64,000 bases of DNA, from positions 124,001 through 188,000 of the forward strand of contig JAHDYR010000017.1 of the NCBI GenBank assembly GCA_019828565.1, in the 5' to 3' direction. This DNA is from Carpediemonas membranifera BICM (lineage: Eukaryota; Protista; Fornicata). Of this stretch, positions 1 through 64,000 are shown piece by piece. The notes under the pieces were generated by a model. The model ran no database searches, was not told the origin of the DNA, and saw only the letters and a list, made by a program, of their open reading frames with translations. How positions within the stretch are numbered: position 1 is the stretch's first letter; every line of letters begins with the position of its first letter. The translations under genes and the position numbers were made by a program.

Positions 1-241
1 AGGGAAGCTCACTGGATGGGCAACTTAGTTTATTGATTTTTGAGGAGCACTAGCTTTTAAATCGTATTTTTCCTGTATGGAATCGAACGTCCACGGTGTG
101 GTGGGGCCGACCGGGCCCGTGCCAAGGTTAAGGTGTTTCGTTGGATCATTAAGAAGCATGGCATTGCATCGTCGCTCCCAGTCCTCTCCTGACATCAAGA
201 TTCAAGGCATTTCCCGGGGTGCATTTTTGCCTTGCCACATC

Positions 242-283
242 TGTGCTATGAAGGGTCAAACAATGTGTTTATACTGCGCAACA
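242..283 (+). repeat. left terminal hairpin unit of element 1 (42 bp)
   Basis: TGTGCTATGAAGGGTCAAACAATGTGTTTATACTGCGCAACA; central AAACA-atg-TGTTT stem; direct repeat of 1332-1371. Confidence 0.85.
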
Positions 284-478
284 CTGCCCTGTCTCCCTCC
301 TACTCACGTCTTAAGTCGGTAGGGAGATCGTCTTCTCCAGGGCTTCCACAAAGCGTCTTCTTCGTGGACGTCAGCACAGCTGCAAACATCACAATCGCTC
401 ACACGTCGTCTCATTGTCTTCTATTCCACATCCAATAATGCCGAGGCTCCGCCCGCGCCGGATCCTGATGCCCACCTC

Positions 479-1291
479 ATGGGGTTCGACCCGGGCGCGA
501 GGTCCATCGGAGGGTATTACATCAGGCACCCCGATGGCACCACCAGCTCCGGCGTCCTTCCAAAGTGCGGATACACTAAGACGCCAAGTTTCGGCTTTGA
601 TATGACGGCCGCGCCGTTCAAGAGCACAAGACTAGTGAGTATCAACAACTCTATTAGGTTTGTGCTGGACAACGCGAACGACATTTTCGAGGCTGGAATG
701 CGTAAGTCTTTCCGCCGAGTGCGCTTTGCGAACCACATCCTTCGCCAGAAGCACTTCGCCCGCTGCGGCCAACAGTTGGCTCGGGAGTTCGGTCGCCACC
801 ATCCCATCGCCACCCCCATTCGCCTGAAAGTCTTCTACGGGAGCTCGGGATTCACCACGCCTGCTGGTATGTTCATTCCTTGCGCGCCATATCGAAAGTT
901 CGCGAGAGAGATAGTACCCCTTCTCAAGGGGTATAACATTGTCGTCGATCTTAACATGGTTAACGAGGACCGCACCACCGTCGTCTGCCCTCACTGCCAC
1001 GCCCCCTACAAGCGAGTTCGTCCGCGTGATGACCAGCACGTTCACCCACATCGTGTGATGCTCTGCGAAAATCCACAGTGCCGTGGTGCTCAGTGGCGCG
1101 CAACAGTTCCTGATGCTCTGAATGTTGATCATCGGGACAAGAGTGCTGCAGAGAACATCCTGTGGCGTTCTCTTGCCACGGAAGATGAGCTCGGTGGCTC
1201 TCCATTCAGTCGCACCTCGATCCCGCGCCTTCCAACATCATTCCAGTATCATCAATTGGTTAACCGCCAACATTCATCTACGGACGGATGA
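479..1291 (+). CDS. Fanzor/TnpB-family RuvC nuclease, C-terminal half only (5'-truncated)
   Basis: RuvC-I GFDPG, RuvC-II VNEDRTT, Zn ribbon CPHC...CENPQC, RuvC-III HRDKSAAENI. Similarity to 12419-14143 extends upstream only to ~437 (NAEAPPAPD vs DAEATPAPD). In-frame stop at 320-322 with no upstream in-frame ATG. Confidence 0.88.
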   Translation: MGFDPGARSIGGYYIRHPDGTTSSGVLPKCGYTKTPSFGFDMTAAPFKSTRLVSINNSIRFVLDNANDIFEAGMRKSFRRVRFANHILRQKHFARCGQQLAREFGRHHPIATPIRLKVFYGSSGFTTPAGMFIPCAPYRKFAREIVPLLKGYNIVVDLNMVNEDRTTVVCPHCHAPYKRVRPRDDQHVHPHRVMLCENPQCRGAQWRATVPDALNVDHRDKSAAENILWRSLATEDELGGSPFSRTSIPRLPTSFQYHQLVNRQHSSTDG

Positions 1292-1331
1292 TGTTGTGCA
1301 GTTTGGCACTTTGATCGTTCCTTTCAGGCCC

Positions 1332-1371
1332 TGTCTGGGAGGTTCGAACAATGTGTTTATACTGCGCAACA
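1332..1371 (+). repeat. right terminal hairpin unit of element 1 (40 bp); candidate omegaRNA 3' end
   Basis: TGTCTGGGAGGTTCGAACAATGTGTTTATACTGCGCAACA, 40 nt after the Fanzor stop, followed by the TSD. Confidence 0.85.
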
Positions 1372-1379
1372 ACATCATC

Positions 1380-2589
1380 ATGCGCCTCGTAATCTGTGCA
1401 ATCTGCATCGCGGGTCTCGCTTTCGCAGCGGGTCTCGAAGACGCTCTTGTCTTTAACCCTTACTATTACATGTTCACGAATGCTGACCTGCTTCGTGACC
1501 ATATTAACAGCAAGGAGGCCGCTATTACTCACTGGAACGAGCACGGTGCTCGGGAATGCCGCAATGCTCACCCCACCTTCGACGTTGCGTCCTATTTCAA
1601 CATGAACCCCGACGTTGCCCGATCATGCAACAGACTGTGTGATTGCGGTGTGAGACATTTCATCACCAATGGCCACAGAGAGGGCAGACACACGTGGCAG
1701 CAGGGCAACAACGGGCGCTATACCATCTGGAATGCGGACAAGACTGTCACTGTGTCTACCGGCGGCCGTATGGCCGGTGCCATCGACTCCATCACCTACA
1801 AGGGCAGGGAGCTGCTCAACTCATACGACCATGGCAGAGAATGCCAGTACGCCATTACAGTCGGCTATGGCGAGTGCCTTAACCCTACCGAGGCTGGCAG
1901 CAGCAGCGACGGCCTTGCCGACACGACCACGAGCAAGCTCCTCGGCATCAGATGCGACGGCTCATCCCTCCAGACTACATCCCAGTCTGCTTTCTGTATG
2001 TTCCCAATCCCATCATTACACAGGGCTCCGTCCCGGCGAGCATGAGGCTCACCCCTCTGCTGCATGCACCGTCGCCCGGAACACCCAGGCGCTCTCGGAC
2101 TACAAGTTCTCCAAGAACGTGTTTACTGGGTACAAGGGCCATAACAACGTCATCGTCGTTGAAGGTCAGATCGACGTGCCACCTCATGCCGAGTTTGCCA
2201 ATCACTTCCTCCAGCTCGAAGCACCCACCCCCTACACCAACGGTGAACTGACCAGTTTCTACACCATCAATGTGCATACCGCCGCGATCGCCCCCTACAA
2301 GCCCAACCAGGGCGAGACTGGCACCACACCCACGATTGCCGCAACCCCTGATGGCAGTGCCGCGCTTTCCATCATCGCCCCTCAGTGCGGTCACGGTGTC
2401 GACCGCCACTTTGCCGCATGGTACTTCAACGAGGGCAGCGAGGCCGGTAACACGGGCAAGCTCGATGTTGTCTGCCGCTGGAACGATGCCAATGCTGGTG
2501 ACGTCTATCATACGACTGCCTATATCGTTGTGGGCACATTGGATGAGGTCCGCGGAACCATTCAGTCCATCGCATCCTGCTGCTTCTGA
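1380..2589 (+). CDS. secreted protein with two FD/FN-xx-YY...H...G-xx-E-x-R repeats and a bacterial-like DHGR/NPTEAG domain; intron 1996-2023
   Basis: Signal peptide MRLVICAICIAGLAFA. The 28-nt intron gtatgt...ttacacag joins ORFs 1122..2045 and 1669..2589 (F-W-L-R-P). Confidence 0.8.
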
Positions 2590-2729
2590 GTAAAGCTAAT
2601 AGTGCAGTCTTTCACAGCCTGCTCAATTCTATGGGTTCGGTAGATTTTTTGGACTTAATTCAGCACTGACCACAACCCGAGTAGATTTGAGATTTGATCC
2701 GAGTTTTTCGGCTTAACTTTCCATTCTCA

Positions 2730-3818
2730 ATGAAGCTCAGCGTATCTCTCGCTTTGATCGCGCTTGTCGCCGCATTTTCACTCACCGAGATCGGTACTAC
2801 CGGTATGTCCGACCGGTTTGGATTCTTCGGCCCAATTGTTGCCGCCGACGCCAAGACTGCTGTGATTCCCATCGGCCGGTGGGAGGATAAGGGCAACAAC
2901 AAGACTGTCATCAACGTTTACGGTGTCGGGGCCGATTCGAAGTGGTCTCTCATCAACAGCTTTGTCAACGACGAGCACGACATCGCCATCCCAGCCTTCC
3001 TCAGCGAGGACTTCCTTATCGCTGCCAGCGTCGCCCTCGGTACGCAGGACCCTGACGCCCACGTCGACATATACTCGCGCCACGGCAACGACTTTGCACC
3101 TTTCCAGGACATCGACCTCAAAGCTGGTATCTGCGCTTTCGTCGCCAACGCTGACCGTTTCATCGGCATTCACCTTGACAACACCATTTACGAGTACGTC
3201 CTGTCCAACGGCAAGTTCGTTCCTGGTGTGAGCAGCAAGGTCTCGTTCAGCTACCCTGCCCGTTCAGTCCAGATCCTCGCCGACGACATGCTCCTCGTCC
3301 AGTCAAACGCCACAGACGCCTACACCGTCGTTAAGAAGAATGGTTCCTGGGTGACTTCTGAGGTTCACTCCGTGCCTCCCGACTTTAACCTCGAGGACGG
3401 CGTCACCAACAAGTGCGGCTTCGGTCTTGGCGCCTTTACGAACACCAACGACGGCGCCCCCACGATGGTTATTTTCCGCCGTTCCGCCGACGTCCTCACC
3501 CACTTCAAGTACGTCATCAAGGCCCAGGACGTTCCCGGCATCTCGGTCGACGACATCTCTGATATCGATTATCGTGTCATGGATGCCAACACCATTCTCG
3601 TGCAGATCACCATCAGCACGTTCGACCCCAGCAAGGCCGTCTCCACTGGCCGACTCACGCTGACTCGTGACGAGGCCACTTGGTCCGCGGAGAAGTTCGA
3701 GAGCTCGGAAGTGCCAGTCAAGAACAGCTTCCTTACTAACGGTGGTGTTACCGAGAACGGCAACATTGTTGCTTTCGCCTTCAGCCAGACTGAGGCCTAC
3801 GCCTTCCTTGGCAAGTAA
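2730..3818 (+). CDS. secreted beta-rich hypothetical protein
   Basis: Signal peptide MKLSVSLALIALVAAFS, strong C/G third-position bias, 362 codons. Confidence 0.75.
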   Translation: MKLSVSLALIALVAAFSLTEIGTTGMSDRFGFFGPIVAADAKTAVIPIGRWEDKGNNKTVINVYGVGADSKWSLINSFVNDEHDIAIPAFLSEDFLIAASVALGTQDPDAHVDIYSRHGNDFAPFQDIDLKAGICAFVANADRFIGIHLDNTIYEYVLSNGKFVPGVSSKVSFSYPARSVQILADDMLLVQSNATDAYTVVKKNGSWVTSEVHSVPPDFNLEDGVTNKCGFGLGAFTNTNDGAPTMVIFRRSADVLTHFKYVIKAQDVPGISVDDISDIDYRVMDANTILVQITISTFDPSKAVSTGRLTLTRDEATWSAEKFESSEVPVKNSFLTNGGVTENGNIVAFAFSQTEAYAFLGK

Positions 3819-3871
3819 TTGTAAACTCAACTGTGATCGTCTGCTAACCGTACACTATTTTATAAACAAGC

Positions 3872-5131
3872 CTACAGGGGGAAGTACTCCTCGTCGTCCC
3901 TGAGCCCGTCCTCGTCGACAAGGAGTTCCCTCTCGTCTTCGGCCTGCAACCTCGCATTGTGCATATTGATTGCGGGCTTAGCCTTCACAAGGCCCAGCTG
4001 TATCCCAACCAAGGCCAGCATGTATATGACATCAGTGGAGGTCATGGCGAGGGTAACGAGCTTCTCCCTCCAGAACTGGGAGATGAACACACCGATGATG
4101 ACCCACACCACATGGCATAGGAACCAAAGGCTGAATACAGCAACGAATATGTACTTGTACTTCCAGCCATAAGTACGCTTGGAAATGAGCGCCAGGAATA
4201 TAAACAGACAGAGTGCGATTACCCGCAGTATAAGGTACAGGATTCCGGCAGGAGAGGCATAAGCATAGACGGAGGAGGTAGGGTCCATGCCATAGATCGA
4301 CCAGAGATACACAATGATCTGGGTGAAGAAGAGAACGATCAGAAAGACCGAGATGAGACCAATCGTAGCCACATCAGCTTTAGCCCTCTTCAGGGTGGGA
4401 CTGGCGACCATCAGGAACAGACAGGATATGAAGATGACTTGGCTCAGGATGTCCTGGATGTCGGACAGGAACCCTAGTGGGACAAAGGGGCGGCCTGTGA
4501 CCGAGAATATGATCCTGTCTCCGATGTCTGCTAGCAGTCCTCCGAGGTACAGGGCGGAGTTGACAAATAGTGCGATGATGTAGAGGGGGATGGAGCGGAG
4601 ATAGACGAACGAGAAGACAACTGCCCCGATCGCCATGCCGCAGAGAACAACAACGAAGAATATGGCAACAACGTCGATCTCTAGCAGGCCCTGTGCTTCA
4701 AAGGAGACTTCGCGGGTCCAGAAGGTTCCCGGGTTCTCGAAATGAAGGTCATATGTCAACTCGATGCCGCCGGAACAGTCCACCACGATCACATACCACC
4801 AGTGGGGCGAGCTAACGTCGATATCCACCTCAGTAGTACTGCTGGCGTCGAGCTGGAGCTCCGTATTGGCTGGGTCCAGCAGGTCCGTACACTTGGTCTT
4901 GGAATTCCAGACCGAATTCCAGCGCTCGTCGGTAATAACGACAAGCTTGTTGTGCCCAAAGATGTTGTGCGATGATATATCCGCTGAGAAATGTCCAGAG
5001 CCCTCTGTGAGTGAGCCAAAGGCGAATCTTGTCAAAAAGAGGTAATGAGCCTCAGCATCGACAATTGATCCTGACACACGCAACGCACATACATAAGATA
5101 TCAACAATAGCAGAAATACAGCAGTCTTCAT
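3872..5131 (-). CDS. GPR180/TMEM145-like 7TM protein
   Basis: Signal peptide; FLTRFAF, HWWYVIVVDC and NPG..W..E.SFE luminal motifs; ~7 TM segments; YAYASPAG; WREK. Confidence 0.8.
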   Translation of the reverse strand: MKTAVFLLLLISYVCALRVSGSIVDAEAHYLFLTRFAFGSLTEGSGHFSADISSHNIFGHNKLVVITDERWNSVWNSKTKCTDLLDPANTELQLDASSTTEVDIDVSSPHWWYVIVVDCSGGIELTYDLHFENPGTFWTREVSFEAQGLLEIDVVAIFFVVVLCGMAIGAVVFSFVYLRSIPLYIIALFVNSALYLGGLLADIGDRIIFSVTGRPFVPLGFLSDIQDILSQVIFISCLFLMVASPTLKRAKADVATIGLISVFLIVLFFTQIIVYLWSIYGMDPTSSVYAYASPAGILYLILRVIALCLFIFLALISKRTYGWKYKYIFVAVFSLWFLCHVVWVIIGVFISQFWREKLVTLAMTSTDVIYMLALVGIQLGLVKAKPAINMHNARLQAEDERELLVDEDGLRDDEEYFPL

Positions 5132-5296
5132 TGCTTATTCACTCTGCCTCTTCGTTCTTGGAAGGTCTGACTTGTCCACGAGTCGATGCAGATGAACTCA
5201 TGCCTAGGCCCCATGACCAGGCATGCTCTTATCGTCCACCCTTCTCTGCCCTCGGTTACAGCTTCTGTCGCTCGGCCCAGAGTTGGACGGGTCGAA

Positions 5297-5974
5297 ATGG
5301 ACGATAAGGCACCGCAATGCGCACTCTGCAAGCTGCTGGACACGAAGAATGGTGACGAACGTGTGTGCGTGATCTGTCTTGCTCCATTGGGCGCCGATAG
5401 TGCCACTCTTCGATGCTCCTGCCACTGCAATCTCCATGGGAGCTGTGCAAGGCAGGCGCTTGCACACAGACACCAATGTCCCATCTGCAGGGAACCTGTG
5501 TCGTCGTTCCTGCTCGACGGTAAGGTGCATGTGGTCTCCTTGGTCGAGGCCGCTGAGAGCACACCCCAGAGCTTCCAGCCCTCCTCGTTTTCGTTCGAGA
5601 GCATTATTCTCGACGCAGCCAACCTCAAGGACCGCGCAGTACGCTTCGCTCACCGTGTACGCCAAAACTCGCGGCGCCGCAGCTCGTTCGGGTCCACCAT
5701 CGCCGTGCGCGATCACCTCGAGGGTCTCGTGAGCCTCCTCGAAGACGCCAGCCAGACAATGCTGCTTCACGGTGAGCCGATAAGCGATGCAACGTACACG
5801 TCGCTGCTGCACGATACTCAGCTGCTCGCGGAGCTGATGGACGACCTCGAGTCTGACGCTGTGAGCGACGAGGCGGTGGCGCGCGTGCTGGGCGACCTGG
5901 ACGTACCCGTGGTGATATACGGGGACGAGGACGACGAGGAGGACTACGAGGACGAGTACGACCGCTACTACTGA
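5297..5974 (+). CDS. RING finger protein
   Basis: CVIC-x13-C..H...H..C...CPICR, acidic tail. Confidence 0.8.
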   Translation: MDDKAPQCALCKLLDTKNGDERVCVICLAPLGADSATLRCSCHCNLHGSCARQALAHRHQCPICREPVSSFLLDGKVHVVSLVEAAESTPQSFQPSSFSFESIILDAANLKDRAVRFAHRVRQNSRRRSSFGSTIAVRDHLEGLVSLLEDASQTMLLHGEPISDATYTSLLHDTQLLAELMDDLESDAVSDEAVARVLGDLDVPVVIYGDEDDEEDYEDEYDRYY

Positions 5975-6016
5975 CCCTGCTGCGCGAAATACACAGCCCC
6001 TCTAAAGTTTACTCTG

Positions 6017-7298
6017 TTACATGGCGGTGCAGCAGCCCTTCTCCTTGGGCGCCTTCTTTTCCTCGCCGACGGGGACGTAAGGCTTGGAGCTCAGGTCGTA
6101 CTTGGTGTCGCCGTGCTTGAAGCGGACGTACCCGACGTCGACGAGGTCAGGACAGTGCACCTTAAGGTCGGTCGGCGTCACCATCCATCCGTAGTCGTAG
6201 TCGTCGCGCAGCCAGCGCAGGAGCTCGGCAGGGTCGTTCTCGACCATGGCCTTGATGTCGTCCGACGTCATCTCGGGGTGCTGGGACTTGTACAGGTTGG
6301 CGGCGATGACGAGCACGGGGCCGTATACAGAGGGGTTCTTCGTGCGGTTGTCCGCGTCGACGGTCGCAGCAAGGCGCTCCTGGTTGGTGGGCTCGCCGGA
6401 GTCGCCCTTGATGATGTGGTGGGTGACCCAGTCGTAGATGCTGTGGAAGACGTCCTCGATCTTGTCCTCGGCCAGGTTGATGATGTGCTCGCCGAGCTCG
6501 AAGACAACGCGCGCAAGATCGCCCGCGAGGGAGGCATCGTGGGAGAGGTCGCTGATGAGGTAGTCTATGAACTTGATCGGCTGCTCGAGCGGGCTGGGGA
6601 TCACGTCGCGCTTCATGTTGGCGCAGACGCCGTCGACAACCTTCAGCTTGTAGCCGGGCTCCTTCTCAGAGGCCTCCTCGTAAACATGGTAGACGAAGGA
6701 GGAGCAGGTCAGCAGGCCACCCTCGGCGGCCTTCTTGGGCTCGGCGATGGCGAAGAAGGTCGAGTTCAGGAAGTGGGCGGCCATCTCCAGCAGCGTGATG
6801 ATGTCCAGCTGGAGGTCGATCTCGGGGGTGTAGTTCTTGAGCAGCAGCAGGACGGTGAGGGCGGCGAAGTCGGCGGTGTTGTACTGCGTGAGTTGGGGAG
6901 GGGCGACTGACCTTGTTGTTCTGCCTCACGTACTTGGCGCACAATTCCTTGACGGGCTGGAACGGGAGCGCATTGTCACCCATCAGACACTTGGGGCGGC
7001 GGACGTACCCGATTCTCCAGTCCTTCTTGTCGACAGTCATGCTGGCGTGGACGCCATACGACGTCTCTTCGCACACCATGGTGTCGTAGCCGTGATAGTC
7101 GGGGTGATCGGGGTCGAGGTTCGTATCGTAAACGATGGTGGCGTGGGAGCAGTCGGATTCGGTGAGACTCATGATGAGGAGATCGAGGAACTCCGCGGGG
7201 TTGCCCTTCCACAGAATGATGTCACCGGGTTGAATGTCCTTGGATTGGAGAAGGAGGGGGCCGGTCTCATCGTGCAGATCGTCGGGGAATTCGCCCAT
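6017..7298 (-). CDS. permuted papain-like NlpC/P60 (YiiX/YebB-like) amidase with C-terminal CaaX; intron 6884-6911
   Basis: IQPGDIIL, SHATIV (His), Y after the intron, LTCSSFVY (Cys). The 28-nt intron gtcagt...ctcacgcag joins two ORFs. Ends CCTAM. Confidence 0.75.
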
Positions 7299-7616
7299 AC
7301 TGGTTGTTCGGTTGAGTTTTGTCTGCTTTTGCGCGAAAAAAGATTGGGCCGATAGCACAGCGTATCTGGGCTCCGGGACGTGGCTTCCGTCTGCCCAATG
7401 TGTGCTGTGCGCATTTCTGCAGTTGGGTCTGAGAGGATAGGTCTACCGCCGAAACGCGTCAGGGCAGGCTGTTCTCGCCCAGACGCCCCCGCAGTCGACA
7501 TCCTAATGCTCTCTCATGCATACGGTGACTCTGAAAGTGACAGTCAAGCTTGATCAAAGTCGACTCAACTCCAAGTTTGAAACCCAGAATCACACCACAC
7601 GAGAATACACCAAACG

Positions 7617-8109
7617 ATGAGTGAACAGGATCTGAAGTTCATGCAGATTGCCCTTGATGAGGCCAAGGCCGGTATGGCCGAAGGAGGCATTCCCATCGGT
7701 GCATGCCTCGTCATTGACGGCGAAGTTCGCGGCCGCGGACACAACATGCGTGTCCAGAAGAATTCTCCCACTCTCCACGGCGAGATGTCAGCAATGGAGG
7801 ACGCTGGCCGCCTCAAGGCGTCCGAATACGCCCGCGCCACTATGTACACGACGCTCAGCCCTTGCGTCATGTGTTCGTCCGCCCACACCAACTCACACAG
7901 GCACAGGGACAATGCTGCTGTACGGAATCCCCCGTGTAGTGCTCGCTGAGAACGAGAACTTCATGGGGGCCGAGGAGCTGATGAAGACGTTCCCCGAGAA
8001 GCCCGTCGAGGTCGTCAACCTCGACCTTCCTGAGGCCAAGAAGATGATGGCTGACTGGATTGCTGCGAACCCAAAGATCTGGAACGAGGACATCGGCGTT
8101 GAGAACTAA
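7617..8109 (+). CDS. cytosine deaminase (yeast Fcy1-type Zn deaminase); intron 7873-7900
   Basis: EGGIPIGA, LHGE, TTLSPCVMC|TG, WNEDIG; 28-nt intron gttcgt...ctcacacag. Confidence 0.9.
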
Positions 8110-8270
8110 ATTCCTGTTGTATTTCTGAAGCCGTCCAAGATCAACGTTGAGTCGACCTGGGTTGACCTAGCTTGGCAAATGTGACAGACGAGGCTCGATC
8201 CTGTTGTATGACAGGCCTGGCGCCCAGTGTTACCGACTGCCATCATCCATCACGCCGCTCAACCGCAAAT

Positions 8271-10085
8271 TTAATTGTAGCCCTCATCGGGGTTGTGACG
8301 CACTGGCGTCCGCACCCGTGTTGACCGGCGTGACGGGGTCAAGGGGGTCTCGACCTTGGCACGACGCTTCCGGCCGGGGGTCTTGGGCTGCTTCTGGATC
8401 TTCTCGCGCTCCTCCTTGAGGGCAGCCTGCAGGGCCTGGGCGCCGGCGTCCTCGGCGACCTCCTTCTGGTATGTGTCGACGATGCCCACAGCAGACTTGG
8501 GCACCTGCTTCGCGGCGGCGGCCAGGACAAAGGCGCCGCGCCTGGAGAGGAAGAACTCGGCGTTCTCGGCGTTGATGGCTCCGACAACGGCACCGGCAAA
8601 CACGGTGGCGTTGGAGCACTCGCGCTTGCAGAGGCGCTGCATGGTGCGGTGCTGCTTGTGCTCAGTGTGCTGGCTGGTCTCCACCCACTTCTCCGCCAGC
8701 TTGCAGACCGCATCACTGCCGGCCGAAGCCAGTGCGGAGCAGAGCAGGTTGCCGGTGGTGATGTCGAGCTTCTCGGGGTTCGCGGCGAAGTACTCGAAGA
8801 CGGCTGTGGCGATGGACTCGATCGCCACCACGGGTCCGGTAATGGCCTCTTTCTGGGCGGGGGTGGGCCATGTCATCGCCTCGACAGTATCAGCGCCCTC
8901 CACGAGCAAGCCGAGCATGCGGGGGCCGGTGGGCGACGCGAGGACGGCAGCAACGCCGTTGGCGACAATCGCCTCAGCCACGTCAGCTGCAAACTGGGCG
9001 GATCTGCTGGCGAGGGCCATCAGCAGCGGCTGGGTCTTGGCATCACCGGCGATTGCGGGGGCGGTCTCCTTCACCGAGGCGAGCAGAGCCTTGGCGGCGG
9101 CCGGGTCAGCGTGGATGGCGAGGGTGCAGAGCAGGTGGCCGGCCTCCTTGTGGGTCATGATGTCGGCGGGCTTGGCGCGCGCAAGGATGTTGTCGAGGAG
9201 GAAAGTCGAGAAGTCGGCAGACTTGGCCTCCGCGACGACGGTGGCGGTGAAGAGGGCGGGGAAGTTCACCAGGAAGAGGTGGCGCTCCGTGATCATCTTG
9301 CTAGCCTTGCGACGGAACTTCAGCAGCGCCTTGTCGCGGTCATCGGCCTCGTCGAGTACATCCGCCAGAGTCTTGTCCTCAGGGATGCCGGTCGCCTCTG
9401 CGAACAGCTTCTTCTGCTGCTCAGGGTTGGCAGCAGAATAGATCGTGGCGAAGATCGGGCCACCGAACTGGGATGAAGCGACGTGAGCGGCAGATCCGGC
9501 GATGACGGCGGTGATGGAATCGACGGCCTCTTCTGGTCCGTGGGCGGCAAGGTAGCAGTACTTGAAGAGATCGCGGGCCACAGCGCAGCCGTTCTTGTCG
9601 ACAGCGAGGTGGACAAAGTGGGGCGTGAAGATCTTGGACATGCGGGCAAGCTGGGTCTCGTTGCCGCGTTTCATCATCAGCTTGATCACCTGGCTAGCCT
9701 TCTCGCTCATGGCAGCGGAGACGAGCTCCTCCTTGCGCTTGCTGAGAATGTCAACGATCTTCTCCTGGAGATCCTCGGGGGCCTTCTTGGACTTGAGAGC
9801 TACAAAGACCTCAGGCTTGGTGATGTCGAGGTGGCGAAGATCAATCTCAGGGATCTTTCCCTTCTGGCTGCGAGCACGCTTTCCATCCTCTCTCTGGATG
9901 GCCATGGGCCGCTTAGTGCGTTCAGCATCAGGACGACGATCACCAGCGGGTCTCGGGCGACGTTCACCATCAAAACGCCTGTTCCCGGCAGGCTTTCTAT
10001 CGCGGTCACCGCCACGGGGTCCGTTTGACCTGGGACCGCGGGTGAATGACTTCCGATCTCTCTGTTCTCTCTGGAATTCAGCCAT
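8271..10085 (-). CDS. Pumilio/ARM-repeat nucleolar protein (Puf6/PUM3-like)
   Basis: Basic RG-rich N-terminus; PUF-like helical repeats (ASQVIKLMMKRG, LAVDKNGCAV, SQFGG); RGAFVL near the C-terminus. Confidence 0.6.
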   Translation of the reverse strand: MAEFQREQRDRKSFTRGPRSNGPRGGDRDRKPAGNRRFDGERRPRPAGDRRPDAERTKRPMAIQREDGKRARSQKGKIPEIDLRHLDITKPEVFVALKSKKAPEDLQEKIVDILSKRKEELVSAAMSEKASQVIKLMMKRGNETQLARMSKIFTPHFVHLAVDKNGCAVARDLFKYCYLAAHGPEEAVDSITAVIAGSAAHVASSQFGGPIFATIYSAANPEQQKKLFAEATGIPEDKTLADVLDEADDRDKALLKFRRKASKMITERHLFLVNFPALFTATVVAEAKSADFSTFLLDNILARAKPADIMTHKEAGHLLCTLAIHADPAAAKALLASVKETAPAIAGDAKTQPLLMALASRSAQFAADVAEAIVANGVAAVLASPTGPRMLGLLVEGADTVEAMTWPTPAQKEAITGPVVAIESIATAVFEYFAANPEKLDITTGNLLCSALASAGSDAVCKLAEKWVETSQHTEHKQHRTMQRLCKRECSNATVFAGAVVGAINAENAEFFLSRRGAFVLAAAAKQVPKSAVGIVDTYQKEVAEDAGAQALQAALKEEREKIQKQPKTPGRKRRAKVETPLTPSRRSTRVRTPVRHNPDEGYN

Positions 10086-10862
10086 CGGGACTTCGACGGG
10101 TAAACTGCGCGGGGCTTTAAACTGCGGTATGAGTTACTGAAGTCTGCTATAGACGATTGAGAGTCTGTTTTCTGCTTGCACTGTGCACTCTATGATACTT
10201 CATTACCCCAGGGTGCTTCAGTGCTTCAGTGGCCGAACGGTTGTGGACGGCGAGTAGTTCTCTGTGCTGCACCCGTGAGTGTTAGTGGGCTCGGCAAATC
10301 AGTGAGTCATTAAACTGCACCACCCTCTCCATCCATGGGAGCTGTAGTGACTTTCTTTGGTGCTTTCCAACAGGATGAGAAGCTAAAGGACAAGCTGAGT
10401 TTTATAATTGCGAGTTTTGCCTGACAATTTGACAGGCAGTCGACCCTGTGGTCGACTATGCTGGCGTACCATGCTTGTTGAACCATGCGTACGTCAAGCC
10501 TCCTGTAACACGATGTACGGGAGAGCGAAGCCAGCCTCTTCCGGGTCGACCCGAGCAAGTTCCCAATACAAGGTCCTGGGTGATGTACCGTGTAGGGTTT
10601 AATGAAAGCAACGAACTTCCGCAGTTTAGGGTCACAGTGACAAACATTCGTGCATTGCCACTCATCGCTCTGCTCAGATCGACCCTGTCATGTCATACCA
10701 CAGCTTCTCCCCGCACCATGAGGTGTTTATATGTGTCTATTTAAGCTATGTGTGGCTTCTGTCACGTGCGAGACCAGTCCCGTACCAGACAAACTAAAAC
10801 TGCGTGATTCCTCACATCCTTGTCGACATATGCAAGGCTAAGGCACTCACCGCATTTGCCCG

Positions 10863-12251
10863 CTATCCCGGTTTAATATACTGCTTTGCAGTCATCATCT
10901 CATCCTTTGGGAAAACAAACCTCACCGTATCCATACCAACATGCCACAACTCAAGAGTTGACTCCACCGAGCTATATATAGCCCTCATCATCGCATCACT
11001 GGGTCCAATCAAGAATCTCCGGAATATCTCTCTGACTGCAAAATCGCGATTAGCAAACAGAGCGAATCTGTTATCATATTCAATCCACTCGTTCAATGTC
11101 ATGTCGAGCTGCCCAGTGGCCAGGGCCATGACGCCCCAGTGACAAAGGGCCCGCCCGCTGACTGCCGGGAACACGTGAGTCTGCCTCAAATGCTCAATCA
11201 ATTGATTAAATAGATTACTGCTCATATCTGAAGATGCGATGACGTCAATCTGACGCAATAGCGCCTCCTTCGAATGAGTCGAGAGCTCAGCGGGGCAAGT
11301 GATGTCTCGAGTGACTGCCAGCACCTCGTCCCTCTGGAGTGGTGAGGCAAATGGGACAAAGCTGAGCGGAACCAAGCTCGACCCGGCGCTAAGGGCCAGT
11401 GGGATGCGGCTAGCGATGGACAGGGCGACGTCCCGGGCCTCATGAGGAGGGAGCTCTGGGATGACGTCGATCCAGGCCGTGTCGAGGTCGGTAAGATAAG
11501 AAGGGCCGCCATATGCTCCAATCAACGGCGTGAACGTGGCCTGGCATGGTGGGGGTTGCGGCAGCCTCACGGTGGGCTCCTCCAGCACGGGTTTGATCCC
11601 AATCAGCTCGGTCTGGGGGGCCAGGAAGGCCATGGCACGTGGAAGCATCGACAGCTGTCCGTCTATGGCAAACGCCTTGACTGCCCTCAGCCGGAGACAC
11701 AGCTCAGCCACCCTCGAGGCGGTGGAGGAGGCCGTCTTAGTCCGGGCGGGCAGGGTAACCGCGCCCACTCCCATGGCCCTTAGATGACGGGTCCACACGA
11801 GCGCCATAGCGCGTCTAAAGCAGTCTAGGGCAGCTGTGCCGAGGGGGAAGACTATGATCACGACAAGGGGGAGGGCCTGCCGGGTGGCGGCACGGAGGGC
11901 CACGGAAAGAAGACGAAGCGGAGGGACTTCATGCTTGGATATAATACACGCACAGACGTCTCGTGGCGTCGGTGTGACCGCAGTTATGGACGCTAGGCCA
12001 TTGGTGCAAGACTCGCCACGGCTGAGAGGCACATGACTGGTATCCGGCCGCAACGCTCGTCGGTGATGAACACATGCTGTTGGCTTTGGATGATTTGGTG
12101 GTTTCTTATCAATTTTCCTCATTACCCCGCCCGTGAAGGGATCAATAGACACTACCAGGTTGTCAACATCGAGAACTCCAGAGGTATTCGCGCAAACATC
12201 AGCAACATACTGTTCAATGCCCTCAATGAGAATGTCATGACCCAAAATCAT
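10863..12251 (-). CDS. hypothetical protein
   Basis: 462-aa ATG ORF, no recognisable motif; lies directly downstream of element 2. Confidence 0.55.
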   Translation of the reverse strand: MILGHDILIEGIEQYVADVCANTSGVLDVDNLVVSIDPFTGGVMRKIDKKPPNHPKPTACVHHRRALRPDTSHVPLSRGESCTNGLASITAVTPTPRDVCACIISKHEVPPLRLLSVALRAATRQALPLVVIIVFPLGTAALDCFRRAMALVWTRHLRAMGVGAVTLPARTKTASSTASRVAELCLRLRAVKAFAIDGQLSMLPRAMAFLAPQTELIGIKPVLEEPTVRLPQPPPCQATFTPLIGAYGGPSYLTDLDTAWIDVIPELPPHEARDVALSIASRIPLALSAGSSLVPLSFVPFASPLQRDEVLAVTRDITCPAELSTHSKEALLRQIDVIASSDMSSNLFNQLIEHLRQTHVFPAVSGRALCHWGVMALATGQLDMTLNEWIEYDNRFALFANRDFAVREIFRRFLIGPSDAMMRAIYSSVESTLELWHVGMDTVRFVFPKDEMMTAKQYIKPG

Positions 12252-12274
12252 GCTCTACAACTGCCGGCGCCGGC

Positions 12275-12418
12275 TGTGCTGCGCAGGATAAGAATACTTG
12301 AGTCCAAAACACACAGTGATCCGAGCAGCATCAGGATCGCAGTGTGGTTCATCATACTCTATCAATCGTGCGCTGCATATCACGCGCGCTGCAGCGCGTG
12401 CTTTCTCAACTTAGCAAG
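12275..12418 (-). ncRNA. candidate Fanzor omegaRNA scaffold (stop codon to right terminus)
   Basis: Non-coding 3' region with hairpins CACGCGC-tgca-GCGCGCGTG and CACAC..GATCC...GGATC..GTGTG, ending in the 41-bp terminal unit 12275-12315. Position matches known TnpB/Fanzor omegaRNA loci; expression is not shown. Confidence 0.5.
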
Positions 12419-14322
12419 TTAATGATAGCGAGGAAGAGCACCTCTCTGGGAGTCGTAGTGGAAAGGAGATTGCTCTATCTGATCTGAAGTTGCATCGAAG
12501 GTGCACCAAAGGATGTTCTCGCTGGCGCTCTTATCTCGGTGAGAGAGATTGAGAAGTATGTCTCTCTGCTCGGGATGCCGCCGTAGCCGTTCAACGCGCC
12601 ATGGAGCTCCCTCGCACGCGGGATTCTGGCAGAGCATGGTGCGGTGTGTGTGCACCACACGTCTGAAGTGTGCTTTGCGGTATGGGCACACGATGGAAGT
12701 GCGGAATTCCGAGACCATCGTGACACTCACGACGACGTTGTGCCAGAGCATGATGCCAGGAAGTGCTCGAGCAAAGTTGCGGTACGGAGCACAGGAGGGA
12801 GTGCCGGCGGAACAAAACAGTGCAGCCCCATACGCGACTTCGAGGTGAATGGGCTCCGGGGGGCGCCCGCCGAGATCATCCAGGAGTTGACGTCCAGCCC
12901 GGGCGAAGTGCTTCAGGCGCAGACAGTGATTGGCAAAAGTCGCACGGCGGAAACACTTTCTCGTCCCCTCGTTGATGATCTGAACGATGTTCTCATGGAC
13001 AAACCTAATCGACTGTTTGAGAGCCTCTAGACTTGTCGTTTTGAACGATGCTGCGCTCATATTCACGCGGAAAGAGGGGGTGGCAGTGTAGCCACACTTA
13101 GCGAGTACGCCAGATACACTCTGCCCGTCTGGGCGGCGGATCGTGTAGCCGCCCAGCGACCGAGCACCAGGGTCGAAGCCCATGAGAGCTTGAATGTCCG
13201 GGGCAGGAGTAGCCTCGGCGTCATCCTGACCGAGCCGAGCCCGCTTGTTATTGCTACCCTTTTTGTACGTGGGCCGGTCAGCCACCCGACCGCCACGGTA
13301 TTTCTCGCGACCCACCCAAACCGTCACAGCAACAGAGACCCCGTCAGTCTTCACAGAGAGCACTCTGCGGAGCTTGGTGATGTCGCCGTGATCACGCTCG
13401 TATTCAGCCACCTGCTCGTCGGTCAAATTCTTGGTTGCTGACCAATTCACGTGCACACGCAGGCGCCTCTTCATCGCTGGGGTGAGCGCTGTTACTCCGC
13501 GCTCGAGGGTCATGAACCCAGGCTTGACCGGTGCCATCGGCACGAACGGAACGAGCTTCGGCTCTGGCAGGGCCTGACTGAGCTCGAGGTTCACGGCACG
13601 AGTGAGTGTGACCAGCTTGGTCACTGCAGCACTCATGCGCGTGACGCACGACAGCACGCCGACGAGGGCCTCGGCCACGGTACCAGTGCGACCCACCCGT
13701 TGCCCCTCGGGCAATGCATGTATTTGAGGATGATACCTGCCATGATCGGCGGCTATGGCGGCAACCTCAGTGTCGAGCTCGCCTAGGGTGTCGAGAAAAT
13801 CCTGTCGAACACCCGGCTGATCATGGAGGAGCGGACGCACCCGTTCTAATCCAGCACGAAGACGGGTCAGGTACCCGGGTGACGCGCGTGAGAGCCAGAC
13901 CCGGGTGGATGTGGAGTACTCGCCCAACCAGGTGTCAAATTGCTTGCACAAGCCAATGTAGCTATAAGCCGTGACGAAGTCCTGGACGAGTGGGGTTATG
14001 TCAGGGTCCCTCCACATCGCCAGGTCGCCAATCCACCTGCACCGATCCGCTGCCTTTGCCTTCGACACCTTTTGCTGAGCAATGCTGACGATCTGCTTGA
14101 GGACCTCCTGGTCGAACAGGTTGACCGTCCTCGGTGGGGTCAACGCGTGCGCAGATGCAGAGACGCACGCAAGCAGGCAAGTGAATGTGTACTTAGCCTG
14201 CGTGAAAGAACGTCGGGTTCAAGATTTCCTCTTCCTCGCCGCGGCGCGTTGTTATCGCCACCTTTAATCTCGCCAATGGCCTTGTTAATGGAAGCCTTCG
14301 CGGTGAATATCTTGGAAGGCAT
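12419..14322 (-). CDS. Fanzor (Fanzor1-like) RNA-guided nuclease, ~634 aa with one frameshift near 14170-14220
   Basis: SVKTDGVSVAV, GFDPG (RuvC-I), VSEFRTS (RuvC-II), CPYR...CQNPAC, HRDKSASENI (RuvC-III). Main frame open 12419-14218. The upstream ATG ORF 14322 (MPSKIFTAKASINKAI) resembles Fanzor N-termini and needs one extra base to join. Confidence 0.88.
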
Positions 14323-14682
14323 CGGAGTCTATTGAGCTGCATGCATCGATCATTTCTTTTCGGGGTTCATCAGCTAGCAGCATCCCTCAAAACACAAGAA
14401 ACCAGCATCATACAACACAAAGCGTCTTTACTACTAGCTACAACCGCTTTCCACCACTAGTATCTCTCACAACAGACGAAGATGACGAAGACGACGACGA
14501 CATGAGCTTCAGACGCCTGCAATGGACGACAGATGAGCGCGTAACAGACGAGCACAGACGCGAAAGAAGACAGCAGCGTTCGACACAGACGATGGACGAC
14601 GCATCTTTTCGTGCAGATCGACGACTGAAAGCACGAAAGCCTGATGGTGCAGACGAGGGCTGAAGTGGGTGAGTGGAGGTAG

Positions 14683-14842
14683 TGTGCTGCGCAGGATTAG
14701 AATTGTTGAGTCTAAAGTTCTGGTGTACGACAGGTGGGCCGTCAGGCTGAACCTGTTCAGTCCTCTGGAGTTCATCCCAGGGGGGTCGACAGCCTAAGTC
14801 ACCTTTACATGAATCCTCCACATAAACCCTCTAAATACCACA
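14683..14842 (-). repeat. left terminal unit of element 2 with a 119-bp internal module
   Basis: TGTGGTATTTAG-[module ending TTTAG]-ACTCAACAATTCTAATCCTGCGCAGCACA. Removing 14712-14830 gives a 41-bp unit matching 12275-12315. 14683-14826 matches 33081-33220 with 2 substitutions and 4 nt of indel. Confidence 0.88.
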
Positions 14843-15080
14843 CCGGCGATGTCATAGACTGCACCGACTCAGTAAAGCGATGCGAGAGCGCCGCTGTGTC
14901 GTGGTGCTTACAATGCGCTTGTCTGCTCTGCCTTCAATTTAGCAGAGTGGTATGAGGATTCGAGTGCATGGCCGACGATGCCGATGGGACCCACAGAGCC
15001 AGGTCGATACGTTTATCGTTTCACTAGCTTCATAGTTCGCTATTAAGCTGTGATACATCCAACTATTGTTACAACCGGCC

Positions 15081-15827
15081 CTATCCGTTGCCGTTCATGG
15101 CGGCCAGTACGATCTGGACAGCACCCCATCTGAACTCATCCAGGGTCACCTCTACATCCTGCTGCACGGTGATGTGACCCTTGCCCTCCGTCTCTACCAT
15201 GGCATGGCGTCCTGTCCCCAGACACGCATCTATGATGTCCTGGAAGACCCCGGTCGACGGGAGAGACGCTTGGTCAGTTGACATGATGCCGGTGATCATC
15301 TCCTGGCACTTGTCAGTGATTTTCCTCGATATGAGGCCCGATCCGTTGTCAAATGTGCTATGGAGGAAGCTCATCCGGGCATCGAGCTCTGAGATGAAGT
15401 GAATGGCGTTGACCGTGAGGTTGAACAGGTCGAAAGACACCGCTTTGGTTGTAGGAACGTACAGCACCTCTGCAACAAGCGCGCTCCGCGGTAGGCTTGC
15501 GGTAAGTGCGACAATGACCCTGTTAAACTCAGCACCGTTGCTCGTGTTGATCGACTTGTACGCCTGGAAGACGTTGTACTGAAAGGGACGCCTATTGGGA
15601 CGCACCCGGTTGCACAGGTTCACACAGCACTGCACTGCACTTGGTGGGGCGGCCACATTGTCAAAATACTGGTGTAGGAACTCAATGGGGTTCTCGGGGC
15701 GATTCAAAAGAACACAATCGAGCGCATTCGTCAGAAGCGCTGAGGTGGTTAGTCCAGATTCGCTGTCGTCACGGCTTTCCGCGCTAACAACAGATGACGG
15801 CATTCTGATTGCATTTATGGCATACAT
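15081..15827 (-). CDS. tubulin polyglutamylase complex subunit 1-like (RIIa/DPY30-type N-terminus)
   Basis: GLTTSALL..AL..VLLNRPENPIEFLHQYF, F..NV..AY, VSFDLF. Confidence 0.6.
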   Translation of the reverse strand: MYAINAIRMPSSVVSAESRDDSESGLTTSALLTNALDCVLLNRPENPIEFLHQYFDNVAAPPSAVQCCVNLCNRVRPNRRPFQYNVFQAYKSINTSNGAEFNRVIVALTASLPRSALVAEVLYVPTTKAVSFDLFNLTVNAIHFISELDARMSFLHSTFDNGSGLISRKITDKCQEMITGIMSTDQASLPSTGVFQDIIDACLGTGRHAMVETEGKGHITVQQDVEVTLDEFRWGAVQIVLAAMNGNG

Positions 15828-16083
15828 AAACGTGTCGACAGTGGACTTGGTGGCAACCAGGCATCACTACACTGCTACTACACCTGATAATCGGCCATCG
15901 ATAGCACGACTGACCGCCGACCCCTCTGCTTGAATGATTTGCCCGTTTTCCCGCGCATCGAAAAAGTCAAAAAGCAAGGGCGAGCACAAGACGAGGATGC
16001 CGCTCTAGCCGCCAGCCACACATCCACAGGGCGCTGTCTCCACAATTTCGATCAAATTTTCGATCAGAACAACAACGCCGACA

Positions 16084-17589
16084 ATGTCGAGACTGAGGCA
16101 GATTAGCGTTAACAGCTCCTACATTCAGGTCCTAGAGGATAGAGAAACTGAAAACTTGCAGCTCAACGCGGAACTGGCCCAAACGAAGAATGCTGCAGAG
16201 ACTGCAACCGAAGAAGCCCAAAAGGTTCGCGATGCGTACCTTCAGCTTGCTGCCAAGTCCGAATCAGTCGACAATGAGCTCCATACGATTCAGCTATCCA
16301 CCAACGAGATGCGGAATCAGCTCGCCTCCGTCGAGCGGCAAGCACTTTCTCTCGAGAACACCACCACTGCCAAGCTCCGGGAGATGAGCCTGCAGAAGAA
16401 CACGGAGGAGACTAGCCGCAACGCCCGCATCGACGACCTTCGCATTCGCTCCGAACGCATCGAGGAGGAAGAGATTCCCGCTATTGAATCCGAGCTCGAG
16501 AGAGTCACCCTGGCCCGGAAGGAACTTTGGGCCGCGATCGAGAAGGACCGCGCCGCCCACCAGGCCAAGCTGCTCGAGCTGGCGGATGCTATTGCTGAGG
16601 CGGAGGCTCTCTCCACGTCCGACCACACTGCCCTTGCCCAGTCGCTAGGGAAGCTTGATGACTGCACAGAGCAGGCCACATCCAAGGAGGAGAAGCTCAA
16701 GGCGACTAAGACTGCGATTCTGGACAAGCTCTCTGAGCGCGTGAGAGACGATCTCACTGCCGCCGCGTCTTCCAACTCTTCCCTCATCAACACCCTCGTC
16801 GGCAAGGTTGAGATGCTCATGCAGGAGCTCCGATCGATCGAGGGCCGTCTTACGATGGACAGACAGCAAGGTGAGACTCTCATCAGGGCCCTGGATTCAA
16901 AGAGAGACGCCCTCGCACAGCGGCATATCCAGGCGGAGAACAAGGTCGCCGATGCCGAGGCAGCACTTCATGACGAGGAGGCCAAGCGCCAGACCCTCTT
17001 GGAGAAGATTGACGAAGTCAAGGCTGAGCTTCAAGAGACGAAGGCCGCTACAAGTGCACAGATGGAGGTGGCCGAGCGGAACCTCGCGGACCAGATCAAG
17101 TCGACCCGGAGAAAGACTGGGGACGTCAAGGAGCGCATCGATGACATCACCAGAGAGCTGTCTGCGGCCAGACAGGAGGTCAACCGCCTCGACGCGCGCT
17201 ACGCCAATATCCAGACCGAGATGGAGCGCCTCGAGGCCGGCCTTGAAAGTGACCGCACTGCTGCCGAGAGTAAGAGAGCTCAGATCAACCAGAGCATCGC
17301 CGACTTGACTCACCGGGTCGGGATGGCCACGCAGGAATCTGACAGACGCCGTATGGAAGCCGCGCAGGCTAACGTCGGCCTCGAACGTGTGAACCGGGCA
17401 ATCGCCCAGGCCAGAGAAACTGTCAAGGAGCTGCAGGAGGAGGTGATGCGGCCTGCTGATACGAGTGAGCTCCGCGGCTACCAGGGCCAGCTGTCTCACA
17501 TCACTCACCAGGTTGATGCAGTCAAAAGGGATCTGGCACAGGCCCAGCTGGAATTCCGCATGGCCAACGAGCAGCGTGGTCCTATTTAG
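16084..17589 (+). CDS. long coiled-coil protein
   Basis: 501 aa, E/A/L/K/R/Q-rich heptads. Confidence 0.8.
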   Translation: MSRLRQISVNSSYIQVLEDRETENLQLNAELAQTKNAAETATEEAQKVRDAYLQLAAKSESVDNELHTIQLSTNEMRNQLASVERQALSLENTTTAKLREMSLQKNTEETSRNARIDDLRIRSERIEEEEIPAIESELERVTLARKELWAAIEKDRAAHQAKLLELADAIAEAEALSTSDHTALAQSLGKLDDCTEQATSKEEKLKATKTAILDKLSERVRDDLTAAASSNSSLINTLVGKVEMLMQELRSIEGRLTMDRQQGETLIRALDSKRDALAQRHIQAENKVADAEAALHDEEAKRQTLLEKIDEVKAELQETKAATSAQMEVAERNLADQIKSTRRKTGDVKERIDDITRELSAARQEVNRLDARYANIQTEMERLEAGLESDRTAAESKRAQINQSIADLTHRVGMATQESDRRRMEAAQANVGLERVNRAIAQARETVKELQEEVMRPADTSELRGYQGQLSHITHQVDAVKRDLAQAQLEFRMANEQRGPI

Positions 17590-17648
17590 AAGACGTGTAA
17601 CTTTAAATGTGTATCTCACGCCCTGTTTTTATATTTATCACACCCAAG

Positions 17649-18941
17649 TCACATGATGTCATCACCATCCATGTCGACGTCGTCATCCACAGCCCGGGTC
17701 CGAACCATGGCGGGGGGTGCGGTCGCCGGGGCCGTCTGCACTGGCGCCTCCACCGGCCTCGTCGAGGCTGGGGTGGCCATGGTGTTCTTCTTGCCACGAC
17801 TCCGCCCGCCCCGGCCGCCGCGACCACGGCCCCTGCCGCGTCCCGTTTTCTTGGGCACCTTCTTGCTCTTGTACTCTGCATCAAACGTGGTTCCGTCCGC
17901 CTTCTTCGTGATTCCATGCAATCTCCAGTTCTGCAGCCGTGCGATCTCCATCCTTAGCGTGCTCTCCTTCTGTAGGCCTTCAAGCAGGTCAAAGTAAGTC
18001 TTGCCTGGCACCTCGTCGTCGAGACTATACCGGAAGAACGGCATCACCCTCTCAGGAGGCACCAGCATGTCCTTGGCTCCAGTGGCGAGTAGGTGCTGCA
18101 GTTTCCCGTGTTGTTCCTTGTAGACGAGGCCCCCGAGCTGGACTATCCGCTTCTTCTCCTCACGGATACGGAGACGCTCGTTGAATAGGTTGATGATGAC
18201 GATTTTGGTGTTGAGTGAAGCAAGGCTATCCTTGGTGACGTCAATGTTGATGTTAGCGATGCCTTCCTCAGCGTTGTCATCGTACTCAACGTTGAAGTCG
18301 CCGCGGAGAGGCCAGTAGCCCTGTACATACTCATGGGGCACTCTGGTCGGTCCCTTCTCCTTCTCACCGTCCTTCGGCTCAGGGGCCGGGGGTTGCTCAG
18401 GCAGCGGATCCGTGCTCGGCAGCTCACCAAGCGGGGGCTCAACAGGCAAGGCCACGGGAAGCTCCCCGAGGTCACGGTTGAAGAGGCCCTCGATGATCTC
18501 CTGGTCTTTCCCAGGCCCGAGTTGCTGTAGAGTGGCGATGGCCTCCTCATTGGCCAGCGGACCTCCGTGGTAGTAAAGGCGGAGATAGTGCTCGAAACAT
18601 TCTCGAACGGAGCGGCGGGGGTTGACGTGGGCTCGGATGAGCTCCCAGTTGCCGAGGCCGTTGAGCTCGAGTGCTTCGATCATGAAAAGTTCCTCGTCTG
18701 TCGTCCAGTCGTTCACAAACTTATCAGGGAAGCTCAAACGGGGATACATAGTATGCGAACACTTGTGACGCTGGACTTCGACGCCTGCAAGGTAGCAATT
18801 AATGCACAGCGAAAAGTCTGTGCAATCGCAGCACTGCATGCGGTATTCTTTGGGCCCATCGGAATCATTGTACAATTCTATATCGCAAAAGTCACAGGTT
18901 ACTGGCTGCGCTTCAATCTGGGGCGTTTCTGCGTCGGCCAT
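17649..18941 (-). CDS. ADA2: transcriptional adaptor 2 (SAGA subunit)
   Basis: ZZ Zn finger (CDFC..CCDC..LCINC..H), SANT (WTTDEEL...GLGNW), GYWPLRGDFNVEYDDNAE. Confidence 0.92.
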   Translation of the reverse strand: MADAETPQIEAQPVTCDFCDIELYNDSDGPKEYRMQCCDCTDFSLCINCYLAGVEVQRHKCSHTMYPRLSFPDKFVNDWTTDEELFMIEALELNGLGNWELIRAHVNPRRSVRECFEHYLRLYYHGGPLANEEAIATLQQLGPGKDQEIIEGLFNRDLGELPVALPVEPPLGELPSTDPLPEQPPAPEPKDGEKEKGPTRVPHEYVQGYWPLRGDFNVEYDDNAEEGIANINIDVTKDSLASLNTKIVIINLFNERLRIREEKKRIVQLGGLVYKEQHGKLQHLLATGAKDMLVPPERVMPFFRYSLDDEVPGKTYFDLLEGLQKESTLRMEIARLQNWRLHGITKKADGTTFDAEYKSKKVPKKTGRGRGRGRGGRGGRSRGKKNTMATPASTRPVEAPVQTAPATAPPAMVRTRAVDDDVDMDGDDIM

Positions 18942-19086
18942 TGTGTGTAGTGAGATAAATTGCACGACAGTATTTCAGCACCAGCGCAGCCCACTAGTTC
19001 TCACAGTGGCGCAGGCATCGAGGTAAAACATCGCTACTGACTCAATGCCTTCACAAGAGGCTCTTGGCTAAACTGCACGAAAAACG

Positions 19087-22000
19087 ATGAGCGACAACAC
19101 CTCCTCACAGAATGCCGCTCAGGAGCATCTGTGTTCATTAGTGGCACATGGTGCTACAATTATTGCAGAGATAACCTATTTGAAAGACCATATCCCTCGC
19201 GTTTTTCAGCTAGACACCAAAGCCCTTCAAAAGAAGTACGGACGGATTCTTCTCGACTTCCAATACTTCGAAGGTGATAAGAGCGATTACTACGAGTCCC
19301 TCATTCGTTCAGACCAGGACCTGATGGAGTTGGACGAGGGTTTAAGGCAGCATCTGCCAGTCCTTGACCGATTCTTCAAGGTATTCTCAGCTATCTGGCG
19401 CTACATATCCTCCTTCAACCGCACCATCACCCAGCTGGAGCAGGGTGTCTTTGTCCAGCAGACAATCCAGAGCGTCCTGGCAGACATGGACGGCCGGCAG
19501 CTGCTGGTCGAGGGAATCCACCAGTACGCAGTCATGCTCCTCCTTCTTGACCTGTACGTCCCCGGCCCTGTTCGCGAGAGGATGTTAGTAGCGTACAACC
19601 GCTTCAAGCCCACCGGTGTCGTTCGTCTTGGTGAAGTCTGTGACCTTGTCGGCCGCACTGAGTTCATCGCTGCTCCTGGCGCCACCACCACTGCCTGGCC
19701 GGCCAAGTACCCGACCAAATACTTCAAGCGGCTCCCCCCGTCTGCCTCGCTGGTTTCAGTACTGGTCGGCCAGTGCATCTCGGACGTCGTCCACGACTAC
19801 AGCTGGGCCTGGCCTGCCAGAGCGAACAGAGGCGATATGCTCAACAGACAGGGGTCCATACTGACCATGTTGCTGCTCTTCTGCCCTGAGGTGCTCCAGG
19901 AAGAGGCCGTGACGATGCGTGAGATTACTGACAAACACTTCCATGACCGATGGGTCATCGACATCCACCACGGCATCACCGTCGACCTCACTACACTGTG
20001 GGCCCCGTATAAGGCAGCCAAGGCGGCTGTGGGCATGACTATCAACCCCGGCTCGGTCTCTTCCATGGCGACTCAACGAGTCGGGCTCATGACAAAAACT
20101 CACGAGACACTGAAGAACTACTTAGCACACGGCGTTCTTCAGCCCGACTATGTTATGGACAACTGGGAGATGTTCATGGACGTTCTCAGAGATGCAAACA
20201 GCGTCGCCCGCTGGTTCATTGTGCACTTTAACACTGACAACAAGAAGTTCGCGGAACCACTTGCCCAAGGCACCGCAGTGGACGTGATGCTGCCCTTCCT
20301 CCTCGATTTATCCCAGTTCGAGTTTATACTTAAGACTATGTACACGGGTCTGCTCAGCGGCAAGGTCGAAAAGTGGGCAGGCCTCAAAGACGAGGGCCGG
20401 GCTCTCCTCGACAGCCTCGCACAGTACTACCGTGGCAGTGACGCGATGCATGGCGACAGATCTGACTCTTTGGCTCAGTGGTTCGAGGGCCTCAGCGCGA
20501 AGCTCGATCTCAACATCGAGGACGCCGTCAGCGCTGGCCGGAAGATCGCTAAGATGTCTGCAGCCGTCGATGATATCACACAGCACCACCAGGTGGAGGG
20601 GTCCTTGAGAGTGCGACAGTGTCTTGACGAGATCAAAGTGTGTCTGGGCAAGATGCTGCGGACAATCAACATCACTGACCGGTCGATGGCTTTGTTGACA
20701 GTTCTGACAGACTTCACTTACTCGTGGCATTTAATCGCTAGATTCACTCCCAAGATCCAAAATCTGATCCGATCGAACCCCAGTTTTATTGTCAGAATGA
20801 GGTCGCTCTTCTTGAAACAGACTTCTCTCATTGACTCGGCCACTGAGCGCCTCTCTGCCAGCCAGTCGTCTTCTCTCGAGCCAGTGGCCGCCTTCTACAG
20901 CGATGCCCTCCTCCACCACGTCCAGAACGTCCTCCAGGTTGTCCCAGTCAGTATGTTTAGGCTGCTCGAGGATGTTGTCGACATCGTCAGCAATGAACTG
21001 CCCGATATCGATCCGAAGGTTGCCAAGGCCGACCTCACCAAGTTCGCCGAGCTCAACGCCCGCGCCCGTCTCGTCAAGGCCACCCAGAACGTCTGCGTCT
21101 TCTCCCTCGGCGTCCTTGAGATGAAGACAACCCTTGTCGGCATCATCAAGGCAGACCCGAGGACCGTTCTAGACCACGGACTGCGACTCGAACTATCGGC
21201 CTCACTGCTCGACGTCCTTGGGTCCATATCATTCCCAGTCAAGGGGGTGACGCCAGAGTCTTTCATTGCCGCGCTGTCCCAGGCCTCTTCCAAGCTTGCC
21301 CACGTCTCACAGTCGCTGGAGTACATTCATGATTACATTGATTTATGTGGACCTGGTATGTGGCTCGACTCTGTCAGAGCAGTTCTGGCCACACAGACCA
21401 AGCACGACTCCGGGACCGCCCCCACTGGAGCAGATTTAGCTCTGCCGCCGGGCCCCACTTGGATTGCTAAGACAGTGGATGCTTTGACCTCGTTATGCAA
21501 GGCGGGTCGGTTCATTGAGCACCAGATGAGGGTGATCGCACCCACTGGGAAGCAGGTGATCGGTGTCTCGGAGCTATACGCCCTCTCCGCCGTTGTCGGC
21601 GTCCCCGGCCTGGTGTCGCTCGACGAGCACTGCGTCGACAGACAGACAACTGCTCTCTACTCGTTCACAAAGGCACTCGCCGCTAAGACGGAGAGCACAC
21701 TCGGGGCCACTCAGCTCGCGGAGACCATGAAGGCAGCCCCCCTCTGGTCAGCGGCGTGGACCTCAAACCCGGCATTCAAGGGCCTCGTCGCCGCCATGTT
21801 GCCTGTGCTTGAGGCGGTAGGGGAGCTCCACATCATCCGGAAGCTCCTCGGGCACCAGCGGGCAGTCCTCAGCGCCACGCGCGGATCAATATTGAGAGAT
21901 TCGATCGCCGTATCTGATATGGATGGTCTTACTGGGGCCATGACCGTTACCACGGGCGATGCCATGGCTGCCATCGATGTGACAGAGTCTATCGGTCTTC

Positions 22001-22305
22001 CACACGTCCTGGCCGCTACGATCGTATCCAAGATTGGATCTGCCACCATTGATCCAGATCTCGACACCCCCGTCACCGTCCCGGCCAAGAAGAGCAAGGG
22101 TGTCGCCCCAGACGCCTCTCTCTTTATCCGCGGCGTGGCCGCCCTCATGGACTCCCTTTCATCTGATGCTCAGCGTGCTGTGCTTGATTTAGTCGAAGCT
22201 TTCTGCGAGCACTCAGAGATGGGCTGTGCGCCGGTCCCAGCGCTATGGTGGTGGCTGCGGGCCATGGGTCAGTGTGAGGTTGCTGACAGCATAATTGGGC
22301 TGTAG
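19087..22305 (+). CDS. WASHC5: strumpellin (WASH complex subunit 5)
   Basis: LVAHGATIIAEI, YG.ILLDF.YF, GPVRERMLVAY, MREITDKHFHDRWV, DFTYSW, VLQVVP, MKTTLVGIIK.DP. Confidence 0.92.
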   Translation: MSDNTSSQNAAQEHLCSLVAHGATIIAEITYLKDHIPRVFQLDTKALQKKYGRILLDFQYFEGDKSDYYESLIRSDQDLMELDEGLRQHLPVLDRFFKVFSAIWRYISSFNRTITQLEQGVFVQQTIQSVLADMDGRQLLVEGIHQYAVMLLLLDLYVPGPVRERMLVAYNRFKPTGVVRLGEVCDLVGRTEFIAAPGATTTAWPAKYPTKYFKRLPPSASLVSVLVGQCISDVVHDYSWAWPARANRGDMLNRQGSILTMLLLFCPEVLQEEAVTMREITDKHFHDRWVIDIHHGITVDLTTLWAPYKAAKAAVGMTINPGSVSSMATQRVGLMTKTHETLKNYLAHGVLQPDYVMDNWEMFMDVLRDANSVARWFIVHFNTDNKKFAEPLAQGTAVDVMLPFLLDLSQFEFILKTMYTGLLSGKVEKWAGLKDEGRALLDSLAQYYRGSDAMHGDRSDSLAQWFEGLSAKLDLNIEDAVSAGRKIAKMSAAVDDITQHHQVEGSLRVRQCLDEIKVCLGKMLRTINITDRSMALLTVLTDFTYSWHLIARFTPKIQNLIRSNPSFIVRMRSLFLKQTSLIDSATERLSASQSSSLEPVAAFYSDALLHHVQNVLQVVPVSMFRLLEDVVDIVSNELPDIDPKVAKADLTKFAELNARARLVKATQNVCVFSLGVLEMKTTLVGIIKADPRTVLDHGLRLELSASLLDVLGSISFPVKGVTPESFIAALSQASSKLAHVSQSLEYIHDYIDLCGPGMWLDSVRAVLATQTKHDSGTAPTGADLALPPGPTWIAKTVDALTSLCKAGRFIEHQMRVIAPTGKQVIGVSELYALSAVVGVPGLVSLDEHCVDRQTTALYSFTKALAAKTESTLGATQLAETMKAAPLWSAAWTSNPAFKGLVAAMLPVLEAVGELHIIRKLLGHQRAVLSATRGSILRDSIAVSDMDGLTGAMTVTTGDAMAAIDVTESIGLPHVLAATIVSKIGSATIDPDLDTPVTVPAKKSKGVAPDASLFIRGVAALMDSLSSDAQRAVLDLVEAFCEHSEMGCAPVPALWWWLRAMGQCEVADSIIGL

Positions 22306-22508
22306 GTAAAGTTTCTTATGGTTCTCGTGGTACTTGTTGTTGTCATCATGGAAGAAAGATCGTGTCTTATCAGCGAAAAAAACACCGGGTTGGGTCGAAC
22401 AGAAGAGAGGCTGAGCGAAGTGCTCGGATGGACAGTGATTGGACGTCACTCCGTTGCATTGTTCTTGATGAACATGCATTAACATGCTACCACTCACTCA
22501 TCAGTTAT

Positions 22509-23255
22509 TTACGTTGAGGTATTGTTCTGAGTGAGCGGGTAGTAGAGGCCGCAGTCCTCGACCTCGATGAACTCGGGGCACTGGGTGTCGGGGATGGGGC
22601 AGTCCTCGCAGGAGCCGGTGCAGATCACAAGGATGTCGCTGGTCTCAATCCAGGCGGGGCACTCGACGTTGAAGTTGTTGCAGCGGGAGCGGAGCTCGAA
22701 CATGTACTCGTAGCCGGAGAAGTCGAGGAGGTCGCCGGTGAGCAGGTTGCAGTCGAGGTGGATCTCCTTGACGAAGGTGAAGCTGGTGACGTAGCAGGCG
22801 GGGATCTCGCCCTCGAAGAGGTTGTGGCCGAGGTAGATGTACTGGAGGTACTCGTCGTTGCAGAGGGCGACGGGGAGGGGACCAGACAGGCGGTTGTTGT
22901 CGAGGTTGAGGTACTTGAGGTTGGTCAGGAAGCCGATGGCGTCGGGGACGGGGCCGGAGATCTCGTTCTCGTTGAGCTGGAGGCTCTTGAGGTAGGGGAA
23001 GCAGCCGATGTCGCTGGTGAGCTCGCCGGTGAGGTTGTTGGCCGGGAGTCTGATGTCGGTGACGTAGCCGTCGAGGTTGCAGCCGATGCCATACCAGGTG
23101 CAGACGTCACCAGTGTTCCAGCCGGAGTTGTCGGTCCAGAAATCGCCACCGAGGGCAGTGTACAGGTTCATGAGGGCCTCCTGCTCCGAGATAACGCATT
23201 GAGCGAACACGGTGGCGATCAGGCCAAGGACTACGAGAGAAGTGCCGAACTTCAT
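22509..23255 (-). CDS. cyst wall protein (Giardia CWP-like LRR + Cys-rich), copy 1
   Basis: Signal peptide, LRRNT (L..LY....G..W....W....CTW.GI.C), IGCFPYLKSL, KEIHLDCNLLTG, Cys-rich tail DCGLYY; C-terminus LTQNNTST. Confidence 0.88.
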   Translation of the reverse strand: MKFGTSLVVLGLIATVFAQCVISEQEALMNLYTALGGDFWTDNSGWNTGDVCTWYGIGCNLDGYVTDIRLPANNLTGELTSDIGCFPYLKSLQLNENEISGPVPDAIGFLTNLKYLNLDNNRLSGPLPVALCNDEYLQYIYLGHNLFEGEIPACYVTSFTFVKEIHLDCNLLTGDLLDFSGYEYMFELRSRCNNFNVECPAWIETSDILVICTGSCEDCPIPDTQCPEFIEVEDCGLYYPLTQNNTST

Positions 23256-23266
23256 TGTTGTGTGAG

Positions 23267-23272
23267 CTGTAG
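23267..23272 (-). promoter_or_regulatory. CTACAG Myb-type site 12-17 nt upstream of the CWP ATG (present in every unit)
   Basis: Minus strand gcCTACAGctcacacaacaATG; matches the C(T/A)ACAG site bound by Giardia Myb2 in cwp promoters. Confidence 0.5.
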
Positions 23273-23461
23273 GCTTATCGTGTCATCGCGCGCTGACACG
23301 TTACAGTTCTCAGAAATGATTGGACCCGCCGATCAGATTCCGGGGCACCGTGCTGCCCCCACGCGCCCACGGATGCCGTCCCGGCGCCTTTCTCAGCCGC
23401 AAGGTAAACAGCTTCAGTCAACCCGCGATGCATCATTCAGTCACTCAATCATTTACCAAGC

Positions 23462-24202
23462 TTAGGCGGGGACAGCCTCAATAGGGTAGTAGAGGCCGCA
23501 GTCCTCGACCTCGATGAACTCGGGGCACTGGGTGTCGGGGATGGGGCAGTCCTCGCAGGAGCCGGTGCAGATCACAAGGATGTCGCTGGTCTCAATCCAG
23601 GCGGGGCACTCGACGTTGAAGTTGTTGCAGCGGGAGCGGAGCTCGAACATGTACTCGTAGCCGGAGAAGTCGAGGAGGTCGCCGGTGAGCAGGTTGCAGT
23701 CGAGGTGGATCTCCTTGACAAAGGTGAAGCTGGTGACGTAGCAGGCGGGGATCTCGCCCTCGAAGAGGTTGTGGCCGAGGTAGATGTACTGGAGGTACTC
23801 GTCGTTGCAGAGGGCGACGGGGAGGGGACCAGACAGGCGGTTGTTGTCGAGGTTGAGGTACTTGAGGTTGGTCAGGAAGCCGATAGCGTCGGGGACGGGG
23901 CCGGAGATCTCGTTCTCGTTGAGCTGGAGGCTCTTGAGGTAGGGGAAGCAGCCGATGTCGCTGGTGAGCTCGCCGGTGAGGTTGTTGGCCGGGAGTCTGA
24001 TGTCGGTGACGTAGCCGTCGAGGTTGCAGCCGATGCCATACCAGGTGCAGACGTCACCAGTGTTCCAGCCGGAGTTGTCGGTCCAGAAATCGCCACCGAG
24101 GGCAGTGTACAGGTTCATGAGGGCCTCCTGCTCCGAGATAACGCATTGAGCGAACACGGTGGCGATCAGGCCAAGGACTACGAGAGAAGTGCCGAACTTC
24201 AT
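23462..24202 (-). CDS. cyst wall protein copy 2
   Basis: As copy 1; C-terminus IEAVPA. Confidence 0.88.
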   Translation of the reverse strand: MKFGTSLVVLGLIATVFAQCVISEQEALMNLYTALGGDFWTDNSGWNTGDVCTWYGIGCNLDGYVTDIRLPANNLTGELTSDIGCFPYLKSLQLNENEISGPVPDAIGFLTNLKYLNLDNNRLSGPLPVALCNDEYLQYIYLGHNLFEGEIPACYVTSFTFVKEIHLDCNLLTGDLLDFSGYEYMFELRSRCNNFNVECPAWIETSDILVICTGSCEDCPIPDTQCPEFIEVEDCGLYYPIEAVPA

Positions 24203-24409
24203 TGTTGTGTGAGCTGTAGGCTTATCGTGTCATCGCGCGCTGACACGTTACAGTTCTCAGAAATGATTGGACCCGCCGATCAGATTCCGGGGCACCGTGC
24301 TGCCCCCCACGCGCCCACGGATGCCGTCCCGGCGCCTTTCTCAGCCCCAAGGTAAACAGCTTCAGTCAACCCGCGATGCATCATTCAGTCACTCAATCAT
24401 TTACCAAGC

Positions 24410-25150
24410 TTAGGCGGGGACAGCCTCAATAGGGTAGTAGAGGCCGCAGTCCTCGACCTCGATGAACTCGGGGCACTGGGTGTCGGGGATGGGGCAGTCC
24501 TCGCAGGAGCCGGTGCAGATCACAAGGATGTCGCTGGTCTCAATCCAGGCGGGGCACTCGACGTTGAAGTTGTTGCAGCGGGAGCGGAGCTCGAACATGT
24601 ACTCGTAGCCGGAGAAGTCGAGGAGGTCGCCGGTGAGCAGGTTGCAGTCGAGGTGGATCTCCTTGACAAAGGTGAAGCTGGTGACGTAGCAGGCGGGGAT
24701 CTCGCCCTCGAAGAGGTTGTGGCCGAGGTAGATGTACTGGAGGTACTCGTCGTTGCAGAGGGCGACGGGGAGGGGACCAGACAGGCGGTTGTTGTCGAGG
24801 TTGAGGTACTTGAGGTTGGTCAGGAAGCCGATGGCGTCGGGGACGGGGCCGGAGATCTCGTTCTCGTTGAGCTGGAGGCTCTTGAGGTAGGGGAAGCAGC
24901 CGATGTCGCTGGTGAGCTCGCCGGTGAGGTTGTTGGCCGGGAGTCTGATGTCGGTGACGTAGCCGTCGAGGTTGCAGCCGATGCCATACCAGGTGCAGAC
25001 GTCACCAGTGTTCCAGCCGGAGTTGTCGGTCCAGAAATCGCCACCGAGGGCAGTGTACAGGTTCATGAGGGCCTCCTGCTCCGAGATAACGCATTGAGCG
25101 AACACGGTGGCGATCAGGCCAAGGACTACGAGAGAAGTGCCGAACTTCAT
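24410..25150 (-). CDS. cyst wall protein copy 3
   Basis: As copy 2. Confidence 0.88.
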   Translation of the reverse strand: MKFGTSLVVLGLIATVFAQCVISEQEALMNLYTALGGDFWTDNSGWNTGDVCTWYGIGCNLDGYVTDIRLPANNLTGELTSDIGCFPYLKSLQLNENEISGPVPDAIGFLTNLKYLNLDNNRLSGPLPVALCNDEYLQYIYLGHNLFEGEIPACYVTSFTFVKEIHLDCNLLTGDLLDFSGYEYMFELRSRCNNFNVECPAWIETSDILVICTGSCEDCPIPDTQCPEFIEVEDCGLYYPIEAVPA

Positions 25151-25356
25151 TGTTGTGTGAGCTGTAGGCTTATCGTGTCATCGCGCGCTGACACGTTACA
25201 GTTCTCAGAAATGATTGGACCCGCCGATCAGATTCCGGGGCACCGTGCTGCCCCCACGCGCCCACGGATGCCGTCCCGGCGCCTTTCTCAGCCGCAAGGT
25301 AAACAGCTTCAGTCAACCCGCGATGCATCATTCAGTCACTCAATCATTTACCAAGC

Positions 25357-26097
25357 TTAGGCGGGGACAGCCTCAATAGGGTAGTAGAGGCCGCAGTCCT
25401 CGACCTCGATGAACTCGGGGCACTGGGTGTCGGGGATGGGGCAGTCCTCGCAGGAGCCGGTGCAGATCACAAGGATGTCGCTGGTCTCAATCCAGGCGGG
25501 GCACTCGACGTTGAAGTTGTTGCAGCGGGAGCGGAGCTCGAACATGTACTCGTAGCCGGAGAAGTCGAGGAGGTCGCCGGTGAGCAGGTTGCAGTCGAGG
25601 TGGATCTCCTTGACGAAGGTGAAGCTGGTGACGTAGCAGGCGGGGATCTCGCCCTCGAAGAGGTTGTGGCCGAGGTAGATGTACTGGAGGTACTCGTCGT
25701 TGCAGAGGGCGACGGGGAGGGGACCAGACAGGCGGTTGTTGTCGAGGTTGAGGTACTTGAGGTTGGTCAGGAAGCCGATGGCGTCGGGGACGGGGCCGGA
25801 GATCTCGTTCTCGTTGAGCTGGAGGCTCTTGAGGTAGGGGAAGCAGCCGATGTCGCTGGTGAGCTCGCCGGTGAGGTTGTTGGCCGGGAGTCTGATGTCG
25901 GTGACGTAGCCGTCGAGGTTGCAGCCGATGCCATACCAGGTGCAGACGTCACCAGTGTTCCAGCCGGAGTTGTCGGTCCAGAAATCGCCACCGAGGGCAG
26001 TGTACAGGTTCATGAGGGCCTCCTGCTCCGAGATAACGCATTGAGCGAACACGGTGGCGATCAGGCCAAGGACTACGAGAGAAGTGCCGAACTTCAT
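25357..26097 (-). CDS. cyst wall protein copy 4
   Basis: As copy 2. Confidence 0.88.
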   Translation of the reverse strand: MKFGTSLVVLGLIATVFAQCVISEQEALMNLYTALGGDFWTDNSGWNTGDVCTWYGIGCNLDGYVTDIRLPANNLTGELTSDIGCFPYLKSLQLNENEISGPVPDAIGFLTNLKYLNLDNNRLSGPLPVALCNDEYLQYIYLGHNLFEGEIPACYVTSFTFVKEIHLDCNLLTGDLLDFSGYEYMFELRSRCNNFNVECPAWIETSDILVICTGSCEDCPIPDTQCPEFIEVEDCGLYYPIEAVPA

Positions 26098-26304
26098 TGT
26101 TGTGTGAGCTGTAGGCTTATCGTGTCATCGCGCGCTGACACGTTACAGTTCTCAGAAATGATTGGACCCGCCGATCAGATTCCGGGGCACCGTGCTGCCC
26201 CCCACGCGCCCACGGATGCCGTCCCGGCGCCTTTCTCAGCCGCAAGGTAAACAGCTTCAGTCAACCCGCGATGCATCATTCAGTCACTCAATCATTTACC
26301 AAGC

Positions 26305-27049
26305 TTAGTTGACGGGGACAGCCTCAAGAGGGTAGTAGAGGCCGCAGTCCTCGACCTCGATGAACTCGGGGCACTGGGTGTCGGGGATGGGGCAGTCCTC
26401 GCAGGAGCCGGTGCAGATCACAAGGATGTCGCTGGTCTCAATCCAGGCGGGGCACTCGACGTTGAAGTTGTTGCAGCGGGAGCGGAGCTCGAACATGTAC
26501 TCGTAGCCGGAGAAGTCGAGGAGGTCGCCGGTGAGCAGGTTGCAGTCGAGGTGGATCTCCTTGACGAAGGTGAAGCTGGTGACGTAGCAGGCGGGGATCT
26601 CGCCCTCGAAGAGGTTGTGGCCGAGGTAGATGTACTGGAGGTACTCGTCGTTGCAGAGGGCGACGGGGAGGGGACCAGACAGGCGGTTGTTGTCGAGGTT
26701 GAGGTACTTGAGGTTGGTCAGGAAGCCGATGGCGTCGGGGACGGGGCCGGAGATCTCGTTCTCGTTGAGCTGGAGGCTCTTGAGGTAGGGGAAGCAGCCG
26801 ATGTCGCTGGTGAGCTCGCCGGTGAGGTTGTTGGCCGGGGAGTCTGATGTCGGTGACGTAGCCGTCGAGGTTGCAGCCGATGCCATACCAGGTGCAGACG
26901 TCACCAGTGTTCCAGCCGGAGTTGTCGGTCCAGAAATCGCCACCGAGGGCAGTGTACAGGTTCATGAGGGCCTCCTGCTCCGAGATAACGCATTGAGCGA
27001 ACACGGTGGCGATCAGGCCAAGGACTACGAGAGAAGTGCCGAACTTCAT
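26305..27049 (-). CDS. cyst wall protein copy 5 (+1 G at 26837-26840, probable sequencing error)
   Basis: Homopolymer frameshift; C-terminus LEAVPVN. Confidence 0.8.
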
Positions 27050-27255
27050 TGTTGTGTGAGCTGTAGGCTTATCGTGTCATCGCGCGCTGACACGTTACAG
27101 TTCTCAGAAATGATTGGACCCGCCGATCAGATTCCGGGGCACCGTGCTGCCCCCACGCGCCCACGGATGCCGTCCCGGCGCCTTTCTCAGCCGCAAGGTA
27201 AACAGCTTCAGTCAACCCGCGATGCATCATTCAGTCACTCAATCATTTACCAAGC

Positions 27256-27996
27256 TTAGTTGGGGACAGCCTCAATAGGGTAGTAGAGGCCGCAGTCCTC
27301 GACCTCGATGAACTCGGGGCACTGGGTGTCGGGGATGGGGCAGTCCTCGCAGGAGCCGGTGCAGATCACAAGGATGTCGCTGGTCTCAATCCAGGCGGGG
27401 CACTCGACGTTGAAGTTGTTGCAGCGGGAGCGGAGCTCGAACATGTACTCGTAGCCGGAGAAGTCGAGGAGGTCGCCGGTGAGCAGGTTGCAGTCGAGGT
27501 GGATCTCCTTGACGAAGGTGAAGCTGGTGACGTAGCAGGCGGGGATCTCGCCCTCGAAGAGGTTGTGGCCGAGGTAGATGTACTGGAGGTACTCGTCGTT
27601 GCAGAGGGCGACGGGGAGGGGACCAGACAGGCGGTTGTTGTCGAGGTTGAGGTACTTGAGGTTGGTCAGGAAGCCGATGGCGTCGGGGACGGGGCCGGAG
27701 ATCTCGTTCTCGTTGAGCTGGAGGCTCTTGAGGTAGGGGAAGCAGCCGATGTCGCTGGTGAGCTCGCCGGTGAGGTTGTTGGCCGGGAGTCTGATGTCGG
27801 TGACGTAGCCGTCGAGGTTGCAGCCGATGCCATACCAGGTGCAGACGTCACCAGTGTTCCAGCCGGAGTTGTCGGTCCAGAAATCGCCACCGAGGGCAGT
27901 GTACAGGTTCATGAGGGCCTCCTGCTCCGAGATAACGCATTGAGCGAACACGGTGGCGATCAGGCCAAGGACTACGAGAGAAGTGCCGAACTTCAT
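27256..27996 (-). CDS. cyst wall protein copy 6
   Basis: C-terminus IEAVPN. Confidence 0.88.
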   Translation of the reverse strand: MKFGTSLVVLGLIATVFAQCVISEQEALMNLYTALGGDFWTDNSGWNTGDVCTWYGIGCNLDGYVTDIRLPANNLTGELTSDIGCFPYLKSLQLNENEISGPVPDAIGFLTNLKYLNLDNNRLSGPLPVALCNDEYLQYIYLGHNLFEGEIPACYVTSFTFVKEIHLDCNLLTGDLLDFSGYEYMFELRSRCNNFNVECPAWIETSDILVICTGSCEDCPIPDTQCPEFIEVEDCGLYYPIEAVPN

Positions 27997-28203
27997 TGTT
28001 GTGTGAGCTGTAGGCTTTATCGTGTCATCGCGCGCTGACACGTTACAGTTCTCAGAAATGATTGGACCCGCCGATCAGATTCCGGGGCACCGTGCTGCCC
28101 CCACGCGCCCACGGATGCCGTCCCGGCGCCTTTCTCAGCCGCAAGGTAAACAGCTTCAGTCAACCCGCGATGCATCATTCAGTCACTCAATCATTTACCA
28201 AGC

Positions 28204-28945
28204 TTAGGCGGGGACAGCCTCAATAGGGTAGTAGAGGCCGCAGTCCTCGACCTCGATGAACTCGGGGCACTGGGTGTCGGGGATGGGGCAGTCCTCGCAG
28301 GAGCCGGTGCAGATCACAAGGATGTCGCTGGTCTCAATCCAGGCGGGGCACTCGACGTTGAAGTTGTTGCAGCGGGAGCGGAGCTCGAACATGTACTCGT
28401 AGCCGGAGAAGTCGAGGAGGTCGCCGGTGAGCAGGTTGCAGTCGAGGTGGATCTCCTTGACAAAGGTGAAGCTGGTGACGTAGCAGGCGGGGATCTCGCC
28501 CCTCGAAGAGGTTGTGGCCGAGGTAGATGTACTGGAGGTACTCGTCGTTGCAGAGGGCGACGGGGAGGGGACCAGACAGGCGGTTGTTGTCGAGGTTGAG
28601 GTACTTGAGGTTGGTCAGGAAGCCGATGGCGTCGGGGACGGGGCCGGAGATCTCGTTCTCGTTGAGCTGGAGGCTCTTGAGGTAGGGGAAGCAGCCGATG
28701 TCGCTGGTGAGCTCGCCGGTGAGGTTGTTGGCCGGGAGTCTGATGTCGGTGACGTAGCCGTCGAGGTTGCAGCCGATGCCATACCAGGTGCAGACGTCAC
28801 CAGTGTTCCAGCCGGAGTTGTCGGTCCAGAAATCGCCACCGAGGGCAGTGTACAGGTTCATGAGGGCCTCCTGCTCCGAGATAACGCATTGAGCGAACAC
28901 GGTGGCGATCAGGCCAAGGACTACGAGAGAAGTGCCGAACTTCAT
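28204..28945 (-). CDS. cyst wall protein copy 7 (+1 C at 28499-28502, probable error)
   Basis: Homopolymer frameshift. Confidence 0.8.
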
Positions 28946-29152
28946 TGTTGTGTGAGCTGTAGGCTTATCGTGTCATCGCGCGCTGACACGTTACAGTTCT
29001 CAGAAATGATTGGACCCGCCGATCAGATTCCGGGGCACCGTGCTGCCCCCCACGCGCCCACGGATGCCGTCCCGGCGCCTTTCTCAGCCGCAAGGTAAAC
29101 AGCTTCAGTCAACCCGCGATGCATCATTCAGTCACTCAATCATTTACCAAGC

Positions 29153-29887
29153 TTAGGGGATTTCAATAGGGTAGTAGAGGCCGCAGTCCTCGACCTCGAT
29201 GAACTCGGGGCACTGGGTGTCGGGGATGGGGCAGTCCTCGCAGGAGCCGGTGCAGATCACAAGGATGTCGCTGGTCTCAATCCAGGCGGGGCACTCGACG
29301 TTGAAGTTGTTGCAGCGGGAGCGGAGCTCGAACATGTACTCGTAGCCGGAGAAGTCGAGGAGGTCGCCGGTGAGCAGGTTGCAGTCGAGGTGGATCTCCT
29401 TGACAAAGGTGAAGCTGGTGACGTAGCAGGCGGGGATCTCGCCCTCGAAGAGGTTGTGGCCGAGGTAGATGTACTGGAGGTACTCGTCGTTGCAGAGGGC
29501 GACGGGGAGGGGACCAGACAGGCGGTTGTTGTCGAGGTTGAGGTACTTGAGGTTGGTCAGGAAGCCGATGGCGTCGGGGACGGGGCCGGAGATCTCGTTC
29601 TCGTTGAGCTGGAGGCTCTTGAGGTAGGGGAAGCAGCCGATGTCGCTGGTGAGCTCGCCGGTGAGGTTGTTGGCCGGGAGTCTGATGTCGGTGACGTAGC
29701 CGTCGAGGTTGCAGCCGATGCCATACCAGGTGCAGACGTCACCAGTGTTCCAGCCGGAGTTGTCGGTCCAGAAATCGCCACCGAGGGCAGTGTACAGGTT
29801 CATGAGGGCCTCCTGCTCCGAGATAACGCATTGAGCGAACACGGTGGCGATCAGGCCAAGGACTACGAGAGAAGTGCCGAACTTCAT
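29153..29887 (-). CDS. cyst wall protein copy 8
   Basis: C-terminus IEIP. Confidence 0.88.
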   Translation of the reverse strand: MKFGTSLVVLGLIATVFAQCVISEQEALMNLYTALGGDFWTDNSGWNTGDVCTWYGIGCNLDGYVTDIRLPANNLTGELTSDIGCFPYLKSLQLNENEISGPVPDAIGFLTNLKYLNLDNNRLSGPLPVALCNDEYLQYIYLGHNLFEGEIPACYVTSFTFVKEIHLDCNLLTGDLLDFSGYEYMFELRSRCNNFNVECPAWIETSDILVICTGSCEDCPIPDTQCPEFIEVEDCGLYYPIEIP

Positions 29888-30094
29888 TGTTGTGTGAGCT
29901 GTAGGCTTATCGTGTCATCGCGCGCTGACATGTTACAGTTCTCAGGAATGATTGGACCCGCCGATCAGATTCCGGGGCACCGTGCTGCCCCCCACGCGCC
30001 CACGGATGCCGTCCCGGCGCCTTTCTCAGCCGCAAGGTAAACAGCTTCAGTCAACCCGCGATGCATCATTCAGTCACTCAATCATTTACCAAGC

Positions 30095-30836
30095 TTAGGC
30101 GGGGACAGCCTCAATAGGGTAGTAGAGGCCGCAGTCCTCGACCTCGATGAACTCGGGGCACTGGGTGTCGGGGATGGGGCAGTCCTCGCAGGAGCCGGTG
30201 CAGATCACAAGGATGTCGCTGGTCTCAATCCAGGCGGGGCACTCGACGTTGAAGTTGTTGCAGCGGGAGCGGAGCTCGAACATGTACTCGTAGCCGGAGA
30301 AGTCGAGGAGGTCGCCGGTGAGCAGGTTGCAGTCGAGGTGGATCTCCTTGACGAAGGTGAAGCTGGTGACGTAGCAGGCGGGGATCTCGCCCTCGAAGAG
30401 GTTGTGGCCGAGGTAGATGTACTGGAGGTACTCGTCGTTGCAGAGGGCGACGGGGAGGGGACCAGACAGGCGGTTGTTGTCGAGGTTGAGGTACTTGAGG
30501 TTGGTCAGGAAGCCGATAGCGTCGGGGACGGGGCCGGAGATCTCGTTCTCGTTGAGCTGGAGGCTCTTGAGGTAGGGGGAAGCAGCCGATGTCGCTGGTG
30601 AGCTCGCCGGTGAGGTTGTTGGCCGGGAGTCTGATGTCGGTGACGTAGCCGTCGAGGTTGCAGCCGATGCCATACCAGGTGCAGACGTCACCAGTGTTCC
30701 AGCCGGAGTTGTCGGTCCAGAAATCGCCACCGAGGGCAGTGTACAGGTTCATGAGGGCCTCCTGCTCCGAGATAACGCATTGAGCGAACACGGTGGCGAT
30801 CAGGCCAAGGACTACGAGAGAAGTGCCGAACTTCAT
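30095..30836 (-). CDS. cyst wall protein copy 9 (+1 G at 30575-30579, probable error)
   Basis: Homopolymer frameshift. Confidence 0.8.
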
Positions 30837-31044
30837 TGTTGTGTGAGCTGTAGGCTTTATCGTGTCATCGCGCGCTGACACGTTACAGTTCTCAGAAATG
30901 ATTGGACCCGCCGATCAGATTCCGGGGCACCGTGCTGCCCCCCACGCGCCCACGGATGCCGTCCCGGCGCCTTTCTCAGCCGCAAGGTAAACAGCTTCAG
31001 TCAACCCGCGATGCATCATTCAGTCACTCAATCATTTACCAAGC

Positions 31045-31785
31045 TTAGGCGGGGACAGCCTCAATAGGGTAGTAGAGGCCGCAGTCCTCGACCTCGATGA
31101 ACTCGGGGCACTGGGTGTCGGGGATGGGGCAGTCCTCGCAGGAGCCGGTGCAGATCACAAGGATGTCGCTGGTCTCAATCCAGGCGGGGCACTCGACGTT
31201 GAAGTTGTTGCAGCGGGAGCGGAGCTCGAACATGTACTCGTAGCCGGAGAAGTCGAGGAGGTCGCCGGTGAGCAGGTTGCAGTCGAGGTGGATCTCCTTG
31301 ACAAAGGTGAAGCTGGTGACGTAGCAGGCGGGGATCTCGCCCTCGAAGAGGTTGTGGCCGAGGTAGATGTACTGGAGGTACTCGTCGTTGCAGAGGGCGA
31401 CGGGGAGGGGACCAGACAGGCGGTTGTTGTCGAGGTTGAGGTACTTGAGGTTGGTCAGGAAGCCGATGGCGTCGGGGACGGGGCCGGAGATCTCGTTCTC
31501 GTTGAGCTGGAGGCTCTTGAGGTAGGGGAAGCAGCCGATGTCGCTGGTGAGCTCGCCGGTGAGGTTGTTGGCCGGGAGTCTGATGTCGGTGACGTAGCCG
31601 TCGAGGTTGCAGCCGATGCCATACCAGGTGCAGACGTCACCAGTGTTCCAGCCGGAGTTGTCGGTCCAGAAATCGCCACCGAGGGCAGTGTACAGGTTCA
31701 TGAGGGCCTCCTGCTCCGAGATAACGCATTGAGCGAACACGGTGGCGATCAGGCCAAGGACTACGAGAGAAGTGCCGAACTTCAT
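31045..31785 (-). CDS. cyst wall protein copy 10
   Basis: As copy 2. Confidence 0.88.
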   Translation of the reverse strand: MKFGTSLVVLGLIATVFAQCVISEQEALMNLYTALGGDFWTDNSGWNTGDVCTWYGIGCNLDGYVTDIRLPANNLTGELTSDIGCFPYLKSLQLNENEISGPVPDAIGFLTNLKYLNLDNNRLSGPLPVALCNDEYLQYIYLGHNLFEGEIPACYVTSFTFVKEIHLDCNLLTGDLLDFSGYEYMFELRSRCNNFNVECPAWIETSDILVICTGSCEDCPIPDTQCPEFIEVEDCGLYYPIEAVPA

Positions 31786-31992
31786 TGTTGTGTGAGCTGT
31801 AGGCTTATCGTGTCATCGCGCGCTGACACGTTACAGTTCTCAGAAATGATTGGACCCGCCGATCAGATTCCGGGGCACCGTGCTGCCCCCCACGCGCCCA
31901 CGGATGCCGTCCCGGCGCCTTTCTCAGCCACAAGGTAAACAGCTTCAGTCAACCCGCGATGCATCATTCAGTCACTCAATCATTTACCAAGC

Positions 31993-32114
31993 TTAGGCGG
32001 GGACAGCCTCAATAGGGTAGTAGAGGCCGCAGTCCTCGACCTCGATGAACTCGGGGCACTGGGTGTCGGGGATGGGGCAGTCCTCGCAGGAGCTGGTGCA
32101 GATCACTAGGATGT
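31993..32114 (-). pseudogene. 3' fragment of cyst wall protein (array edge)
   Basis: Last ~40 codons only, with two substitutions; similarity stops at 32114. Confidence 0.85.
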
Positions 32115-32179
32115 ATCGAGAAGCAAAGCTGTGAAAAGCAACGGGACAACAAGACCCATAAATGACCACCTTTATGAAA

Positions 32180-32884
32180 CTACGGCAGTGCCGCAAGCAG
32201 ACCTCGCGGCGGTGGCCGGCCCGAGTGTCTCCGGCCATGGCGAGACACTGTTGACACGAAGTAGCAGGCAGACCCAAGCCGCAGTGTCGAGGCAGCAATC
32301 ACCTCAGTAGTGTCTACCCTAGGATGGGTGGCTATGACTGCTGCCGGCTGGTCGGGGCCTGCTGCGGTCACTTCAAGAGAGACGTTGTTGCTGGAGTCAC
32401 GTTTGAAGCTGAAATGGGCTGGGATTGCCTTCCCATCAGCGAGAGCGAATCCAGTGGCAGTGAGTATCATCTGGGGCTTGACTGTATCGGCCTTGGACGA
32501 GTCAGTCTCCTTAAACTGCGGCTGGAAGACAAAGTCTATAGCGTCATCTTCGGGACCAAGGTCCACCAGAGAGTCGACCTCCAGGCGAACCGACCCGGTT
32601 GCGCTGCCCTCGATGACCCCGATGGCTGTGGTAACACCAGCTGCCGAGGCAGAGGCTGAGAACGGGCCTGTGTGCGCCGTATGGTCCTGAAAGGAGAAGT
32701 CCTGCTGGAAGAAATCGTTGGTAGAGGACCCACTTGGCGGATTGATAGCGCATTGGGCAGCGTTTGGGCACTGGGCGCATGACGTAGCACATGCGGCAAT
32801 AGTACTGGCACCTGAGGGAATAAACGACGATGCTATGTTAAGTGATAGGTCTTTTGCAATTGATGTGACGAGTTCTCTGCTCAT
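32180..32884 (-). CDS. hypothetical protein with a short Cys-rich segment
   Basis: 234-aa ATG ORF, CATSCAQCPNAAQC. Confidence 0.5.
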   Translation of the reverse strand: MSRELVTSIAKDLSLNIASSFIPSGASTIAACATSCAQCPNAAQCAINPPSGSSTNDFFQQDFSFQDHTAHTGPFSASASAAGVTTAIGVIEGSATGSVRLEVDSLVDLGPEDDAIDFVFQPQFKETDSSKADTVKPQMILTATGFALADGKAIPAHFSFKRDSSNNVSLEVTAAGPDQPAAVIATHPRVDTTEVIAASTLRLGSACYFVSTVSRHGRRHSGRPPPRGLLAALP

Positions 32885-32949
32885 TGGGGCTCAGGAGGCT
32901 CACATTCGCACACACGTTCGCTCAATACGCGAGTTAAGAACTGGCCTAA

Positions 32950-33220
32950 TGTGGTATTTTTTAGAGGGTTTATGGGCTCAATTTATCTCACGTAAACAGC
33001 TGGCTCAGGCCGACAGCTCAACTGGAAGTAGCTCCAGTGGACTGAACAGTCCCAGCTTGACACTCCACTTGTCATACACATTTATGTGGAGGATTCATGT
33101 AAAGGTGACTTAAGCTGTCGACCCCCCTGGGATGAACTCCAGAGGACTGAACAGGTTCAGTCTGACGGCCCACCTGTCGTACACAGTTTAGACTCAACAA
33201 TTCTAATCCTGCGCAGCACA
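32950..33220 (+). mobile_element. gene-less mini-element (left-terminal-unit type of element 2), 5-bp TSD CCTAA
   Basis: CCTAA at 32945-32949 and 33221-33225; TGTGGT...AGCACA termini. Homologous to 14683-14842 plus an extra 112-bp module (32975-33086) bounded by TTTATG. Confidence 0.92.
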
Positions 33221-33312
33221 CCTAAAGCTGGCTTTACGTAAATCCTCCTAGTCAACGATCAGCCCTACAGGCTAGCGTGATGTGCGAGGAGCGAGAAGGG
33301 TCCCGCTGGCAC

Positions 33313-33690
33313 TTAATGGGCGGGGTTGGGCGGGCACTGCCCGCTCGCCTTGCGGAGGACCTTGAGGTTGCCCTTTGCAAGGCCTGCGGCGATGTTGAAG
33401 ACGAGGTGGTCGAGGGGCCACGGGGTCGAGGAGTCGCCGGCCATGGTGGACTTGCCGGCGTGGTTGCGGATCTCGTTGAGGAGCTGGAACAACTTCTCGC
33501 CAACCTCACCTGAGGCGGATATGACAAACGGGCGGAAGCTGTGGTCTTTGAAGTTGGCAGCGGCGTACTTCCCGATCTTCCTCTCCTCCTTGGCTCCGCA
33601 CCCGCCTGGGATGGCGCAGACCGCAACATCTATGGCGACTAGGGGGCCGCCAGGTGTGCGTCTGAAGGTTAGGTATGTATGGAAAGCTGG
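33313..33690 (-). mobile_element. 5'-truncated non-LTR retrotransposon fragment: restriction-like endonuclease (RLE) domain, CRE/R2-superclade type
   Basis: Hand translation, frame absent from the ORF track: YLTFRRTPGGPLVAIDVAVCAIPGGCGAKEERKIGKYAAANFKDHSFRPFVISASGEVGEKLFQLL...FNIAAGLAKGNLKVL; fits the IDV / K..KY / F.PF...G..G / L.KGN pattern; stop 33313-33315. Confidence 0.65.
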
Positions 33691-33831
33691 CCAGATTCTC
33701 AGGGCTTGCTGGCCACTTAGAGTGCATACGGGTTAATTTCTCCTCAGTCGCCCCACATCATTCCATTATAATCAGGAAGAATTGACTTGACTCCAATGAT
33801 GCTTTCATTTTCTCGCAGGTCAGGTTGCAAA

Positions 33832-34956
33832 ATGGACCGTTTCTTGCCGGCGGTTTCATTTGGCTCCCAATTCACATCATACAACGATATGATACTGGAT
33901 AGTGCGTCAGTAGCAGCGAGTTCGTTCGCTGAACTATCGCTCCAAGCTCCTCGTAGCTTTTGTGAGAATTTGCCCTTTGACCTTCATTTTGAAGAACAAA
34001 TGAAGTATGCACAGTCTTACACTGAGCATCAGCAGCATTTTGGTGATGAATGCTGCAAGGCAAAAACTTGTGGTGAATCTTTCCCGATCCCACCTCGGCG
34101 CAGGTTACCCCGCTATTCCACCCTGGGAGCCGCGCTAAACCTTATAAGGGATGCACGGCATGTTATCGTGTTGACCGGCGCTGGTATTTCCGTCTCCGCC
34201 GGCGTTCCCGACTTTAGGAGCTCCAACGGCCTGTACGAGACTGTCCGGGATGAGTACCCCAACCTGGAGGACCCCCAGCAGCTCTTCGACCTCGAGTACT
34301 TCAAGCAGGACCCATCTCTCTTCTATTCCTTCGCCCACCGCATCATCCCCGACCGCCGCACCCGCCCCTCTCTCGCCCACTGGTTCATCGCACACATGCA
34401 GCGCCGGGGACAACTACTGAGAAACTACACTCAGAACATCGACGGGCTCGAGCGCCAGGCCGGTATTCAGCGTGTCATTCAGTGCCACGGCAACTTTGAC
34501 CGGAACATCTGCGTGGGATGCGGCCAGGAGTGTTTGGACGACGAGTACGTCGCCGCATGCATCGAGAACCGCAGGGTGCCCTTCTGCTCCCACTGCAACA
34601 ACCCCATCAAGCCAGACATCGTCTTCTTTGGTGGTGGACTCAACCAGCAGTTTGACGACAACATCGACCTCGATCTCTCCAAGGCCGACCTCCTCATCGT
34701 CATGGGCACTTCCCTACAGGTCCAACCAGTCTGCAACATTGTCCGGGAAATCCCCGCCCACGTTCCTCAGATCCTCATCAACCGCGAGTCGGTAGGTCAG
34801 GACGGACACCAGTTTGATCTCCAGCTACTGGGCGATTGTGACACGGTCGTGCTCCAGATGGCCCAGATGCTCGGCTGGATGCACACCAGCGGCGAGTGTG
34901 CGGGTCTCAGGAAGATGGGCGAGGGCGTCTACCGCTCGGCACCCTACCAGGAATGA
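33832..34956 (+). CDS. Sir2-family NAD-dependent deacetylase (class I)
   Basis: GAGISVSAGVPDFRS, YTQNIDGLE, QCHG, CxxC..CxxC, KPDIVFFG, GTSLQV. Confidence 0.95.
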   Translation: MDRFLPAVSFGSQFTSYNDMILDSASVAASSFAELSLQAPRSFCENLPFDLHFEEQMKYAQSYTEHQQHFGDECCKAKTCGESFPIPPRRRLPRYSTLGAALNLIRDARHVIVLTGAGISVSAGVPDFRSSNGLYETVRDEYPNLEDPQQLFDLEYFKQDPSLFYSFAHRIIPDRRTRPSLAHWFIAHMQRRGQLLRNYTQNIDGLERQAGIQRVIQCHGNFDRNICVGCGQECLDDEYVAACIENRRVPFCSHCNNPIKPDIVFFGGGLNQQFDDNIDLDLSKADLLIVMGTSLQVQPVCNIVREIPAHVPQILINRESVGQDGHQFDLQLLGDCDTVVLQMAQMLGWMHTSGECAGLRKMGEGVYRSAPYQE

Positions 34957-35110
34957 TCAGCAGTTACACTGGCCTTTCATTAACTTGACGGGCCAGATGT
35001 TATGTATATATTAGGCAAAACCAAACTAACAAACAACTAATAACTTTAACAACACACAACATCGCTATTTAAATAAGCAACACCGGTGATGTTTACGCGA
35101 TACCTTAAAC

Positions 35111-36721
35111 TCAACACGATCCGTCACCCAGCTTGACTTGACTGACTGTACTCGCCCGCACCGGCACTACAGGCTCGAGCGCCATCATACGCCTCATCCC
35201 GTAGTCCGAGTGGAGCAAACCCGCCTCCCCCAACCTCACCAGCAGCTGGAACCTCTTATCCTTTCCCAAGTCAGCCTCGCTGTACCCCCGCAGCTCCGGG
35301 AGTCGGTGAGAGTGCTGCCAGTCCATCTCCTTCCTCCACCCACCGGCCCCCCAACCCTGGCCCTGGGAGGCGAAGGTCCCTTTCATGGCACGGTCACGGT
35401 CTGCTTTCACGTCAGGGGCCACGGTGGCTGCGAGTTTGGCCAGTCTTGCCTCAGCCTCCGCCTTGGCTTTAGCTTGGGCAGATGCCTCTCGACGCCGTTC
35501 TTCGACTCGAGCCGAGTCAATGCGACTCCTGTCAGCGACTCGGGCCTTTGCCTTCTTCAACTCCGCGGCGAGTTTCTCCTCTTGTTCGAATTTGGCCCTC
35601 TCCTCTTCAGCCGCGGCTGCTCGGTGCTCGGCGTCCTTTGCCTCGTGATACTCTTGGATCTTCGCTGCGTCTTCGGCCCTCCGAGCTGCTTCCCTGATCG
35701 CCTTAACCTCGGCTTCGTATTGTGCCAGCATCTCCTGCCGCTCAGCTTCTTGCTGCTCAAGCTCGGCCCGAAGTTCGGCCTCTTTCTTCAAGGTCTCGAG
35801 ACGCCGCTTGGAATCGTTTGCTCTCTCCTGAAGCACAGCTGCTTCTTCCAGTGATTGTGCCTTCGAGGTGACCTCAGCCTGCATTTTAAGGATGAGAGAA
35901 CAGACAGATGATTGAATCAAAGAGTATTCCCGCATAAAGTCGCTGCTGATCGAGTAGAATCTATCGACCGCTGCTAAATCAGATTTGATGATCTCAATGA
36001 CAGAAGACACTGCCGAGGGTTTGATTCGAAGTAACGAGGATGCGAACTTCGCGAATTCAACCTCGCTACACCTTCCCCGCCCAGTTCTGAGTGACTTATA
36101 AGCCTCGCAGAAAGCTAGCACCACTGGTGCCGGCCATTTCACCCCGAGCAAGGCGGCGGGGGTCAGTGTGTCCAGGGCCATCGCCACCTGCTCGACCGGC
36201 TGGGCGATAGGACCAGTGATCCGGGTAGTGACCTTGTCTATATCTGCAGTGAATGTTTGGCTGAGCGTTGCCCATTGGCTGGCGATTGCTGCTGCTCGAG
36301 GGTCGGACGAAATTTCAGCAGGAACTGGATCAGCTGGAAGCAGGTCGGAGAGGATAGCGGGCAGCGCGGTTATAACTGGTATGAGGATGCGTGGGACGCG
36401 GTTTGCTGGCTGCTGCACGACTTGCTTCTGGACATTTTGCCTGATTGCTTCGTTGGAGACAAGAAGTAAGGCTCGTTCGGGATCGTTCTTGGCTTTGTCT
36501 GCTGTTGCGGCATTGATTGCAGCTCTTAAAACCGATCTATCAGACAGAGAAGTCTTTGGCGCCAGCAGGAGGGAGCTAAAAATCATCTTCATCACAGCTG
36601 GCGTAAGAACCTTGTCCTTGGGCATAACCTTCATCAATTCGGCATATGTGTCGTCAATATCCTTCAGAAGATCGCGAGTAACCCCCACATCCACCTTTAC
36701 CTTCGGCAGGGACCGAGACAT
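35111..36721 (-). CDS. CCDC148-like coiled-coil protein
   Basis: Charged coiled coil followed by LAATVAP.V.AD..R, GYS...L..DKRF.L...L.EAGL.HSDY. Confidence 0.65.
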   Translation of the reverse strand: MSRSLPKVKVDVGVTRDLLKDIDDTYAELMKVMPKDKVLTPAVMKMIFSSLLLAPKTSLSDRSVLRAAINAATADKAKNDPERALLLVSNEAIRQNVQKQVVQQPANRVPRILIPVITALPAILSDLLPADPVPAEISSDPRAAAIASQWATLSQTFTADIDKVTTRITGPIAQPVEQVAMALDTLTPAALLGVKWPAPVVLAFCEAYKSLRTGRGRCSEVEFAKFASSLLRIKPSAVSSVIEIIKSDLAAVDRFYSISSDFMREYSLIQSSVCSLILKMQAEVTSKAQSLEEAAVLQERANDSKRRLETLKKEAELRAELEQQEAERQEMLAQYEAEVKAIREAARRAEDAAKIQEYHEAKDAEHRAAAAEEERAKFEQEEKLAAELKKAKARVADRSRIDSARVEERRREASAQAKAKAEAEARLAKLAATVAPDVKADRDRAMKGTFASQGQGWGAGGWRKEMDWQHSHRLPELRGYSEADLGKDKRFQLLVRLGEAGLLHSDYGMRRMMALEPVVPVRASTVSQVKLGDGSC

Positions 36722-36997
36722 TGCACTGCTCGATGAAGAGTCGGCGGCAACCCATCAAGTCGAGAGCATCGGTTAGGTGGTGTCGTGGGTCCCGAGCTGG
36801 CCGGAAGCCTTTGGGTGGTCTGGGTGAGTAGGGCTCTCAGCTCAAACGACGAGTGAGGCCACTGAACTAATGGGTTCGTGAAGGACTTCTATTCATTCGC
36901 CCATCGTGCCTGTCTGTGTTGAGAGTGATCACGACTCCAGCTGGGCCCGGCAACGTGGTCTGGGCGATCTAGTGTGCAGGTTAAGACGAGCGAATTG

Positions 36998-37789
36998 ATG
37001 GCAGATCTGGAACTGCAAGAGGATGAGCTTGACAGCCTTCAGTATATCATCACTGATATTGAAATCAAGCGAAAGTACACAGATGCTGGAGAAACTTTCT
37101 GTGTAGTCCCTTTTTCGGCGCTAAACGATGTCGTCAGCCTGGAAATCACGCTTCCGCTGTCATATCCGACTGAACAGCCCGTGATCGTAGTTCCAGAGTG
37201 TCAGATAGGACCTCTGGGTTTCGATCAGAAGAAAGCAGCGAAGAAGCAGCCAAAGCTTCTTGCAGTAGCCCAGAGAGCCATCGACGACGCTGTCAACCTC
37301 TTCACTCCCGGCCTTGGCATGATATACGATGTTTATAGCAGCGTACAAGTTGTAGTCGAGCAATTTATCGAGAATTCCAAGCAACCTAAGTCCACAAAGC
37401 CCAAGATCCAAGCACCCACCAGGGAGCTCGAGATCAGGCAATCTGATCCGATAGTGGTCATGAAGTCGAAGTTCATAGCCTTTTCATGCCGTGTATACAG
37501 CCCCAGTGACTTTACCGCCTTCTGGGATGCCATCACGACTCAGCCGAGACATGCGGATGTCACACATCATATCGCCGCATACATCATGGGCGACGAAAAG
37601 GACTCGTTCTACGATGACGACGGTGAGCATGGCGGATCGATTGGCATGCTTAAAATGCTGCTTGACATGAAAAAGAGGAACCTCGCCATCATTGTTGCTC
37701 GGTGGTACGGAGGGAAGAAGCTAGGGCCGCAGCGGTTTAGAATAATCAATAACATGGCCAAGGAAGCGATACAGCTGTGGGATGACTAA
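36998..37789 (+). CDS. IMPACT/Yih1-family protein (RWD + ancient domain)
   Basis: QEDELDSL, LPLSYP.EQP, KSKFIA, HHIAAY, DDDGE.GG, VARWYGG.KLGPQRF.II. Confidence 0.92.
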   Translation: MADLELQEDELDSLQYIITDIEIKRKYTDAGETFCVVPFSALNDVVSLEITLPLSYPTEQPVIVVPECQIGPLGFDQKKAAKKQPKLLAVAQRAIDDAVNLFTPGLGMIYDVYSSVQVVVEQFIENSKQPKSTKPKIQAPTRELEIRQSDPIVVMKSKFIAFSCRVYSPSDFTAFWDAITTQPRHADVTHHIAAYIMGDEKDSFYDDDGEHGGSIGMLKMLLDMKKRNLAIIVARWYGGKKLGPQRFRIINNMAKEAIQLWDD

Positions 37790-37961
37790 AAAAACGCAGT
37801 TTAGCACAGTCGATGGCGCAGTTTAATACAAGATGAGTCGACTCGAGAACGTCGGAACCAAGGGACCGTGATCGCCCAAGGGTCAGGTCCAGCGCCAGAT
37901 GACCAGTAAGCAACTGAGATAAATGAACTGTATCGCGTGCTGGTCTGGCCGTCATGTACAC

Positions 37962-39995
37962 TTAGCGGTTCTCCATCTCGAGCTTTCTTGCGACGGCTCT
38001 CTTCTGCGGTAGTGCTAGTCGAGCCCCGTTCTGCAGATCCATCATGAACAAGATAGCAGCGAGTGCGAGCGAGATGATGCTCATTCCGACGTAAATCATG
38101 AGGCATAATCTCCAGTTGGAGCTCGCGACCATGCTCAAACCGAACATGGAAACGAAGTAACCAGCGTTAATGAACGAATTGAGTACACCGAAAGACTTTC
38201 CCATGGCCGAAGTTTTCACAGTGAGGGTGAAAGCAGAGTAGACGGCCGAGCCGAGCACTGAGGCGCCTATGCCAATGAGGAGGGCCATGAGTGGGGGAGA
38301 GAACGTCGTAAAGATGAGGAGCAGGAAAACAGTGCAGGCCAGAGCACATGATGCGAATGTGAGGGTTACCCTGTGTCCAATCTTCGTTGTGAAAATGACC
38401 CAGAACGGGGTGATAACCATGCCGCCGTAGCAGAAAGAAGTGGCGGTGCTTGCCTCCTCTGATGTGATCCCGTTTCGTCCCATGAATATCACCGCGGCAA
38501 CGGACGGGAAAGTGTAGAACAAGATGTACACCACCGTTGCTTCCATCACCTGCACCCAGAAGAACGGCGAGGCGAACGGGGACGAAGTGAACTTGGTCTT
38601 GAGTGCAATGGCCACCTTATCCTCTGCCTCGCTGTCACTGCCGTCGCCGCTCCCCACAATTTGCTCCATGAGTGCTGTCATTAGGGATAGCCCAAACGGC
38701 ATGGCATCATCGCTGGAAATACCAGAATCTGATTCGGAGTCACTTTCATCCAAGCCACGGCCGGGGGAACGCTGGGCGGCTTCCCCCTTCCCGCCAGGAC
38801 TCACAGGCTCGATGGGCACGGTCTCGAAGCTCGCGTCGCCAAGAGGTCTGGCATACTCGTTCATAAAAGAGCCCTCGTCCTGACCGAGTGGCTCCTGCTC
38901 AACCACGCCAGTGCCGTCTCCCCTAGTCGCGACCTCGAGGCGGGACTCCATGGTCTCAGTGAAAATGTACTCGGCGGCGTTGCTCTCTTCGTCAGTAACA
39001 ACATCAGTGTCAAACGGTGCGGTCAGGCCAGTCGGATTCGACGTATCGGTAGTCATTGTAGGTTCCATGATGATGGGGGCGTCGGCGCTGTTGTTAGTAA
39101 CACGCGGGAGGTCGACCGGCATGTCACCCATCTCGACATCGCTGCGATATTCGGCGGGTGTCTGAGGATACGAAGAAAGGTAGAGATAGTCATCATCCTC
39201 CTCCTCTACGGCGTACTCCTCCACCCGGACGGGAATGGAGCCGGCAGTAATAACCACTGATACTTGGCCAGTGGTTTTCATGCATCGTTTCTTCTTCCTC
39301 GTGTCACTGGCGTGGAGGGCAACAATGAGGATGACAATGGCACTGATAGGCATGGAAATGACACCAGTAAGCACGGTAGCAGTGCCTAGGCCGTACTTAC
39401 CAGCGACGGCAGAGTTAAGAAGGAAGACGGAGGTCGACCCGATCTTACCGAATGAAATGCCGAGGGAGAGGGTCAACGAGACGAGTGGGCCGAAGACCTT
39501 GACGTGCAGGACGTCATGGGATGTGTAGATGGACTGGCCGCCCAGCGATAGTACCACACGACTTAGGAAGACGAGTGCGAAGGCTGCGGTCGCCGAGGAC
39601 GGAAGGCCGCTGAGGCCGGCGACGGCCATGGCGATGATGATGAAGGCGGTAGATGCGATGTACAGCTTGGAGCCGCCCCACTTGTCGACCATGATGCCGA
39701 ATAGGTAGGGTAGGAAGGTGTTTGGCATGCTGAACAAACTACTGAGTATTGATATCTGCAGCGCGGACATGTTGTAGGTCTCACGATAGTATGGAGACAG
39801 AGAGTAGAATGAATCATTGGCAAAGCTCGCCAGGAAGTCTTGGGCGCAGAACAGGACGAGGAATACCCATATTCTTATGTGCCGCCTGAAATGAAGCGGG
39901 TTCAATCGGTTGAGGAGTTTTAGGGTGGAAAGGGCTTCTTTTCGCGATCTTCTGGCATGCTTATGCGGCTTGAGCTTTGTTTTGCGGCTTGGCAT
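37962..39995 (-). CDS. MFS transporter with a long acidic central loop
   Basis: 6+6 TM segments, FGIMVDKWG motif A, SRVVLSLGG. Confidence 0.85.
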   Translation of the reverse strand: MPSRKTKLKPHKHARRSRKEALSTLKLLNRLNPLHFRRHIRIWVFLVLFCAQDFLASFANDSFYSLSPYYRETYNMSALQISILSSLFSMPNTFLPYLFGIMVDKWGGSKLYIASTAFIIIAMAVAGLSGLPSSATAAFALVFLSRVVLSLGGQSIYTSHDVLHVKVFGPLVSLTLSLGISFGKIGSTSVFLLNSAVAGKYGLGTATVLTGVISMPISAIVILIVALHASDTRKKKRCMKTTGQVSVVITAGSIPVRVEEYAVEEEDDDYLYLSSYPQTPAEYRSDVEMGDMPVDLPRVTNNSADAPIIMEPTMTTDTSNPTGLTAPFDTDVVTDEESNAAEYIFTETMESRLEVATRGDGTGVVEQEPLGQDEGSFMNEYARPLGDASFETVPIEPVSPGGKGEAAQRSPGRGLDESDSESDSGISSDDAMPFGLSLMTALMEQIVGSGDGSDSEAEDKVAIALKTKFTSSPFASPFFWVQVMEATVVYILFYTFPSVAAVIFMGRNGITSEEASTATSFCYGGMVITPFWVIFTTKIGHRVTLTFASCALACTVFLLLIFTTFSPPLMALLIGIGASVLGSAVYSAFTLTVKTSAMGKSFGVLNSFINAGYFVSMFGLSMVASSNWRLCLMIYVGMSIISLALAAILFMMDLQNGARLALPQKRAVARKLEMENR

Positions 39996-40567
39996 CGTTT
40001 CGTTGTCAAGTTCATCGACTCTGATTTGGCGACACCAACGTGTCAACACCTTGGCTCAACGCATAACTCATGCTGTGCGCTGTGGCCTCGGGGCATTGTT
40101 GGAGAGGTCTCGACTCAAGCGATTAAGACCAATCAAAGGCGATATTTGATCGGCCACCAAGCATGGGCTTGATCCAGAAGGCCCCAAAGACTCTTGATGC
40201 CCAATCAGTTCTATCAACTGTGCCTTCAGATGTCCAGTTGGTAGTGGAAGCTCCTCAAAACCTCCAGATGGTGGACTTGCTTCGTGTTTTCCGACTCTAC
40301 CGTGAAACCCAGGAGCTGGAGAACCAAATGGTGGGAATCGTGCCGCCATCCGATTACTGAGAGCAATAGCGATCGTTGAAGCAGAAAGCTCATCATTCCG
40401 TGCTTGCAAGTGTCATGAGCTTCCACCGCACGACCGCCGCACACGATGCACACAAGGCCTCCCCCCATCCCCATCCCCATGCGCTACGAACGAACCACTG
40501 CTCTGTGATACGGCCCGGTTCCATCTGCAGTACTAGTCTGTTATGCGGACCCTCGTCTCTCACAACG

Positions 40568-41236
40568 ATGAAGCTTTCAACCTGGCCAGTACTACTGACT
40601 GCAGCCTCACTGTGTCTCTGCACAGTGACATTCACAGTTCCAGAAGCCTATGACATTATCCCATGCGGCGATGCCGTCCCCATTGAGTACAGCATATCTG
40701 ACGCAAGCTCAGTGCCCAACGACACACTGCTGACGTACAAACTGGTACGCCTCGATGAAGAGGAGACCCACCACATGCGGGACGTGGCCCTTGTTGGCGA
40801 CTGCACATTGCTCGCTGACGCCGACAAGTATCTGTGCGCCGCTCTCATACCAATCCGATGTGTCGAGAGGCACAGCAGTGCTGACACCCCCCCGCAAGAT
40901 GTGGGCGATATCAACCCCGGCGTGTACTACGTTGAGCTCTCCGCCGTCACTGCAGACGTCGACGGTGTCTCCTATCCATTCACAGTCGTCTCGAGCGGTC
41001 AGTTCTTGAGCGCCGCCCCGTTCATCGTGCTAATACTGCTACTGGCTGCAATATTCGCAACACTCCACAACATCTGCGTCTGCTCAGCCTGTGCGGGCGT
41101 CAGCTTCGTGCTCGGTTTCCTCAAGGGTCGTGCCAAGCCACACCAAGTATCCGGATTTGTCCCGATGGCTAGAGCGCCAGTGCACCGGCAGTACATGGAG
41201 CATAGGCCGGATGAGACGTTCCATTACCATACATAA
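40568..41236 (+). CDS. type I membrane protein
   Basis: Signal peptide, beta-sandwich-like ectodomain, TM helix. Confidence 0.65.
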   Translation: MKLSTWPVLLTAASLCLCTVTFTVPEAYDIIPCGDAVPIEYSISDASSVPNDTLLTYKLVRLDEEETHHMRDVALVGDCTLLADADKYLCAALIPIRCVERHSSADTPPQDVGDINPGVYYVELSAVTADVDGVSYPFTVVSSGQFLSAAPFIVLILLLAAIFATLHNICVCSACAGVSFVLGFLKGRAKPHQVSGFVPMARAPVHRQYMEHRPDETFHYHT

Positions 41237-41286
41237 ACATACGAGGGCATGTATAACATAAATCAAAGACAGACCGATAAATGAAT

Positions 41287-42120
41287 TCATTCTGCGTCAG
41301 ACTGGTCTGAGCGGGATTCAGGGCTTTCATCCGATGCTGCATCGCCATCAAATGATGGATCTTCTTCAGCTCGGAATAATGATTGAAGCTCGCCAAGCTG
41401 CTGAATATCGTCCAAATGAAGGCCACGGAGGAGCTCGGCTCGCATCTCTGGACCAACTTCACTCAGCATCTCTATAAGCGAGGCTATATCTATAAATCTG
41501 GGTGAATATGTATAAGTTGCCTCAACTCGTTCGTGCATCTCGAGATCGGATATGAAATAGTTCGGATCTTCGCCTGATTCCAATATTTCACTAATTGGGA
41601 GCTCCAGTGGGGTCAACCGGGTAAATATGAGTGCCAAGAACGCCGGGTTGGGGGTCTGATCGGCTCCCTCCTTGGCCTCCTCAATGAAGCCCCAACCAAT
41701 GTGTTGCAAGCAATTCCAGCACCACGCCATCGACCAAAGGAACGGTGGGAACCATGAGAGTTCGTCGCTGAGGTCCGATGAGGTCAGCACGAACTTCCGG
41801 TTGATGGGGGCGGCAAAGGGCGGTGTAATCGTCGAAACGGGTCGTATACGCATTAAGTCGAAGCGATAGTCGCTTGGATTAGTAGCTGAGTAGCAAAATA
41901 TGTCCCTTCCAAGCACTTCGAGTTCGTAGGGGTACACGTTCGACGTCAGCACTGTGTGTCGCTCTGCAATGATGTCGTCGGCGAGAGCTATGACCTTCTT
42001 GCAGTGAGAACAACATAAGCATGGAATAAGAGGCTCATTTGGTATTTCTTGGTGCTCACTCTCGTCGATTGCATGATCCTCATCGGCCATGCTCATTCTC
42101 TCAACAAAACATGGCCTCAT
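41287..42120 (-). CDS. cereblon CULT / Yippee-Mis18-like domain protein
   Basis: LCCSHC, TNP, SWFPPFLW..AWC..C..HIGWGF. Confidence 0.8.
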   Translation of the reverse strand: MRPCFVERMSMADEDHAIDESEHQEIPNEPLIPCLCCSHCKKVIALADDIIAERHTVLTSNVYPYELEVLGRDIFCYSATNPSDYRFDLMRIRPVSTITPPFAAPINRKFVLTSSDLSDELSWFPPFLWSMAWCWNCLQHIGWGFIEEAKEGADQTPNPAFLALIFTRLTPLELPISEILESGEDPNYFISDLEMHERVEATYTYSPRFIDIASLIEMLSEVGPEMRAELLRGLHLDDIQQLGELQSLFRAEEDPSFDGDAASDESPESRSDQSDAE

Positions 42121-42179
42121 GTAACAAGTAAATGCCTATGCATCCACCCAACAAACTTCCCGGACACCACCCTCTTCAT

Positions 42180-45100
42180 TTACACGCCCCTATTCGTCAC
42201 TGAGGGAGGAAACCGCTCCTCCAGCCAATCCTCGAAGGCAGGGTTGGCCGTGTCAGTAACCTCGGTCAGCGTGCTCAGGCTCGACCAGCTCTTCGACTTG
42301 CCCTTCGACTCTGCCACATATGGCGGGAAAATCTGGTCGATCGGCCCGAGTTCCAGGCTCGCTGGCTCCACAATCCTGGTATATACGACTCCTACTCCCT
42401 TGGCGGTCTCCCGGATCTTGCTGACATCGAGCATTGCTCCAGACGTCACATCTTCAGGTGGATCTCCTTCAAATATCTCGACCGCTGTAACGCCTGACAC
42501 AATAGCGCCGCCTTGGTCAATTGGATCAGCCAAGCCCCAGCCGACCGTAACAACGGCAATGTCACCTTTCGTCATTGTCACAGCAAATAGTTGGAAAACA
42601 AATGCGGGTGAATCTATTCCGAGGTGGAATCTCATCGGTTGCGACTCAAAAGATACGGATTTCTGAGTCGAACTGGCAGTCATGAGGTGAGCTGTGGTCC
42701 AATCAGCAACCGCCTTAGCGCGATCCCACCCGAGGTAGTAAAGCTCGAACGGGGGCCCAGCTGCCACCAATACCTTGGGAGCGATGGTGTTCTTAGGCCA
42801 TTTGCCCATAAACGATAAAGAGTCAACGTAAACGGTGACCGGGGCGTCACCTCGGTGCGGCAACGATGCGTTGAGTGACAGCGGCGGTATTCCCATCAGC
42901 ACCTGCGAGGGCTCAGTGAATAGGGCATCGACCTCCTCCTCCCATACAGCCTCATCCACCTCAAGCCCAGCGACTTCACGGCAAGTCTTGGTTGGTGCCA
43001 TCGCACGAACCGCCATCGCTCGCTTTGAGACATCTGATGGGGTGAATGCTGAGTTGTTGTAGCCATCGGGGTAGGCTGGCGGGCTTGCTGGTACTGGATA
43101 TAAATCTGCCAGCTCCTCAGAGACCGTCAACCGTGGCATCTCACGTGCAGTCATGCCATCAGCCAGGCCGTCGAACGCCGAGTCTGGCAGACCGCGAACA
43201 CGCCAAATGGCCATCATTCCGGGGACGCATGGGGCAGTGCGAATCGCCTCGAGGTCTGGCGCCATGATAAAGTGCACGGGGTCGACGAAGCAGCCCTGAT
43301 CAATGCCCTCGGAGGGAGTGTAGAGGCGTCTCGCCGCCAGACCCAGGAACCGTGCTTCGTTTGTGGCGACATCTAGTGTTTCTATTATTGCTAGCAGCAG
43401 GGCCGTAACGGGCGGCGGTGAGCGGAGAATCAGGCGGCATGACCGGAGTAGCGTAGGCGAGTTGGCAGGACTAGCTGGATCACACACGGCGCGGGTTCGA
43501 GCGAGTGGCGTGGGGGAGTTTTGTGACAGAATTAGCAGTGTCACTCTGGCGAGCTTGCAGTTGGCCGGCAGCCACTGGACACGATCCACGCAGACCTCCA
43601 CCGCCCCTGGGGAAGCAGCAGGGGCAGTCTCCTTGACGTCAGTCCACACAGCCTTCGTCGCCGGGATAGGTTGCGGGTCTCTATCCAGCGGCGCCATCAT
43701 CCGCTGGTCTGGCTGGAGTACTTCTCGCGGGATCCGGGGTCCGCCCGCAGTGGGGCTGTGGGCAGAAGGCTCGGCAGCCTCGAATTCTTTCCGACTGCTG
43801 CTTCTGGAGATCGCGGCGGCAGTATTAATCTTCCCGGTGGCCGCCTTAAATTTCGACATGACGGATACAGGCTTGGGTGTCTCAGCCTCGACCGAGGCGA
43901 CGCTGCCCTCTCTCGTGACCGAGGGCGACTCCGCCGTATGTTCTGGGATGGTCAACGACTCGACGTTCATGGCGTCATGGTCCCGAGCTGATCTGCGGGC
44001 GGATCTAGAAGATCTTCGTGAAGATATGGGCACGACTGTTTCGACCATCGAGACATTCAAAGTGATCGACCCGTGCTTGAAGTTGCCGGAGACATCTGTG
44101 ACCGCCAGCTGGGTCTCGTTTGACCCTTGGGCCAACAATGCTAGTGCCTTAAAGTGCTCGATCTCCTGTCTCCCGTCAGTTGCCTTCAGCGAGATCCTGA
44201 GGCCGAGTGCCATGCCCGGGGTGTCTGGCATGAGCACACCGGGGAACGAGGCCGTACACTGATCGCCCAAGTCGTGTTTCTTCACCCGCTTCTTCATGAT
44301 TGGGATTGAGGTCACGACCGGTCGGGCGAGCCCTCTCGACGCGCCCTCGACCACCTTCCCTGACTGGTTGAGGCAGACGACTTCGAAATGGAGTCTGGCC
44401 GACCAACGGCCCTTCTTGCTCGGGTCGATGGCGGGGCCATTATAGGGAGCAATGGAGAGCACAGTGGCGTTGATCAAGGCCTGGCGCGTCTCCACAACCG
44501 ATGGCGAGGGACTCCTACTCGCCTGGGGTGTGCCTGGCTTGGGTGATGGCGGGTGGCTACCAGCGATTGACACGGCCCTCGACCGCGTCCCCCTCCCAAC
44601 CTCAGTCGTCGCCCCAGCAGGACTAGCCGTAGTGTTAGATGGTCCTCCGCGGTACAGACTCGTCATGGCATTGCTAATCTGCCATGAAGACATCGTACCG
44701 TGGAACTGACCGTGGCCGATGCGGAAGAGGACAGTGACATCAGAAAGGAGCTTCGGTGACGTCTTCATAGTCGCCTCAGTCAGGTTGACGTCGACTGGCG
44801 TGCGGAGGAGGCTAAGACGCTTAGCTCCGACATTGAGACCGCCCTCACTGTTGAATAATTCAAAGGACGTCCACGCGATACCCATGCGGGTCTTGTTCTT
44901 CATGTGTGCCAACTCGATAACCATTGTCAGATTGGGTCTTGGTCTAACTCCTCTGATGAGCTTGCCAATGGTCGCTCGGACAAGTAAATCTGACCCTACC
45001 TGCTCGACCGTACCGTCGGTCTTGCCAATAACGTAAGGGGCGAGGACTTGCTCGACTCCGCCGGCTCCGGTGTGCCGGAAAACTCCCACCGCTGTGTCAA

Positions 45101-46625
45101 ACGCCCGGAGTTTCCCAGGGAGGTTGGCGACGAAATCAATGAAGAACGTGAACCCCTCCTCGGGGAAATATTCTACATTGGGGAATGTAAATGGCTCCAG
45201 TGCAGGTCCGGCGGGCCCCGTGATCTTGGCGTCGAGTTTTCTCAGCCTCGAAGCCAGCACTTCTCGTTCTAACGCTGCCGCCTTCTGACGCTTCTCCTTT
45301 TCCAGCTCAATTGCCTGAATCACCTGGTCGCGCTCCAAGTTTTCCTTCGCCAGCTGGACCTCAAGGCGGCGTTTCTCAAGCTCGAGCTTCATCTCCTCAA
45401 CTTGCTTCAGGGCAGCCGTTCTCGGGCTTACCGGTTTCTCGCGCCGTTTCCGGCGATAAAGTGCGGAGTCAGAGTCAGATCCGGAGTCATCAGAGTCGTT
45501 TCCGGCACTTCTTGACTGCAACCCGAGTCGGCCGGCCATCTTTCGCACCATCGCCTCGAGCTCATCCCTCTTTCGGTCCCGGTCACTCTCCTTCTTCGTC
45601 CTTGCCAGCTGTTCCAACCTCGTACGCAGGGCTCGGTTGTCCTCTTGTGCTTTCATTACCATCGCCATCGTCATCGGGTCCATGCCCCCAATCCCGCCAT
45701 AGCCAGACATCTGGCCAAAGGGCATCATCGCACCCATGCCAGGATACCCGGGCATGCCGTAAACTGCACTATTCCCAGATGTGACTTGGCCTTGTATGCC
45801 ACCTGTCGCGGGTTGGCTCAACATTGCCTCGACCATGGGTAAGAGGGTCGCAAGCTGTGGTGTTTGTTGGGCTTGGGTCCGGAACATATCGAGAAGGGGG
45901 TTAGTGGTGCTAGCGGGTGGGGGGGTGTTGGGCTCTGAGTGTGTCATTATACTTGGAGATCGAGAAGGCATATCATCTGATTTCATTGAATCTACTGGAG
46001 ATACAGGTCTATATTCGATTCCATCAGCCAGCTCCTTCTCCATGGCTGCGAGATCCTCCTCTGCGATCTGTAGCTCCCTCTCCATCATCCGTGGCGTCTG
46101 CCCTCGGGAGTCTGGTGGGTCGGGGTGAGAGTCTGCCTGCTCCAGCGCCCTTTCCTGCTCTAATCTCTGCTGCTCCAAGTCTCTAAGTCTCGCGCCTGCT
46201 TCTCTTGCCTGAGTGATTGTCTGCTGTGTTCTTTCATCCAGAGCTGATTGTATAGTGTCCATGATGGGGTTACTAGCCGCGGAGTAGGCCTTGAACTGCG
46301 TCTTGCTCAGTCCAAAGTTCTCTCGCTGGTCCATGAGGTCGTGCTCGATGCTGGAGACGAGGTCGAGGAGCTCCCGCTCTCTTGCTTCAATCTGGGCTCG
46401 TTCTTGCTCTAGCTGGGCGAGTTCATCCTGTTTGGTCTTCTTCAGGGTCTCTATTTGGGCGTATTCCATCTCATTCAGTGTCGTTTGAGCCTTGGCAAGG
46501 GCTTCTTTCGCCTGAATCTCGACAGCACGTTCTCTCTCGAGCTCTGCGAGAAGCACCAGGATATCATCCTTGTTCAGCGCTCCTATCTCGGTATTTGCGC
46601 CTTCAAGAGCACTCTTAATGTCCAT
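42180..46625 (-). CDS. large coiled-coil + C2-like domain protein (CCDC17-like, probably ciliary)
   Basis: N-terminal coiled coil, Y.PEEGF.FFIDFV.NLP, AWT.FELF..G.LN.G, GWGL. Confidence 0.6.
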   Translation of the reverse strand: MDIKSALEGANTEIGALNKDDILVLLAELERERAVEIQAKEALAKAQTTLNEMEYAQIETLKKTKQDELAQLEQERAQIEARERELLDLVSSIEHDLMDQRENFGLSKTQFKAYSAASNPIMDTIQSALDERTQQTITQAREAGARLRDLEQQRLEQERALEQADSHPDPPDSRGQTPRMMERELQIAEEDLAAMEKELADGIEYRPVSPVDSMKSDDMPSRSPSIMTHSEPNTPPPASTTNPLLDMFRTQAQQTPQLATLLPMVEAMLSQPATGGIQGQVTSGNSAVYGMPGYPGMGAMMPFGQMSGYGGIGGMDPMTMAMVMKAQEDNRALRTRLEQLARTKKESDRDRKRDELEAMVRKMAGRLGLQSRSAGNDSDDSGSDSDSALYRRKRREKPVSPRTAALKQVEEMKLELEKRRLEVQLAKENLERDQVIQAIELEKEKRQKAAALEREVLASRLRKLDAKITGPAGPALEPFTFPNVEYFPEEGFTFFIDFVANLPGKLRAFDTAVGVFRHTGAGGVEQVLAPYVIGKTDGTVEQVGSDLLVRATIGKLIRGVRPRPNLTMVIELAHMKNKTRMGIAWTSFELFNSEGGLNVGAKRLSLLRTPVDVNLTEATMKTSPKLLSDVTVLFRIGHGQFHGTMSSWQISNAMTSLYRGGPSNTTASPAGATTEVGRGTRSRAVSIAGSHPPSPKPGTPQASRSPSPSVVETRQALINATVLSIAPYNGPAIDPSKKGRWSARLHFEVVCLNQSGKVVEGASRGLARPVVTSIPIMKKRVKKHDLGDQCTASFPGVLMPDTPGMALGLRISLKATDGRQEIEHFKALALLAQGSNETQLAVTDVSGNFKHGSITLNVSMVETVVPISSRRSSRSARRSARDHDAMNVESLTIPEHTAESPSVTREGSVASVEAETPKPVSVMSKFKAATGKINTAAAISRSSSRKEFEAAEPSAHSPTAGGPRIPREVLQPDQRMMAPLDRDPQPIPATKAVWTDVKETAPAASPGAVEVCVDRVQWLPANCKLARVTLLILSQNSPTPLARTRAVCDPASPANSPTLLRSCRLILRSPPPVTALLLAIIETLDVATNEARFLGLAARRLYTPSEGIDQGCFVDPVHFIMAPDLEAIRTAPCVPGMMAIWRVRGLPDSAFDGLADGMTAREMPRLTVSEELADLYPVPASPPAYPDGYNNSAFTPSDVSKRAMAVRAMAPTKTCREVAGLEVDEAVWEEEVDALFTEPSQVLMGIPPLSLNASLPHRGDAPVTVYVDSLSFMGKWPKNTIAPKVLVAAGPPFELYYLGWDRAKAVADWTTAHLMTASSTQKSVSFESQPMRFHLGIDSPAFVFQLFAVTMTKGDIAVVTVGWGLADPIDQGGAIVSGVTAVEIFEGDPPEDVTSGAMLDVSKIRETAKGVGVVYTRIVEPASLELGPIDQIFPPYVAESKGKSKSWSSLSTLTEVTDTANPAFEDWLEERFPPSVTNRGV

Positions 46626-46945
46626 TTCGCGTTCTTTCGGAGATGATTACGGTTGCCGTTTCAATAAGCAGGCTTGCCCACCGGTTGGGAGTGGGAGTGG
46701 TCTTTCCTCGCAGCAGGCACACGAATACAGCTTCCCCATCGACTTTTGCCGGGTCTGCCTCGGTTCCAAATTCTAATCCAAATTTGGCCAAAGCGTCGCC
46801 ACAAAATTAAAGCCGCACTCGGAAAAGGCCATTTCTTATCACAACACTGCCACACTCACTGTGACGCCAGACTCGACGAAAATTTCTTGTGCAGTTTAAG
46901 GTGGAAAATTTCTAGCTCGTAACATACGCGAACGGACGCAGATCA

Positions 46946-47704
46946 ATGCTGAAATACGGACGCCAACCACCGCCACAGATGCCTAGCTTAGCATCTCGCC
47001 TTTCTAGAACCATGCCAAACGCTCCGCGCGTCCGCTCTCATTCGGCGAGCGTCCCCGCGATGGCCAGAACGATGAAAGCCAAACCTCTTAGCGCATTAGA
47101 GAGTACCGGCCGTGAACTGTTCGTGCACGAGCCCACGTTCACCACGAAGAACGCAACAACCGTGAACCGCACGCGCCCCAAGTCCCAAGGGCAAGCACGG
47201 CGGACGCCGATGACGCAGACCATGAGCGCCAAGCGGACGCTCCCCAGGCCACAGACGACTGGCGTAGCGACTCGGACCGAGCACCTGAGCACCACCCTGT
47301 CCAAATCCGCGGCAGCAGAGCCGATTGTGGCGAGACACAAGAAGAGGTCAGCAAGCGCCCCTAGATCGAAGTACACTGCCTACACACACGCCCCCACGCG
47401 ATTTGAGCTCACTCCCTTCCCAAGCACCAAGCACGTGGGCGAGCCCGATGAGAACTCTGCGTTGTTCGCCTCAGATACCGAGAGATTCAGTCCAAACAGA
47501 GCTTGGCCAATGGACGAAGACAGGAATAGCAGGCAGAAGCTCAGAGAGGGCAAGAGTGCCAGACTCGCCGGCCATTTCTCCCAGATGGCCGACTGGAGGG
47601 CGGCCGACCAAGCCGAGCAGGCCAAGAGGGATGAGGTCAGGCTCAACACGGTGAGACGCCAGAAGGTCCGGTACATGGCCGCACTGGCAGAGCTGGACCA
47701 ATGA
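46946..47704 (+). CDS. basic low-complexity hypothetical protein
   Basis: 252-aa ORF, divergent from 46625, helical C-terminus. Confidence 0.65.
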   Translation: MLKYGRQPPPQMPSLASRLSRTMPNAPRVRSHSASVPAMARTMKAKPLSALESTGRELFVHEPTFTTKNATTVNRTRPKSQGQARRTPMTQTMSAKRTLPRPQTTGVATRTEHLSTTLSKSAAAEPIVARHKKRSASAPRSKYTAYTHAPTRFELTPFPSTKHVGEPDENSALFASDTERFSPNRAWPMDEDRNSRQKLREGKSARLAGHFSQMADWRAADQAEQAKRDEVRLNTVRRQKVRYMAALAELDQ

Positions 47705-47872
47705 GACTGACTCACGCATACTGTATTATCGAGTGTAAATATCTTGTTCCCATTATGTGCGCAGATGGGGAGCGATATAGCGTATCGTGGAAGCGTTGTA
47801 ATGAACCATAAACCAACCATGGAAGCGTTGGTGATAGTGCATTTTAAGGCTACGCACTTTTAGCAACGACGT

Positions 47873-48564
47873 ATGTTTGTGCTGGCGGAATTCAGGGATA
47901 CGGTCCGTGTGCCTCCCGATAAATTCAAGGAGGACAGCCGCACGAATATTATCACACAGATTGAGCAGCATTATGGTGGGAAAGTGGTTCCTGGTGTAGG
48001 TCTTTGCGTATGCCTTGATCGCATCATCAAAGCGGACGAAGAGGCTATTTTCCCCAACGACGGCGCAGCATTTATCAAGGTACACTTCTCATACATTGTG
48101 TTCTGTCCCCATGAGGGCGAGCTTCTCACTGGCAACGTCGTCCACTGCTCTCCCGTTCACGGCCTCATCGTCCACATGGGCTTCTTCGGCGACATATCAA
48201 TCCCACCAGGGCTTCTTCCTGAGCCAAGTATCTTGTTCGTTTACCACCGACAGACTCACACAGCATTGAAGCGGACGACAACGGCCTCCCGGGCTGGGTC
48301 TGGCAGTTTAAGGACGAGGACACGGGTGCGGTTGAGGAAATGCCCATCTCACTGGGCGATAAGATCAGATTCGCTGTTGATCGACTCAAATATCAATCAA
48401 AAGATGATGTCAAGCCTAACCCCGGCAACAAGCCCGAGGATGACACAGATATGAAGAAGACTGTGACGATGGACTCTGCGGTGACTGACAGGTTTGCCTC
48501 ATCTCCGCTCCGTCTGATTGGATCAATCAACAGCATCGGGTTGGGCCCGCTCAGCTGGTGGTAG
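47873..48564 (+). CDS. RPC25: RNA polymerase III subunit RPC8/C25; intron 48235-48263
   Basis: MFVL...DTVRVPP, KVVPGVGLC, DGA...V.F..IVF.P..GE, GFF.DI.IP, GLGPLSWW; the 29-nt intron restores the frame. Confidence 0.92.
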
Positions 48565-48667
48565 CGAGTGTGGGTTGGCCGTGATTTAACGTTTAATAAA
48601 CACGTAAAGCCACAAATAGTGTGGCTAAACTGCGGGATTTGACCACGACCTCCAGGATTGATTTCCC

Positions 48668-51475
48668 ATGGACGCCGTGCTGGAACGAGTTATTGAGCTT
48701 CCAGAAGATTCTCCTGGGAAGAATTTTGCATCGACGCTTTTACGTCGCTTGCGCCTGCTTCTCCACCGCCTCGCGATGGTCTTCCTTCCGTTTAAGGCGC
48801 TTTTTAATGCCGTGTTCTCGCACAGCAGCTCCTTCTTTAACAACTCGCGCGCCCTTTTCATCAAGCAGTTCATCCGCTGGCGCCGCAGCACCTTTACCCT
48901 GATTTGCATGTTTGCCCTGCCGATTGCCGCGATGTGTGTGATCAAGGGCCTCGACCTCTTCATCCAGAGTAAGATCGGCGACATGGACATTTTTGCCCTC
49001 AAGAACTACACCTCTTTCCGCACAGGCAACGTCGATAACTACTTCTTTCACGATTCGACGCTTGATTTCGACGGCCCCGCTTTCTACATCGCCAACGCCG
49101 ACACCGCCACCTGGGACTTCGGCAACTGGGACGTCCTGAACAGCGTCGGCAGCGAATACGCCGCTGACATGCCCAAAGCTGTATCGTCCTCGCCGATGCT
49201 CAAGGCACCCTACAACACGATGCAGCTCCCCAACGTAACGTCGTTCGATAGCGAGACCGACCTTGCCGCGTATCTCCTCTACGCGTGGGACAAGCGTGCC
49301 ACTCTCCTGATCATGAACAACCAGAGAACCATCAACCCGCCGATGGGCTCCATGGTCTTCACCAAGGCGGACGTGAACGCGACCGACGCCGTGTTCGAGC
49401 TGAACCTCGTCTCCAACTTCACCTACGCCGAGGACGCCACCGAGTACAGATCGATCGCCCAAGCGCTGAACCTGATCAAGACGGCATTCGTCAGGCACGA
49501 CAAATCTGATACGACCGTGGATATCACCGCGTCGACCGCGTACTACCCGAAGGACGGGACGGACTCGATCGACATCGTCGCGATCATCGCCGGCTACTTC
49601 TTCACCCCCCTCTTCCACTTCCTGCTGCCCTTCACGGCGACGTCGCTCGTGTACGAGAAGGAGCACAAGCTGCGCCTGATCATGCGCATGCTCGGCCTCA
49701 AGGGCGCCGAGTACTGGTTCGTCGAGGTCGTCTTCTTCCTCGTGCTGTCGCTCGTGATGAACAACGTCTTCATCGCCACCGGCTACCTCCTCGACCTCGC
49801 CATGTTCACGTCCCAGTCCGTCTGGGGCATGGAGTTCATCCTCTTCTGCTGGTCCGTCTCCGCTGCCGGCCAGACCATCCTCATGTCGACGCTGTTCTCG
49901 TCCGAGCGCCAGTGCACCATCCTCGCATGGGCGTACACGCTCATCGTCTCGATCATGGCCTACGTCGTCGTCGCCCTCGAGGCCACCATGGCCGGCCAGC
50001 AGGGCTGGAACATCTGGTGGATTCCCCCGATCGGCATCTGCGAGACCGTCCTCGGCTGGGGCTTCTCGACGTCCTCGACGGGCCACCCGATGACCACCGA
50101 GAGCGCTATCGACCCCACCGGCTTCTACGGACGGATGTCGTGGTCGCTCTTGGCCTCTGGCTTCATCCTCGGCGGCCTGGGCGTCTACCTCGACCGCGTC
50201 ATGCCCACGACCCCCGACACGGTCGAGCCCTTCTACTTCCCCTTCCTGCCCCGCACCTGGATGCCCGTCCGCTCCAAGGTGCCCAGCCGCGAGAAGATCG
50301 AGAAGAACCTCTCGCTGTCTGAGCGCCGCGTCCAGCACGAGGGCAAGACCGTCTGCGACGCCATCGAGATGCGCAAGGAGGGCCGCAAGGTGCTCGCCTC
50401 CAACTACGGCATTGTCATCGCCGACCTGCGCAAGTCGTTCAAGTCGTTTGGCCTCTTCAAGCGCCACGAGGTCAAGGCCGTCGCCGGCATCAACTACGCC
50501 ATCCGCCGCAACGAGTGCTTCGGCCTGCTCGGCCACAACGGCGCGGGGAAGACGACCGCGGTCAACATCCTCGCGGGCACTGTCAACCCGACCTCCGGCA
50601 TCGCCTACGTTCACGGCTTCGACATCAAGACGCAGATGGGCAACGTCCGCAAGATCTGCGGCGTCTGCCCCCAGGACGACATCGTCTGGCCCGAACTCAC
50701 CGGCGCCGAGCACCTCAACTTCTTCGGCCGCATCAAGGGTGTGCCCTCGATCCGCCTCGGCAAGGAGGTCTACGAGGGCCTCGCCTCCGTCCGCCTCGAG
50801 CGCCCCTGCGACCTGCCCAAGCACGTCTCGGCCTACTCCGGCGGCATGCGCCGCCGCCTGTGCGTGGCCATCGCCTTTATGGGCGACCCCGAGGTCGTCC
50901 TGCTCGACGAGCCCACCACCGGCCTCGACCCCGAGACCCGCCGCGGCCTCTGGGAGATCATCCGCGCGAAGAAGGCCGGCCGCACGATCCTGCTGACGAC
51001 CCACTCCATGGAAGAGGCCGACGCCCTCTGCAACAGGCTCTCCATCATGAAGGACGGCCGCGTCGCCGTCCTCGGCTCCCCCACGGCCCTCAAGAAGGAG
51101 CTCGGCGCCACGACCTACTCCCTCGTCATGAACTGCAACCCTCCCCGCGCCGCCGGCGTCTCCGTCTCCGAGCACGAGCGCTTTGTCACAGCCAACGTCG
51201 AGGATTGCATGGCCTTCTTGAACGAGCACTGCGACTCGCTCAAGGTCGAGAAGAACGTCGCCGGCTCCCTCAGCTTCACGTTCATCGCCGCGCCCCCTGG
51301 CGCCAACGAGCCCGGCAAGCCGTCGCTCTCCGAGATGTCCCGCATCCTGCGGGAGGGCGAGGGCAAGCACGGCTACGTCGAGTGGGGCGTCGCCTCGCCC
51401 AGCCTCGAGGAGGTCTTCATCAAGGTCTCCGAGGAGGCCGTCGTCAAGGAGCCGACCAACGATGAGTTTGCGTAA
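48668..51475 (+). CDS. ABCA-subfamily half transporter
   Basis: [10 protein letters not shown], Walker [34 protein letters not shown]. Confidence 0.95.
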
Positions 51476-51682
51476 AGTCTGTTTTTCTGTGCGGGTCCAC
51501 GCGGCCTGGAAAAGCGCGGGTCAGCTTGCTATGATGAGCGTGGGATGCCCGGCGACACGCATGACGGCCCCGCTGTGGTCACCCAGTCCGAGCTGGCGAT
51601 GATGCGGGTGGGCTCAATCTTGCAATCAGAGACGGCATCTGCGCCATAAACATTCTTCCCGAATCATCCCGCCCTGCTTTGC
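49330..51682 (+). repeat. left arm of large inverted duplication (partner 61648-64000, continues beyond the window)
   Basis: Near-identical reverse complement, including ~207 bp past the ABCA stop. Confidence 0.95.
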
Positions 51683-51940
51683 ATGGCCATCCGAGCTGAT
51701 GACGGCATGCTATGGTGTACCAGACATCCTTGTTCCTGTCTGAATAATCAAACTCACCCATCCCATCCAGTCCCATCACAAAAGAGTCGGGTCAGAGATT
51801 GGACAACCGCCATGTTGACTGACTCCTGCACGAATTCACCGCATGGCCATTTAAGGTTGGCCGTGCGCATCAGCATTCCGGACATCTGAGTTGCCGACTT
51901 CCGATCAGTTTCACTGAGTAAGGTTGGGTCAAGCGTCATC
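51530..51940 (-). pseudogene. possible degenerate member of the RCC1-like expanded family
   Basis: Fragments RLFCDG and FGKNVYG...IEPTRI in different frames. Confidence 0.25.
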
Positions 51941-52249
51941 AGCAGAAGGGGCAGGCGCTGCTGGATGGATTGCCAACTAATGCATACGACGACATACAGT
52001 CCAGTGTAGGGCGGTCTCGGCCCGTCTTGCGTCTCGTTTATCGATTAAACGATGGTTGCCGGGGCCAGTCAGCCCAACCGAACAAGCCCCCCGTATCAAA
52101 AGCTTGGCCGTGCTCTCGCCTGCACTCTAAGTGACTCTGCACGAGGCACTGCGTTGGACTCCTGAAGAAGCGCCGCGTATCTTGCGCGGCGGCCTCGCAA
52201 AATGCTCTGTGGAAGATGACAAAATTTCCGAAAAACAACGGCATCGTGC

Positions 52250-52825
52250 ATGCGAATGTCAATGTTAGTTCCTCTCTTCTTATCCATTCTCTCGTTTTCT
52301 CTCTGCACGTGCCCTCCGGCTGATGATGCCAAAAGATCCTACACAACGCTGAATCCAACAACAGCGGAGACGATTTGCTCGACATGCCTCCCTAGTGGAA
52401 CACAGTGCAAGCCTTCTGAGCTCTGCGTGTTTTCCCCATCCCTTGGCTACCACTCATGCGCCACCACATACGCCTCGATGGCCGATTGCACCCTTCGAGC
52501 CTGGGGCACCAATCCAGAGTGCTCCGCAGGCTTGCAGTGCCTTGGACACAAGTGCCGCATGTGCTGGGACCACACGGTGCACCCAGAGCACCCAGAGTAC
52601 GTCTGCCGTGACGGGACTTGGTCGCTTAGGACGTACGGCGATTATCTGCTCGAACCGAGGTACACGGCGATAGTCCTGTTTGTAGCAGCTCTAGGGCTCT
52701 TCGGCACATGCGTCTGCTGCGGCCAGTGTGCTGTCACGTGTCTGGATTCGTATTCCTTGCGTCAGTTCCTCAAGGCACAGGCTAGACGCACCAACAGGTC
52801 GCTGAGGAAGAGAAAGGGGTTGTAG
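52250..52825 (+). CDS. Cys-rich type I membrane protein
   Basis: Signal peptide, 10 ectodomain Cys, TM helix, basic tail. Confidence 0.7.
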   Translation: MRMSMLVPLFLSILSFSLCTCPPADDAKRSYTTLNPTTAETICSTCLPSGTQCKPSELCVFSPSLGYHSCATTYASMADCTLRAWGTNPECSAGLQCLGHKCRMCWDHTVHPEHPEYVCRDGTWSLRTYGDYLLEPRYTAIVLFVAALGLFGTCVCCGQCAVTCLDSYSLRQFLKAQARRTNRSLRKRKGL

Positions 52826-52896
52826 TAGTTGAATGGTATTCTGCATGTGCTGGATGGGTGCATGTAACTCAGTAAATGGAAAGTCGGGAAGTCGAA

Positions 52897-53932
52897 ATGA
52901 CGACCATCGGCGAATGGTGCTTTGTTGACGAAGGTGGAAGCTCTTTAGTGTTTCAATACATCGGCTCTAGCGATGAATACGTGTGTTTCGTGATTTGATC
53001 TTATGTAGAAGAATCATGTTCTGAGAATCACAAAGAACGTCAAAGAACTCGCGCTTGACGATCGTATTCGCCTTGAGAGCATAGTAGAGCCTATAATTAG
53101 GCCTCATATTCTCAAATGGAAGCTCATACCTCTTCCAAGCGACTTTTTGACCCCTCTTCTCGCGTCCTGCAACGCCGTTCGATCCCCACAGCGCATTTCA
53201 TCGCAGAAATCAGTATGCCCCACCGCTATGCTGATGGAAAGCGCATTCAGTGACACAAATACGAACAGAACGCCCCTGTTTGCATTCGAACTGAAGCCAA
53301 AGCGTGGCTTCTGTGATGTGGGGCCGGACGGGAAGAAGCTGGCTGTCTCACACTACAGGAGGCTGCAGCAGTTGAAGCTTGCTACAGGTCAGATCAGAGA
53401 AATCTCAGGATATGATCCAATCGACATATTTAGCGGAGATTTAAGCCGTGTGACCGCAGCAGTCCAGTTTCTACTGGCTAACCCACAGAATAACCTTAAG
53501 ATATTCTCATTCAACGGCAGTTCATCCTCTATCCATCCCGACCTGATCTTCGGCGGCCGCTGCAAAGAACCCTGCCTGCCTGAGTTCGTCAACGCGGTCA
53601 AGATTGCAAAGATTCTGGCCGAATCTGACGCCCTGAAGGCCATACACAATCTCCAGAACCTATCCCAAGATTTTATATCCGATATCAAATCTGTTTTCGA
53701 GACTTTGAACCAACCGTTCGACTGGGCCGGCCAGCCCCTCAGCGCCAGCACGCCCCTGGCCCGTGTTCAGCGGTATCTGATTGCTGCCTCTGCCAATGAC
53801 TGCTCCTTGATAGTGACAGTTTTCACAGATGGTCTGACGAGAGAAAGGGTGGTCGATCTCGACATCAAGGAACCATGGCGTCTGGAGCGGTGGGAGGGGG
53901 TTTATGGTCAGATTGAGGGGCTGGAGGAATGA
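52897..53932 (+). CDS. IPK1: inositol-pentakisphosphate 2-kinase; intron 52981-53008
   Basis: W.FVDEGGSSLVF.Y.G, VLRI, ELKPKRGF, YDPIDIFSG, PQNNLKIF, SANDCSLIV, VVDLDIK; 28-nt intron. Confidence 0.85.
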
Positions 53933-53935
53933 ATT

Positions 53936-55814
53936 ATGGACACGATGCGGATTACGGCACTTACGCGAATCTCCAGATCCCTAATTACCGTTAAATTCCC
54001 GTGTCTCGACGCAGTGGTTCTTCAGAAGGCTCTTCAGCGGCTGGACGCTTGCATTACCGACGTTGACACTGAAATCTCTAGGTTGAACGGCATGGTGCTT
54101 TCCGACGAGAAGATCGATGCCCGCCTCGGCTGGATGGACGCTTCTCGCGCTCTCCTCGCCTCCATGCGCTCTTCGACGCCCAAGAGTGGCAGAGACGTCT
54201 AGCGTGAAGCAATGATTAGCTTGCATTCCATCAGTTTGCGCGAATATGTGGATCTGCCAGGTGACATTCCCACTCTCATGCGAGAGGCCCTTACTCAAGA
54301 GTTTGGCGAGGATATCCCGGACGAAGAGGGCGATGCCAGCAAAGCCACGGCCGAGGAGGTGACTAGCGCGCTCTTGGCCCTCGACCTCCACCATCGCTGT
54401 GCCATCAGCTTTGTCAGACAGGCTGCCGCATCTCTCTCGCACAGCCTCCTGCTGTCCATGAACAGGCCTCTGGCGCCCGGCGAGGACCTCCCACCCCGCC
54501 TATTCACGCTGAACCAGGGCGTGGTGTGGGCGTGTCTCATGGGTGGCGGGGCCAACCCAGACCTCGAGGACAGTGTGCCGGTCGAGGGTCGAAAGCTGTG
54601 GCCAAGCGGGCACATGATCCACGACAAGATCCGCAACGCTCTAACGCCCGAAGGAAAATGCCTCTGGTTCCTCTGCCGCAAGTTCTTCTTCACGATGAAC
54701 GTCGCCGAGAAGGACGGCGAGAGCTATCACTACTCTGGACGAGAGTGTTACTACCACCACCGCATGTACATGGGCCGACTCTTCATGCTTGATCCGGAGC
54801 ATCATACCGCCTTCACCAGGGCCAGGATGCCAAGGGCTCGAGGTCTACAACGACAACTTCACCCACATCGCCATGACGCCCAAGGGCCTGTGGGGCTGGG
54901 GGAATAACAATGATGGCCAGCTGGGGTTCGAGTCATCTGAGTTCGTCGTCCCGACCCGCCTCACCTTCCCCGCTTGCCCAGAGATCGCCGAGCTCGAGGC
55001 CAGCCTGCCCCCTTGGGAGAAGCACAGGATGGTGACAGATGTGTCGATGGATACCTATCGGACATTCATACTCACCCCAGTCGGCACTGTCATGACCGGC
55101 CACATGGTTAACTGGGTTGCCGACCCAGTCGAGGAGGAGAATGAGCACCTCTTCCACCCAGTCGCCGTGCCATCTGGCTTTGTCCCAGATCACATCATGT
55201 TGGATCACTTGACTGTTATCCTCTCCATGGGCAATCAGCAGTTTATCAGCGGGTGGAACCGATGTGGCCGGCTGGGTGTCGGACACGAGAATGAGATGAC
55301 TGGCTTCGTCGACCTGCCCTGTAGGGTCGACCGGATCCTGCAAGTTGCGAGTGACTTCAACGTATTCCTCACCGGCCGCCAGATTCTGTTCGCCGGCGAA
55401 GTCACCCCGCATATCGCCCAGTCGGGCCTGCTACCTGGGTACAGTAAGGGCGACAAGTGCCTCACGGCCACCCCGTTCCGGTTCCCAGAGAGTGTCAAGC
55501 GATTCTGTTGCTTCATGGCTGTAGCTTGGGTCAGCGAGGGCCAGACTCATCTGTTTAATGACGAAGTCCAGTGCTGTGTGCCCTTTGAGGCCACAGGATT
55601 TATCACAAGATATGAAAGTGACACAAGAATCCTTCAAGTCCGCGATGCCCCCGGCCAGTGGTTTGAGGTGCAGGCAGTGTTAGTCTGGGTGGCCGAGATG
55701 GTCGAGTGCGAGGCATCCCATATCCCTCGTATGTACTATCAGATCCCCCCAGTCGACGTCGACCCGTGGCTCGAGCAGTTAATTAGATTCATCCCCCAGT
55801 CAGTGCATGAGTGA
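53936..55814 (+). pseudogene. RCC1/BLIP-II-like repeat protein of an expanded family, interrupted
   Basis: In-frame TAG at 54200-54202, frameshift near 54790-54840; GLWGWGNNNDGQLG, SGWNRCGRLGVG. Confidence 0.65.
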
Positions 55815-56245
55815 GTCGACTCTGCCCGGTCCTGTCCTGGGCCGACGATAAACTTGTCGCAGAGCAGTGTTGTCTGCCTCGGGCGAGTCACCCGCAAAAT
55901 CAGATCCGTAGCATCATGGTCTGCCGATCGCCCAAGATGTAGCATTGATCTGGTGGGGCCAATCCTCTCAGAGGGTCAACGAAACATGTCATTTTGTTGT
56001 ATGTGCTCGTGTATCAGTCGTTGAGCTTCCTCGTCTCAGCTAGGCTCCGATAAACCCGTGATTTGTGTCATGCTCTCAACCGTGTGCCACCCTGCCTAAC
56101 AAATATCACCGTTATGTCTGCAAGATCAGTAGCGGCGGACTGCAGGCCTTTAGGTTGGCTCCCCACGAAGAGATACAGAGCATTTATCAGCTTTATGTGA
56201 GTGGGGTGGCTTCCGTAAATACCATATCGCCTGAAGAATCATTTC

Positions 56246-56806
56246 ATGGGGGGAATCATCAGCAAAGGAGCACGTACAGCCTTTGGTCCTCTTTTCAAGT
56301 CCAAGAAACGCTTCCAGATTCTCTTTGTAGGCCTTGAATCAGCTGGCAAGTCCACCATATTCAAATGGATCACTGATCGTCAGTTTGTCGCCACCAACCC
56401 GACTGTAGGCTTTGATATGGCGAAGCACAGCGTCAAAAACATCGATTTCATGATGTGGGACCTCGGTGGGCAGTATGCGATCCGTCCGCAGTGGCGCCAT
56501 TACTACACGGGCACTTTCCTCATCGTGTTCGTCGTGGACACCGCCAACGAGATGGCTGTCCGTGATGCTGGCGCAGAGCTCCACAACATGCTCCGCGAGT
56601 CCTCGCTGAAGGGCGTTAATCTGCTCATTCTGTTCAACAAGCGCGACCTTCCCAACGCCCTCCCAGAGGACCAGGTGATGAAGCTCATGCGCCTCGAGTC
56701 CATCAGAGATAACCAGTATAGATGCCAGCTCACGTGTGGCCTGAACGGCGAGGGCGTGGAGGAGGCGCTGACCTGGCTCGTCGCCGTCGCCAAGCAGGGC
56801 ATGTGA
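56246..56806 (+). CDS. Arf/Arl-family small GTPase
   Basis: MGG myristoylation site, GLESAGKST, PTVGF, WDLGGQ, NKRD. Confidence 0.93.
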   Translation: MGGIISKGARTAFGPLFKSKKRFQILFVGLESAGKSTIFKWITDRQFVATNPTVGFDMAKHSVKNIDFMMWDLGGQYAIRPQWRHYYTGTFLIVFVVDTANEMAVRDAGAELHNMLRESSLKGVNLLILFNKRDLPNALPEDQVMKLMRLESIRDNQYRCQLTCGLNGEGVEEALTWLVAVAKQGM

Positions 56807-56933
56807 TCCATCGTATGCCCACCACTTGCTGCCGGTATCGATTGTAGAAAGGGTGTTTCTTCAAACAGTATGTATAGCAATGCGGCTCGACATAAATACA
56901 TAAACACTTCATGCAGGGTTACTCATCTTTATC

Positions 56934-57617
56934 TCAGAGCTCATCGGCGAAGATATCCTCGGGCTCGACCTTATCTTCCTCCTCCGCTGCCATAAGCTTA
57001 GCAAGTTCCTCCTCATAGATCTCCTGGCAAGTCTGCGGCCTCCGGTTCGTCTCGGGCTCGATCTCCTCCCAGATTTCCTTCACCAGGTATTCAACACCGG
57101 TTGTGTTGATGTACGTCGGGAACCCAGTGCTCTTGCTTATGTGAAGGTCCATGATGGCATCATCTAGGCTAGCAGTCATGAACTGGAAGGGCTCTGTGAT
57201 TGTAAAGATCCATGTGTCCTCCTTCTCCGACTTGAACTCAAACTTCTCGTCCACGTAATCCGGGTGGAATGGGATGAAGGTCCCCTGCATGGCCGTGCAC
57301 TGCTCGATGCTCTCGTGGTACGTCGTATTGTCCTGGGGGCGGATAGACATCTCCATCTCGAAGGTCTTTTGGTGATCGGAGGTGATTGTCCAATGGGAAA
57401 GAGCCCAGGAGCTGTCATAGTCATCACCAACACCAAAGAAATAGTCGCCGATCACGAAAATGCCTGTAAGCTGAGGCATCGTGTGGCTTTGCATCTGTAC
57501 GCGCATACCCCAGCTGTTAGTCATGATTGGCGCAACCTCCGTTAGTTTAACGGGATCTACTGCGCAGACGCTCGATAAAATGAGTGTTACGGCAAGAGCC
57601 AGAGCTGCTGCGGGCAT
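56934..57617 (-). CDS. secreted acidic hypothetical protein
   Basis: Signal peptide; ends ADEL (ER-retention-like). Confidence 0.7.
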   Translation of the reverse strand: MPAAALALAVTLILSSVCAVDPVKLTEVAPIMTNSWGMRVQMQSHTMPQLTGIFVIGDYFFGVGDDYDSSWALSHWTITSDHQKTFEMEMSIRPQDNTTYHESIEQCTAMQGTFIPFHPDYVDEKFEFKSEKEDTWIFTITEPFQFMTASLDDAIMDLHISKSTGFPTYINTTGVEYLVKEIWEEIEPETNRRPQTCQEIYEEELAKLMAAEEEDKVEPEDIFADEL

Positions 57618-57884
57618 TTAGCGTCGTTTCCTGATGTGCGACTCACCCGACTTGATCTCGCCACGTCACCCAACGTAATGACACACGGGCAACGGCAGTA
57701 GCAGAGACCAGAGTGTGCCGGGTACTGCTATCCCCAACGAGAATGTTGTTGGAATAATCATGCAGGGTTAACCTTTTTCTGCTCAGTTTCCCTGATTGAA
57801 AAATCCAATCTCAACCCGACCAAGCGATAATGCAGTGCATTTACCTATATACCTAATATATATAACAGACCGGGATAAATCAAT

Positions 57885-58964
57885 CTAAATAGACACATCA
57901 GCGAACTCTGCAATGTCCGGGATTGTTGAAATAGTTGCCGGGTCGACTCGCCGCATCCCAGGCACCTGAACCAGCGGCGGCGCTGCCTCAGTGTACTCCG
58001 AGCTCCCCATGCCACCAAAGAAGGATACGGCCTTGGCGATGGGTGGTGCGACAGCGTTCATATCGTCCATGGGAATGCCGAGGGCACTGTCAGGACCTTC
58101 GCGGTGGGGAATAACAAGCTGCTGCACCGGCGCGGGTCTGTTGAAGGGCACGGGCTGGGCGGTAGGCACCGTACTCGCAGGGAAGCCCGTTTCGACCTTG
58201 GCTATGCTGTCAAAGGAATGGTTGTGACGGTTAGTATACTCGATTGTAACGACGCCAGTCTCCTGGTTAGTCTCGACGATTTTCTTGACTGGGCAGTCGG
58301 CGTCGCCCGAATGAGTACAGACGCATCTATAGTACGATCGCTGCATGGGGTGCTCAGTGTTCTTCTGCACCACCTTCTGTCCGTATTTGCGCCACTGCAG
58401 GCCGTCGTCCGAGGGCTCGACACCGTGCGCCAGGACACATATGGTCTTGCAAACCGCAGGAGGCATGGAGCTAGCGCCGGCCTCTGTGTGGTCGCCGGGC
58501 TCGTACTTGATAAGCATAGGGCCCTTGAGCGTATCCACCTGGCGTTCTTCCGTCAGATCCATGTCGTTATTGAGGCATGTCTCCTGTCGCGCCGCTCGAG
58601 CCAACTCCGTTTGCGAGGAGATCTCAAGCGTGGTGATTGCTGGCTTGTGATGTGTGTGCCGCCCTCGGTAAACGGATACGACCATGCCGTCTGCCCTGCG
58701 CGACAGCATCCGTTTGACTGGGCAGTTTGTCGCAGCACACCGGTAGTAGCACGTAACAGAGTTAGAGCCCCCTTTTCCGGTCTTTTGGCCATACTTGCGC
58801 CAGTCAAACCCGTCATTAATGAAGCAGGAGTCGAATGGCTGCTTCTTTGAAGACGGCGAATCCTGCATCGCCAATGCAAGGCAATCAAGCTTTTCCTTCG
58901 AACAAGTGGTATCCGCTGGCCTGCCCAAAGCCAAATTTGCTTGAATTGTATGCCCGCTATGCAT
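57885..58964 (-). CDS. WRKY: WRKY transcription factor with two WRKY domains
   Basis: DGFDWRKYGQK...YYRC....CPVK...H.H and DGLQWRKYGQK...RSYYRC...CPVKK...HNH. Confidence 0.93.
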   Translation of the reverse strand: MHSGHTIQANLALGRPADTTCSKEKLDCLALAMQDSPSSKKQPFDSCFINDGFDWRKYGQKTGKGGSNSVTCYYRCAATNCPVKRMLSRRADGMVVSVYRGRHTHHKPAITTLEISSQTELARAARQETCLNNDMDLTEERQVDTLKGPMLIKYEPGDHTEAGASSMPPAVCKTICVLAHGVEPSDDGLQWRKYGQKVVQKNTEHPMQRSYYRCVCTHSGDADCPVKKIVETNQETGVVTIEYTNRHNHSFDSIAKVETGFPASTVPTAQPVPFNRPAPVQQLVIPHREGPDSALGIPMDDMNAVAPPIAKAVSFFGGMGSSEYTEAAPPLVQVPGMRRVDPATISTIPDIAEFADVSI

Positions 58965-59240
58965 CAGGACGGGGTTATGGTGGAAGAGCGTCGTTTGGTC
59001 AACTTTAGTCAGGCAAAGTCAAGGACAGTCATGCAAGATTTCGACTATGCACACCCGGGCCTGCAACAGTCTCACAAATCAGCATACAAGCCAACTGCTT
59101 TTGTTCCGCCCAATTTTGAGAGAGATTCTGTTTCGTAAGCACGAAACTCCGTCCAATTTGTCACAATGGCGAAACCTCACGATTTTATGATAAGATGCGA
59201 TATGACAGATATTGTGATCTATGCTAGCGTACAAGCACTA

Positions 59241-59693
59241 TCACATATCAGGAGGCATCATTAGACCAGGAGTGATGGCCCCTCCCGCAATGCCGCGACT
59301 GGCCACAACGCGACCCCGCACTGGCGCAGCAGACTTCTCGACAACCATCTGTGTTGAATGAATCGTACTGGTAGACATCGTGGCGATGAACTTTGCGTTC
59401 TTGACCTTGTTGGCTCGGGCGACACGAGGCTCTTCGATGCCTGCAGCACGGTAGTCCACCTGGCAGAGCTCCAAGTTCTGGCGTGTATGCTCTAGCTGTT
59501 CTTGCGATGCAGCATACTTCATTTTGAGGTCAAATTGATGCTTCTTAAGGGCCTTTTGCCTCTCTTTCGCCTCTTTCTCCTTCTGTTTGATCTCCTGCTC
59601 CACATCTGGCTCCTGGGAGGCAATAACGAGATCGAGAGATTCTAATTTTGGCATTTGTGGCGGCGAGGATGCCTTACCCGAGAGTACATCCAT
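59241..59693 (-). CDS. small coiled-coil hypothetical protein (alternative start 59747 overlaps the repeat unit)
   Basis: EQEIKQKEKEAKERQKALKK helix. Confidence 0.55.
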   Translation of the reverse strand: MDVLSGKASSPPQMPKLESLDLVIASQEPDVEQEIKQKEKEAKERQKALKKHQFDLKMKYAASQEQLEHTRQNLELCQVDYRAAGIEEPRVARANKVKNAKFIATMSTSTIHSTQMVVEKSAAPVRGRVVASRGIAGGAITPGLMMPPDM

Positions 59694-59702
59694 TTCCAAG
59701 TC

Positions 59703-59742
59703 TGACTGGGAGGTTCGAAAAATCTGTTTATACTGCGCAACA
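59703..59742 (+). repeat. solo copy of the element-1 right terminal unit
   Basis: 59702-59742 is 38/41 identical to 1331-1371; same 3' boundary (...CTGCGCAACA); no TSD seen. Confidence 0.85.
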
Positions 59743-59826
59743 GCCATTCTCGACCTCTCTGGGCGATACCACCGCGAAAACTACCCGCACCGCCCTTACA
59801 ACACTCAAATAATCATAAATTTACAC

Positions 59827-60393
59827 TCACCTGTGATTCAGGGCGTCCTTGATCATCTTCACTACCCAGTTCCTCAGGGGCGGGATGAAGGTCAGTAGGT
59901 ACCACACCAGCCCCGCATACACTACATGAACCATAAATATAGTAAATAGGATCCAGAGGAGCTGTGCGGCGCTATACCCGACGAGGAGGTATACGGCAGG
60001 CGGCAGAACAAGGTCGAGGAGCGCGGCTACGGCAGAAACTATGAGAGGGATGAACCGAACAGGGTTGATGGTCTTTTTGAGCATGTTGAGCGGCGGCCAG
60101 AGGAAGGGGAAGGCAAGGCAGGACGAAATGATACCAATGATCGTAAGTGCGACAAAGCCAGATGGGGCTTCAAAAACAGATATAGCACCAGCAAATGAGG
60201 CCACGTAGCCGAAAATGAACAAGAATCCTATAACAGGGAAGCGGAGCTTTGGCCCGAAGCCGAGCGGCCTGTATTTCGCGAAAGTGACAGCAAACAACGC
60301 AGTTTCTGACAGATCCGAGACGCTATTCCCATTAGCTACACTGCTGAGCAACGGCCCAGACATCATCCTCGCGGAGCTCAGTGTTGTCGGCAT
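59827..60393 (-). CDS. SFT2/Got1-family vesicle transport membrane protein
   Basis: Four TM segments, FL.PP..MLK....P.R, LVWYLLTFIP. Confidence 0.7.
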   Translation of the reverse strand: MPTTLSSARMMSGPLLSSVANGNSVSDLSETALFAVTFAKYRPLGFGPKLRFPVIGFLFIFGYVASFAGAISVFEAPSGFVALTIIGIISSCLAFPFLWPPLNMLKKTINPVRFIPLIVSAVAALLDLVLPPAVYLLVGYSAAQLLWILFTIFMVHVVYAGLVWYLLTFIPPLRNWVVKMIKDALNHR

Positions 60394-60516
60394 TTGCTTG
60401 GCTTTGACGAAGTCGCCAAGTCATCCTCTCACTGTGCAAACAAGATGACCAAGCACTACTCACCTCTGCCAGCACTACATGACCCAACCGTGCACAGTAT
60501 TTCTCCATTTACTCGC

Positions 60517-61465
60517 TCAATGCAGCCTGAGTGCCACAGCAGTGACGTTGTCTGTTGAGTCCCTATCACACACGGCCTCCTCGCACAGGGACTTCAGGGC
60601 ATCCTCCATCGTCTTACCCTCTGCGAGCCTGGCCTTGAACTCTTTGCCGACCTCTTCGTCGCCGAATACGTCCCAGAGCCCATCGCACGCCATGATGACA
60701 AAATCAGTGTCATCGTTCACATCGACGACGGTCACATCGGGCTTAGACGAGATATAAGGCTTCAAACTGAGGTCACCAATCCCTCTGGCGACTGACAACA
60801 CTCCAGCAACACGACCGACGCTTACGTTGCCCCGGCTTGGGTGAGTAAACGTCTCTGTGATGATCGACCCGCCCGCATCTGTAATACGCTTATACTCTGC
60901 GGGGTTCAGGGGGGAGTGGTCTGTGGTGAGACGCTCGATGCTGCCCTTGCGGACAAGGATACCGCGGCAATCACCAGCGTTCGCTACATACAGCTTCGTG
61001 CCCTCTTCATTTGTTACGAGGAGGGACACAATCGCTGTGGAGCCCGCGAACGAGTTATGGTAGTGCTCGCGGGCAAAAGACCTATCTGTGTACTGGAAAG
61101 CAAGCTCGAGGGCCTTGGTGGGGTTCACCTCGAGGTTCTTGTTCTTGGCAAGCATCTTTGGAAGGGATGCCGCGGCGAAACGGGAGGCTTCGTCGCCACC
61201 GTGTCCGTCAAATATGCCGAGGAATGAATATTTCCCCTCATAGCTGGAGGGAAGGTCTGAGTAAGACGATGCAGGTCTACATACACATGTTCAAATCACA
61301 CAGCTGGTGGGCATCCTCATTGCTTTCGCGAGGCCCGAGAACTGATGACATTGCGCATTCGTGTCCGTGGATTGTTGTCGTCGAGCTAATCCCTTGCGTG
61401 AGGGTTGCATTGTCGATCACAATAACTTCCCCCTCGTCTTCTCTCTCGGGAACCAACGTATCCAT
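60517..61465 (-). CDS. protein phosphatase 2C; intron 61257-61284
   Basis: G.R..NEDAH, GIFDGHGG, GSTA, VANAGDCR, DH.P, ARGIGD, ACDGLWD, DNVT; 28-nt intron. Confidence 0.92.
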
Positions 61466-61854
61466 TGGAATCGATCTGTAGTGTTTTCTGCTGTCTGCGA
61501 AAAGTTTTCGTGCAACGCGAGAACTCTCCAAATAGACGTAGTAGATCGGCACGGGGTGGAGAACTACGCCGAGCAAGGCCATGGAGTATCATAGGACTGG
61601 ACTTTAAATTGCCGAGTTTGACTAATGCGCAGCCTTCTGCTGACCGAGCAAAGCAGGGCGGGATGATTCGGGAAGAATGTTTATGGCGCAGATGCCGTCT
61701 CTGATTGCAAGATTGAGCCCACCCGCATCATCGCCAGCTCGGACTGGGTGACCACAGCGGGGCCGTCATGCGTGTCGCCGGGCATCCCACGCTCATCATA
61801 GCAAGCTGACCCGCGCTTTTCCAGGCCGCGTGGACCCGCACAGAAAAACAGACT

Positions 61855-64000
61855 TTACGCAAACTCATCGTTGGTCGGCTCCTTGACGACGGCCTCCTCG
61901 GAGACCTTGATGAAGACCTCCTCGAGGCTGGGCGAGGCGACGCCCCACTCGACGTAGCCGTGCTTGCCTCGCCCTCCCGCAGGATGCGGGACATCTCGGA
62001 GAGCGACGGCTTGCCGGGCTCGTTGGCGCCAGGGGGCGCGGCGATGAACGTGAAGCTGAGGGAGCCGGCGACGTTCTTCTCGACCTTGAGCGAGTCGCAG
62101 TGCTCGTTCAAGAAGGCCATGCAATCCTCGACGTTGGCTGTGACAAAGCGCTCGTGCTCGGAGACGGAGACGCCGGCGGCGCGGGGAGGGTTGCAGTTCA
62201 TGACGAGGGAGTAGGTCGTGGCGCCGAGCTCCTTCTTGAGGGCCGTGGGGGAGCCGAGGACGGCGACGCGGCCGTCCTTCATGATGGAGAGCCTGTTGCA
62301 GAGGGCGTCGGCCTCTTCCATGGAGTGGGTCGTCAGCAGGATCGTGCGGCCGGCCTTCTTCGCGCGGATGATCTCCCAGAGGCCGCGGCGGGTCTCGGGG
62401 TCGAGGCCGGTGGTGGGCTCGTCGAGCAGGACGACCTCGGGGTCGCCCATAAAGGCGATGGCCACGCACAGGCGGCGGCGCATGCCGCCGGAGTAGGCCG
62501 AGACGTGCTTGGGCAGGTCGCAGGGGCGCTCGAGGCGGACGGAGGCGAGGCCCTCGTAGACCCTCCTTGCCGAGGCGGATCGAGGGCACACCCTTGATGC
62601 GGCCGAAGAAGTTGAGGTGCTCGGCGCCGGTGAGTTCGGGCCAGACGATGTCGTCCTGGGGGCAGACGCCGCAGATCTTGCGGACGTTGCCCATCTGCGT
62701 CTTGATGTCGAAGCCGTGAACGTAGGCGATGCCGGAGGTCGGGTTGACAGTGCCCGCGAGGATGTTGACCGCGGTCGTCTTCCCCGCGCCGTTGTGGCCG
62801 AGCAGGCCGAAGCACTCGTTGCGGCGGATGGCGTAGTTGATGCCGGCGACGGCCTTGACCTCGTGGCGCTTGAAGAGGCCAAACGACTTGAACGACTTGC
62901 GCAGGTCGGCGATGACAATGCCGTAGTTGGAGGCGAGCACCTTGCGGCCCTCCTTGCGCATCTCGATGGCGTCGCAGACGGTCTTGCCCTCGTGCTGGAC
63001 GCGGCGCTCAGACAGCGAGAGGTTCTTCTCGATCTTCTCGCGGCTGGGCACCTTGGAGCGGACGGGCATCCAGGTGCGGGGCAGGAAGGGGAAGTAGAAG
63101 GGCTCGACCGTGTCGGGGGTCGTGGGCATGATGCGGTCGAGGTAGACGCCCAGGCCGCCGAGGATGAAGCCAGAGGCCAAGAGCGACCACGACATCCGTC
63201 CGTAGAAGCCGGTGGGGTCGATAGCGCTCTCGGTGGTCATCGGGTGGCCCGTCGAGGACGTCGAGAAGCCCCAGCCGAGGACGGTCTCGCAGATGCCGAT
63301 CGGGGGAATCCACCAGATGTTCCAGCCCTGCTGGCCGGCCATGGTGGCCTCGAGGGCGACGACGACGTAGGCCATGATCGAGACGATGAGCGTGTACGCC
63401 CATGCGAGGATGGTGCACTGGCGCTCGGACGAGAACAGCGTCGACATGAGGATGGTCTGGCCGGCAGCGGAGACGGACCAGCAGAAGAGGATGAACTCCA
63501 TGCCCCAGACGGACTGGGACGTGAACATGGCGAGGTCGAGGAGGTAGCCGGTGGCGATGAAGACGTTGTTCATCACGAGCGACAGCACGAGGAAGAAGAC
63601 GACCTCGACGAACCAGTACTCGGCGCCCTTGAGGCCGAGCATGCGCATGATCAGGCGCAGCTTGTGCTCCTTCTCGTACACGAGCGACGTCGCCGTGAAG
63701 GGCAGCAGGAAGTGGAAGAGGGGGGTGAAGAAGTAGCCGGCGATGATCGCGACGATGTCGATCGAGTCCGTCCCGTCCTTCGGGTAGTACGCGGTCGACG
63801 CGGTGATATCCACGGTCGTATCAGATTTGTCGTGCCTGACGAATGCCGTCTTGATCAGGTTCAGCGCTTGGGCGATCGATCTGTACTCGGTGGCGTCCTC
63901 GGCGTAGGTGAAGTTGGAGACGAGGTTCAGCTCGAACACGGCGTCGGTCGCGTTCACGTCCGCCTTGGTGAAGACCATGGAGCCCATCGGCGGGTTGATG
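61855..64000 (-). CDS. second ABCA copy (partial, inverted duplicate; two compensating homopolymer indels)
   Basis: Reverse complement of 49330-51475; +1 near 62561 and -1 near 61967. Confidence 0.9.

Follow-up and report, generated by a model that had tools for sequence, protein, structure and literature searches.

The question raised by the stretch of DNA analyzed here (the window; 64,000 nucleotides of contig JAHDYR010000017.1, positions 124,001 to 188,000, from Carpediemonas membranifera BICM) is how elements whose sole gene is a Fanzor gene are moved and how their insertion sites are chosen. Three insertions are present in the window. Elements 2 and 3 belong to family A and element 1 to family B, the two being sister families. 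Their parts and neighbors, in coordinates of the window and with target site duplications abbreviated as TSDs, are as follows:

221-230, plus strand: GCATTTTTGC, a degenerate target motif lying 11 nt upstream of element 1
237-241: left TSD copy of element 1, ACATC (right copy, 1372-1376)
242-1371, plus strand: element 1, a family B Fanzor element, 1130-bp internal-deletion derivative
242-283, plus strand: family B left terminal unit, 42 bp, whose last 25 nt are shared with the right unit
479-1291, plus strand: truncated Fanzor ORF, 270 aa, with RuvC-I GFDPG, Zn finger, and RuvC-III HRD
1290-1371, plus strand: right end of family B, an 82-nt hairpin formed by the right unit (1332-1371) and an inverted, degenerate unit
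1380-2045, plus strand: host ORF in the orientation of element 1, its ATG 8 nt past the right end of that element
10863-12251, minus strand: host ORF, 462 aa, in the orientation of element 2, its ATG 23 nt past the right end of that element
12270-12274: TSD copy of element 2, CCGGC (second copy, 14843-14847)
12275-14842, minus strand: element 2, Fanzor element of family A, 2568 bp long
12275-12315, minus strand: right terminal unit of family A, 41 bp, with the end ...CCTGCGCAGCACA
12316-12418, minus strand: 3' UTR of element 2, the expected place of a candidate omega-RNA scaffold
12419-14143, minus strand: Fanzor1-like ORF of element 2, 574 aa, with RuvC D-E-D triad and Zn finger
14140-14322, minus strand: N-terminal extension of the element 2 Fanzor gene, out of frame here (cf. 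P0002)
14683-14716, minus strand: repeat, in direct orientation, of the final 34 nt of the element 2 right end, within the left arm
14717-14828, minus strand: left-arm stretch of element 2, about 112 bp, containing the conserved 104-nt module
14829-14842, minus strand: family A left terminus, TGTGGTATTTAGAG, found 73 times in the genome
14853-14862, minus strand: GCAGTCTATG, the target motif, with the left end of element 2 lying 10 nt downstream
32929-32938, plus strand: GCGAGTTAAG, resembling the motif, 11 nt upstream of element 3
32945-32949: TSD copy of element 3, CCTAA (second copy, 33221-33225)
32950-33220, plus strand: element 3, a 271-bp family A derivative without ORF, composed of left terminus, left-arm module in two copies, and right end
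59701-59742, plus strand: right-type unit of family B standing alone and lacking a TSD, probably a truncated copy

Sequence reading bore out the perfect 5-bp TSDs at the three insertions (ACATC, CCGGC, and CCTAA for elements 1, 2, and 3). In the orientation of the Fanzor ORF, which for element 2 is the minus strand, all three elements start with TGTG and end with CTGCGCA(A/G)CA(CA). The inverted similarity between the TGTG...CACA ends is short and imperfect, at most about 15 nt, and the last 25-34 nt of the right end recur in direct orientation just inside the left end. The original prediction had placed one and the same unit of about 41 bp, in direct orientation, at both ends of the two Fanzor elements. 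Direct terminal repeats are indeed found in both, but an intact left unit is lacking in element 2. In element 1, the left unit (242-283) and the right unit (1332-1371) have their last 25 nt in common, while the left unit of element 2 is split into the 14-nt terminus and the 34-nt repeat, which is identical to the right end at 29 of 34 positions and separated from the terminus by about 112 bp. A compact 41-bp left unit occurs in only a few family A copies, such as L011 and L024; in most, the left arm is longer still than that of element 2 (usually 160-330 bp), and about 30 family A copies contain the 104-nt module, 99-100% identical. The proposal that each unit is itself an imperfect palindrome was not supported, since the 41-bp units fold as DNA no better than shuffled sequences (z +0.1 to +0.9). 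The only strong hairpin is that of the last 82 nt of family B (z -5.4 as DNA, -5.0 as RNA).

Thirty family A loci were read base by base. A perfect 5-bp TSD flanks 14 of the 27 fetched family A copies with a recognizable right end, and these 14 duplications all differ from one another (p about 1e-35); right ends are sharp in about 25 copies. Integration duplicates 5 bp of the target without sequence preference.

With regard to the gene, assignment to the TnpB/Fanzor family was upheld by a profile of the ORFs, which matches the solved Fanzor1 structures GtFz1 (E 2e-17), PpFz1 (5e-15), and SpuFz1 (1e-14), followed by Fanzor2 (2.5e-7), Cas12f (2e-4), and TnpB (2.5). The predicted product is a Fanzor1-type RNA-guided nuclease. 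The D-E-D triad and the CxxC...CxxC finger are conserved across families, one Cys of the finger being replaced by Arg in element 2, and distant matches outside Carpediemonas membranifera score above the cut-off of PF07282. The ORF of element 1 represents the C-terminal RuvC half only and can be aligned with the corresponding half of P0022, the full-length family B protein. A Foldseek search with the predicted Fanzor structure, a low-confidence model (pLDDT 54.6), gave Cas12f and SpuFz as top matches.

Both families are widespread in the genome, and the family A protein (element 2) has at least 86 matches in it. A 19-mer of the family A terminal unit occurs 237 times and a 22-mer of that of family B 239 times, with no occurrence in controls. 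The relatives of element 1 include five further full-length copies with 92-99% identity and different flanks. As had been predicted, examination of the ORFs revealed no transposase in the three elements, and movement in trans is corroborated by the 1130-bp form of element 1, which lacks half of the ORF and lies at at least three loci with different flanks. Derivatives without a working Fanzor have transposed, and the moving enzyme therefore acts in trans. The autonomous partner with the same ends that the original prediction had proposed to look for was not found: among the coordinates listed, family A termini never span more than 2.6 kb as a pair, and no rve match falls between family A or family B units.

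The most unusual feature of these elements, absent from the original prediction, is that they insert beside a promoter-like motif, in a single orientation and with a fixed offset, which has not been described for Fanzor elements before. The left end sits exactly 10 nt (family A) or 11 nt (family B) downstream of GCAGTTTAWG, a motif of 10-13 bp. At family A left termini, the motif is found at the 10-nt spacing in 51 sites of 73 (control, 0), and in family B at the 11-nt spacing in 96 sites (control, 0) and at 10 nt in only about 5; it was seen at none in the opposite orientation. Element 1 follows the genome-wide family B offset, with GCATTTTTGC, 6 nt, and the 5-bp TSD preceding its left end. 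Only positions -22 to -11 carry information content, and the TSD has none. The families also differ in the variant that they prefer, family A the TATG form (27 TATG and 10 TAAG) and family B the TAAG form (7 TATG and 40 TAAG; Fisher p 1e-7, unique sites counted by hand). In both families, no part of the element matches the motif better than the inverted right end (in element 2, the reverse complement of the right unit), and no sense-strand motif precedes the Fanzor ORF in either.

The genome is gene-dense, and many copies lie between the motif and the start codon of a host gene of the same direction. In 13 of 27 copies, an ATG at most 30 nt past the right end opens an ORF of at least 100 aa (8% at random; p 6e-8), and these host ORFs share the orientation of the elements; a Pfam search with the one behind element 1 gave no match. 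In uninterrupted genes, the motif stands 12-55 nt ahead of the ATG. It is commoner in the window than expected (22 vs. 4.3), and an ORF follows 9 of 25 motif matches, as compared with 17% of random positions.

The reading favored here, with a probability of roughly 0.6, is that these are two sister families of non-autonomous DNA transposons that carry a Fanzor1-type gene as their sole gene and are moved in trans by an integrase-like DDE enzyme. TG...CA ends together with a 5-bp TSD are a signature of such enzymes, as the original prediction had stated and the study of the Ginger and TDD elements confirms (PMC2836005). The enzyme would be a DDE transposase of the retroviral-integrase type acting on DNA, without reverse transcription of the LTR type. 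Its target may be chosen by tethering to the motif, a suggestion based on the family-specific offset and preferred variant and on the motif-like inverted right end of both families. The motif could be read by a host promoter-binding factor or by a family-specific component encoded by the element. Judged by its position, it is probably a core-promoter element, and insertion directly behind it would supply transcription to a Fanzor gene that has no sense-strand motif of its own.

Several other explanations deserve consideration. The TG...CA ends, 5-bp TSDs, and direct terminal repeats would also suit LARD- or TRIM-like retroelements that multiply via RNA and borrow reverse transcriptase and integrase from resident LTR retrotransposons, in line with the micro-LTR element that had been offered as one interpretation. 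The genome holds at least 150 rve matches, the resident LTRs, of 80 and 129 nt, are very short and bear similar tips, TGTGGCGTTT...CGGCACA and, in the second family, TGTCAGCG...CGAACA, and within a copy the two repeats mostly agree in the A/G variant found 6 nt from the tip. However, left and right repeats differ in a fixed manner that is inherited across copies, the left being TTTAGACT in 18 of 19 and the right TTTGGACT in 24 of 25, and in the lineage of L001, L002, L025, and L027 four further left/right differences are kept at four different loci, whereas true LTR pairs are concordant in six of six elements. The polypurine tract seen before the right repeat in both LTR families is absent, a TGG-type primer-binding site is missing after the left repeat, length varies in the left arm but not in the right end, and no retrotransposon is known to encode Fanzor according to a 2026 review (PMC13565253). 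The motif never precedes the two LTR families tested (13 and 23 LTR copies), one of which seemingly has a 4-bp TSD, and their integrases are therefore poor candidates. Retrotransposition of this kind is considered unlikely. Still less can be said for random insertion with survival only in the short 5' leaders of a compact genome: coding-sequence insertions would be purged where genes are so dense, but selection cannot yield single-nucleotide precision, nor does it account for the family-specific motif variant, which makes this explanation highly improbable.

It is also doubtful, though conceivable, that a Fanzor ribonucleoprotein or an RNA from the element end recognizes the motif and directs insertion, either as the selector for an integrase-type transposase, as a eukaryotic counterpart to the CRISPR-associated Tn7-like transposons, or by producing a staggered break to which the element is then joined. 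Family-specific targeting points to an element-encoded determinant, and Fanzor is the sole gene; strict orientation and fixed distance, as well as the motif-like inverted right end, would fit. Tn7 likewise has a 5-bp TSD with TGT...ACA ends. The family A left end at C14:72292-72333 is preceded, at a distance of 10 nt, by a motif-like part of an inverted unit. On the other hand, derivatives without functional Fanzor transpose (Fanzor of other copies could act in trans), the conserved target comprises 10-13 bp only, and insertion occurs 2-6 bp away, far nearer than in guide-RNA-directed transposition. The match of every element sequence to the motif is too poor for a guide, and the catalytic triad is intact, unlike that of Cas12k. 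As to origin, the elements may, tentatively, have arisen as a Fanzor gene flanked by two direct copies of a minimal 41-43-bp MITE, the outer ends of which are now used. Solo 40-43-bp units with their own 5-bp TSDs exist (GACTC in L012 and GTTGA in L014), about 240 terminal units per family are well over two per Fanzor copy, and by sequence reading the left terminus resembles the inverted right end minus 4-7 nt. Yet recombination between the two direct repeats of one element gives solo units equally well, the usual family A left arm is not a compact unit, and the first 12 nt of the right unit are consistently unlike those of the left. Such a composite beginning is compatible with trans-mobilized DNA transposons.

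Among known systems, the Fanzor carriers described so far comprise Mariner, IS4-like, Sola2, MuDR, Harbinger, hAT, EnSpm, piggyBac, Helitron, Crypton, and IS607EU elements (PMC3627910, PMC13565253). The arrangement, not recognized at the outset among described Fanzor loci, is indeed missing from the list of known hosts in the 2026 review (PMC13565253). Fanzor1 elements in DDE DNA transposons (e.g., SPu-1 of Spizellomyces) similarly have a single Fanzor1-type ORF, often non-autonomous copies with TSDs, and an omega-RNA expected 3', but no known host combines TG...CA ends with a variable 5-bp TSD, has direct terminal repeats, or inserts at a fixed offset beside a promoter-like motif. Ginger1 and Ginger2/TDD-4 and TDD-5 show TGT-type termini resembling LTR elements, and TDD-4 and TDD-5 5-bp TSDs (PMC2836005). 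However, Ginger elements have terminal inverted repeats of 40-270 bp, encode an integrase-like transposase, and target CCGG or RTATAY, while in families A and B the inverted similarity does not exceed about 15 nt, no transposase was found in the elements, the motif is 10-11 nt away, and the family B start TGTGC does not match TGTNR. LARDs, TRIMs, and solo LTRs share direct terminal repeats, TG...CA ends, 5-bp TSDs, and solo units, but in families A and B the repeats are not regenerated identical, a polypurine tract and primer-binding site are absent, and the left arm is variable. Ty3, Tf1, Tn7, and CRISPR-associated Tn7-like elements also insert in an oriented manner or at a fixed distance relative to a bound factor or recognized site; families A and B differ in carrying neither retrotransposon machinery nor TnsB/TnsC/TniQ-like genes, and the site recognized is a short promoter-like motif only 5-6 bp from the duplicated target. 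The IS200/IS605 and IS607 hosts of TnpB share a nuclease of that family and same-strand repeats of end structures, but they make no TSD and insert beside a fixed 4-5-nt target, in contrast to the variable 5-bp TSD and non-hairpin units described here.

The presumed role of Fanzor, together with an omega-RNA derived from the conserved 3' region, is in maintaining the element, by analogy with other Fanzor/TnpB elements. The 3' UTR of the element 2 type is the least variable part of the element (pi 0.021 vs. 0.040 for the ORF). The family A 3' region folds no better than shuffled sequences, and an Rfam search for the candidate omega-RNA gave no match. A classical TAM directly adjoining the element is not evident, both the 5-bp TSD and the spacer beside the left end being variable. 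Assembled RNA contigs show that parts of the elements are transcribed.

All three insertions in the window carry the perfect 5-bp target-site duplications (TSDs) ascribed to them in the original prediction, and each, read along the orientation of the Fanzor ORF, starts with TGTG and ends with CTGCGCA(A/G)CA(CA), as had been stated. They fall into two families.

242-1371, plus strand: element 1, family B, TSD ACATC
12275-14842, minus strand: element 2, family A, TSD CCGGC
32950-33220, plus strand: element 3, family A, TSD CCTAA
33081-33184: 104-nt module, 3′ of the family A left terminus; also at 14717-14828, minus strand

A direct unit of ~41 bp had been proposed for both ends of the Fanzor elements. 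It is present in element 1, whose left (42 bp) and right (40 bp) units share an identical final 25 nt, whereas in element 2 the repeat corresponds to the 34 nt that close the right end and lies inside the left arm at 14683-14716, with 29 of 34 positions identical, parted from the 14-nt left terminus by ~112 bp that include the 104-nt module. The units had also been described as imperfect palindromes; this description was abandoned because their predicted folding does not surpass that of shuffles (z +0.1 to +0.9). A strong hairpin (z about -5) is confined to the terminal 82 nt of family B, where a degenerate inverted unit is followed by the right unit, and the two ends of an element are inversely similar over at most ~15 nt, a gap being required. 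The 104-nt module is 99-100% identical in ~30 copies, while the remainder of the element differs by 4-5%; no fold signal was detected for it on either strand and no Rfam match was obtained, nor did Rfam searches of the window and of element 3 yield a match. The left terminus is doubled inside one copy (L024:1273-1345, two TGTGGTATTTAGA starts 32 nt apart), TTTAGAG-like motifs recur in left arms, and at one further locus (L027) a family A element has inserted, behind the same motif, exactly where a family B element begins.

In the C. membranifera assembly (24.2 Mb, 69 contigs), family A gives at least 86 protein matches, and the terminal 19-mer of family A and 22-mer of family B occur 237 and 239 times, respectively, against 0 for either reversed control. 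Base-by-base reading covered the window together with 30 loci of family A and 14 integrase loci; the family B statistics are pattern counts. The right end of family A is sharp in ~25 of the 30 fetched loci, and 14 of the 27 copies with a recognisable right end show a perfect 5-bp TSD before the TGTGGTATTTAGAG left terminus, the 14 duplications being all different (p about 1e-35). The sharp boundaries and duplications of the window recur in other copies. In family B, a TSD was found in all three readable cases, namely element 1 and the solo units at L012 (GACTC) and L014 (GTTGA). Some copies share their surroundings: three family A left ends at G000:C8:930979, 933060 and 935139 lie 2081 bp apart with an identical motif and TSD flank and are a tandem triplication of element plus flank, and three elements of ~2467, 1746 and 355 bp at G000:C4:650151, C4:667016 and C8:827850 share an identical 20-nt insertion flank and look like segmental duplicates whose internal deletions arose in place. 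In addition, family B terminal 22-mers are paired head-to-head, 52 nt apart, at G000:C7:221998-222071 and C7:288279-288352, each pair forming a palindromic mini-element of roughly 74 bp, similar to the 82-nt hairpin of the family B right end.

The elements are non-autonomous and are mobilised in trans. No transposase is encoded by them, as had been stated, the Fanzor-like ORF alone giving a family match among the element ORFs. Five further copies of the element 1 deletion form (1130 bp) were detected at 92-99% identity, and because at least three copies of this form have different flanks, a Fanzor derivative without the N-terminal half must have been moved in trans repeatedly. The autonomous partner that had been envisaged, with the same ends and a DDE integrase or transposase, was not found among the matches listed, and no integrase-like DDE transposase lies between family A or B ends among the listed coordinates. 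An inverted pair of family A ends, 6.3 kb in extent, occurs at C5:286265-292605; it could represent two diverging elements or one longer element.

The TG...CA ends and the 5-bp TSD agree with those of LTR-type elements (TSD of 4-6 bp), and tiny TG...CA LTRs, which the Fanzor ends resemble, are normal in C. membranifera. Resident LTR retrotransposons bearing an integrase give at least 150 rve matches with open frames of up to ~1550 aa, and those at L044:4921-9630 and at L033/L043 (G000:C1:1383921-1388630 and others) have TGT...ACA tips. One family has 80-nt LTRs (TGTGGCGTTT...CGGCACA) with an apparently 4-bp TSD and another has 129-nt LTRs (TGTCAGCG...CGAACA), both with polypurine tracts (GAGGAGGGGCAGGA and GGGAGGGAAG); in one resident family the Gag-Pol ATG abuts the 5′ LTR. 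The 129-nt family was probably active recently, since its copies are >99% identical, and its LTR variants are concordant in all six complete elements. It could be proposed that the Fanzor elements are themselves LTR retrotransposon derivatives of the LARD or TRIM kind. This explanation was judged unlikely because their repeats are not regenerated as identical copies and neither a polypurine tract before the right unit nor a TGG-type primer-binding site after the left repeat was found. Fixed differences separate the two repeats: TTTAGACT stands in the left repeat of 18 of 19 copies and TTTGGACT in the right repeat of 24 of 25, and four more left/right differences are kept in a lineage of four loci (L001, L002, L025 and L027). 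The left and right units also diverge consistently over their first 12 nt, and left arms range in length from 41 to >300 bp among copies, the right end being constant. The ends are inherited at the DNA level; being passed on unchanged, they argue for DNA-level transposition.

In almost every fetched family A copy, the motif GCAGTTTAWG occurs in the same register upstream of the left TSD; information content in the flanks is limited to positions -22 to -11 (consensus GTGCAGTTTAWG) and is zero in the duplicated 5 bp. The spacing was then counted for both families, as follows.

Spacing between the motif and the element ends (pattern; count; control)
Family A left terminus 10 nt after the motif, up to 3 mismatches; 51 among 73 left termini, genome-wide; 0
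Inverted motif 10 nt after the right end (opposite orientation); 0; 0
Family B left terminus 11 nt after the motif; 96, genome-wide; 0
Family B left terminus 10 nt after the motif; about 5 sites genuinely of family B; 0

The two families also differ in the ending of the motif, with 27 TATG and 10 TAAG sites in family A versus ~7 TATG and 40 TAAG sites in family B (unique sites counted by hand; Fisher p 1e-7). Insertion is family-specific and oriented; it takes place behind the motif, with a fixed offset from it, and ahead of host genes. A classical TAM adjoining the left end is not apparent in the element flanks because the adjacent 10-11 nt vary. When either family was scored with a weight matrix of the motif, the right end and its internal copy, both in reverse complement, gave the best matches, and no sense-strand match was found in front of the Fanzor ORF. 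An inverted unit resembling the motif precedes a family A left end by 10 nt at C14:72292-72333. In the two resident families, the motif stands before none of the 13 and none of the 23 LTR copies, so that a target site shared with the L044-type and L033-type families has no support and the integrases of these two families are unlikely movers of the Fanzor elements.

With regard to the motif itself, it occurs 22 times in the window against 4.3 expected, a five-fold enrichment (for example, at 46891-46900, 36976-36985 and 10116-10125), and lies 12-55 nt before the ATG of the uninterrupted genes 8271-10085, 17649-18941, 36998-37789 and 46946-47704. An ORF of at least 100 aa begins within 70 nt after nine of 25 strong motif matches, compared with 17% of random positions (p 0.02). 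Many inserted elements are closely followed by a gene: in 13 of 27 family A copies, an ATG within 30 nt past the right end begins a co-oriented ORF of ≥100 aa (random 8%, p 6e-8), and in the window element 1 ends 8 nt ahead of the ATG at 1380 and element 2 ends 23 nt ahead of that at 12251. Polyadenylation of the upstream gene was considered as a role for the motif. For ORF 15081-15827 on the minus strand, an RNA contig with a poly(T) run ending at ~15000 locates the poly(A) site there, with a 3′ UTR of ~80 nt, and because this site lies roughly 140 nt before the motif by element 2, the motif is not the 3′ signal of that ORF. As the motif is enriched, precedes start codons and is not the 3′ signal of the upstream gene, its position suggests a candidate core-promoter element, TATA- or initiator-like; a literature search returned no description of Carpediemonas promoters or of this 10-mer. 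The elements might alternatively be introns spliced from the host 5′ leader, a possibility that was rejected because about half of the family A right ends have CGG rather than CAG before CACA and family B has no AG.

The element gene is of the Fanzor1 type, as judged by profile comparison. Single sequences were little informative: a Pfam search assigned no family to the 574-aa ORF of element 2 and gave for the 270-aa ORF of element 1 a weak match to Cas12f1-like_TNB and nothing else, phmmer of a single protein against the PDB returned nothing relevant, all close relatives in a homologue search were hypothetical proteins of Carpediemonas membranifera, and the AlphaFold model was poor (pLDDT 54.6), its best Foldseek matches being Cas12f and SpuFz at a TM of only ~0.24. 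A profile from families A, B and C finds proteins outside Carpediemonas that carry the Cas12f1-like TNB domain above the Pfam cut-off, and an alignment of these with the three families was used as a profile against solved structures. The ORFs were thereby placed, as expected, in the TnpB/Fanzor family, with Fanzor1 matched better than Fanzor2, Cas12f and TnpB.

Matches of the family profile to solved structures (protein; E value)
Guillardia Fanzor1 (GtFz1); 2e-17
Parasitella Fanzor1 (PpFz1); 5e-15
Spizellomyces Fanzor1 (SpuFz1); 1e-14
Mimivirus Fanzor2; 2.5e-7
Cas12f; 2e-4
TnpB; 2.5

Families A, B and C, only 44-50% identical to one another, all retain the RuvC D-E-D triad (GFDPG, SEFRTS, HRDK) and, between RuvC-II and RuvC-III, a zinc finger CPxC...CxNPxC (CxxC...CxxC). 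The family A copy in the window has a Cys-to-Arg change in the first CxxC of the finger and a frameshifted N-terminal extension, other copies having open frames of 630-644 aa; the ORF of element 1 corresponds to the C-terminal half alone of the full-length family B protein (P0022). Among 18 near-full family A copies, pi of the ORF is 0.040, with values of 0.033, 0.040 and 0.048 at the three codon positions; such weak bias would fit neutral decay after insertion. The least variable part in these copies is the 3′ UTR (pi 0.021), as would be expected if a candidate omega-RNA scaffold were encoded there; no significant fold was found in the family A 3′ region. At ≥97% identity, contigs of two polyadenylated RNA runs match the 5′ and 3′ regions of the elements and part of the ORF, deleted copies included. 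The RNA and DNA runs consist of assembled contigs, from which transcript ends cannot be read, and joints within them (such as 12763 to 14541) correspond to other deleted copies.

Known carriers of Fanzors comprise Mariner, IS4-like, Sola2, MuDR, Harbinger, hAT, EnSpm, piggyBac, Helitron, Crypton and IS607EU elements (PMC3627910, PMC13565253), and no retrotransposon encodes a Fanzor according to a 2026 review (PMC13565253); our literature search returned no paper linking Carpediemonas and Fanzor. The present carrier fully matches no described superfamily; its proteins are, by homology, Fanzor1 family members. Ginger/TDD elements have TGTNR termini with a 4-5-bp TSD, with which family A agrees (TGTGG, 5 bp), but the TGTGC of family B departs at the fifth base, and their TIRs of 40-270 bp contrast with the inverted similarity of at most ~15 nt observed here. 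More broadly, TSD and termini are shared with TDD/Ginger2 and LTR elements, whereas the TIRs of the former and the LTR behaviour of the latter are not. IS200/IS605 and IS607 hosts of TnpB differ in making no TSD, using a fixed short target and possessing subterminal hairpins, as opposed to the variable 5-bp TSD and the units without hairpin signal found here. Oriented insertion at a fixed distance is common to Ty3, Tf1 and Tn7-like systems, but the genes of those systems are absent from the elements. A Fanzor with an integrase-type insertion signature is a combination absent from described Fanzor hosts.

In the mechanism that we propose, an integrase-like DDE enzyme would act on the ends, judging from their signature (compare Ginger/TDD, PMC2836005), targeting would occur by tethering to whatever binds the motif, and the host promoter would drive the Fanzor gene. 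It is also conceivable, though improbable, that the target selector is the Fanzor ribonucleoprotein or another family-specific element product, which would read the motif and place the integrase-type complex 10-11 bp downstream in one orientation. Tn7-like CRISPR-associated transposons target via a TnpB descendant, and such a selector, if real, would be their eukaryotic counterpart. To our knowledge, eukaryotes have no RNA-guided nucleases other than Fanzors, whose role in nature is still deduced from that of bacterial TnpB. A new setting is provided here by a compact metamonad genome with dozens of Fanzor copies that have diverged little (pi about 0.04), many of their ORFs being uninterrupted, and by ~150 insertions at single-nucleotide precision, in which sister families differ by a 1-nt offset and a motif variant. 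If an element-encoded factor reads the motif, eukaryotes would have here a natural system for programmable or site-specific insertion. For the host, a candidate core-promoter element is obtained for Carpediemonas, many of whose genes carry a transposon between putative promoter and start codon.

Elsewhere in the window, a Sir2-family deacetylase gene (33796-34956) lies downstream of element 3, and ~10 tandem genes for leucine-rich-repeat proteins of 203-248 aa occupy the minus strand at 22509-31785 with a period of ~950 bp, an array that coincides with a strong GC skew.
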